The translations under genes and the position numbers were made by a program. Positions 1 through 32,000 of a stretch of 32,000 bases of DNA are shown here, piece after piece. Origin of the DNA: Candidatus Saccharimonadota bacterium (GTDB taxonomy: Bacteria; Patescibacteriota; Saccharimonadia; Saccharimonadales; UBA4665); NCBI GenBank assembly GCA_016699935.1, contig CP064992.1:420001-452000 (forward strand). The letters run 5' to 3'. How positions within the stretch are numbered: position 1 is the stretch's first letter; each line of letters starts with the position of its first letter. The notes under the pieces are model-generated. The model was not told the DNA's origin, searched no databases, and saw nothing but the letters and a program-made list of their open reading frames with translations.

Positions 1-222
1 CCACTCCCCGCCCATAAGCAGCGCAACGAGGCAAAAAATTATTGACCATAGTTTACTCGACTCATGCAAAACTCCCACCACCCCAGCCTTGCCAGGAGAT
101 AGCGCGATTTTGCGTAACTCGAGTTTATTACTTTGTCCCATAAAAAGACTCACTAAATACCAGATTATATCGTATTATACGACAATATGCAATAATAGTA
201 TTTTGCTCGTGTTTTTGGTTCG

Positions 223-689
223 TTACGCGGCGGGTTTGAGGACGATGTGGCGGTCGCGGCCTTCGCCTTCGGAGTCGCTTATGAGCCCTGCGTCTGAAGC
301 AACCCGGTGCACGGTGCGGCGGTCAGCGGCGTTCATGGGCTGAACCTCAAATGGCTCACCCGTTTCCTTCACCTTCTTCACCCACTCTTCGGCAGTCTCC
401 GCGAGCCGATCGGCGCGCTGTTTTTGTACTCGGCAACATCGACGTTCACCCGACACACGGCGTAGTTTTGGTTCTTCAAGGCACTACTAACCAAAAACTG
501 CATGGAGCGCATAGTTTCACCGCGCTGGCCAATCAAAAATCCATTGAGGTGGGTTGAGGGGATATTGAGCTCAATAACTTCATTGTCTTCTGTGGTCGCG
601 TACACATCTGTGTTTAGGCCGTAAAACGACAACAAATCTTCTAGGTACTTCTTGGCATACTGGATAGCCGCTTCAACATCATTATTCAT
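223..689 (-). CDS. jag: Jag/KhpB-like RNA-binding protein (KH-like N-terminal part plus R3H domain), reading frame broken once
   Basis: ORF 378..689 gives the N-terminal part (GFLIGQRGETMRSMQFLV...VNVDVAEY). ORF 223..456 gives the R3H part (FEVQPMNAADRRTVHRVASDAG...HIVLKP). They join as ...VDVAEYKKQRADRLAETAEEW... if the T5 run at 421..425 is really T6. GGAGG lies 5 nt upstream of the ATG at 689. It is the last gene of the classic rpmH-rnpA-yidC-jag operon. Confidence 0.8.
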
Positions 690-691
690 GG

Positions 692-1648
692 TTACCTCCG
701 TTTCTTCTTAGACTTTTTGGAGGATTTTGTATGTGTTTGTTTTGTGGTTGTAGTGACAATTTCTGCTTCAGGGGTAGATGAGTATGATATTTTGCTGCCG
801 CGTTCTGTTTTGAGTGGCTTGTCGGATTCGGCGGCTTCGACGAGCTGTTCGGCATCATCTTCGAGCGCTTTCTTCTGCTGGAAGTACGCAACGACTCCGC
901 CCGTAAACCAGTACAGGCTCAGTGCGGCTGCCAGGTTAATCGTAAAGAAGAACACCATAAATGGGATGATGTACTGCATGCTGCGGCCAACGGCAGCACT
1001 CACTTCGGCCTGGTCGGCTTGCTTGCCGTCACCGGCCGCTTTCAGGATATGACGAAGTTTCCGCGCCTCTTTGTCTGCCGGCATAAGCTGCCGGCTCGTG
1101 AGAAACTGTATGCCCGCACTCAAGACAACGAGAATGAGCGCCGGAATATACGTCCCTTGGGCATTTAATGCCGCCCTCGAGAGGTCAATAACACCAAACA
1201 GTGAGTTATCGAAAGCTTTGATGTTTTCTGCTAGATGCTGCATCCATGGGAGGTTCTGCAGTGGCCCGTATGCGAACTGTACAATTTGGTTGGGGTCTTT
1301 TATGACTTTTATGAGACCCATGTACAGTCCAATCAGCACAATCATTTGAACGATCAGTGTCGGAAAGGCTCCAAATGGGTTAACGCCGCGCTCTTTGTAC
1401 AGCTCCATCATCATCTGGCCTTCGCGTTGTCGGTCGCCTTTTGCTTCCTTCTTGATGCGCTTGAGTTCTGGTTGGAGCTGCCGGGTTATTTTTGTCTGCC
1501 TCAGCTGCTTCTTGACAAGTGGCCACATCAATAACCTGATCACGATAGTAAATAAAATGATCGCCAAACCAAAGTTATGCCCTGGTATCAGTGCGTAAAT
1601 AAGCACGAGCAAATTAAAGATGGGTTGGACGACGAAATCCGTAAACAT
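692..1648 (-). CDS. yidC: YidC/Oxa1-family membrane protein insertase
   Basis: 318-aa polytopic protein (FGLAIILFTIVIRLLMWPL, ELYKERGVNPFG, MQYIIPFMVFFFT) with a basic C-tail KSSKKSKKKRR as in monoderm YidC. AGGAG lies upstream of the start. The rnpA stop is 1 nt before the start codon. Confidence 0.9.
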   Translation of the reverse strand: MFTDFVVQPIFNLLVLIYALIPGHNFGLAIILFTIVIRLLMWPLVKKQLRQTKITRQLQPELKRIKKEAKGDRQREGQMMMELYKERGVNPFGAFPTLIVQMIVLIGLYMGLIKVIKDPNQIVQFAYGPLQNLPWMQHLAENIKAFDNSLFGVIDLSRAALNAQGTYIPALILVVLSAGIQFLTSRQLMPADKEARKLRHILKAAGDGKQADQAEVSAAVGRSMQYIIPFMVFFFTINLAAALSLYWFTGGVVAYFQQKKALEDDAEQLVEAAESDKPLKTERGSKISYSSTPEAEIVTTTTKQTHTKSSKKSKKKRR

Positions 1649-1649
1649 A

Positions 1650-2033
1650 CTACTCCTTTTGTCCTTCTACTATACCACGTTCCTCTCGCGTGAATCGCCC
1701 CGGCAGTGCTTTTGACAACACCCCGTGGAGTTCGTTTGTAAGCTTGCGTGGTGTCAGTGTCGCGAGAGTGACATCGTACACGGTGACTATACAGTCGTAA
1801 CCTCCTAGAGCGCCCTGATACTGCGTCCGGACAAGTTCGTACAGGCGGCGCCGAATGCGGTTGCGAATAACCGCCGATTTGCTTACCTTACGACTAACAA
1901 CAATGGCAATACGGTATCCGGGCTCGTCCCTCTTGCTGTAGCGGAACGACAAAAACCTACCCCGTACTTGTTTGCCGCGGTACGCCAACCGTACACCCCT
2001 GGAACCATGAAAACGATTCTCTTTGCGCAGCAT
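1650..2033 (-). CDS. rnpA: Ribonuclease P protein component
   Basis: 127-aa basic protein with the RnpA signature region IAIVVSRKVSKSAVIRNRIRRRLYELVR. It sits between rpmH and yidC. Confidence 0.9.
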   Translation of the reverse strand: MLRKENRFHGSRGVRLAYRGKQVRGRFLSFRYSKRDEPGYRIAIVVSRKVSKSAVIRNRIRRRLYELVRTQYQGALGGYDCIVTVYDVTLATLTPRKLTNELHGVLSKALPGRFTREERGIVEGQKE

Positions 2034-2047
2034 GTTTCTGGTCTTGG

Positions 2048-2184
2048 TTAGTGGGTCAGTCGGGCACGTCCTTTGATGCGACGGCGTTTCATGACGGCTC
2101 GGCCCGCTCTTGTGGCCATTCTCTTTAGAAACCCGTGCTCTTTGGAGCGGTGACGTTTTTGGGTTGATAGGTTCGTTTCGGCAT
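2048..2184 (-). CDS. rpmH: 50S ribosomal protein L34, reading frame broken once
   Basis: The ATG at 2184 reads MPKRTYQPK, then the frame slips. The rest ([36 protein letters not shown]) is in the frame of ORF 2048..2317. The span is 137 nt and 138 nt is needed. Adding one base to the T5 run at 2156..2160 restores a canonical 45-aa L34. Confidence 0.85.
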
Positions 2185-2289
2185 GGTTACTTCCTATAGT
2201 TATTAGCTTTCGTAGTAGTATAGCACGGCCCCGTTCGGCATGCGCCCTGGTTGCGTAGTATTTGCTATTCTGGGCATAGTATAGCAAAG

Positions 2290-2434
2290 TTATCCCCCTT
2301 TTCCCAGCATTTTCCACAGAAGCTACGGTGTTAGAATTGGCTGTGGATAAATACTACTCCTTGAGCCCCTTTTTCTCCTTGACAAAATAGTTGTAGAAAA
2401 AGTTGTGGAAAACTTTCCGTTCCTTCGGTATAGT
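2290..2434. promoter_or_regulatory. DnaA-box cluster and dnaA promoter region (left half of a bipartite origin)
   Basis: Perfect DnaA box TGTGGATAA at 2342..2350. 8/9 boxes TTTTCCACA at 2310..2318 and TGTGGAAAA at 2404..2412. 7/9 box TTATCCCCC at 2290..2298. A candidate -10 TATAGT at 2429..2434 has its -35 position overlapped by the 2404..2412 box, which suggests autoregulation. Confidence 0.6.
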
Positions 2435-2461
2435 TTACATAAGAAAAGTGGAGTGTACTGC

Positions 2462-3853
2462 ATGAATGCTGTCGATTATGACCGGCTGTGGCAAACTGTG
2501 TTGGGTGATATAGAAATTTCTCTCTCTCGAGCAAATTACGTCACTTGGTTTAAGAATACCCGATTTATAGATTTTGTAGACGGTATTGCAACCATTGGTG
2601 TGCAGAATGTATTTATCAAGCAGCAGCTAGAGCGAAAATACGGTGATATCATCTCGGCTTCTCTTCAAAAGAATGACGTTCATGCAACAGAAATTGTGTT
2701 CAAGATCCAGGCCACCGCAACCAGATCGCGCGTCGCAGAGGAGCAGGCGGTATTTAATCAAATAGAGAAGAGTCGTGCCGCCGCTCAAACAGATAGCCCG
2801 CTGCACCGCCCTTCAAGCCCCCTTACCCACACATACAGGCAGGGGTTAAACGAGAAATATCGATTTGAAAACTTCATCGTCGGTTCGGGTAACGAGCTAG
2901 CTTACGCAGCGTGTCAGGCGGTCGCCGCCGACCCTGGGAAGAAATATAACCCATTGTTTTTGTATGGTGGCTCTGGTATAGGAAAGACCCATCTTATCCA
3001 GGCCGTGGGAACCGCAGTACTCTCCAATCGACCGGGCTCGCATGTGGTGTATGTGTCGAGCGAACAGTTTGTGCAAGAATTTGTCGATGCGCTCCGGTTC
3101 AAAAAAAACACCGATTTTGCTGACTACTACAGAAGTGCTGATGTCCTGATTGTTGACGACGTGCAGTTTTTAGCCGGCAAGGAAAAGATACAAGAAGAGT
3201 TTTTCCACACATTTAACGCCCTCCACCAAGCAAATAAACAAATTATTATTAGCAGCGATAGGCCGCCGCGCGAGATTCCAACCCTCGAGGAACGACTGAG
3301 GAGCCGTTTTGTGTGGGGGATGAGTATTGACATGCAAAACCCCGATTTCGAAACTCGTTGTGCGATTATCCAGTCTAAGGCCGAAGAGAAAAACATAATT
3401 CTGCCAACTGATATTGTTGAGTACCTGTCAACACAGTTTCAAACAAATATACGAGAGCTCGAGGGCGCCCTTAACCAAGTTTTGGCGTTTTGTGAGATGC
3501 GCGGTCTCTCCCCTAACCTTGCGATTGTGAGCGGATTGCTTGGGTCTTCCAAGAGTCGTCCGAAGCACCTGAGCGCGCGACAAATCGTTGAGCGTTGCGC
3601 TAAATATTACCAAATCCCCCTGGAAGATATCTTGGGTCCTAAGCGAGATAAGGATATTGTTGTTCCGCGGCAGGTAGCCATGTATTTACTGCGTAGCGAA
3701 CTCCATTTGAGCTTCCCTAAAATTGCGCAGGAACTTGGCAAGAAAGACCACACAACCGCTATCCACTCTGTAGAAAAGATTGAAAAGGAAACCGATTTTG
3801 ATCCGTCTATTCGAACGGCCCTGGCGGAGATTAAGGAGCGTTTGTATGCGTAA
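2462..3853 (+). CDS. dnaA: Chromosomal replication initiator protein DnaA
   Basis: The N-terminus MNAVDYDRLWQTVLGDIEISL is typical of DnaA. Walker A is GGSGIGKTHL, Walker B is LIVDDVQFL, and the C-terminal DNA-binding helix is KDHTTAIHSVEKI. GGAG lies 8 nt upstream of the ATG at 2462. The earlier alternative start at 2405 adds a non-DnaA-like leader. Confidence 0.95.
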   Translation: MNAVDYDRLWQTVLGDIEISLSRANYVTWFKNTRFIDFVDGIATIGVQNVFIKQQLERKYGDIISASLQKNDVHATEIVFKIQATATRSRVAEEQAVFNQIEKSRAAAQTDSPLHRPSSPLTHTYRQGLNEKYRFENFIVGSGNELAYAACQAVAADPGKKYNPLFLYGGSGIGKTHLIQAVGTAVLSNRPGSHVVYVSSEQFVQEFVDALRFKKNTDFADYYRSADVLIVDDVQFLAGKEKIQEEFFHTFNALHQANKQIIISSDRPPREIPTLEERLRSRFVWGMSIDMQNPDFETRCAIIQSKAEEKNIILPTDIVEYLSTQFQTNIRELEGALNQVLAFCEMRGLSPNLAIVSGLLGSSKSRPKHLSARQIVERCAKYYQIPLEDILGPKRDKDIVVPRQVAMYLLRSELHLSFPKIAQELGKKDHTTAIHSVEKIEKETDFDPSIRTALAEIKERLYA

Positions 3854-3867
3854 GTATGTTTGGGGGC

Positions 3868-4130
3868 TGTGGAGTGTTTGTGGGTGTATTGTGGAAAAGG
3901 TTGTTGGATATGGTGGCATTAAACACAGTGTTTGGGTGGGGGTTTCGCAGGCTGGGTATAGTTTGGGTATTTTTACCTGGTTCTATACACACCTTCACTA
4001 CACGCATATACACTCGTTGAGGGCTTGTTTCTTCTCTATTAAAGGTTGTTTATCCTCATTTTCCACAACCCTAATAATAACTACTACTTGGTATAAACAT
4101 AATATATTCATTAACTCTGTATGTGGAAAG
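3868..4130. other. Probable oriC (dnaA-dnaN intergenic DnaA boxes plus AT-rich unwinding region)
   Basis: DnaA-box-like 9-mers: TGTGGAAAA 3890..3898, TTATCCTCA 4050..4058, TTTTCCACA 4059..4067, TGTGGAAAG 4122..4130, and a weaker TGTGGAGTG at 3868..3876. A strongly AT-rich stretch spans 4071..4120 (ctaataataactactacttggtataaacataatatattcattaac). The 285-nt gap has no credible ORF. Confidence 0.6.
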
Positions 4131-4138
4131 GCTGCTAT

Positions 4139-5228
4139 ATGAAGTTGAAAGTAACCCAAGAAAATCTTACAAAAGCACTTAATTATGTTGCTCGTGTTGC
4201 AAACACTCGGTCAACACTTCCTATTCTCGCAAATGTACTTCTATCTATAGAGGAAAACCGCCTTAAATTAGCAACAACTAACCTCGATATTGCTATTTCA
4301 AGTACTATAGGCGCACAAGTACAAGAAGAAGGCAGTATTACTGTGCCGGCGCGGCTTTTCCAGGAGCTTGTTGCCGGTCTACCGAGTGGTGTGATTGAAC
4401 TTGAACAAGATGAGCAACGACTTAAGATAACAGCCGAACAGTATAAATCCGTCATAAACGGCGTAAGTGCAGAAGAATTTCCGGTTATGCCGGCCATAGA
4501 AAAAGGAAGCACATGGACTGTCCCTGCGCCGCTTCTAAAACAAACACTCCACCAGGTATTATTTGCGGCCTCAAATGACGAAAGTCGCCCCGTCTTAACA
4601 GGAGTTTATGTACGGTCAGTTGAGGGGTTTTGTTTTTGCTGCAACCGATAGCTACCGGCTTGCCGAGAAACGGCTTAATAAAACAAAACAAGAAGTAAAC
4701 CTCCTCATCCCCGCTTCGGCTTTCCAGGATGTGCTGCGTGTTATTTCCGACCAAACCGAAGATGTGACGGTTGTGTGTGATGATCAACAAGCACTGTTCC
4801 GTGTTGGGGATGTAGAGGTTGTGGCAAGGCTCATAGACGGCACTTACCCAGATTATCGCAAATTAATCCCGACCACATTTGCCGTTGGAACTACCATGTT
4901 ACGGACCGAGCTAATAAACATCGTTAAGGTAACAAGTTTGTTTGCGCGAGAGAGTGCTGGAAGTGTGGTTATAAGTGTCGACGAAGCGAGCCAGAGTATA
5001 TGGGTTAGAGCCGTCGCTTCGCAACTTGGTGAAAATAACGCGACCGCGTCAGTGAAAGCAGAGGGCACTGGGTCGATTACATTAAATTCACGCTATCTTC
5101 TCGAATCTCTACAAGCAATGGAAGGAAAAGAGGTGTATCTTGGGTTTAATGGCAAGGTTGAGGCAGTTCTTTTGTCTGACCCAAACACCGACGACTACAC
5201 ACACATAATCATGCCTCTTAAAAGCTAG
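4139..5228 (+). CDS. dnaN: DNA polymerase III beta sliding clamp, reading frame broken once
   Basis: Starts MKLKVTQENLTKALNYVARVANTRSTLPILANVLL. ORFs 4121..4651 and 4608..5228 join as ...PVLTGVYVRSVEGFVFAATDSYRLAEKRL... if one base is removed from the G4T4 run at 4624..4631. The C-terminus ends ...YTHIIMPLKS. Confidence 0.9.
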
Positions 5229-5248
5229 GCGTACGCTATACTGACCGT

Positions 5249-6295
5249 ATGATATCGAACGTTCGTTTGCAACATTTTCGGTCCTACGAAGACGGCGCTT
5301 TTGAGTTTAGCGACGGGGTAAACATCATTGTTGGACCAAACGGTAGCGGTAAAACAAACCTTCTCGAAGCATTGCTTGTTCTTGCGCGAGGCGGTTCATA
5401 TCGCGCTGGGGATGCTGATCTATTAGAGTTTGGTTCTGGCTGGGTGAGGATTGATGGGATAATTGACGGTGCGCAAGAAAGAACCATTGTATTTAAGAAA
5501 GACACCCTTCTGCAAAAAACTACACCGTGGGCGCAAAAACATACAGTCGACTGCTCGAAAAACTGAAACTCCCAACCGTCTTATTCGAACCAAACCACCT
5601 ATCGTTGCTTCACGGATCGCCCGAAGGAAGGAGAACGTACCTCGATGATGTGCTTGAACAAATAAAGCCCGGATTCGCGGTGTTTCGAAAGAGCTACAAA
5701 CGAGTTCTCGCCCAAAGAAACACACTCTTAAAAAACCAACTACACCAAAACAAGAGTTTTCCCATGGAATTTGAGGCTCAGTGAGCTTGGGGCGGTTATC
5801 TACCGATCTCGTCGCGAGCTAGTCGATGAATTTGCTACCCACATAAACGATCTATATCAGCAGCTTGCGGAAAACAAGACGGACGTGAGCGTGAGGTATG
5901 AAAGTCGCATACCTGAGGTTGATTATGAATCTCAACTCCTTCGCATGCTTGAGGAAAATCACCACAAAGATACTGAGCGAGGTTTTACATCGTTTGGCCC
6001 ACACCGAGATGACCTAACCGTGCTTTTTGACGGTGTTCCCGCCGCACTGACTGCGTCCCGCGGAGAAGCACGAACGGCTACCCTAACTTTAAAAATACTC
6101 GAGGCACAGGTGCTTGAGCGCACACTAAACACAAAACCACTGCTACTACTTGACGATGTTTTTAGTGAGCTCGACGGCATCCGCCGCCGCGCGCTTACAG
6201 AGTATCTCCGGGATTATCAAACGTTTATTACAACCACCGACGCAGATATCGTGGTTAAGCACTTCACGAGCAGTACGGTTATACCGGTGGTATAA
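5249..6295 (+). CDS. recF: DNA replication/repair protein RecF, reading frame broken twice
   Basis: Walker A GPNGSGKTNLLEA is near the N-terminus, and Walker B/D-loop LLLLDDVFSELD is near the C-terminus. The three ORFs 5249..5566, 5527..5784 and 5771..6295 join at the A6 run 5514..5519 (...LLQKNYTVGAKTY...) and at T4C3 5757..5763 (...NKSFPWNLRLSELG...). Confidence 0.85.
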
Positions 6296-6297
6296 CC

Positions 6298-7800
6298 CTA
6301 TAGATCAGCACTGCTTATAACTACATAGTTTTTGGGGAAAGCCGCCTTGTCGATAATACTCCTCAGGTCCCGCTGAACCATTTTTTCATCTCGGGCCTTT
6401 CTCGACGCACTATCATAATATTGTGGAGTAATAATAACTAGATTTCTATAGACGGAAACAGAAGAGACGGTTTCTGACCGTAGTACATTGAGAACAATTT
6501 TATCTATGGGATTAGTTTCTGTGGTCTCACCGTCCCCGATAAGCAAACCAATTTTATCTTGTCGAATATCAACGAGGCAGAGCAAGTAAGTGTCACCGGG
6601 CGCAGGTGAAAAACCACACGGGCGGTAATCTCCGAACGTGTAATCATAGAATCCAGAATCACTCAAAGGATTGTACGACATGACGCCCAGTGAAGAGACA
6701 ATACGAAGGTTCGATGAAGAAGTTTCAAACATATCAGTTACACCAGGAATCACATAGAGCTTCCTTGGCTTTGATTCAGAAATATCATAAACAGCCATTC
6801 CAGCCAGGCCAATCGCGCAGAGACGCCCTTGCCCACAAGTAGTTGCAGAGGAATATATGTTTGGTAGGATGAAGTGTTTTTGTTTTTGCTTATTGTATAC
6901 GATGACCTCGGATGTGCCAGCAAGTTCTGTCGTGGCCGTCATATCATTTTCGGGGTTCAAGTTCTCGGTGGTTGAGTTTTCGCTGTATAAAATTATGATG
7001 TCGTCTTTGTGTGTGCGAACGCCGGCTATACTAAGGCCATTTTGGCGAGGTAACTCGGGGCGAAGGCGGACCGATGACATATCTACCGGATTAATATAAA
7101 AATAGTCGGCTCTCGAGTTTTCGTAAACCAACACACCATTTCCATATGGACGGATCTCATACACGTAGTTTGGATCAAGTGCATCAATCCTCACACGCTC
7201 AGCTCCAACTAAATCCGAGTTTATAACTTGCAGAGAATAACCGGCCAATCCTTCAACATCCTTCAATAGCGCAACATAATCTCCCGCGCGGGTTGTTGCC
7301 ATGCCAGCCAGTTCCCCATAAAGGTTATTTGATGATAGCTGTGTGCTGTATGAAGGAGTATAACCGGATGCTGGCAAGTGTTTCTCGATCCGATAGGCGG
7401 AACCATCACACTCGGCCGAGAACATCGCATCACCAATAACGTATGCACAGGGAGAGGGGTTATTGCCAACAAAGCTGCGTGATTTTTCACGAACAAGCCC
7501 TACATCGATGGATATACTTCTAAGAAGGCCCTGAGTTTTTCTTACTGCAAAGAAGTTTTTAGAGTCTTGCTGAACCACAATCTGGTAAGTGTCATTTTTT
7601 ACAACCCGCTTTACGATCTTGTCCGACGAACGAAAAGATGTCGCAACCCCAGAGCTATTGATAAACCGATACGTTCTCGCATGTGAGGTATTATTGACTA
7701 AATAAATATACGAGTGGCCCCATATCCAGGATAAGCCAATAAAACAAACACAAGCAAGAATAAAGGCGAGCACTAGTTGAATTTGTTGTCTTTTTTGCAT
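6298..7800 (-). CDS. Hypothetical N-terminally membrane-anchored, beta-rich extracytoplasmic protein (last gene of the T4SS operon)
   Basis: Probable start MQKRQQIQLVLAFILACVCFIGLSWIW gives a single N-terminal TM. About 470 aa of Ser/Tyr/Asn-rich sequence follow, with no family I recognise. Its ATG overlaps the upstream stop (TAATG at 7798..7802). Its stop is 2 nt from the convergent recF stop. Confidence 0.6.
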   Translation of the reverse strand: MQKRQQIQLVLAFILACVCFIGLSWIWGHSYIYLVNNTSHARTYRFINSSGVATSFRSSDKIVKRVVKNDTYQIVVQQDSKNFFAVRKTQGLLRSISIDVGLVREKSRSFVGNNPSPCAYVIGDAMFSAECDGSAYRIEKHLPASGYTPSYSTQLSSNNLYGELAGMATTRAGDYVALLKDVEGLAGYSLQVINSDLVGAERVRIDALDPNYVYEIRPYGNGVLVYENSRADYFYINPVDMSSVRLRPELPRQNGLSIAGVRTHKDDIIILYSENSTTENLNPENDMTATTELAGTSEVIVYNKQKQKHFILPNIYSSATTCGQGRLCAIGLAGMAVYDISESKPRKLYVIPGVTDMFETSSSNLRIVSSLGVMSYNPLSDSGFYDYTFGDYRPCGFSPAPGDTYLLCLVDIRQDKIGLLIGDGETTETNPIDKIVLNVLRSETVSSVSVYRNLVIITPQYYDSASRKARDEKMVQRDLRSIIDKAAFPKNYVVISSADL

Positions 7801-9065
7801 TAACGGCCCCTCCAAGGGTAGCTGCAACCTATCGTAGGAAGTTGTTTAATATCCGGTACGTTCGTGCTCTTGCCAATTGCCATAAGAAGGTTTTGCGGGC
7901 AAACGACTTTGCCATTAGTTTTAATAGCAAAATGCAGATGAGGGCCAGTCGAATTTCCGGTGCTTGCAGAGTGCATAATGAGCTGACCAGCCTCCACAGT
8001 ATCTCCTTTTTTTGCCCCAGGAACCGAACCACCGTCGCTGCCATGACCGTATTGCATTACAACCCCCCCTCCCACGTCTATTATAACGCCGTAACCAAGA
8101 CCCTCGGTCGCCGTACCTGCCGGTGCTGAAGTTATCTTGCCGCCTGCGACAGCGTACACCTTTTGACCGGGAGGCACGGGTATGTCGGCGGCAGGATAGT
8201 CGTGGTGTGGCTTCGAAAACCATTCTGGGTGCTGGTCAAACCACTTTTTATCAACTGGCAAGCTATAGTTTCCATTCAGAAAAGAACTTGAGCCCCCGTC
8301 CCCACAGCTAACAGCAGACGCCTGGTCACTAGAAGGGAACGAACCATATTTTTTCATAGCGTCAATTGCATAAGAAAGACGAGCGCTAACGCTACCAGAT
8401 TGATCTGCTGGCCTCTCGTACCCGACATACTTTCCGCCCGTTTTTTTATTTCCCTGGAACGCTAAGACGGCTTCGCGCAAATCGACCTGTTGCTTCAGGT
8501 CGTCGCCCGCCTGTTTTTCAGGGATGGAGGTTTTCCCTTCTAGCTGGCTCCAGACGAAAGCTATCTGTACGCCGAGGTTATTTGCTTCTGCAACAGTGTG
8601 CGCTGCCGTTTTTGTCTCTGGATTGACTGAGCTGATGAACTTCACGCCAGGAGTCCACTGTACAAGACCCCAGCCAGCGGTCGAGCCGCTCTCGAGGTAT
8701 TGTTCTGCAGTTGTTATTTGACTGGCTGGGGTGTTTTGCTTTCTTTGTGGCAACAACCCAGATTCTACCACCATATTCCCTATAATCCCCGCAGCTTGTA
8801 CTGGGGTTAGTCGCCCAGGCTCTGTCAGGTAATCGAAGATTGCTTTTCCGTTTTGTTCACTTGATCCGTTGGGTATATTAACGCCACCCGCAAGACAGCC
8901 CAAAAGCACCTGGTTTTTTTCGTACCAGACACTTCCAATAAGCACCATATCGAGGGCGTCACCATCAAGCGGTTCAGCGGTTGCGACGACGACATTGCCT
9001 AATATAAGGAGTACGCTAAGAATAGCCAAGATACTTTTTAAACGATTACTACATTTGTTTTTCAC
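7800..9065 (-). CDS. Secreted bifunctional peptidoglycan hydrolase: phage-tail-lysozyme-like domain plus C-terminal M23 (LytM) metallopeptidase, VirB1 analogue
   Basis: Signal peptide MKNKCSNRLKSILAILSVLLILGNVVVATA. Lysozyme-like motif AAGIIGNMVVESGLLP...GWGLVQWTPG. M23 motifs HHDYPAADIPVPPGQKVYAVAGGKI and STGPHLHFAIK. A GTG start overlaps the upstream stop (GTGA at 9062..9065). Confidence 0.75.
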   Translation of the reverse strand: MKNKCSNRLKSILAILSVLLILGNVVVATAEPLDGDALDMVLIGSVWYEKNQVLLGCLAGGVNIPNGSSEQNGKAIFDYLTEPGRLTPVQAAGIIGNMVVESGLLPQRKQNTPASQITTAEQYLESGSTAGWGLVQWTPGVKFISSVNPETKTAAHTVAEANNLGVQIAFVWSQLEGKTSIPEKQAGDDLKQQVDLREAVLAFQGNKKTGGKYVGYERPADQSGSVSARLSYAIDAMKKYGSFPSSDQASAVSCGDGGSSSFLNGNYSLPVDKKWFDQHPEWFSKPHHDYPAADIPVPPGQKVYAVAGGKITSAPAGTATEGLGYGVIIDVGGGVVMQYGHGSDGGSVPGAKKGDTVEAGQLIMHSASTGNSTGPHLHFAIKTNGKVVCPQNLLMAIGKSTNVPDIKQLPTIGCSYPWRGR

Positions 9066-10812
9066 TGTGGTAACGCCCCATACGCCTTAATAAGTATAGG
9101 TTGTAGGTTAGACGATTGAGCATTTCCCTGGATTACTCCCTGGTATGCCTGGAGGTGCAGATGTGGCTGTGTACCTTGTGCGCAAGCAGGCTCCCCAATC
9201 ACGCCTAACGTCTGCCCTTGCTGTATCTTTGCGCCAACCTCTGTTTTTAGGAGCGACCCGCCACGAAAATGTGCATAGAAATAGTAATTACCATCATCTC
9301 CTTTTATTTGTATACTGGGGTACCCACCAAGCTCTGGAGAGCAAGATGGCTTTGGTTTGTAGGTAACCACAGTTCCCCTACTGCGGCAACAATCTCAGTA
9401 CCCGGGGTGTCGAAAATATCTGCAGCCGGGTAGTCGTGGTGGCAGTTTGTTTGGCTGGTATAGCACCAAACCCATTTGGTTAATTTATAAGTCGCGTCTT
9501 GGTACTGCGCTGTCTTGATCCTGGTCTGTGTAGTTTTAAGAGGGAACGTAAAGTTACCCACCGTGCCAAGCTCACCGCCAAGCGTAACCGCTGTGTTCGT
9601 TGCGGGCGGGTTAGGTAAAAGACTCTTGTCATACAAACCAGCTCCAGCTGCCACGGAAGCACGAATCAAGAGGCAGGGGTTTGTTTGGTCATGTTCAGGA
9701 ACCTGGCTTATTTCGTTAATACGCGTTGTTGAGTTCCCCCAGGTAACTATATTGTTTGGATCGTCACACTTTGCCGACTCCCAATAGGCCTCTGGGTCAT
9801 TTATAAAAATTTGGTCATCCTCTGGGTAGCCGTACTGAGTAATGCCAAAAGGATCTTTTTCCGGTAGCTTAGCTGCTGCACTAGCATCACGCGATGCCAG
9901 AGAAGTAAGCGAACTCGTCAGCGACCCAAGTGGGTTCAAGGAAGTAGCTATCAAACTATCCTGCGCGCTACCTGAACTGCTCGGTACATTAAGCGCAATT
10001 TTTGATATAAGAGACCGACTGTTTTTTGTGTCAAACATCCGTGCGTACAGAGACGCCTGGCTATAGTCGTACTGCCTTTCTTCGGCATCGGCCTCGCGAA
10101 GCTGGGCTACCTGTGCATTTGAGAGCGCCTTTCCGCCCAGTCCAAAGTGTGCCGAATAGTTATTGAGTATATTCATTCCTCCGGCCATTGTCTCGAAGTA
10201 TCTAGCTCCACTTTCGTTTGGTGTAGACGCAATTATGTAGAATTTTTTAAACACGTCATCTTTTATCCATTTCATTAGCTGGACTAGTTGATCTGAGTTT
10301 ATTGCTGCAACGAGTTTTGCAAGAGGCTCTTTAACGAAGGCCAAAACATTATTTAGCAGACTATCCCTAACACTAACCCATACGTTCCCGATAAACCCCG
10401 GCAAAGCGAGCATTGGGTTATTTGTGATTCCTGCAATCGCAGCATTGGCTACGGTCACAAGGGCGCCCGTGGGGGAGCCTATAGCTACATTTGGGCAAAT
10501 GAGTGCGCCCGACGGATAACCTTGGCCATCATCGCACAGGGCCTTTGGTGTTGTACTTTCTGCGTATGCCGTTGGAAAGAGAGACGCCAACGGCTTTTGG
10601 CTCCCTCCGCCCATGATTGCACCATACAAAGGGCTGCTTTGTGCGCTACCCCCGCCTTGATCCCGCGACGAATCAGCTGCGTACAATTGTGAAAATGAGT
10701 TGAGCGTGGCCGGGTCAGCGGACCCGCTCATTAACTCACTTGCATACGTCAAAGCCATAGTTGCCGTACCAACCATAGCTGTCTCGTTCATGACATAGTT
10801 CATGTGCAACAT
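9062..10812 (-). CDS. Large protein with unknown N-terminal ~480-aa region and C-terminal M23 (LytM) peptidase domain, reading frame broken once
   Basis: ORF 9304..10812 ends in HHDYPAADIFDTPGTEIVAAVG. ORF 9062..9370 continues VVTYKPKP...YYFYAHF...GTQPHLHLQ. They join as ...AAVGGTVVTYKP... if the C4 run at 9375..9378 gains one base. An alternative start at ATG 10803 forms an ATGA overlap with the upstream stop. Confidence 0.7.
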
Positions 10813-11306
10813 GGCGGGTCCTGCTTTTGGGCACCGGTAATCAGGCTAGCGCCGAGGTCAATCCAACCAATAAAGGGAACCACCTTGACGGCAATTTTGG
10901 CTGTTGTTTCTCCGGCAAATTGTTTTATAAGGTATTCAACAGCGCCCTTCGAGCGGACTTCCTCAGCCTCTCTATTTATGTCAGTAATGTTTACTTGGTC
11001 ATGCGTCGATTGTAGGGCGAGAAGTCGCGCTTGCAGATCGCGTTGATAGTTTGTCATGCGCTCACCATTGCTGTCGGCGCTGCTCTCCAGGTCTGTACAC
11101 GCAAACCCCGCAAACGCACACTCAAGCGAGGTGCCAATAGAAGTGTTGAGTGGGGTTATAACACGCCGGAAAAATGTTCCCCTTGCCCAAGTAATGAGCT
11201 CTTGTTTGGTGGCTTTTATTTTCTTTCTAGTCTCACAAGCGACGATACAGTAACGGGGTCCGTACTTTCTACCTACAATAGGCTTTGCTATCGCCCAGAC
11301 ATACAT
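10800..11306 (-). CDS. Hypothetical protein (T4SS operon)
   Basis: 168-aa ORF co-oriented with and tightly packed against its neighbours. It has a helical charged middle (YQRDLQARLLALQSTHDQVNITDINREAEEVRSKG) and a hydrophobic C-terminal segment (KIAVKVVPFIGWIDLGASLITGA). I recognise no family. Its frame stays open upstream of the ATG, so fusion to 11321..12220 by an indel cannot be excluded. Confidence 0.5.
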   Translation of the reverse strand: MYVWAIAKPIVGRKYGPRYCIVACETRKKIKATKQELITWARGTFFRRVITPLNTSIGTSLECAFAGFACTDLESSADSNGERMTNYQRDLQARLLALQSTHDQVNITDINREAEEVRSKGAVEYLIKQFAGETTAKIAVKVVPFIGWIDLGASLITGAQKQDPPCCT

Positions 11307-11320
11307 TTTCTCCCTGAGCG

Positions 11321-12220
11321 TTAAGTCTTTTGTGGCTCGGCGTAGCTCCCGATTAAACTCCCTTTTCCTCTTAGCTGAGCAAAAGCCTTTCCTTCAAAAT
11401 CACGCGTATTACCGGTAAAGGTTCCCAAATCTATTCTGTCTTGTAGGTTTTTGCTGATTATAAATACTCTATTACCGGTACCTGTTGCCTCAAGTCGAAA
11501 CTCGATGCCTTTTTCAGCAAGCTTACCTTCTATGTTGGCGTCGCGCCAGGCTCGAAAGTTTGCAGTAACGATATTAGTTTTGCCACTAACATCGGCACAT
11601 GATTTTGTGCGCCGGGTGGTTGTACAGCCATTCTTTACCATACCAGGAACCAGGTACTTCACGACATAATAGTGAAATATGTTATCTCCCATTTTGCCGA
11701 CAGCTCGATTAGATACCGCGCTGTATGCATCATGAAGATTTGTTGGAATGTGAATAAACTGGAGCATAAGTAAGAATGAAAACCCTAAAATCCCCCTCCC
11801 CCAAGCACCGCACCAAAACCTCCAAACATCAACATCTTTTTCGTCTTGAAAGAAATGTTTTTTTCTTCGACTTCCCTTTTTCTTGTCCAGCGCTTCTTTT
11901 TCATCCGCACCAGCACCTGAGTAATTGAGGCTATCTGCAGCCTGGCTTTCTTTGTCGGATAGTTTTTCTGCGGAATCAAGTTTTGCTGACCCTGACTCTT
12001 TAGCGTCTGGGCTAGCAAACGAACCCTCAAGGTCGCTAAGGGCATTTTCGTCTGCAATGTTTGAGCCTGACTGGGACGACGAGGGCATAGCGAAATCCCG
12101 CTCAAGGTCATCTGCCGCAGGGGCGTTGTAGAGCTCCTCTAGCTGTTGCGGCGACATGTCTTGGTTGTCAAGGGTTTGTAGCCTCTTAGGTTTGTATTGT
12201 GCGTCGTCGTCTTGAGCCAT
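11321..12220 (-). CDS. Hypothetical bitopic membrane protein: acidic disordered N-terminus, one TM, ~150-aa external domain (candidate VirB8/TcpC-type scaffold)
   Basis: 299-aa ORF starting 2 nt after the virB4 stop. The first ~120 aa are D/E/S-rich. A basic stretch KKKGSRRKK and a hydrophobic segment FWCGAWGRGILGFSFLLMLQFIHI follow, then a mixed alpha/beta-looking C-terminal domain. The function is inferred from topology and context only. Confidence 0.5.
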   Translation of the reverse strand: MAQDDDAQYKPKRLQTLDNQDMSPQQLEELYNAPAADDLERDFAMPSSSQSGSNIADENALSDLEGSFASPDAKESGSAKLDSAEKLSDKESQAADSLNYSGAGADEKEALDKKKGSRRKKHFFQDEKDVDVWRFWCGAWGRGILGFSFLLMLQFIHIPTNLHDAYSAVSNRAVGKMGDNIFHYYVVKYLVPGMVKNGCTTTRRTKSCADVSGKTNIVTANFRAWRDANIEGKLAEKGIEFRLEATGTGNRVFIISKNLQDRIDLGTFTGNTRDFEGKAFAQLRGKGSLIGSYAEPQKT

Positions 12221-12222
12221 AG

Positions 12223-14148
12223 CTATGACAGGTTATTTGCGCTACCAGGGTATAGCTGATTTTGTAAATCGATAGTGCCCTGTGGTTGGTTTAGTTCCCC
12301 TTGCTTCATCGCTTGGACTTGTTGGGGGTTTGTTGTGATTAAGCCCGTCTCAGTTGGGCTGGCGACGATTTGGATATGTACATGATTTTGCCCAGCAAAG
12401 AAAAGCCCCTGACCGACTGGGAATTGTCCAAGACGTTTCTTTTCTTCCTCGGTGAGCTTAAAGACATCGCTCAGGACATCCACAGCACTACTCGATTGCT
12501 TGAGAAGGATCTGCATGCTGGCATTTGCAACAATGGCACGACCCATACGTGAACCCATAAAGTCCTCAACGTCTTGTGTTATGGTGGTAAGGCCAAGATT
12601 GTATTTGCGGCAGCGCTTGGCCATGCTGAAAAGGAAATTGGCGCTGTCCTCGTATTTCATGAGCTGCCAGGCCTCGTCGACGATGAGGATGCGTTTCTTT
12701 TTGCTCGCTTTTAGTCTTGTTCCAAATGTAGTTGAGTACGATGTACATAGCGACGGGACGCAGCTCGTCTTCCAGGTCGCGGACGTTGAACACGACTAGT
12801 GGGTTGTTGATATTGACATTGCTTTGCTGGCTGAATATACCTGCGAACGTGCCACTCGTGTATTTGCGAAGACGTTGTGCGAGTTGGGGCCGGTACCACC
12901 CATATGAAGCAGCGTGTCATACAAGTCTGCAATGGTTGGTGGCAAAGAAGAATGTGTCAGAGGGTCTTGTGTAATTCCAGCCTTTGCATAGGTGTCTATG
13001 AGTGCGGCATCCAGGTCTGCTTCTTCTGTGGGTGATAGTGCTGGAGCGAGCGTGCTGTTCCCTCCAAGCATCTGAGCCTGAGCGCCCCCCATCATGAGCC
13101 GCAAGAGTCCATGGAGCGTAATCAGGTTTGAGCGCAGCGCATTGTCTGCTTCCTCGTTGTCGACTACCTGAGGGAGGTCAAATGGATTAATACGTGTGGT
13201 GCTGTTGAGGCTAAGCCGGACGTATGCGCCGGCCACCGCATCACACATGCGTTCATATTCGTTCTCTGGGTCGATGATGAAAATCTCCGTACCGAACATC
13301 AGGCTTCGCAAAGCCTCCAACTTAACAGTGAAGCTTTTCCCTGCGCCCGCCTTGGCAAAGACGACTGAGTTACCGTTTTCAAGGCTGAAGCGGTCAAAGA
13401 TGACCAGACCACTATTGTGCATGTTGATGCCGTACAATATGCCATTGTCCTGGCTGAGGTCGGCGCTCGTAAACGGAAAACTAGTGCTAATTGCGCCGGT
13501 GCTCATGTTGCGGCGGATTTGGAGCTGGTCGGTCATTTGAGGTATTACGCTATTAAGGCCTTGCTCTTGTTGGGAAGTTGCCGCCTTGCTGTATACGAGT
13601 TGTTGACCAAGCATGCTCTCAACCTTGTGGCTGACAAACTCAAGCTCTTCCTGGCTCGTAGCGTATATAGTGAAATACAAACCGAACCGGAAAAAACGCT
13701 CCTCGCCGACTTGAAGCTTGTCGCGCATTTCCTCGGCGTCTAGGATGGCTGCTTGTTTACCGGGGTCGCGCACTCGACCCTTCTCGGAATCTATCTGAAG
13801 ACCAGCTTCGAGCTGAGTAACTTTTTTGCGAAGGTTTTCAAGGACAACTTGGCTTTCTACGGGGTATACATAGATAGAAAGATCCATTACCTCGTCAAGA
13901 TTGACGAGGCCGCTTAACCACCCCGTGTAAATCTGTCGGGGGTAGCCGTAAACGTAGTATGTACGAGCAAGTCGTGTGCCAATCTGGAAGTGCGTGCTAA
14001 AAAACTCAATACTACTAGGTGCTATAAAATCTCGTAGTGCCGTAATACCCCTACGAAAAGCCTCATTTACTTCTGCTTGCTCTTTTGCCTGCTGAACCTG
14101 GGCTAATGCAACAGGGTCAAGGGTTGGTTTTTTCTTACCAAAGGCCAT
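12223..14148 (-). CDS. virB4: VirB4/TrsE/ConE-class T4SS ATPase, reading frame broken twice
   Basis: The start MAFGKKK at 14148 has GGGAGG 8 nt upstream. Walker A is VVFAKAGAGKSFTVK, Walker B is RILIVDEAWQLM, and the C-terminal part reads RCRKYNLGLTTITQDVEDF...NASMQILLKQ. ORFs 12796..14280, 12566..12793 and 12223..12660 join at G4 12886..12889 (...GGTGPQLAQRLRKYTSGTFAGIFSQQSNVNINNPLVVFNVRDL...) and at T5 12698..12702 (...SEQKKRILIVDEAW...). Confidence 0.85.
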
Positions 14149-14221
14149 TAGGAACGCCTCCCATGTGCGCGAGGCAAGAGCAATCTTTGTTGCATCTGAA
14201 ACACATATAATAATGCAAACA

Positions 14222-15076
14222 TTACTGGAGCTCCCTTTGCAGATGTTGTTGCGGGGCCCTGCCCTCGCCCTTCTGTACAACTTCTGCCGTCAGATCATTA
14301 AAATTCTTTAACTGCTGTCTTGTTGCTGTGTCGGGGTTGTACGTATCGTAATAGAGCTCTATCAGCTCCTGAGTGTCTAGGGGTAGACCTTGGATGCCGC
14401 ATTGTTGTAACCCGCCAAGCACGGCTTGAACTCGGTTGCGGAGCTCGTCCTTTGCTTTCATAAGGTCGGGCTCATTAATCACAACATGATTCTCGGTCTT
14501 ACTAAACAGCTCGACGAAACCTGTGAAAAAGTTTTTACTCTGCGTAAGGGCTTTGTCTGGACCCAGTGCTGGCTCGTACGGAACTACAATGTAAAACTTC
14601 TTGTCCATAATGTTTGTTTGTAGCGCAAGCTGGTCTATATAGCCTATGTAGTCGTCCATGAGAAGAGCGAGTAGCATATTGTCGTGTTCCGTGCGAATCT
14701 TATCAAGCTTCTCTATGTATGGCTGTAAGTCAACCTTCTGAGAGCGTATGAAAATCTGCATCGGAAAGTACAAAGAGTTTAGAAACCCCTGATAGGCGTA
14801 TTCGGTTGACTCTTGCTCTTGGGGGCTCATAAGGTCAAAGTTTATGCTTTTGACCATAACAACCGCCCGGTAGCTGCCGTCGTTCATGATAACGATACCG
14901 TCGCGGATCTCGGCTATCTGCAAGGTGTTTTGGGTGCTATTCGGGTTACTTTTTGGAGCGGCAGCGGCTTGCTGGCCCGGGGTTTGTGGTATGGACTGCG
15001 GCGAAGCAGGATAGGTCGGGCTTTGTATGCTCGCTGGAGGCGTCTGAGTTGCATATGGTTGCTGGTTTGGGTCCAT
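14222..15076 (-). CDS. T4SS accessory protein resembling the N-terminal (non-ATPase) domain of Gram-positive VirB4 proteins, with a Pro/Gln-rich N-terminus
   Basis: 284 aa. After a P/Q-rich ~50 aa comes LQIAEIRDGIVIMNDGSYRAVVMVKSINFDLMSPQEQESTEYAYQGFLNSLYFPMQIFIRSQKVDLQPYIEKL. This is the pattern seen at the N-terminus of ConE/Orf16/TcpF-type VirB4 proteins. No Walker motifs are present. It sits directly upstream of virB4. Confidence 0.55.
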   Translation of the reverse strand: MDPNQQPYATQTPPASIQSPTYPASPQSIPQTPGQQAAAAPKSNPNSTQNTLQIAEIRDGIVIMNDGSYRAVVMVKSINFDLMSPQEQESTEYAYQGFLNSLYFPMQIFIRSQKVDLQPYIEKLDKIRTEHDNMLLALLMDDYIGYIDQLALQTNIMDKKFYIVVPYEPALGPDKALTQSKNFFTGFVELFSKTENHVVINEPDLMKAKDELRNRVQAVLGGLQQCGIQGLPLDTQELIELYYDTYNPDTATRQQLKNFNDLTAEVVQKGEGRAPQQHLQRELQ

Positions 15077-15098
15077 GCCTACGTCCTATCTTATCGAC

Positions 15099-16230
15099 TT
15101 AGCGAAGCGAGATTACAACTTCGCCGTCATCATGATCTGTTTCTTTTTTCACCTGCCGGGCAATAGTTGCGACGTCCAAATCATCGTTACTCGCGAGGTT
15201 CATTATAGCAGCCTGTCTCTCTGAAGTCACTTGTGCTTTTTGACGTTCGGCTTGTTGTTTTGTGGCTATTGCTGCTGCTTCATTCTGTTGGTTAACTCTC
15301 CGCTCCTCGGCTAGCTCTGCGGGAGTTTTGATGTGCTTCAAGTGGTCGTTAGCCGTTGTTTGTGTTTGGCTCGCCGTCTTAAGCTGCTGAGCCAAGGCTT
15401 CTTCCTCGGCGGTTGGTGTGGCCGCTTGTGTTACCGCGGGCGGTTCGCTAGCAGACGTCATGCCCGGCGCAACCACGGCGGCATTATCAAAGGTAGCTTG
15501 CCCGGCTACTGGCGGGGGTTGGTGCATAAACCAATAGTCATTCTGGGGGGTGCTTTGAGCTGATTGTGTCGGTGGTGGCAATGCGGGAGCCTGCATTAGC
15601 TGTATAAGCTGCTGTCGTTGGCTGGTAGCGGCACCGTGAATCATGGCATCAAAGTGTTGTGCGATTGGGCTTGCGCTTGGGTCGAGCATATCATCTGCTG
15701 CACGTATATCAAGCCCGCTCACCTCTTGCGGTAATGACATTGCATCGACAAGACGGTCTGACGCTACAGCATCAGACTGAAGGCCAGTAGAAACGCTCAC
15801 GTTTACGTTTTTAACTGCCCACCCTCGACTATCGATTGTATCGGCAAGAGCATGTAGTCGGCTTCTTACCTCGATCTGACTTAGTCCGTTTGTTAGACTT
15901 CGCTCAATCTTTTTGGGCACTGTAATGGTTACGAGTTCCTTGGCACCGCTTTGATCCCAGATGCGTTTGCGAGGCTTAAGTAAAAAGCGTAACTTCGCAA
16001 TGGCCCATACCTCAGTGGGTTGGTCGCCGTGCCAAGGAATGGCCAAAAACCAGCGAAGAGTGCGGGTGGAACAAAAAAAATGAGTAAAAATCCAACATTT
16101 TTTGTGAGGGCAAAAAGGAAAGATACAACAGGAAAGCCGAAATCGCAGCATAAATAAATTGCCGCAAGGACAATGGCCCAACGAGCTTATCTTCCGCTTC
16201 AACATCTTGCAAAACCTTATACGTCGCCAT
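15099..16230 (-). CDS. PrgI-family (VirB3-like) small-TM T4SS protein with a long Gln/Ala/Pro-rich C-terminal extension, reading frame broken twice
   Basis: The start MATYKVLQDVEAEDKLVGPLSLRQFIYAAISAFLLYLSF is the PrgI-family opening common in CPR genomes. A third frame supplies TM2 (FALTKNVGFLLIFFVPPALFAGF). The frame of ORF 15099..16205 then continues LAIPWHGDQPTEVWAIAKLRFLLKPRKRIW. The joins need +1 base in each of the A5 runs 16112..16116 and 16045..16049. Confidence 0.7.
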
Positions 16231-16285
16231 ACTGCTTATAGTATAACAGCACATTGGCAGCATCTGATGAGTGTGCACGGTATGC

Positions 16286-18437
16286 TTAGATTGTGGGCGC
16301 TTCGGTCATAGCAGCACGCCTGGCGGCCTCACTCATGCGTCCGCTTGAGTATTCGCGTCGTCTTGACGTGAACAAGTCAATGAGCTCTTGGTTCGCGCGT
16401 ACGTCGCTATTGCCGCGGCAGTAATCCATTATTTCCTGAGTTGACGCTGATCCTCCCCGTGCGTCTAATAGGGGTTGTAGAATTGTACGCATACCATCAG
16501 AGAGTTCCTCGGAGTAGTACTGCTGTTGTAATTGTGTGGCAAACTGTTCGCGAGCGTCAATCGAAGCACCCGAAGCCATGTCTTGGAAATTAGCGAAGGT
16601 TGCGAATTCGGATGCCAGTGTGTCCATGTCATTACTACCCGTAAGGAGACGATTGCCGTTACTTTCAAAACCGTCCATATTGCTGGTGAGGGTTGCGTTA
16701 AGACGCATACCACCCTCTCTGGCAACTTTTCGTGCCGTTCGTAGGTTGCCTAACTCGGCTTGGCTATTGCGCATGCTCTGGTATGATTGACTTCGCAGCA
16801 AATTTTCTTCATCGACGGTAAGGGCGCCATTGCCTTGCTCACCCATGGTAGCGATTCCTACGCGTTGGCTGAACGTCATGCCGCTAAAATCAGCACGGGT
16901 TTGGTTTTGGCCTAGGATGCCGCCGATATCTTCGTCGCTCATGACACCTTGCTTAATGAGATGATTTGAAGCTTCAGCAATAGCCCGAAAGTCCGTTTCG
17001 TGTGTTTCTTCATTAAACCACCCAGCCCCATCCATAGTTTGGCCACGGAAAGCGGCTGCCTTCATCGCTCGACTACCCATAGTTGTCCCAGTACCGGCTT
17101 CAAGCTGGGCCATACGCATACGTGCTCGTTGTTGCATTTGATGCTCACTAAGACCTTCTTGCGTCATAGCGTGCCTGTTCCTATTGACGTATTCGCGTAG
17201 ATAATCACCCCGCGAATTTGCGTAGATGGCGGGTATGGTCGCGTCGGTTGCCCCGAGTGAAAAGCCCTTGTCTTTTTCGGCTCGTTCGGCCGCTGCGTCC
17301 TGGATTAGCTTTTTCTCAGCCTGCCTATATTGACGCCTTCCAGATCGAGTCATGCTAACGCCTCCTTGCCTTGCTAGGGTGCTACGGCGGGCATATCCTG
17401 TCACAATTCCTGGACCCCTCTTGGCCCCAGTGGCATATTCGCCTTTTCTGTACTCAGAGCTATCGTGTAGGAACTTATTGCCACGTCCCATTGCCTTGCT
17501 ACCCAAGCCACTCGCCCAACCAATCGCTCCTCCCAGAACACCGCTGAATTTTTGTGCAATGGGTATGATGAGTAATATTGGCCCAAAGAAAAGAATGACC
17601 ACGAGTAAATAACCACCCGGCAGGTTATCCACTTGACTTGTGACCCGCGCCATTACCTCACCAGATGCAAGCAGGGCCATAATAACGGGGAATATTGTAA
17701 GGCTTGTCAGGGTTGTATTTTTCCAAAAAGACCAGATTTTTGGGTGCCAGGCAGTACGTATGACGCAATAGCGAGTGGTGCGAGTAATAAACAAAGCATT
17801 ATAACAATCCATCTTAGACCAAATATCATAAAGGCGATGAGTAATATCAGGCCAATGATGAGGAGTATAGTTGCAAACCCAATCCCTCCCAAGAAATACA
17901 GTTTCGGGACGCCCGTCACAATTAAAAGCAAAAGTGACGCCCAGTTATAAACTCCATTCGAGCTATCAACTTTCGCAATGGGCATAGTGGCAAATGGTCC
18001 GACGAGTATATCATGTGTCCAGCTTCCGATGTCGTTTGTTAGTTCTATAAAGAATTGCATGAGGTTCCAGGACAGGGCTATGCCCACGAGCGCAACGCCA
18101 AGACGAGGCATAAGCTTGCGTATAGTGTAAGCATCCAAAAATTCAAACCCGAGTGCTTGACTAATCACCATAGTTAGTCCAGCGATGACGATGATTGCAA
18201 TAGCAATGTTCCGAAAGCTTGCCCAGGCGTTATGCAGGTTGTCGGTTGCCTGTCCTGCTCCAGTTTTGCCAAAGACATCTTGAGACGGGAAAACATGAGC
18301 CCTTCGATATTTTGTGTCATTGAGCGCATGAATGCCTGCAGGCCTGAGGTCACAGGACAAATGATCCATTCCATAGTATCACCGTCAAACCCGCAAAGGC
18401 TCGTCGGGGCATTACCTGCGCCGTTATTATTAGTCAC
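16286..18437 (-). CDS. VirB6/TrbL-like polytopic T4SS membrane protein with a ~430-aa soluble C-terminal extension, reading frame broken twice
   Basis: ORFs 18174..18437, 17707..18369 and 16286..17812 join at 18287..18293 (...IEGLMFSPSQDVFGKTGAGQ...) and at T5 17737..17741 (...VLPGTQKIWSFWKNTTL...). At least 6 hydrophobic helices are present (IAIAIIVIAGLTMVI, LGVALVGIALSWNLMQFFI, LLLLIVTGVPKLYFLGGIGFATILLIIGLILLIAFMIF, IVIMLCLLLAPLAIA, LTIFPVIMALL, GYLLVVILFFGPILLIIPI). A GTG start overlaps the upstream stop (GTGA at 18434..18437). The family call rests on topology and context. Confidence 0.6.
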
Positions 18438-19474
18438 GCCCCGAGATTTGGTACTTTTGTTTTGCCGATCGCGCCGGTCGCCTTATCACTTTGCCCCCAT
18501 GTACAGGCGGCATTTGTAGCCCGGAGTGCTTCCGGCATGCCGGAAGCAAACGGATAGTTTTGGGTGCAAAAGTTTGCGTTCGTCTTGTTGTTAAACCCAT
18601 CCTGGCATGCCTTTAGCTCCGCAGAGCTACCGCTATAACGGTCTTCGCATGTTCCAGGTTGGTTACCTTGACCAGGCGTGTAGTTACTAAGCCACTCCTG
18701 TCCCACTACTGGGTCTGCCGCAAGACTATTAATGCTCTGAACCACTGTGCGACAATTAACCTGTTGCGAGTTGTACATGTCTTTACGGCTTATAAGAGCG
18801 TTTGGATTGTACTGCCGCCTTTCGGTTACAAACGTTCCATCAGGTTGTAAGACCTTTACGTCTACGACATCATCGGCTAAGCCCTGGCTGGTGTTGTTGT
18901 CTTTTGCTTCACACTGATTCAGAAACCCGAGCCAAAGAAAATATGAATATTGCAACAGCTTACTATTGCCATATGCAGCAAAAACGTCAAAACCAGTGTT
19001 GGAGTTAATAATGGCTTTAACTTTATTGCCGGTAGCCTGGTTTGCATCGAGGGCAATCTGACTTGAGTTATTTAAGTCAGAGCATGTCCCGTCACGTCGT
19101 GCGCCAATATCACACAAAAAATTTAGAGCGTCCTGCGGGACTGACCATGGAATCCCGAGAAAACTAATGGCTTCTGTGGCGTAAGTCTTATCATTACATT
19201 TCCGCGGGTCTTTCCCCGTGAGGCCTGTCGCAATGCTATTGCCTGGCCCGACATTCATGCTGTTTACGCTGGCATCGCCACTCATGTCAATGCTGTAACT
19301 ACCGCTACTAAAGCAATTGACGAGCCATGAGCTGTAGTAGAAGGCGCGAGCTTTATCCCAGGGATAAGAAGTTGGGTTGATAGCCGCAAAAGCTTTCATA
19401 TTAGGTAGCAGAACCAGTACTGCTATGGCGGCAACTACAGATAGTCCCACAAAGAGTCGACGCAATTTGCTCAT
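18434..19474 (-). CDS. Secreted cysteine-rich protein of unknown family (candidate surface or pilus-associated component)
   Basis: 346 aa with signal peptide MSKLRRLFVGLSVVAAIAVLVLLPNMKAFA. About 12 Cys residues are spread through the mature part (VNCF, RKCND, FLCDIG, GTCSD, NQCEA, VNCRT, GTCED, KACQD, NFCTQ, AACTW). It has its own promoter-like element just after the 19541..19579 hairpin. Confidence 0.6.
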   Translation of the reverse strand: MSKLRRLFVGLSVVAAIAVLVLLPNMKAFAAINPTSYPWDKARAFYYSSWLVNCFSSGSYSIDMSGDASVNSMNVGPGNSIATGLTGKDPRKCNDKTYATEAISFLGIPWSVPQDALNFLCDIGARRDGTCSDLNNSSQIALDANQATGNKVKAIINSNTGFDVFAAYGNSKLLQYSYFLWLGFLNQCEAKDNNTSQGLADDVVDVKVLQPDGTFVTERRQYNPNALISRKDMYNSQQVNCRTVVQSINSLAADPVVGQEWLSNYTPGQGNQPGTCEDRYSGSSAELKACQDGFNNKTNANFCTQNYPFASGMPEALRATNAACTWGQSDKATGAIGKTKVPNLGA

Positions 19475-19540
19475 GGTTTAACTATACTATTAAAGCCGTT
19501 TTTACCACAAGGCCAATAGAATGCATACGTAGCTATGCTA

Positions 19541-19579
19541 CTAAAAGAAGCTGACATGCCATATGTCAGCTTCTTTTAG
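19541..19579. terminator. Bidirectional intrinsic-terminator-like hairpin between two T4SS-locus genes
   Basis: Perfect 17-bp inverted repeat ctaaaagaagctgacat / atgtcagcttcttttag with a 5-nt loop. The GC-containing core is followed by TTTTAG on either strand. It lies about 120 nt downstream of the 19702 stop. Confidence 0.6.
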
Positions 19580-19701
19580 TATGATTGGCGGGGCTTATGA
19601 ACCGAGCTCCATATAACCAGGCTGCTGGGGTGCATATGATCGCACCGAAACCCAGCGTGCTTCCGCGGGCTGGCCCGCTACAGCAGGAAACTTAACAAAT
19701 T

Positions 19702-20679
19702 TCATTTGCCTCTGGCGGTAGCCACCATCGTTGTAGAAGTTGATGCGCATTCCCTCTCAGGTTTGTCTGTTCGTGCGCTATCCATTGCGGTGTTGCGCTC
19801 GTAGCCATCATTTTGTGGATTTATTGCCTCCTGTGTTCGTAGAAGTGTAACTTTTCGGAGGAGGTCATCCTCTGGCAAGGCTGGGTCATCATAAATAGCG
19901 AAGAGGGTCTTGAGTGCAGTTTCGATCTTGGCTGGGTTAACAGTTGGGCTGCCATTGCGCGTCAGTGACCATGAGATTTCGGTATAGGTGGTTATCCACT
20001 GGTCGACTATTTCTTGTGCGGTATTTGTTTCTGAAGCAGGCGCCGGTTTCACATAACGGTCTATCTTGTGAGATTCGGCGACTTGTTTGCGGGTGTATGG
20101 CTCTTGGCCTTTTCGCATGAATTGCGCGAATAAACGACGCTCTTCTATGGGATACGCAAAATATGCCGGACCCCAAGGGGTACCGTTGAGCCTGTCAATA
20201 ATCTCCTTCTCGGCGGCAGTCAGGGAGTTGTACAGCGGGTTCGTCTCTACGCCAAGTATGTTCGCACTTGCCTCTGGAGTTAGGAGACCAGCGTCAGCAC
20301 CTTTGCGAGTTGGATCAATTTGTCTAGCGGCCGGTGCAGCCCCCTCTCTGCTACGAGAAAATGCATAGACTCCTCCTAATCCTGCTACTGCTAGCCCAAA
20401 AACGCCACCTAGTACTGCTCGTCGTGATGGACGACCAGCTGTGCCTTGTTGTTCGGAAGCTGTTGAAGGCGGTGGTAATGCTGGTGCCTCTTTGGTTTGT
20501 TGTTCGGGAGCTGTTGAAGGCTGGGTTGGTAATGCTGGTGTCTCGGCAACATCGGGTTGAAATGCCGCCTCCGTCGTTGTGGCAGCTAATGACGCAGCGG
20601 TTGTTTCACGAGACTGCTCGCTACCGACTCCTATGTCCAGTCGTTTCGGTTCAGGTTGTCTTATCACTACATCTGTCAT
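19702..20679 (-). CDS. Hypothetical bitopic membrane protein (first gene of the minus-strand T4SS operon) with a Pro-rich repeat-bearing N-terminus
   Basis: I prefer the ATG at 20679 (MTDVVIRQPE), which has AAGGA 6 nt upstream, over the GTG at 20700. The N-terminal ~95 aa are P/T/Q/A-rich and contain a duplicated PALP..PST(A)(P/S)EQQ unit. A segment RPSRRAVLGGVFGLAVAGLGGVYAF (one TM) follows, then a ~220-aa C-terminal domain of unknown family. Confidence 0.55.
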   Translation of the reverse strand: MTDVVIRQPEPKRLDIGVGSEQSRETTAASLAATTTEAAFQPDVAETPALPTQPSTAPEQQTKEAPALPPPSTASEQQGTAGRPSRRAVLGGVFGLAVAGLGGVYAFSRSREGAAPAARQIDPTRKGADAGLLTPEASANILGVETNPLYNSLTAAEKEIIDRLNGTPWGPAYFAYPIEERRLFAQFMRKGQEPYTRKQVAESHKIDRYVKPAPASETNTAQEIVDQWITTYTEISWSLTRNGSPTVNPAKIETALKTLFAIYDDPALPEDDLLRKVTLLRTQEAINPQNDGYERNTAMDSARTDKPERECASTSTTMVATARGK

Positions 20680-20731
20680 CTTATTCCTTTCGACAATCAC
20701 CCAGATTGTTCAACACATTATAATCGAAAAC

Positions 20732-20760
20732 ATTTTAGCATAAACATAACATATTGTCAA
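20732..20760 (-). promoter_or_regulatory. Near-consensus sigma-70-type promoter for the minus-strand T4SS operon
   Basis: The minus strand reads TTGACA (20760..20755), a 17-nt spacer, then TGc-TAAAAT (-10 at 20737..20732). It lies about 50 nt upstream of the ATG at 20679. Confidence 0.55.
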
Positions 20761-20814
20761 TGTGAGTTTTATCACTTTATTTCAGATTCTTTTAATGGGT
20801 TTTACGGTTGTGGC

Positions 20815-20843
20815 TTGAAGGAAGTCGCTGAGCATTATATAGT
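20815..20843 (+). promoter_or_regulatory. Candidate promoter for the pilin operon
   Basis: TTGAAG (20815..20820), a 17-nt spacer, then TATAGT (20838..20843). The first pilin ATG is at 20855 with no Shine-Dalgarno sequence between, so the 5' UTR would be very short. Confidence 0.4.
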
Positions 20844-20854
20844 GGTGCATAAGC

Positions 20855-21679
20855 ATGAACATGCGCACAAAAACACTTTTTGCTATTGTGGGGCTTATTA
20901 TAATGGGCACCGCTCTCATGTCGCTACCAGGGCGAGTATATGCGTCTGTGGGTGATGTGGCTAACTGCCCGACTGGCCAAACTAACTTGGTCAAAAGTCC
21001 CCGGACATGCTGCCCAACAGGTCATCATACTGATACTCAGGACTGTTTTGTCGCAAAATACGTGAACCCAGCAATAAAGTTGTTCAGCATGATTGCCGGT
21101 GTTGCAATAATTGCGGGAGTTATTATGGGGGGTATACAGTATTCTGCCTCAACAGGAGACCCGCAAAAAGCCGCCGCTGCGAAATCCAAAATATCCAAAG
21201 CGCTCGTAAGTCTTATGGTGTTTATGTTTTTATTCGCTGGTATCCAGTTTATGTCTCCCGGAGCGCTGAATAAAACCTCCACGCCAGCAGCTGGTACGGG
21301 ATCGCTTGCTACGCGTTGCTCAAAGCCGTTTCTTGGTCTTAAGCCTTGGTTCGCGTATCTCCCTGATGATGCCTTTGCGGATGGTTCTGGTGGGGGAAAG
21401 ACGTGTGATGTTACAAACTTTAAGCTTTTAGGAGACGACAGCACGAAGAGCCATTTACTACCAGTTGTGTTAGCGCTTGTCGATACACTCGTGCGAGTGG
21501 CTGGGCTTGTTGCGGTAGGGTTTGTGATTACTGGTGGGATTTTGCTGACGACGAGCCAAGGAGAGCCAGATAAAACTAAAAAGGCTCGCGAGACAATCAT
21601 TAACGCCCTAATTGGACTTGTTGTAGCTATAGTGGCTGCAGTGGTCGTATCTTACATAGGCGGGAGACTTTCGCAATGA
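20855..21679 (+). CDS. T4SS pilin (TrbC/VirB2-like, CPR/Gram-positive type), tandem two-domain form
   Basis: Signal peptide MNMRTKTLFAIVGLIIMGTALMSLPGRVYA, then a Cys-rich stretch NCPTGQTNLVKSPRTCCPTGHHTDTQDC. Two pilin cores follow: IAGVAIIAGVIMGGIQYSASTGDPQKAAAAKSKISKALVSLMVFMFLF and VAGLVAVGFVITGGILLTTSQGEPDKTKKARETIINALIGLVVAIVAAVV. Confidence 0.75.
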   Translation: MNMRTKTLFAIVGLIIMGTALMSLPGRVYASVGDVANCPTGQTNLVKSPRTCCPTGHHTDTQDCFVAKYVNPAIKLFSMIAGVAIIAGVIMGGIQYSASTGDPQKAAAAKSKISKALVSLMVFMFLFAGIQFMSPGALNKTSTPAAGTGSLATRCSKPFLGLKPWFAYLPDDAFADGSGGGKTCDVTNFKLLGDDSTKSHLLPVVLALVDTLVRVAGLVAVGFVITGGILLTTSQGEPDKTKKARETIINALIGLVVAIVAAVVVSYIGGRLSQ

Positions 21680-21975
21680 TTAAACTATTTGTTCGTCTTG
21701 CTGCAGACATTGACTATACGTCCTTGCCAAACACCGGAGCTACCGGTGATGTTGCGAAAGATTCTATCCCCGAGATACTCCGTATAGTATTTGGCATTTC
21801 GGGCTCTATTGCGTTCCTCATCATTGTTATTAGTGGGCTGAGATATATATTAGCAACCGGCGATCCTGCCAAAATGGCTCAAGCAAAAAAGGGAATCCTT
21901 TACGCGGTCATAGGATTGGTCATTGCGCTTTCTGGCTACTCAATCGTTACTCTAGTCGTAAGGGGGTTGTCGTGA
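21676..21975 (+). CDS. T4SS pilin paralogue (short form, no obvious signal peptide or cysteines)
   Basis: 99 aa with an ATGA overlap to the previous gene. Pilin core: ISGSIAFLIIVISGLRYILATGDPAKMAQAKKGILYAVIGLVIALSGYSIV. Confidence 0.7.
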   Translation: MIKLFVRLAADIDYTSLPNTGATGDVAKDSIPEILRIVFGISGSIAFLIIVISGLRYILATGDPAKMAQAKKGILYAVIGLVIALSGYSIVTLVVRGLS

Positions 21976-22391
21976 TTGGGGCAGTGGGCGTTCGCATACT
22001 CCGACGGGCCACCACGTTTGTGGTGATTTGTGCAGTCATGGGTGCGATTACGACGGCGTTTCCGAGTAGGGTAGACGCAAAAAGCATTATTAGTGACGCA
22101 TGTGCCACTGCACCAGATTCAGAAACTTGTAAAAGCGATAGTGCAAATGCTACTCAAAATCCGCTTACTGGGACTTCAGGCTTCATCTATAAGGTTTCTA
22201 GAATCGTTGCCCTGGTAGCAGGTATGGCGGCTATTATAGTAATAATAGTGAGCGGTATTCGCTACATGACATCGGGTGGAGATAGTCAGAAAATATCGTC
22301 AGCTAAGGGGACTCTGGTCGGTGCGGTTATAGGGCTGGTAGTTATTGTATTGGCGCAAGTAATAATAACGTTTGTAATTAAGAGGTTATAA
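21972..22391 (+). CDS. T4SS pilin paralogue
   Basis: GTG start in a GTGA overlap, with AGGGGG upstream. Signal-like N-terminus RRATTFVVICAVMGAITTAFPSRVDA. Cys pair in DACATAPDSETCKSD. Core: VAGMAAIIVIIVSGIRYMTSGGDSQKISSAKGTLVGAVIGLVVIVLAQVIITFVI. Confidence 0.75.
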   Translation: MIGAVGVRILRRATTFVVICAVMGAITTAFPSRVDAKSIISDACATAPDSETCKSDSANATQNPLTGTSGFIYKVSRIVALVAGMAAIIVIIVSGIRYMTSGGDSQKISSAKGTLVGAVIGLVVIVLAQVIITFVIKRL

Positions 22392-22394
22392 GAT

Positions 22395-22874
22395 ATGAAG
22401 CATGGTATAAAGGCGTTCTTCTGTGCCCTTGCGCTATCGATGGGCATAAGTGGTATTGTTGTGATTTCAGGCTCGTCCAAGATGGCTTATGCGCTGACAC
22501 CAAATCAACAGGCAGTCTGTGAGGCTATCGATAGTGGCGCTGACTGTAAAGATGATACTCCGGGGGGAGGAACCCAAATTGACTCTGTTATAAAAACAGT
22601 CGTTCGCATATTAGGTGTAGTCGCAGGCATCGTGGCGGTTATTATGATTATTGTTTCGGGTATTAAGTATATAAGCTCAGGCGGGGATAGTAGCAAGGTT
22701 GCGAGTGCAAAGTCGGCACTCGTGTACGCTATTGTTGGATTATTTATCGTTGCGTTGTCACAGGTAATCGTTCGCTTTGTATTAAGCCAATCTACCCAAG
22801 CAACCGTTACTTGTCCGCCCGGCCAATCTCGCAATGCTGATGGTTTATGCGTGATGAAAGTAGAAAAACTTTGA
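22395..22874 (+). CDS. T4SS pilin paralogue with an extra C-terminal Cys-loop extension
   Basis: AGAGG RBS. Signal peptide MKHGIKAFFCALALSMGISGIVVISGSSKMAYA. Cys pair in AVCEAIDSGADCKDD. Core: VAGIVAVIMIIVSGIKYISSGGDSSKVASAKSALVYAIVGLFIVALSQVIVRFVL. Tail: TVTCPPGQSRNADGLCVMK. Confidence 0.75.
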   Translation: MKHGIKAFFCALALSMGISGIVVISGSSKMAYALTPNQQAVCEAIDSGADCKDDTPGGGTQIDSVIKTVVRILGVVAGIVAVIMIIVSGIKYISSGGDSSKVASAKSALVYAIVGLFIVALSQVIVRFVLSQSTQATVTCPPGQSRNADGLCVMKVEKL

Positions 22875-22937
22875 GTTGAAACCATCAATCATAAGTGGTA
22901 TAAAGAAAGTAATCAAAAACGAAAGGAATTACTTAAT

Positions 22938-23369
22938 ATGATAAAAAACTTTAGGACCAAGCTCGCTATTTTTTTTGCAGGCGCAGCGCTTTTGGCTGTA
23001 CCATTGTTGGTGTCTACGCCAGCAAGCGCTGCTGTAGATATCGGCAAATGTGTTGGCCAGGGGGTGGATATAAATGGTGCAATTGACGGGGAATGTACCT
23101 CAACCTCAGATGAACCGGGTGCAGGAAATACAGATATTACTGATGTAATTACACTCATAGTGAATATTTTCTCAATAGTGGTTGGCTTTCTTGCGGTCAT
23201 TATGATTATTTGGGGCGGTCTGCGTTATATTACTTCTGGCGGTGATAGTGGCAAGATTACCACGGCAAAAAACACCATAATTTATGCACTCATTGGTCTT
23301 GTGATTGTCGCCCTTGCTCAGTTCATCGTTCGATTCGTACTTTCCAAAGCGGGCGATATCGCGCCGTAA
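22938..23369 (+). CDS. T4SS pilin paralogue
   Basis: AAGGAA RBS. Signal peptide MIKNFRTKLAIFFAGAALLAVPLLVSTPASA. Cys pair in GKCVGQGVDINGAIDGECTS. Core: VVGFLAVIMIIWGGLRYITSGGDSGKITTAKNTIIYALIGLVIVALAQFIVRFVL. Confidence 0.75.
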   Translation: MIKNFRTKLAIFFAGAALLAVPLLVSTPASAAVDIGKCVGQGVDINGAIDGECTSTSDEPGAGNTDITDVITLIVNIFSIVVGFLAVIMIIWGGLRYITSGGDSGKITTAKNTIIYALIGLVIVALAQFIVRFVLSKAGDIAP

Positions 23370-23390
23370 CATTGGGGTAGTTTGAGATTT

Positions 23391-23418
23391 AAAATGCCCG
23401 TTACATACGGGCATTTTT
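23391..23418 (+). terminator. Rho-independent terminator of the pilin operon
   Basis: 11-bp stem aaaatgcccgt / acgggcatttt with loop tacat. The T-run continues to 23418. It lies 22 nt after the pilin-5 stop. Confidence 0.75.
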
Positions 23419-23434
23419 CTTTGGATAATAATAG

Positions 23435-23461
23435 TATAGCCCTCCTTTGGGGAGGGCTATA
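23435..23461 (-). terminator. Terminator-like hairpin downstream of hsp20
   Basis: Stem tatagccctcc / ggagggctata with a 5-nt loop. It lies 20 nt beyond the hsp20 stop and is followed on the minus strand by AT-rich sequence. It is convergent with the pilin terminator. Confidence 0.55.
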
Positions 23462-23481
23462 AAACCATTCGCTGGGCAGCC

Positions 23482-23970
23482 CTAGACGACTTGGATTTTC
23501 TTTACGGTGTCTTGTTTGACTTTCGTGAAGCTAACGGTCAGGACGCCATCTTTTAGGGCGGCCTCGATGTCTTCTTCTTTCACTGGGACTGGTAGTGCGA
23601 TACTGCGGCTGAATTCACCCCAGTAGCATTCCTGAACGAAGTAGTTTTCAACTTGGTCTTCGTTGCCGGCGCTGAGCGTGCCGCGGATGCTGAGTGTATT
23701 GTCGGCGATGCTGACATCCAGATCGCCCTTGTTGACGCCAGCGGTGCGCGCTTTAACGACAAGCTTTTCTTTCGTCTCAAAGACGTCTACGGCGAGCTGA
23801 CCAGGCAAAACGGCTTCTTCGTCGCTCCACTCGTCGCTACTCCCATCGTCAACAGGCACATCGTCATCAGCCTGTGTGGCTGCTTGTGGCATAGCCTCGT
23901 CGCCCAAAAAGGCGGCGGTTAGTTCGTCTTCTTCTAGTAACAAATCGTCATCACGATTGCGTCGTGCCAT
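23482..23970 (-). CDS. Small heat-shock protein, Hsp20/alpha-crystallin family
   Basis: The start MARRNRDDD at 23970 has GGAGGG upstream. After an acidic N-terminal arm comes the alpha-crystallin domain: LAVDVFETKEKLVVKARTAGVNKGDLDVSIADNTLSIRG...GEFSRSIALPVPVKEEDIEAALKDGVLTVSFTK. Confidence 0.85.
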   Translation of the reverse strand: MARRNRDDDLLLEEDELTAAFLGDEAMPQAATQADDDVPVDDGSSDEWSDEEAVLPGQLAVDVFETKEKLVVKARTAGVNKGDLDVSIADNTLSIRGTLSAGNEDQVENYFVQECYWGEFSRSIALPVPVKEEDIEAALKDGVLTVSFTKVKQDTVKKIQVV

Positions 23971-24111
23971 AATAGTTATTACCCTCCGCCGGCATGCTTG
24001 CCGGATTACAAAATAGATAGCGTCTTGCGTGTTTGTATTAAATTCAGTATAACTGAGGCAAATAACAGCGTGCAAGACGGGCGCACTTATTTACAACGGA
24101 TTAATCACAAC

Positions 24112-24786
24112 ATGCTTCTATTTGAGAAACTTATCGGGCTCTATGCTCCCCACACGTGCCTAGGCTGTTTTGCAGAGGGCAATCGCCTTTTGTGTCTTTC
24201 GTGTCGGTCGGCAGTACCCCATGTTCCGTCACGCTGCTACCGCTGTCGAGCGGTCACAAGGGATTTTGCCGTCTGTGCGTCATGTCGGCGGTATACTCCC
24301 CTTCGCCATGTTACGGTGGCGATGTACTATGATGACCTTGCGAAAGAACTATTACATCATGCTAAGTACGAACGTGCCCGGAGTGGCATTGTTGAGATAA
24401 GTGAGCTCATGGCTCCCCTGCTCCAATCATTGCCAGCCGATTCACTTTTTGTTCCCGTGCCAACTGCGACGAGCCGCGTGCGTCAGCGTGGTTACGACCA
24501 GGCTGCCGTATTGGCGAAAGAGCTGAGTGCCGTATCGGGCTTAGCCAAGTGTGATGCGCTCGCGCGGCTTGGTCAAGCGCATCAGGTTGGTGCTGGCAGA
24601 AAAGAACGGTTAGAGCACCTCAAAGGGGCCTTTCGCGTCTTGAAGCCTAAGGATATAACTGGTAGACATATTATTCTCGTGGACGATGTCTTGACTACGG
24701 GCGCTACGCTGGAAACTGCCGCCCGCCTACTTAAGAAATCGGGTGCTCACCGCGTCGACGCTATTGTTTTTTGCCAAGCCGGCTAG
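24112..24786 (+). CDS. comFC: ComF-family protein (ComFC-type phosphoribosyltransferase-domain protein)
   Basis: N-terminal Cys-rich zinc-finger-like motifs (CLGC...CLSC...CYRC...CASC). C-terminal PRTase motif HIILVDDVLTTGATLETAARLLKKSGA. Confidence 0.8.
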   Translation: MLLFEKLIGLYAPHTCLGCFAEGNRLLCLSCRSAVPHVPSRCYRCRAVTRDFAVCASCRRYTPLRHVTVAMYYDDLAKELLHHAKYERARSGIVEISELMAPLLQSLPADSLFVPVPTATSRVRQRGYDQAAVLAKELSAVSGLAKCDALARLGQAHQVGAGRKERLEHLKGAFRVLKPKDITGRHIILVDDVLTTGATLETAARLLKKSGAHRVDAIVFCQAG

Positions 24787-24840
24787 CGTGCCACATGCTA
24801 AATGAGTCTCGGCCACTCCTGTACTCATTCTCTTCTATAC

Positions 24841-24880
24841 CAAGATAAAAGAGCCGCCAGCAGGCGACTCTTTTATCTTG
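24841..24880. terminator. Bidirectional terminator hairpin between comFC and tRNA-Ser
   Basis: 17-bp stem with one mismatch: caagataaaagagccgcc / ggcgactcttttatcttg, loop agca. The GC core is followed by TTTTAT on both strands. Confidence 0.6.
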
Positions 24881-24971
24881 GCGGAGAGAGAGGGATTCGA
24901 ACCCTCGCAGGGACTCTCGCCCCTCTAACGATTTAGCAAACCGTCCCCTTCAGCCACTTGGGTACCTCTCC
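24879..24971 (-). tRNA. tRNA-Ser (anticodon GCT), CCA encoded
   Basis: The minus strand reads GGAGAGGTACCCAAGTGGCTGAAGGGGACGGTTTGCTAAATCGTT...GAGGGTTCGAATCCCTCTCTCTCCGCCA. Anticodon loop is TTGCTAA, there is a long variable arm, the T-arm is GAGGG/TTCGAAT/CCCTC, and the acceptor stem pairs. Confidence 0.85.
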
Positions 24972-25128
24972 TTACTAAAGAGGGGCTGCCCCTCTGCTGC
25001 ACTGGTAGTAATGAATCCAACCAGTGTCTGCATACCTCCAGAAGCTCGGCTGTAGCCTCCGGTTCCCCCAGTCGTACTTTTCGTCTGGACTAGATTATTC
25101 TAACAGAAGACAGGGTATCTGTTAACAT

Positions 25129-25218
25129 TGGCGGAGAGACAGGGATTCGAACCCTGGGTACCGTTGCCGGCACACTTGTTTTCAAGACAAGCTCCTTCAA
25201 CCGCTCGGACATCTCTCC
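25129..25218 (-). tRNA. tRNA-Ser (anticodon TGA), CCA encoded
   Basis: The minus strand reads GGAGAGATGTCCGAGCGGTTGAAGGAGCTTGTCTTGAAAACAAGT...CAGGGTTCGAATCCCTGTCTCTCCGCCA. Anticodon loop is CTTGAAA, with a long variable arm. Confidence 0.85.
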
Positions 25219-25283
25219 ACTTTAACGAGTATAGCATATAGAAAACGGTACACTATACCGCTCTATGGTACACTGTAGAAAGT

Positions 25284-25643
25284 ATGAGAGATACCCAGCG
25301 CAAAGGAGATATAGCGGTTGCCGTTGCTATCGCGAGCTTTACCAAACTCGGATATGATATATCGCTGCCAATTACCGAATCGGCCGCCTATGATTTAGTA
25401 GTGGATGATCAGCGGGGTCTACATCGAGTTCAGGTGCGATTTACAAGTGGTATTGAAGTAGATTTGCGTAGAATTCATTCAAATTCGAAGGGTTATGTTG
25501 TACGAAAAACGAAAGAGAAGGCGTATGATTGGCTCTATATACTAAAAAGTAATTCAGATGAATATCTGATAAAACAATGTCTTGATAATCGCCGTTCGAT
25601 TCGTCCTAATACAACCCAGCTGCTACAAAATGTAGTACAATAG
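25284..25643 (+). CDS. Small PD-(D/E)XK-fold nuclease-like protein (I-Ssp6803I / group-I-intron-endonuclease-like family)
   Basis: 119 aa. The pattern KGDIAVAVAIASFTKLGYDISLPITESAAYDLVVDDQRGLHRVQVRFT matches the family layout (helix, G-Y-x-V/I, P..E..YDL, then QV[K]), but with Arg in place of the usual Lys. Confidence 0.55.
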   Translation: MRDTQRKGDIAVAVAIASFTKLGYDISLPITESAAYDLVVDDQRGLHRVQVRFTSGIEVDLRRIHSNSKGYVVRKTKEKAYDWLYILKSNSDEYLIKQCLDNRRSIRPNTTQLLQNVVQ

Positions 25644-25648
25644 CGCTT

Positions 25649-26377
25649 ATGCAAGAGCAGCAACCAGGACAGGTCATTACGCCAGGCACCCCTACCCCCC
25701 AGCCGGTGGCACAACCTGCACCGCCTGAAGCGCCAGCGCCAGTTCAGCAACAGGAAGTGCTTGTCTCGCAACCTATACCACAACCTATCCAGCAACCCGC
25801 TGTATCAACTGAGCCCGCACCACAGAGCCCCTTGACTGAACAACCACTAGCTCCCTTGGCACCAGCTTCAAATGACAATGCGCAGCCTGCTGATCAGGCG
25901 CCACAAAATAACCCGGAAGACATGGCGGGGGAAATAACTTGGACGGCGGCAGAATACCTTCACCACGAAAAAAACTCCACGTGGTACGGCGCTTATGCAC
26001 TGGGCGCAATTTTGCTAGGCGGCGCAATCTTCTTTATTACCAGAGACGCTATTTCCACAGCGGTTGTTATAGGGGCTGTAGGTGGCTTGCTGTTTATTTC
26101 ATCACGCGAACCAAAGCAACAGGGCTACACACTGCAGGAAGAGTTTATCCAGGTCGGTAAAAAGCTGTATAGCCTTCGTGATTTTAAGGCGTTTTCGGTC
26201 GACGAAGAGTCACCGGTGCTTGGGGTAACGCTCGCGCCACTGAAACGGTTCATGCCACCGGTTGTGCTATATATTGATGAAGCCCACGAAGAAGCTGTTG
26301 TTGACTACATAGCCAACTTCTTGCCCATTGAGCCACACAAGGTTGATGCTATGGATAGTCTCCTTCTGCGATTCTAA
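25649..26377 (+). CDS. Hypothetical membrane protein: Pro/Gln-rich N-terminus, two TM helices, ~90-aa C-terminal domain
   Basis: 242-aa ORF. The N-terminal ~95 aa are P/Q/A-rich. TM pair: WYGAYALGAILLGGAIFFI and AISTAVVIGAVGGLLFI. No family recognised. Confidence 0.6.
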   Translation: MQEQQPGQVITPGTPTPQPVAQPAPPEAPAPVQQQEVLVSQPIPQPIQQPAVSTEPAPQSPLTEQPLAPLAPASNDNAQPADQAPQNNPEDMAGEITWTAAEYLHHEKNSTWYGAYALGAILLGGAIFFITRDAISTAVVIGAVGGLLFISSREPKQQGYTLQEEFIQVGKKLYSLRDFKAFSVDEESPVLGVTLAPLKRFMPPVVLYIDEAHEEAVVDYIANFLPIEPHKVDAMDSLLLRF

Positions 26378-26499
26378 GAGCTAATCCACATCTATCTGTT
26401 TTCGAAAATCAAGCATAACCAAAACTAGCAATCCAAAGTATATTGCATTTTTGCAACAAATCTGCTATCGTACACCTATAACATATTGAGGTAAGGCGT

Positions 26500-27019
26500 A
26501 TGTACGAACAAAACAGAGTGTCAGTTGTCGGACGAATATTGTGGTTTCTCGTATCGTTGCTTATTTTGGCAGCGCTTGTTTGGCTTGTACTATGGCTTCT
26601 TTTTGGCGGAGCCCAAAGGTTGATAAGGTTGTCGATACGGCAAAAACACGACCCAGACAACAGCACAGTCAGGCTCGAACGCTATAGAAGATGCCATCAG
26701 TAGCCCTACAAACAAACAGTCGAAACAATCGACCGACACGAACGCAACGAGCGTCACAACGGCTACTGGCGCAACGCAAACACCAGCTCAGACACCATCG
26801 ACAAGCAGCACAACAACTTCTACAACTTCATCGACTTCATCGACTCCAGCAACCACTTCCTCGACTGGTCAGACGAGCTCAACTTCTACCCAAGTACCAG
26901 CTACTGCAACACAGCTCGCCAACACCGGCTCTGGTGACGCCATCCTCCCCGTTGTAGCAATCGCCCTTGGTGCAACGACTTACTATCACATTCGTCTCCG
27001 CCGCAAAGTTTCGGCCTAG
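26500..27019 (+). CDS. Ser/Thr-rich cell-surface protein with a C-terminal LPXTG-like (LANTG) sortase sorting signal, reading frame broken twice
   Basis: ORF 26500..26703 supplies MYEQNRVSVVGRILWFLVSLLILAALVWLVLWLLF. After +1 base at T5 26600..26604 and +1 at A5 26642..26646 the frame reads ...WRSPKVDKVVDTAK-NTTQTTAQSG...TSSTTTSTTSSTSSTPATTSSTGQTSSTSTQVPATATQ-LANTG-SGDAILPVVAIALGATTYYHI-RLRRKVSA, with the stop at 27017..27019. GAGG RBS lies upstream of 26500. Confidence 0.6.
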
Positions 27020-27106
27020 TCACAAAGTACTTTAACTTTGAGCCGAACGATTTGTTACGGCGCCGAAAGGGCTACTGCGTATGTAGTTGTGCTCGTAGCT
27101 AGCTAA

Positions 27107-27164
27107 TGCGCGCGTCTCCTTGGCGTCCGCCCCTACTTCGTAGGTTCTCGCATGCTGGCGCATG
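27107..27164. repeat. Copy 1 of a 58/59-nt direct repeat (non-coding)
   Basis: tgcgcgcgtctccttggcgtccgcccctacttcgtaggttctcgcatgctggcgcatg. It is identical to 27267..27325 except for one extra base in the tctc tract. It contains an internal hairpin cctac-ttc-gtagg. Confidence 0.8.
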
Positions 27165-27266
27165 CTACCAGTAAAAAGCCAGTCTCTAGGACTGACTCTT
27201 TTCTTGGTACACCCAGGCAGGATGGTTGCTATGCAACGCGCAGTCGCCGTGCTCGAACAAGGTTCC

Positions 27267-27325
27267 TGCGCGCGTCTCTCTTGGCGTCCGCCCCTACTTC
27301 GTAGGTTCTCGCATGCTGGCGCATG
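27267..27325. repeat. Copy 2 of the 58/59-nt direct repeat
   Basis: Same sequence as 27107..27164. Each copy is followed by a terminator-like hairpin (27173..27201 and 27330..27365) and then the 9-mer tggtacacc (27205..27213 and 27364..27372). The repeat period is about 160 nt. Confidence 0.8.
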
Positions 27326-27363
27326 TTGTCACATAAAAAGGCCAGACAAGCTGACCTTTTATG

Positions 27364-27438
27364 TGGTACACCAACAGCTTCGAACCTACGACCTTTGGCT
27401 CCGCAAGCCAACGCTCTATCCAGCTGAGCTACGGGTGC
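27364..27438 (-). pseudogene. tRNA-Arg(GCG)-like gene with non-canonical 3' portion (possible tRNA pseudogene or chimera)
   Basis: The minus strand reads GCACCCGTAGCTCAGCTGGATAGAGCGTTGGCTTGCGGAGCCAAAGGTCGTAGGTTCGAA, a textbook tRNA-Arg from position 1 to the T-loop. The following GCTGTTGGTGTACCA cannot form the T-stem (CCTAC is needed) and pairs only partly with the acceptor 5' strand. Confidence 0.45.
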
Positions 27439-27674
27439 TCGTTTATGAGACAAAACCTACGGTTTTTCTCATCGCGCCGGGCGAAAAATGTGATTTTCGC
27501 TCGGGCTGCTCTTTTTCCCTCTTCGCGACCAGAGGTCGCTTACGGAACTGCAATCCAAGGAGCAAGGCGACTGAATGCGGTTCCGAGAGGAGGAACATAG
27601 GCTTAGGTCGAAGCTTTTGCCGCTTTTTATGTGGCAAAACGAGACTTTGCCGAAAGTTCCGACGAACAGGGGTG

Positions 27675-27703
27675 ATTGTAGCATATTTTTTGTACGGTGC
27701 CTA
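27675..27703 (-). promoter_or_regulatory. Candidate extended -10 promoter firing leftward into the non-coding region and tRNA-Arg-like gene
   Basis: The minus strand reads TAGGCA (27703..27698), a 17-nt spacer, then TGc-TACAAT (-10 at 27680..27675). Confidence 0.4.
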
Positions 27704-27724
27704 GCCTAAATACACTGTTTCATC

Positions 27725-27733
27725 TGTTACAAT
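27725..27733 (+). promoter_or_regulatory. Candidate extended -10 promoter for tRNA-Ser(CGA)
   Basis: TGtTACAAT at 27725..27733, 10 nt upstream of the tRNA 5' end. The -35 region is weak. Confidence 0.4.
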
Positions 27734-27743
27734 ATCTTAAGAC

Positions 27744-27835
27744 GGAGGAGTCGCATAGTCCGGTCTAGTGCGCTGCACTCGAAATGCAGTATAGGGGCAA
27801 CTCTATCGCGAGTTCGAATCTCGCCTCCTCCGCCA
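27744..27835 (+). tRNA. tRNA-Ser (anticodon CGA), CCA encoded
   Basis: GGAGGAGTCGCATAGTCCGGTCTAGTGCGCTGCACTCGAAATGCAG...GCGAGTTCGAATCTCGCCTCCTCCGCCA. Anticodon stem-loop is CTGCA/CTCGAAA/TGCAG, with a long variable arm. The acceptor GGAGGAG/CTCCTCC pairs perfectly. Confidence 0.85.
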
Positions 27836-27976
27836 TATCAGATGTCGTAAATTAAACACACTTCTCTCTGTTCAATATGCAATGTAGGGTTGCATCGGCA
27901 ATATCTATCTGGTAGATTAATTGCAAACATGGAGAAACAACTCATCAAAACACGTACTCAAAACATGCGCGCTAGT

Positions 27977-27999
27977 CGTTCCGAAAGGAACGTTTTTTT
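27977..27999 (+). terminator. Intrinsic terminator (GAAA tetraloop hairpin plus T7) inside the tRNA-Ser / carA intergenic region
   Basis: cgttcc-gaaa-ggaacg followed by ttttttt. It lies 140 nt after tRNA-Ser(CGA) and 172 nt before the carA ATG. Confidence 0.7.
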
Positions 28000-28171
28000 A
28001 ATCAAAATTATCGTACCAGCCGGCCTACCGTCCAGCATCGCTGGCTTACTATCACCCCACGAAACTGGTTTCTTGGGGACCCCGTTCTTCGGCTCCCGGA
28101 CATGTTTTCTTTCAGTACTCTCTCGCTTTACCTCGGTACAGCCCCCTCCGTGCCTCAAGGAGAACATGCAC

Positions 28172-29318
28172 ATGAGCTCAAAGTACGAAAATTTTTCAAA
28201 CTTTATACCAGGCAGGTTAACTCTGAGCGATGGAATGGTTTTCGAGGGGATGATGCCACAGTGGCAAAACGAAAATCGAGACGGTGAAGTCGTGTTTAGC
28301 ACGGGCATGACTGGTTACGTCGAGTCTCTGACAGACCCATCGTTTGCTGGGCAAATACTTGTCTTCACCTATCCACTGATAGGCAATTACGGCGTTACCC
28401 TGGCCGCCGCCGAATCAGATCGCATACAGGTGCGCGGTGTTATTATGAGTGATCTCGCACCGCACTGGAGCCATGCGGGCGGTCAACTGTCGCTACCAGA
28501 ATGGCTACAGAGTGAAGGCGTTCCCCTGCTTGCAGGGGTTGATACACGCACTCACCAAGTACCTACGGACGCGGGGTGTTATGGCGGGTTCCATCAGTGC
28601 GGCGGCCGTCAAGGCACCCAAATCTGTCAGAATCCCCATCATTTCTATCCCAGAGCCGATTGTCTACAACGCTGGTCCAGGCAAGAAAAAGGTTATTTTG
28701 GTCGACTGTGGGCTCAAAGAAAACATCTTGCGTTCGCTGCTCGCGCTCGACCTCGAAGTGAAACGTGTCCCATATAATTATGACTTCTCAGGTGAAAAAT
28801 ATGATGGCGTCGTACTTTCTAGCGGCCCTGGCGATCCGGCCGATTACACCGAAACTATTGCCATAACTAAAAAGTGCTCGCCGGCACCCAAGCCACTCCT
28901 CGGCATCTGCCTTGGTAACCAGATTATGGCTCTCGCTTCGGGCGGGACAACCTACAAGCTCAAGTTTGGCCACCGAGGACATAACCAGCCCTGCCAAGAG
29001 GCCGCCACGAAACACTGTGTTATCACCAGTCAAAACCACGGCTACGCCATAGACGAGAAAACTCTGCCCAAACAATGGCGTGTCAGCTATCGTAATCTCA
29101 ATGACAACTCAGTTGAAGGTATCGAGCACAAAACGAAGCCGTTTTTCTCGGTGCAATTTCACCCAGAAGCCTGCCCTGGTCCGACCGACTCGGGCGATTT
29201 GTTTGCAAAAAGTTTGGAGCAATGCTATGAACGCTATCAAAAGGGTTGTTGTTTTGGGGTCGGGGGCTTGCGCATCGGTCAGGCAGGCGAATTTGACTAC
29301 TCGGTTCGCAGGCCATAA
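28172..29318 (+). CDS. carA: Carbamoyl-phosphate synthase small (glutamine amidotransferase) subunit, reading frame broken at least once, 3' end uncertain
   Basis: The ATG at 28172 (MSSKYENF...) has AAGGAG 9 nt upstream. N-domain: GEVVFSTGMTGYVESLTDPSFAGQILVFTYPLIGNYG and LLAGVDTR. GATase triad region: LLGICLGNQIMALA and FSVQFHPEA. ORFs 27890..28777 and 28449..29318 join near 28547..28552 (VDTR-x-LTKYLRTRG). The assembled frame runs into carB, so the true stop is unclear (possibly ~29230 or ~29300). Confidence 0.8.
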
Positions 29319-32000
29319 AGTCGTTCAAGGAAGAGGGCATTGAAACGGTGCTTATAAACCCCAATATTGCCACTGTCCAAACCGACGATGACATGGCCGA
29401 CCGCGTTTATTTTCAGCCGCTCAATGTCGAAACGGTGAGCAAGATTCTTGCCCGCGAAAAACCAGATGCAATCGCACTTAGTTTCGGTGGCCAAACGGCC
29501 TTAAATCTGGGTCTAGAGCTGGAGCGCAGCGGGATTTTGAAAAAACTGGGTATTCGAGTGCTAGGTACTCCAGTGAAAGTCATTGAAACCACCGAAGACC
29601 GTGAGCTATTCAAACAGGCATTGGCCAAAATAGGCACAAAAACTGCGCGTAGCTTCACGGCCGGAACGGTCGAGGCGGCACTCGCAGCAGCTAAAACACT
29701 TGGGTATCCGGTGATGATGCGTTCGGGCTTTAGCCTGGGCGGACTTGGTTCTGGTCGTATTGATTCGCCTTCACAGCTCAAAACCCGCGTCAAGGAAGTG
29801 CTGGCGGCTGTAACACAGGTGCTGATAGAGGAATATCTGGTTGGCTGGAAAGAAGTGGAATACGAAGTCGTGCGCGACTGCGATGGCAACACCATTACCG
29901 TCTGTAACATGGAAAACTTTGATCCCATGGGTGTGCATACCGGCGAAAGTATCGTGGTGGCGCCCTCACAGACGCTTACGAATTACGAGTACCATATGTT
30001 GCGCGAAGTGGCGATACGCACCATAAATCACCTTGGTATCATCGGTGAATGCAACATTCAGTACGCGCTGCACCCGTCTAGTGGCGAGTACCGCGTCATA
30101 GAGGTGAACGCTCGGCTGAGTCGCTCGAGCGCGCTTGCCTCTAAGGCTACCGGCTATCCGCTGGCATTCGTAGCCTCCAAGCTCATGCTGGGCAAGCGCT
30201 TGTACGAGATTAAAAATACCGTCACTGGTAAAACCTCTGCTTTCTACGAACCAGCGCTGGATTATCTGGCCGTGAAAATGCCACGCTGGGATTTGCAAAA
30301 ACTCAAAAGCAGCGACCATCACATCGGTTCCGAAATGAAAAGCGTTGGTGAAGTGATGGCTCTCGGGCGTTCATTCCCTGAGGCGCTGCAGAAAGCAACG
30401 CGGATGCTCAACATTGGGGCGAACGGCTTGAGCATACATGCACACGATATTTCGAACCCTATGGACGAGATTGCTCATCCGACCGACCGCCGCCTGTTTG
30501 CAATTTATGAGGCGCTGAAACAAGGGGTTACGGCAGATGAAATCCACCAGGCTTCCCATATAGACCGCTGGTTTCTTGACCACATCGTAGCCATATATAA
30601 CACCGAGCAGCAGCTAAAAGAGCACCGGCTTGATGCGGCTCGCTTGCAGCATGCCAAAAATGGGTTTCAGCGACACTGTAATCGGTATGCTGACAAGCCA
30701 GACCGAACAGCAAATTCGGAATAAACGTATTAAATACGGTATTACGCCGGTCATCAAACAAATTGATACTTTGGCAGGTGAATTCGACGCTGAGACGAAC
30801 TACCTGTATGCGACTTACCACGGCACACAACACGACATAGTACCGCTAAGTAAAAACAGCAATTGTAATTGGCTCTGGGCCATATTCGATTGGTTCTTCG
30901 GTTGAATTCGACTGGTCTGCGGTCAACACCGCCAAGACGCTACATCAAAACAAGTACAGCACTATTATCGTAAACTCTAACCCAGAAACAGTATCTACCG
31001 ATTTTGATCGGTCCGATCGACTGTACTTTGACGAACTAACCCTAGAGCGAATCCAGGATATTGCCGATTTTGAGCAGCCCAAGGGCATAGTTGTCTCCGT
31101 TGGTGGCCAAATTGCCAATAACCTTGCCCTGCCCTTGCACAAAGCCGGCTATCCAATAATGGGTACTTCACCACTCAAAATTGACATGGCCGAAGATCGG
31201 CAGAAATTCTCGGCAATGCTAGGGCGTCTCGGCATCGATCAGCCAACCTGGACTGAGGTGACCTCCCTGTCAGCTGCCAAAAAGTTTGCCAAGAAAGTTG
31301 GCTATCCTGTGCTGATTCGTCCATCGTATGTACTGTCTGGCGGTGCGATGAGTGTGGTTCGCACTGAGCCAGAGATGGAGCATTACCTAACAGCTGCTAC
31401 TAAACTTTCGCCCAATCACCCTACGGTTATTTCCCAATTCGTTCAGAATGCCAAAGAGTTGGAAATAGACGGTGTTGCACTAAATGGGCATCTTGTCATC
31501 TACGCTATATCTGAACACATCGAAAATGCTGGGGTACACTCGGGCGATGCCACGGTGGTCTACCCCGCCCAGCGGCTATATCTGGAAACCGTGCGTCGTG
31601 CCAAGTTAATTGCTAAGCAAGTTGCGAAAAATCTCGATATCACGGGGCCGTTCAACATCCAGTTCATCGCCAAAGACAATGACCTCAAAGTTATCGAGTG
31701 CAATGTGCGAGCCTCTCGCTCTTTCCCCTTCGTGTCGAAAGTGTCAGGCTACAACTTCATCCAGATAGCCACTGAAGCCATGCTCGGCCAGGAGCACCCA
31801 GAAATATACCTGACGCTGAGTCTAGATCATGTCGGCGTAAAGACACCGCAGTTCTCCTACAACCGTATGAAGGGAGCTGACCCTGTAGCGGGCGTGGAGA
31901 TGGCTTCCACGGGCGAAGTAGCATGCTTTGGTTCAGAAATAGAAACGGCGTTTTACCGTTCGTGGCTTGCCACCGAGCAACGCATAGGTGGCAAGCGGGT
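29227..32000 (+). CDS. carB: Carbamoyl-phosphate synthase large subunit (partial, continues beyond window), reading frame broken four times
   Basis: [54 protein letters not shown]... The two ATP-grasp halves are SIVVAPSQTL...IQYAL...YRVIEVNARLSRSSALASKATGYPLA and GDATVVYPAQRL...NIQFIAKDNDLKVIECNVRASRSFPFVSKVSG. Frame joins fall at G5 29262..29266, GG 29303..29304, A5 30656..30660 and A5 30852..30856. Confidence 0.85.

Follow-up and report, generated by a model that had tools for sequence, protein, structure and literature searches.

Between positions 6298 and 23369 of the window, a 32,000-nt stretch (positions 420,001 to 452,000) of contig CP064992.1 from a Candidatus Saccharimonadota bacterium, lie two divergent operons, one on the minus strand, where all genes run in one direction from 20679 to 6298, the other on the plus strand (20855 to 23369), with five genes for pilins. 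The window belongs to an NCBI Saccharibacteria MAG (locus tags IPL68_02760 to IPL68_02825). The locus is bounded on the left by dnaA-dnaN-recF and on the right by hsp20-comFC-tRNA-Ser. The sequence-only reading had set the locus 2 nt from the recF stop, with hsp20 and comFC to its right and oriC about 2 kb away, and each of these placements holds: the recF stop occupies 6293-6295 and the last gene of the locus ends with a stop at 6298-6300, the right flank gives the expected gene matches, and DnaA-box clusters are found at 2310-2412 and 3890-4067, ~2-4 kb from the locus.

As assembled, the locus contains ~11 single-base frameshifts, with in-frame stops or frame changes in five of the eight minus-strand genes (the first gene, the VirB6-like gene, and the genes for PrgI, VirB4 and the large hydrolase). 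The sequence-only reading had counted eleven co-directional genes on this strand; the common direction stands, whereas the number falls to eight because frameshifts had split the reported ORFs, which merge once they are aligned collinearly with the single long proteins of relatives. Four minus-strand motifs had likewise been read as tightly coupled junctions. Those at 9062-9065 (GTGA) and 7798-7802 (TAATG) are genuine overlaps of the starts of the 421-aa hydrolase gene and the last gene, respectively, with the upstream stop. The ATGA at 10800-10803, in contrast, falls within gene 6 (12220-9062) and is a frameshift by-product, and the GTGA at 18434-18437 is probably another, since the frames join up when one G is added back to the G-run at 18442.

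Taken strictly, the deposited sequence could describe a T4SS that is non-functional in the source organism, the disruptions being real mutations in a system that is being lost from the lineage. We regard such decay as improbable: essential dnaN, and also recF and carA, bear the same kind of lesion in the assembly, eight of the 10 inferred frameshift sites sit at runs of at least 4, the proteins are highly conserved outside the shifted stretches, and repaired VirB4 aligns with that of relative P0001 at 96% identity with no gaps. Three disruptions are clear 6-to-5 homopolymer deletions (A6 to A5 at 17741 in the VirB6-like gene, and T6 to T5 at ~16116 and ~16049 in the PrgI gene, the latter two from a three-frame comparison with orthologs). 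Because dnaN, recF and carA are likewise hit and these three deletions are unambiguous, the frame disruptions are technical, and their pattern fits long-read homopolymer error. The IPL-prefixed MAGs presumably come from a nanopore study of activated sludge.

The VirB4-class ATPase is encoded at 12223..14148 on the minus strand (641 aa after repair of a 1-nt deletion at ~12887 and a 1-nt insertion at ~12704, both placed by DNA alignment to relative L002). Walker A (GAGKS) and Walker B (ILIVDEAW) motifs are both present, and the earlier assignment is secured by matches of the repaired protein to Pfam P-loop_TraG (95 bits) and AAA_10 (50 bits), to the VirB4 of PDB 4AG5 (E=1.5e-48), and to the NCBIfam CD1110-family VirB4 model (358 bits, cutoff 325). 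Directly upstream is an intact TrsD-like gene (14222..15076, minus strand, 284 aa), whose product is the equivalent of a VirB4 N-terminal domain. As had been proposed from the sequence alone, this protein resembles VirB4-N, with NCBIfam matches to TrsD (E=6e-5) and to N-terminal positions of monoderm VirB4 models (VirB4_plasma, positions 98-284, E=9e-7; CD1110-family VirB4, positions 2-88), while its orthologs carry a precomputed Pfam TraC-like match. The PrgI/VirB3-like protein (15099..16230, minus strand, 377 aa after repair of two frameshifts) carries a pair of TM helices close to its N-terminus, and its tail is long and hydrophilic; its raw ORF has no Pfam match, and the family assignment emerges only after frame repair (Pfam PrgI, 41.1 bits versus a cutoff of 27).

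The gene that follows upstream, at 16286..19474 on the minus strand, encodes a polytopic protein of ~1060 aa distributed over frames -2/-1/-3/-2. Its predicted layout comprises a signal/TM segment, a Cys-rich ectodomain of ~380 aa and ~6 hydrophobic helices (residues 415-649), and the ~410 aa at the C-terminus make up a hydrophilic domain. ORFs 17707-18369 and 16286-17812 are collinear with single 900-1170-aa proteins in 36-62 relatives, and the N-terminal 346-aa ORF would belong to the same gene, judging by its position and by a profile of relatives' N-termini that the stitched sequence matches at 44 bits. The polytopic topology of the earlier call to VirB6/TrbL stands, whereas membership of the family is weakly supported by sequence: TrbL is matched by one of 15 orthologs (E=1.9e-4), and the L001 ortholog has a precomputed TrbL_3 match. 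The protein is probably a VirB6-like channel component.

The first gene of the minus-strand operon (19595..20679, ~359 aa after repair of a frameshift near 19760) encodes a fast-evolving, membrane-anchored product with a Pro/Ala/Thr-rich N-terminus that is disordered, an SRRAVLGG motif and after it one TM helix (~residues 88-108), and a domain outside the cytoplasm. Translation of the raw ORF stops at 19702, and the homologs are matched over a further 53 C-terminal aa that are read in a different frame. The product is identical to NCBI protein IPL68_02825 and has only five remote homologs in a search of 1.84 billion representatives; an HMM of the family matches the positional equivalents in other loci; a single-sequence AF2 model was unusable (pLDDT 40). 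A perfect inverted repeat (19539..19581, 19 bp with a 5-nt loop) lies 14 nt past the repaired stop, upstream of the VirB6-like gene, and is a possible attenuator or processing hairpin.

The two M23-type hydrolases anticipated from the sequence are both borne out by HMM matches. The large protein encoded after virB4 (9062..12220, minus strand, ~1050 aa, frameshifts near 11360, 10818 and 9352) is the counterpart of SEML1_0007 and has a disordered N-terminus and a membrane segment, then a large central region that is conserved, and at its C-terminus an M23 peptidase domain, which the last frameshift splits. Relatives have, immediately after virB4, single proteins of 880-1300 aa with which its ORFs of 299, 168, 502 and 102 aa are collinear. 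The C-terminal domain varies from locus to locus: it is VanY in 24 and M23 in 7, with CHAP, lipase, phosphatase, EEP, amidase and others also represented; this species-variable enzyme domain is possibly a new detail. The second hydrolase (7800..9065, minus strand, 421 aa), the counterpart of SEML1_0006, is secreted, with a signal peptide, a phage-tail-lysozyme domain (Pfam Phage_lysozyme2, 73 bits) and an M23 peptidase (Peptidase_M23, 69 bits; NCBIfam M23 endopeptidase families). The operon ends with a membrane-anchored surface protein (6298..7800, minus strand, 500 aa, identical to NCBI IPL68_02760) that has a TM helix at its N-terminus as well as a beta-sandwich and a beta-propeller. Its AF2 model, built with 8 sequences (pLDDT 78, pTM 0.76), retrieves generic 6-bladed propellers from the PDB in Foldseek, and homologs occupy the same position in only five of 82 loci, making the protein lineage-restricted.

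The divergent operon does encode five pilin paralogues, as first read from its ORFs, each matching Pfam T4SS_pilin at 46-62 bits. Pilin 1 (20855..21679, plus strand as are all five, 274 aa) has a signal peptide and two tandem VirB2-like pilin domains with hydrophobic hairpins (T4SS_pilin 62 bits over two stretches; NCBIfam Mbov_0395-type pilin-like family, E=1e-9). It is followed by pilin 2 (21676..21975, 99 aa, 49.8 bits, TrbC; ATGA overlap with pilin 1), pilin 3 (21972..22391, 139 aa, 46 bits, TrbC; GTGA overlap with pilin 2), pilin 4 (22395..22874, 159 aa, 47.7 bits, TrbC) and pilin 5 (22938..23369, 143 aa, 56.4 bits, TrbC 30.7 bits). The six pilin domains share 20-51% pairwise identity. 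The 175-bp divergent intergenic region (20680..20854) holds promoter-like sites towards both operons, which are consensus matches only: TTGACA-17-TAAAAT with TG on the minus strand (20760-20732), the best sigma-70-like match in the scanned region, and TTGAAG-17-TATAGT on the plus strand (20815-20843). A GC-rich hairpin (23435..23461, 11-bp stem), situated where the pilin operon and hsp20 converge, is likely a terminator, as judged from the pattern match only.

Among the species-representative genomes with enough flank (n=58), recF lies convergent and 4.6-8.7 kb downstream of virB4 in 57, so that the locus is not patchy and the strain-specific distribution by which the sequence-only reading would have recognised an ICE remnant is not what is found. 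The TrsD-like and PrgI genes are present in 54/54 species-representative loci, with the TrsD-like gene directly upstream of virB4, and the divergent pilin array in 50/54. VirB4 itself retains 83-97% amino-acid identity across species, and it shares 87-97% identity with its counterparts in hundreds of Saccharimonadales genomes. HMM and protein searches of the window returned no ORF matching a relaxase, a VirD4-type coupling protein or an integrase, and no att-like direct repeats flank the locus, in line with what had been noted at first; nor was a VirB8-like component identified in the window. According to the literature, Patescibacteria genomes often carry VirD4-like genes at other sites. A mobile element that landed beside recF and then lost its relaxase, coupling protein and integrase would account for the MPF-FATA conjugative type of VirB4, TrsD and PrgI, and ancestry from conjugation systems is indeed documented (PMC12102498). 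Yet the constant position and order, the conservation of VirB4, the lack of att repeats, integrase or any compositional break, and the essentiality of the ortholog (PMC10633639) make such a remnant extremely improbable, and this reading is largely refuted already.

Gene order and flanks identify the region as orthologous to the T4SS of Southlakia epibionticum (SEML1_0004/0006-0019). Since VirB4 identity, gene order and both flanks agree with relatives and with S. epibionticum ML1, we conclude, with a probability of about 0.88 that covers identity and general role and excludes transport direction, that 6298-23369 is the conserved, chromosomal, origin-adjacent, pilus-encoding T4SS of Saccharibacteria that is needed for growth on host bacteria. 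The machine is of the monoderm (MPF-FATA-like) kind, conjugation-derived, uncoupled from DNA mobilisation and fixed beside the replication origin. This identity is right, yet already published. Tn-seq has shown the orthologous cluster and pilins, which include no recognisable relaxase or coupling protein, to be essential for epibiotic growth (Wang et al. 2023, Cell, PMC10633639), and MPF-FATA ancestry, pilin arrays, a missing relaxase (in most clusters) and a site near dnaA are described for Patescibacteria T4SSs (Quinonero-Coronel et al. 2025, Microb Genom, PMC12102498). Both studies agree with the view that the locus is a chromosomally fixed organelle that serves interaction with the host.

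In a working model, VirB4/TrsD, PrgI and the VirB6-like protein would form a membrane translocon, the hydrolases would open the cell wall, whether the epibiont's own or that of the host, and the pilins would build a pilus or tube where the cell touches its host bacterium. As the locus includes no coupling protein or relaxase and, to our knowledge, Saccharibacteria cannot make nucleotides, we tentatively favour uptake of host macromolecules or nutrients over export of effectors. The dispensability of comEC implies that nucleotides must arrive another way, for which the T4SS is a proposed candidate (PMC11665869), and tubular structures, maybe T4SS pili, are reported at the parasite-host interface of an organism that feeds on the RNA of its host (bioRxiv 10.64898/2026.06.21.733656). 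A machine used mainly to deliver proteins to the inside or the surface of the host cell, be they toxins, effectors that manipulate the host or the hydrolases themselves, is a doubtful but real contender; it would resemble Ptl or Brucella VirB, both of which work without a coupling protein, and protein-exporting T4SSs that lack one are known (PMC12102498). Effector delivery has already been speculated upon (PMC11665869, PMC10633639), and the variable C-terminal enzyme domains of the large protein resemble polymorphic effectors, although most of them target peptidoglycan and might function in channel assembly, as in PrgK, TraG and CwlT. Moreover, no effector or recognition signal is known for the Saccharibacteria T4SS, the locus is without a coupling protein, and S. 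epibionticum can do without its distant VirD4 homolog (PMC12102498).

The mycoplasma ICE module (Mbov_0395/0397 families; CDS15-17 of ICEA) is mobile, includes VirD4 and has no cell-wall hydrolases. The five pilins here match the NCBIfam Mbov_0395 pilin-like conjugal transfer model (E 1e-9 to 5e-5) and the TrsD-like protein has its best match in the N-terminal part of the Mbov_0397 VirB4 model, in both cases below the curated cutoff; the small mycoplasma proteins are termed VirB3-like, not pilins, in a recent review. Helicobacter pylori ComB and archaeal Ced, as here, employ a VirB4-type ATPase without a coupling protein or relaxase, and uptake in their style might apply to Saccharibacteria by the functional analogy proposed in PMC11665869. 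ComB also shares VirB2-, VirB3- and VirB6-like parts but is diderm, with VirB7-10, whereas the other parts of archaeal Ced are unrelated and the window's VirB4 matches the CedB and CedD models weakly. With monoderm MPF-FATA systems (pCF10 Prg/Pcf, pIP501 Tra, pGO1 Trs, C. difficile CTn CD1110 family) the locus has in common TrsD and PrgI homologs, a VirB4 whose score exceeds the curated CD1110-family cutoff, membrane-anchored multi-domain wall hydrolases as in PrgK/TraG, and the absence of outer-membrane core proteins. Unlike them, it has no relaxase, oriT or coupling protein, is not on a mobile element, contains no PrgB-type adhesin or recognisable VirB8-like PrgL/TraM, uses M23 and phage-tail lysozyme instead of SLT and CHAP domains, and possesses VirB2-like pilins, of which those systems are said to have none. 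The S. epibionticum ML1 T4SS is flanked alike (dnaA-dnaN-recF and Hsp20-ComF-tRNA-Ser; PMC10633639), is also without relaxase or coupling protein, and follows the same order of hydrolases, large protein, VirB4, TrsD-like, PrgI, VirB6-like and divergent pilin array. The two differ in detail: five pilin genes (six domains) here versus six genes in ML1, one VirB6-like giant and the 359-aa first gene versus giants 0011 and 0013 with the TAT/NTF2-like 0012, the 500-aa beta-propeller versus small PEGA and prealbumin-like proteins 0004/0005, and lysozyme plus M23 and a C-terminal M23 versus three lysozyme-like domains. Finally, the VirB4-clade T4SSs surveyed in Patescibacteria are close to dnaA/dnaN, have 2-11 divergent pilins, a range of pilin identities that includes the values found here, and, in most clusters, no relaxase (PMC12102498). 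VirB4 near TrsD, PrgI/VirB3, VirB6 and VirB2 arrays recur in this locus, and nothing essential differs from that clade, which includes Nanosynbacter lyticus TM7x (McLean et al. 2020; PMC7427843) and of which the present T4SS is one more member.

The reading frames and Pfam matches of the window place a KH-domain protein gene, yidC, rnpA and rpmH on the minus strand at the left end, followed on the plus strand by dnaA (2405-3853), dnaN (4121-5228, split at ~4620) and recF (5249-6295, out of frame at ~5540-5770). The T4SS gene run occupies the minus strand from 20679 down to 6298, and a divergent spacer of 175 bp separates it from five pilin genes on the plus strand (20855-23369, assigned with Pfam). 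To the right lie hsp20 (minus strand) and comFC (plus strand), and then two tRNA-Ser genes, a gene for a PD-(D/E)XK protein, tRNA-Arg, tRNA-Ser and carA-carB. DnaA boxes are clustered at 2310-2412 and 3890-4067, and thus the left end of the locus lies 2-4 kb from the likely origin. No break in GC content is observed across the locus. The carA (split by frameshift) and carB genes, encoding carbamoyl-phosphate synthase, extend over 27890-32000 in a lineage usually described as devoid of de novo nucleotide and amino-acid synthesis. Adjoining tRNA-Arg (27365-27439) is an imperfect direct repeat of ~90 nt (27089-27177 and 27249-27338; families D7 and D2) with 73-90% identity and a spacing of 160 nt; a 180-aa ORF that overlaps this repeat, and also the tRNA-Arg gene, gave no family match.

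The deposited sequence of the locus carries ~11 disruptions of the frame by 1 nt, with sites inferred at 19760, 18442, ~18267, 17741, 16116, 16049, 12887, 12704, 11360, 10818 and 9352, and more occur in dnaN, recF and carA (split at ~28450-28780), such that dense disruptions span 4121-21000 and 27890-29318 of the window. Stop-codon reassignment was considered and rejected, as the in-frame stops are a mixture of TAG, TGA and TAA within out-of-frame stretches bounded by paired indels, and the genome is therefore not recoded. Real decay of the locus would likewise leave broken frames, but the same lesions are present in the essential or flanking genes dnaN, recF and carA, three sites are exact 6-to-5 homopolymer deletions with respect to orthologs (T at 16116 and T at 16049 in PrgI, A at 17741 in the VirB6-like gene), and homopolymers of at least four nucleotides are found at eight of 10 inferred sites. 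Decay is accordingly very improbable, and the ~11 frameshifts are almost certainly sequencing errors. Owing to these disruptions, the deposited protein set contains truncated products, such as IPL68_02825, which lacks its final ~53 residues. The first minus-strand ORF is 100% identical to this NCBI protein, and the last minus-strand ORF is 100% identical to IPL68_02760.

On merging raw ORFs that match single long proteins of relatives collinearly, the minus strand comprises eight genes rather than the 11 counted in the sequence-only reading. In the order of transcription these encode a fast-evolving, membrane-anchored protein (gene 1, 20679-19595, frameshift near 19760), an extended VirB6-like protein of ~1060 aa (gene 2, 19474-16286), PrgI (gene 3, 16230-15099), a TrsD-like protein (gene 4, 15076-14222), VirB4 (gene 5, 14148-12223, 641 aa), a protein of ~1050 aa that ends in an M23 domain (gene 6, 12220-9062), a lysozyme plus M23 protein (gene 7, 9065-7800), and a TM-anchored beta-sandwich and beta-propeller protein (gene 8, 7800-6298). 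The assignment of the N-terminal 346 aa of gene 2 to the remainder is the more tentative of these mergers; it is suggested by a profile built from the N-termini of relatives, and by the restoration of one G at 18442, which joins the frames. All four tight junction motifs reported earlier are present. Those at 9062 (GTGA) and 7798 (TAATG) mark real overlaps between genes, whereas ATGA at 10800 falls inside gene 6, and GTGA at 18434 probably inside gene 2. A perfect 19-bp inverted repeat with a 5-nt loop (19539-19581), which has an AT-rich stem and no clear T-tract, lies between the repaired stop of gene 1 (19595) and the start of gene 2 (19474).

VirB4 of the locus shares 87-97% amino-acid identity with VirB4 of hundreds of Saccharimonadales genomes. 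Its frame was repaired by alignment to relatives, for which a 1-nt gap was opened at ~12887 and one base was deleted at ~12704, giving a protein 96% identical, with no gaps, to the VirB4 of a relative (P0001). Following this two-indel repair, the protein exceeds the curated cutoff of NCBIfam NF045971 (CD1110 family; 358 bits against 325), matches Pfam P-loop_TraG (95 bits) and, among PDB sequences, the solved VirB4 4AG5 (E = 1.5e-48) and TrwK (E = 6e-5), and carries the Walker motifs GAGKS and ILIVDEAW, in agreement with the VirB4-class ATPase first proposed for this locus. By sequence, the protein would belong to the Patescibacteria group of VirB4. The TrsD-like protein aligns to the N-terminal part of full-length monoderm VirB4 models, as the earlier designation of a VirB4-N-like protein had implied: in NF045971 it covers positions 2-88 and VirB4 positions 175-732, and in NF045975 (Mycoplasma-ICE VirB4) the two cover 98-284 and 284-890, respectively. 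As these model positions are consecutive, TrsD-like and VirB4 together correspond to one canonical monoderm VirB4, which here appears to be split over two genes. An hhalign comparison of the TrsD-like family with the VirB4 family of these loci, made with shallow alignments, gave no signal (Prob 0.14%).

PrgI is likewise recovered, as proposed, but only after frame repair: the repaired protein scores 41.1 bits with Pfam PrgI (gathering score 27), whereas the raw ORF is without a match. Its TM segments lie at residues 24-68, and its gene and the TrsD-like gene are found directly upstream of virB4. For the VirB6/TrbL-like polytopic protein the topology described earlier holds, with ~6 hydrophobic helices between large hydrophilic domains, and the family support is weaker. 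The window protein matched nothing in Pfam (repaired), NCBIfam or PDB sequences, and a profile of its orthologs retrieved nothing relevant from PDB sequences; a TrbL match is observed in one of 15 orthologs (E = 1.9e-4), and the ortholog in one related locus (L001) has a precomputed TrbL_3 match. SEML1_0013, of Southlakia epibionticum ML1, was annotated as TrbL/VirB6 on the basis of structure (PMC10633639). Topology and ortholog annotation thus fit a VirB6-like product of gene 2, for which the sequence signal is weak. In a close relative (L002), the T4SS operon contains an IS200/IS605-type Y1 transposase gene (5247-5864), placed between its VirB6-like and PrgI genes. S. epibionticum has an NTF2-like protein, SEML1_0012 (PMC10633639), and a search of the window for a VirB8-like component (PrgL/TraM, NTF2-like) gave no match. 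The product of gene 1, the candidate for this component, yields a poor single-sequence AlphaFold model (pLDDT 40), and the profile of its family gave nothing significant against PDB sequences. An iterative search recovered only four homologs in 82 loci, as the gene evolves too fast for its synteny to be followed across the set.

All five products of the divergent plus-strand operon exceed the T4SS_pilin cutoff of Pfam and match TrbC/VirB2 as well, in agreement with five pilin paralogues. Each has a signal peptide and a two-helix hairpin, the first gene encodes two pilin domains, and identity between domains ranges from 20 to 51%. The same five proteins score 23-38 bits, i.e. below the cutoff of 40, with the NCBIfam model 'Mbov_0395 family pilin-like conjugal transfer protein' of Mycoplasma ICEs, which a 2025 review labels VirB3-like. 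Pilin-like proteins may therefore occur in a T4SS lineage of monoderms, in contrast to what is usually stated, and the pilins together with the split VirB4 may have been inherited from a Mollicutes-ICE-like monoderm ancestor and not borrowed from diderm systems.

The locus had been read as a fixed chromosomal structure and not a conjugative element, and this interpretation is supported by the family tests, synteny and a published counterpart. Pfam searches of all sizeable ORFs in the 32-kb window found no relaxase and no VirD4/TcpA-type coupling protein; no integrase is encoded in the window, and no att-like direct repeats surround 6298 and 23369, as had been noted from the sequence. Within the window, the locus is thus devoid of the relaxase, coupling protein and mobile-element features of a conjugative MPF-FATA T4SS on an ICE or plasmid. 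Whether it always sits beside recF was addressed with 80 species-representative genomes, taken by VirB4 similarity from at least 556 matches in the collection, a sample biased to close VirB4 relatives (83-96% identity). Within this close-relative sample, recF is convergent and 4.6-8.7 kb downstream of virB4 in 57 of the 58 loci with enough flank (median 5.9 kb; window 5.9 kb), the TrsD-like gene and PrgI are directly upstream of virB4 in 54/54, and a divergent pilin array is present in 50/54, so that its presence is not patchy. Two contigs with Saccharibacteria-type virB4 (L003, 96% identity; L073, 87%) are filed as Ferruginibacter sp. and Candidatus Dormiibacterota MAGs, which is probably binning contamination.

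The two M23-type hydrolases described earlier are both recovered with Pfam, at the C-terminus of the gene 6 product and, next to a phage-tail lysozyme domain (Phage_lysozyme2), in the gene 7 product; a repeated segment that codes for HHDYPAAD is common to both M23 domains (repeat family D3). The large gene directly after virB4, i.e. gene 6, is present in 76 of the 82 loci. When the C-terminal 350 aa from 74 of these loci and from the window copy (75 sequences) were scanned with Pfam, VanY was found in 24, M23 in seven (window included), CHAP in two and GDSL lipase in two, with single cases of tyrosine phosphatase, Amidase_2, beta-lactamase-like, M14, Exo_endo_phos, NlpC/P60 and M15. The body of the protein is conserved across species and its C-terminal enzyme domain is variable. 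Polymorphic effectors have this look, with a constant scaffold joined to an exchangeable enzymatic end, although the variable domains may just as well reflect the usual diversity of wall hydrolases in T4SSs. We regard it as possible but doubtful (roughly three chances in 10) that this ~1000-aa protein is a polymorphic 'warhead' whose domain is aimed at the host envelope and not at the epibiont's own wall. If so, the warhead would act with the divergent pilin array and with the first and last genes, which are lineage-specific, to adjust the T4SS for penetrating, and feeding on, specific hosts. The gene 8 product (AF2 pLDDT 78) gives only generic propellers as fold matches and has homologs at the same position in just 5/82 related loci, whereas in S. 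epibionticum and other species this position is taken by small exported proteins that are PEGA/prealbumin-like; the operon tail is thus lineage-specific.

From knowledge of the families, VirB4/TrsD anchored by PrgI would energise the VirB6-like channel, the hydrolases would open the peptidoglycan, and the pilins would form a pilus or tube. The role of the system has been described as 'completely unknown' (PMC11665869). We lean towards uptake of host material, with effector export as a close rival, because the locus is without a coupling protein or relaxase, the sole VirD4 homolog of S. epibionticum is dispensable (PMC12102498), comEC is not required even though nucleotides have to be taken up from outside (PMC11665869), and a preprint describes feeding on host RNA and interface tubes that are possibly T4SS pili (bioRxiv 10.64898/2026.06.21.733656). 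The interchangeable C-terminal domains offer a concrete handle for testing an attack of the machine on the host wall.

By its gene order, the window locus is the same as the T4SS locus of S. epibionticum ML1, in which dnaA, dnaN and recF are followed by a pair of small exported proteins, a lysozyme protein, a protein of 1113 aa, VirB4, a protein of 293 aa, PrgI, a protein of 998 aa, a TAT/NTF2-like protein, a TrbL/VirB6-like protein of 1088 aa, six pilins, and finally Hsp20, ComF and tRNA-Ser (PMC10633639). Nearly all genes of that cluster are essential in Tn-seq, essentiality being known for S. epibionticum only (PMC10633639). Wang et al. (2023) noted subunits resembling Gram-positive conjugative T4SSs, pilins that are present and essential, and missing coupling and relaxase proteins (PMC10633639). 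Across Patescibacteria, Quinonero-Coronel et al. (2025) described a VirB4 clade sister to MPF-FATA, with TrsD, PrgI, VirB6 and VirB2 arrays, no relaxase and a position near dnaA (PMC12102498), and the 2025 review gives the Saccharibacteria-type system its own paragraph. The finding thus holds but is not new: the first report of a T4SS that is essential to its own carrier, the presence of pilins in a monoderm T4SS, the missing relaxase and origin-proximal position, and the standing of the system as a leading candidate for the means by which ultrasmall epibionts draw on their hosts were all in the literature of 2020-2025. To this are added the corrected model of eight minus-strand genes for this record, the coordinate-level evidence for TrsD plus VirB4 as one canonical monoderm VirB4, and quantified synteny across species-representative genomes; the swappable C-terminal domain is possibly new, as a non-exhaustive search found no statement of it. 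In common with the T4SSs of Saccharibacteria and Patescibacteria, the locus combines a Patescibacteria-type VirB4, TrsD-like and PrgI genes upstream, a VirB2-like array, and peptidase/lysozyme genes directly downstream of virB4 in a chromosomal cluster without relaxase or coupling protein beside dnaA-dnaN-recF.

Follow-up and report, generated by a model that had tools for sequence, protein, structure and literature searches.

A six-domain array of VirB2-like pilins beside a monoderm-type type IV secretion cluster of Saccharimonadia: candidate subunits of one structure

Why would a single type IV secretion system (T4SS) locus hold six pilin domains? Diderm T4SSs normally have one pilin gene together with VirB5. 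The sequence considered here, a stretch of 32,000 nucleotides of a Saccharimonadota genome that we call the window, contains five consecutive open reading frames on the forward strand, at positions 20855-23369, with six two-helix pilin cores among them. An initial annotation, made from the letters alone, offered two explanations: a heteropolymeric fibre, or a repertoire of alternative tips serving host range or antigenic variation. In order to choose between these and other readings, the array was compared with its counterparts in 80 species-level loci; statistics by position refer to 49 species loci with six domains and a complete flank.

The five genes, c1 to c5, are tightly packed. Gene c1 (20855-21679, 274 aa) overlaps c2 (21676-21975, 99 aa) by the 4 nt ATGA, c2 overlaps c3 (21972-22391, 139 aa) by the 4 nt GTGA, c4 (22395-22874, 159 aa) follows after 3 nt, and c5 (22938-23369, 143 aa) after 63 nt: from c1 to c4, each stop codon overlaps the next start or lies almost next to it, a sign of co-expression. 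All five proteins pass the Pfam profile PF18895 (T4SS_pilin) with 46-62 bits against a curated gathering score of 26.6, c5 with 56.4 bits and c1 in two separate stretches; this bears out the five frames and six pilin domains of the initial annotation, and its expectation that they match T4SS pilin profiles. The TrbC/VirB2 profile PF04956 is matched by c5 at 30.7 bits (gathering score 27.9), and by c2 to c4 below that score. The profile matches support the assignment of the five frames to VirB2/TrbC-type T4SS pilin paralogues. Foldseek comparison of the AF2 models of c1 and c5 with the PDB gave no significant pilin match, and PDB sequences searched with a profile of the c5 alignment yielded nothing beyond chance matches to histone-fold proteins, and no solved pilin; since no solved structure, solved pilins included, is significantly matched by either route, the assignment of the pilin fold comes from the Pfam profiles only.

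The six aligned cores share the consensus [GS]-G-[IL]-x-[YL]-x-x-[ST]-x-G-[DE]-[PS]-x-K-x3-A-[KR], flanked by two hydrophobic helices, and are pairwise 22-55% identical. Hydropathy plots of c1, c3, c4 and c5 display a signal-peptide-like N-terminus, with a cleavage site that is inferred, and two hydrophobic helices joined by a polar, positively charged loop. Cysteines are confined to the segments outside the cores: none of the six cores has any, and a Cys-bracketed segment precedes every domain but that of c2. Two other families of pilins were considered and rejected. The N-termini are of Sec type, with no class III leader, and each core has two helices, which sets them apart from the type IV pilins of T4P/T2SS systems. 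As for sortase-assembled Gram-positive pilins, the sole LPXTG motif, LPNTG in c2, is N-terminal to the helices, and orthologues keep only its "LP".

The proteins differ mostly in what precedes the core. Gene c1 encodes a fused double pilin that corresponds to positions 1 and 2 of the canonical array. Its predicted layout is a signal peptide (aa 1-30), a Cys-knot loop (aa 31-66, with C38, C52, C53 and C64), core A (aa 67-138), a folded linker (aa 139-205, C155...FLGLKPWFAYLP...C184) and core B (aa 206-274); the AF2 model, at pLDDT 79.6, folds into two helical hairpins and, besides these, two small Cys domains, and each of the six cysteines is at least 90% conserved across 60 fused orthologues. 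The initial annotation had quoted its Cys strings correctly and had rightly placed cysteines in four of the copies, but its count was incomplete: it overlooked the pair C155 and C184, which precedes the second core within the linker of c1. The position-3 pilin, c2, is translationally coupled to c1; it has the hairpin, a pre-core motif ID..LP, no signal-peptide-like N-terminus and no cysteine, as had been noted, and in this it follows its position, which lacks a signal peptide in 47 of 49 species and cysteines in 38 of 49. At position 4, c3 combines a signal peptide, the pair C44/C53, an NPLTG motif and a core, and exactly two cysteines are found there in 43 of 49 species. At position 5, c4 has a signal peptide, a VCEAIDSGADC loop, whose form VCxxIGSGxDC is kept among its orthologues, a core, and an additional C-terminal loop CPPGQ...C (aa 140-152, nt 22812-22850); such a CPxGQ loop is restricted to position 5, in 6 of the 49 species. 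Finally, c5, at position 6, has a signal peptide, a CVGQGVDING...C loop, and a hairpin modelled by AF2 at residues 64-99/107-141. A search with c5 found 4317 homologues, and its core, the most conserved of all, is on average 72% identical over the 49 species, versus 42-54% at the other positions. We propose it as the major subunit.

The array lies close to dnaA and dnaN, beside a monoderm-type T4SS gene cluster (6298-20700) on the reverse strand, and divergent from it. This cluster contains a VirB1-like lysozyme/M23 hydrolase gene (7800-9065), a VirB4-like ATPase gene (12223-14280) that is split, with frames matching TraG P-loop/AAA_10 domains, and, divergent upstream of the pilins, a gene for a VirB6/TrbL_3-like protein (16286-19474) split into four frames; the locus has no recognisable VirB5. 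In the window and its close relatives, one more frame, of 332 aa, lies between the pilins and the VirB6-like gene, and the array of five genes, with Hsp20 and ComF-like genes after it, recurs in relatives; in the window, the genes after it are a convergent Hsp20 gene and a ComF-like phosphoribosyltransferase gene. The assembly has frameshifts in dnaN, in the VirB4-like and TrbL_3-like genes, and in carA. Those of the T4SS genes are probably sequencing errors, decay of the locus being the alternative. They also raise the question of whether the array could be an artefact of annotation or assembly in a low-quality region, with, for instance, a c1 fusion made by an indel. However, the five pilin frames are intact, with the lengths of their orthologues, and the fused c1 is found, with conserved linker motifs, in at least 60 independent assemblies: this reading is effectively refuted, and we give it almost no weight.

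The comparison across relatives yields a regular picture. The commonest array among the 80 species loci has six domains in the fixed order c1A-c1B-c2-c3-like-c4/c5-like-c5, and each position, in the 49 species, has its own motif, its own number of cysteines, mostly exactly two, and its own rule on signal peptides. Arrays of seven to nine genes also occur, and the additional copies are all c5-like. The head-to-tail fusion of positions 1 and 2, which the initial annotation recognised in c1, is common to at least 60 homologues in the clade of the window; other loci fuse positions 2 and 3 (L018, L021, L023, L025, L031, L079 and L080) or 3 and 4 (L014). The number of membrane helices remains even in every fusion, which keeps the topology consistent. 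By the Rosetta-stone argument, these independent fusions of array neighbours point to co-assembly.

Signals that may govern transcription separate the last gene from the others. A promoter-like site, TTGAAG-17-TATAGT, precedes c1 (20815-20843, forward strand), and 11 nt separate the end of its -10 element from the ATG, which would give the mRNA a very short leader; the pattern CTTGAx-N17-TATAGT is kept upstream of c1 in loci L084, L085, L086, L004 and L002 despite diverged spacers. A second putative site, TTGAAA-17-TATAAA, with TGG just upstream of its -10 element, lies in the gap between c4 and c5 (22876-22904, forward strand). It was missed by a generic promoter scan, its -10 element ending in A, and was instead assessed by a pattern count and by conservation: TTGAA-N16-18-TATAR occurs twice in the window, before c1 and in the c4-c5 gap, versus 0.42 expected, and the gap element is found likewise in L004, L084, L085, L086 and L087. 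In 14 of 49 species, versus 0.3 expected, the strict promoter motif stands in the gap that precedes the last gene, and this gap has a median of 76 nt, versus 0 nt for the other gaps. The array ends with a hairpin and T run resembling an intrinsic terminator (23384-23421, forward strand; -17.3 kcal/mol, z = -4.4 versus shuffled sequences), and comparable GC hairpins with T runs stand 3' of c5 in L085, L086, L004 and L002. On the reverse strand, a divergent promoter-like site for the T4SS genes (20732-20760, TTGACA-17-TAAAAT) agrees with the consensus at 11 of 12 positions and is kept as ATTTTAGCATAAA...TTGTCAAT in L084, L085 and L004.

Are the copies, then, interchangeable surface-exposed pilins, diversified for host range or for evasion of immunity or phages? 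Such a role has been suggested for the VirB2 paralogues of Bartonella and Anaplasma, and PMC12102498 speculates on it for Patescibacteria. In its favour, the exposed pre-core segments of orthologues are only 21-29% identical, versus 42-72% for the cores, a two- to threefold faster divergence; at position 1, the N-terminal domain ranges from 25 to 246 aa, with 2 to 10 cysteines; and the number of c5-like copies varies, in arrays of six to nine genes. The pilin blocks of relatives also look like mosaics: from the c4-c5 gap onward, the nucleotide identity of L086 and L087 is 100%, versus only 45-60% in c1 to c3; the window clusters with L086 for c1 to c3 but not for c4 or c5; and there is almost no correlation between the identity matrices of positions 5 and 6 and those of positions 1 to 4. 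On the other hand, at least 49 species keep the same positional orthologues in the same order; the spacing of the genes indicates co-transcription and translational coupling; one polypeptide repeatedly joins neighbouring domains; and all six orthologues are required in Southlakia. In the exposed loops, pN (0.04-0.3) is far below pS (0.6-1.0), and these loops appear to be under purifying selection, with pS saturated in every available pair, a saturation on which the Nei-Gojobori estimate of dN/dS failed: the comparison of loops with cores suggested by the initial annotation thus yields faster divergence of the loops, but in terms of pN versus pS and not of a quantified dN/dS. At the DNA level, TRF found no tandem repeat over the array, a scan for direct repeats found a single match, of 35 nt at 66-77% identity in a transmembrane helix, and no silent cassette or invertible element was found at the array. 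With no repeat at the DNA level, the copies must be ancient, and not recent duplicates, in agreement with their low core identity. The pilin set is ancient and ordered, probably non-redundant, and not rapidly varying, and we judge a repertoire of interchangeable copies improbable. The "hypervariable" segments of the initial annotation are so between paralogues but not among orthologues: its proposed comparison of copy number and loops across relatives gives six domains as the usual state, and loops that are specific to a position. Its alternative tips are disfavoured by the fixed order, the coupling, the absence of switching repeats and the essentiality in Southlakia, and its heteropolymeric fibre fits better.

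A different objection is that the proteins might not be fibre subunits at all, being instead VirB2-like channel parts in the membrane or wall that build, for instance, a short conduit or ring of several subunit types on the VirB6-like platform, or small Sec-exported proteins with another role. A two-helix hairpin is indeed too simple to establish a fibre. Homologous proteins, with signal peptide, Cys loop and hairpin, are encoded by two tandem genes in a T4SS of a Pontibacillus (Bacillota) megaplasmid, and the window proteins resemble, below its cut-off, the Mycoplasma ICE family NF045849; we know of no pilus for either system. Earlier work on TM7x called the proteins a "Sec secreted array" or putative effectors. 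Moreover, the pilins identified in the filament preparation of the saccharibacterium M. amalyticus comprised just the Ig-like PamA and PamB of Pam pili, and no VirB2-like one. A 2026 preprint on a "novel CPR pilus" was discarded as a source on these genes: Pam pili are Ig-like donor-strand-exchange fibres, and it never mentions T4SSs. We found no report of a filament of T4SS pilins in Patescibacteria in the literature, including the 2025 T4SS review. Against this reading stand the matches to the TrbC/VirB2 and T4SS_pilin profiles, and the conserved disulfide-bracketed extracellular segments and large exposed position-1 domains, which suggest surface display; and soluble effectors would not be expected to have two hydrophobic helices in each domain. 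A role outside a fibre seems to us unlikely, though worth keeping in mind.

We prefer, with a probability of roughly 0.55, the reading in which the array is the conserved six-domain VirB2-like pilin module of a chromosomal, origin-proximal, monoderm-type Saccharimonadia T4SS, whose six domains co-assemble with c5 as the major subunit. The fixed order of six positions, the repeated fusions of neighbours and the position-specific disulfide loops point to such a co-assembly. The pilins would insert in the membrane with N- and C-termini outside, their Cys pairs forming disulfide-stabilised loops, and the six domains would build one T4SS-associated surface structure, a pilus or a wall-spanning conduit, for contact with the host bacterium or for transport between the two. 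The c5 type would be the abundant polymerising subunit, as suggested by its own promoter-like site, its strong RBS and terminator, and its slowest evolution, and c5 is probably the major one, an assignment that, like the promoters, is drawn from sequence patterns. The five upstream, translationally coupled domains would be stoichiometric minor subunits, their possible roles being a tip, a cap or an initiation complex, perhaps in place of the absent VirB5. It is tempting to go further and imagine a defined heteromeric monoderm T4SS pilus in which c5 polymerises and positions 1 to 5 contribute one subunit each to a cap or initiation layer that is hetero-oligomeric, perhaps with one of them at each start of a five-start helix. 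This layer would replace the VirB5 pentamer and carry the host-recognition surface, and recombination, in bacteria that are naturally competent, would shuffle the genes (the block of positions 1 to 4, position 5, and position 6) among lineages. So detailed a picture is a speculation that we think has little chance of being right as a whole.

What does the window add? It holds no new kind of system: it is the already known VirB2-like pilin cluster of the Saccharibacteria T4SS, with its first two pilins fused. A 2025 T4SS review also describes pilin arrays, and poses the question of whether monoderm T4SSs build pili. The comparison of 80 species-level loci contributes the fixed order, the fusions, the position-specific motifs and cysteines, and the conserved gap before c5; with the conserved promoter-like site ahead of it, the last gene becomes a candidate for the major subunit. 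The resulting prediction, one heteromeric structure with a single major subunit, can be tested in cultivable species. The T4SS of Saccharibacteria, pilin cluster included, is essential for the epibiotic lifestyle in the sole species tested.

That species, Southlakia epibionticum, is the closest known system. By sequence and arrangement, the array is orthologous to SEML1_0014-0019 of strain ML1, six T4SS pilins reported as essential (Wang 2023, PMC10633639; reviewed in PMC12857230), which all score "GD ES ES" in Tn-seq (PMC10633639). Part of the essentiality of the upstream pilins could stem from polar effects on the last gene. Both loci have six tandem PF18895 domains near dnaA, a divergent VirB6/TrbL-like gene (about 1090 aa in Southlakia) and a convergent Hsp20 gene downstream, and the gaps in Southlakia are small or overlapping save for about 80 nt before the last gene. 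They differ in that Southlakia has six separate genes, whereas positions 1 and 2 form the 274-aa protein in the lineage of the window; the window also has the 332-aa frame described above; and essentiality is shown in Southlakia only. On a larger scale, Quinonero-Coronel 2025 catalogued 441 arrays of 2 to 11 pilin genes in 383 assemblies, enriched in Saccharimonadia and Microgenomatia (PMC12102498), so that the rarity of multi-pilin arrays implied by the initial annotation is outdated. The catalogued arrays are tandem, positive for PF18895/PF04956, near virB4 and dnaA, and divergent, with a mean identity of 25% and a maximum of 54%, versus 22-55% in the window. Neither fixed positional orthology nor fusion between pilins is mentioned in that study, nor are Cys pairs or an internal promoter, and it favours host-range versatility, which the present comparison does not.

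Farther away, the diderm VirB2/TrbC/TraA pilins share with the window a signal peptide, two helices with a short positive loop, and a T4SS cluster. The window differs from them by its six domains, the lack of a recognisable VirB5, long Cys-bracketed N-terminal extensions and a monoderm host. The Pontibacillus pair (strain ALD_SL1, megaplasmid NZ_CP062975, IMZ31_RS20915/20920) has the same succession of signal peptide, Cys pair and hairpin, a loop Y-I-x-S-x-G-D/N...EEAK, and a CPIGQ loop like the CPTGQ and CPPGQ of the window; it adjoins a VirB4 (CD1110 family) gene and an M23 hydrolase gene, and comprises two copies only. With NF045849 (Mbov_0395 family), the window proteins score 23-38 bits, below its cut-off of 40. 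Repertoires of the Neisseria pilE/pilS type have DNA repeats, silent cassettes or invertible segments that permit switching; none of that kind were found in the array. The T4SSs of Bartonella, Anaplasma and Rickettsia have, like the window, several diverged VirB2 copies per locus (PMC12102498). Those copies are read as antigenic or host-interaction variants of one role, whereas the positions of the window are distinct, conserved orthologous types whose neighbours are repeatedly fused.

The five tandem pilin ORFs follow each other closely on the + strand: c1 (20855-21679, 274 aa), c2 (21676-21975, 99 aa), c3 (21972-22391, 139 aa), c4 (22395-22874, 159 aa) and c5 (22938-23369, 143 aa). The pair c1/c2 overlaps through ATGA and the pair c2/c3 through GTGA; the spacing is 3 nt between c3 and c4, and 63 nt between c4 and c5. 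The array noticed in the initial annotation is confirmed, and its pilin identity is supported by Pfam: all five ORFs match PF18895 (T4SS_pilin) with 46-62 bits, the cut-off being 26.6 bits, and c1 does so in two stretches. The family PF04956 (TrbC/VirB2) is matched above its cut-off by c5, and below it by c2-c4. The six cores, c1 being double (c1A and c1B), share the pattern [GS]-G-[IL]-x-[YL]-x2-[ST]-x-G-[DE]-[PS]-x-K-x3-A-[KR], flanked by two hydrophobic helices, and are 22-55% identical to each other. No nucleotide-level repeat was found in the array: the copies are thus old.

The window opens with yidC, rnpA, dnaA and dnaN (692-5228), and the T4SS and its pilin array are consequently located directly beside the replication origin, an arrangement already described in Southlakia epibionticum ML1 and in many Patescibacteria. 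After dnaN comes a monoderm-type T4SS cluster on the - strand, with a lysozyme/M23 hydrolase, a VirB4-like ATPase and a VirB6/TrbL_3-like protein, then the pilin array, a convergent Hsp20 gene and a gene for a ComF-like phosphoribosyltransferase. Downstream of the latter are the tRNA genes Ser-GCT, Ser-TGA, Arg-GCG and Ser-CGA (24879-27835); in Southlakia, too, a tRNA-Ser occupies the corresponding location. The Hsp20 ORF (23482-24075, - strand) has 197 aa if called from the first TTG, against about 162 aa in relatives, which makes the ATG at 23970 its probable true start. Between the array and the VirB6-like gene lies an ORF of 332 aa (19702-20700, - strand), with a region rich in Pro, Ala, Thr and Gln and one hydrophobic segment. 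Its similarity to the ORFs of 349-399 aa found at the same position in two close relatives (L001, L002) is undetectable, and it must therefore either evolve extremely fast or have been replaced.

Several genes of the window are split by frameshifts: dnaN (4121-5228), the VirB4-like gene (12223-14280), the TrbL_3/VirB6-like gene (16286-19474, in four frames) and carA (27890-29318). Since the essential dnaN is among them, the most likely cause is indel errors in a MAG assembled from long reads, not pseudogene formation. The pilin ORFs have no frameshift and their lengths agree with those of their orthologues; c1 is 100% identical to the NCBI protein IPL68_02830, from a Candidatus Saccharibacteria MAG.

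GTDB species representatives were scanned with a profile of c5 orthologues, which confirmed at least 501 relatives among the 599 pattern matches listed. Of the 80 loci retained, almost all bear the label Saccharibacteria, Saccharimonadales or unclassified bacterium, and three (L059, L075 and L080) those of other phyla. An HMM built from the cores finds arrays in essentially all of those loci that have enough flank. When each domain is classified by its best match to one of the six cores of the window, the dominant order is c1A, c1B, c2, c3-like, c4/c5-like, c5, and some species have additional c5-like copies at the 3' end, yielding arrays of 7-9 genes.

Forty-nine loci have exactly six domains, and statistics for each position were computed on them. 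Position 1 has a signal peptide in 48/49 loci and 2-10 cysteines before the core, an even number in 47/49, in a segment of 25-246 aa. At position 2 the signal peptide is usually absent, and exactly two pre-core cysteines are found in 45/49, with the motif C..FLGLxxWYxYL..C; position 3 lacks a signal peptide in 47/49 and pre-core cysteines in 38/49, its motif being ID..LP. Positions 4-6 have a signal peptide in 46-48/49 and exactly two pre-core cysteines in 43-47/49, with the respective motifs C..C..NPxxG, vCxxiGsgxdC and CLsQGxxL..C. In 60 fused orthologues of c1, all six cysteines reach a conservation of 90% or more; the consensus of the N-loop is CPxG...VCCPxG...C. The exposed segments had been called hypervariable; across orthologues the term is wrong, because each position keeps its own motif and cysteine count, yet these segments are less conserved than the cores, with a mean pairwise identity of 21-29% versus 42-72%.

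In the window, all 14 cysteines of the mature c1-c5 are in pre-core or tail segments and none in the cores; the signal peptides of c3 and c4 contain one cysteine each. The cysteine strings of the initial annotation were quoted correctly, with a sixth pair overlooked in the linker of c1 (C155 and C184). The resemblance it saw between CPxGQ motifs is that of a recurrent small module, present in the N-loops of position 1 in 9/49 species and in the C-terminal tails of position 5 in 6/49. In the window, this tail is the extra CPPGQ...C loop of c4 (22812-22850); such C-terminal loops are restricted to position-5 pilins, are invariably of the form C[PA]xGQ-x(5-8)-G-x-C, and look like an optional small disulfide module. 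The LPNTG of c2 (residues 16-20; 21721-21735) fits the sortase motif perfectly but precedes both helices. It could mark a processing site of this signal-less pilin, but orthologues conserve 'LP' alone, and the full motif is probably a coincidence.

Is the divergence of the loops driven by selection? The exposed loops of the closest pairs available have a pN of 0.04-0.3 and a pS of 0.6-1.0: pN is far below pS, and only a few times higher than in the cores. With synonymous sites saturated, dN/dS is not estimable; at the resolution of this comparison, nothing points to positive selection. The fastest-diverging parts of the pilins are the signal peptides. Identity to relatives is 39-87% for c1-c4, 78-87% for Hsp20 and 23-57% for the VirB6-like protein, which places c1-c4 between a slower Hsp20 and a faster VirB6-like protein.

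Neighbours in the array are fused repeatedly and independently. Fusion of positions 1 and 2 characterizes the clade of the window (with L001/L004, L002, L006, L010, L014, L016, L071 and at least 60 database proteins); positions 2 and 3 are fused in L018, L021, L023, L025, L031 (complete genome CP025011), L079 and L080, with a linker that retains the 'LP' motif of position 3; and positions 3 and 4 in L014. Every fusion joins a C-terminus predicted outside to an N-terminus predicted outside, which indicates that the N-terminus of the signal-less position-3 pilin is outside. Such recurrent fusion is a classic mark of partners in a complex, and we infer from it that these proteins work in one complex. 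The AF2 model of c1 (pLDDT 79.6) comprises a pair of helical hairpins and, folded with confidence, two small modules that contain cysteines; that of c5 (pLDDT 68.5) has one hairpin.

The promoter-like motif TTGAA-N16-18-TATAR occurs only twice in the 32-kb window, for 0.42 expected: 11 nt upstream of c1 and in the c4-c5 gap. Both sites are retained in close relatives despite diverged spacers. Over the 49 species, the median gap before the last gene is 76 nt, versus 0 nt for the remaining gaps, and in 14 of them the gap before the last gene contains the strict form TTGA[AC]-N17-19-TATA[AG] (0.3 expected). A strong hairpin and a T run follow c5, whose core is the most conserved (72%) and which has the best TrbC match. 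With these features, c5 would be the major subunit, and c1-c4 stoichiometric minor subunits.

The positions may not all share one history. Correlating the identity matrices of the 49 species loci (L004-L083), we obtain 0.31-0.44 for positions 1-4, which is the ceiling obtained between the halves of Hsp20 (0.38); position 5 stays at or below 0.23 with everything, and position 6 reaches 0.35 with the downstream Hsp20 and hardly correlates with positions 1-4. This covariation suggests three exchangeable blocks: positions 1-4, position 5 and position 6. Recombination between blocks fits the mosaic pattern, which may also come from chimeric metagenome contigs or rate heterogeneity. The window groups with contig L086 in c1-c3 (82, 86 and 67% amino acid identity), but not in c4 or c5. 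Contigs L086 (3878-6551) and L087 (2256-4910), from different samples, share 45-60% nucleotide identity in c1-c3, 64-83% in c4, and 99-100% from the c4-c5 gap onwards, up to where both contigs stop shortly after c5; either recombination has recently taken place at this breakpoint, or the assembly is chimeric.

The array is ancient and ordered, and most likely non-redundant. Two roles had been proposed for it, a heteropolymeric fibre and a repertoire of alternative tips for host range or antigenic variation; we favour heteromeric assembly over the repertoire.

Arrays of this kind are already in the literature. The tables of Wang et al. (PMC10633639) list SEML1_0014-0019 of Southlakia as six PF18895 proteins, all scored 'GD ES ES'; Hsp20 comes after these genes, in the same synteny as in the window. 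In 383 assemblies of Patescibacteria, Quinonero-Coronel et al. 2025 (PMC12102498) found 441 VirB2 arrays with 2-11 genes each; the arrays are enriched in Saccharimonadia, their identity averages 25% and reaches at most 54%, and the authors suggest that they are an adaptation to different hosts. A 2025 T4SS review (PMC12857230) highlights six 'structurally conserved but sequence-divergent' pilins. In the light of these reports, the array of the window is a member of a described kind; what is new here is the comparative anatomy of the arrays.

Outside Patescibacteria, a tblastn search against plasmids matched the megaplasmid NZ_CP062975 of Pontibacillus sp. ALD_SL1, whose T4SS comprises, besides a CD1110-family VirB4 and an M23 hydrolase, two pilin-like genes in tandem (11851-12763 of locus L088). 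The first is annotated as an Mbov_0395-family pilin-like protein; as in the window, both have a signal peptide, a Cys loop and a hairpin, and one of them contains CPIGQ. It is commonly stated that Gram-positive T4SSs are without VirB2 homologues: this pair, in a member of the Bacillota, is at odds with that claim.
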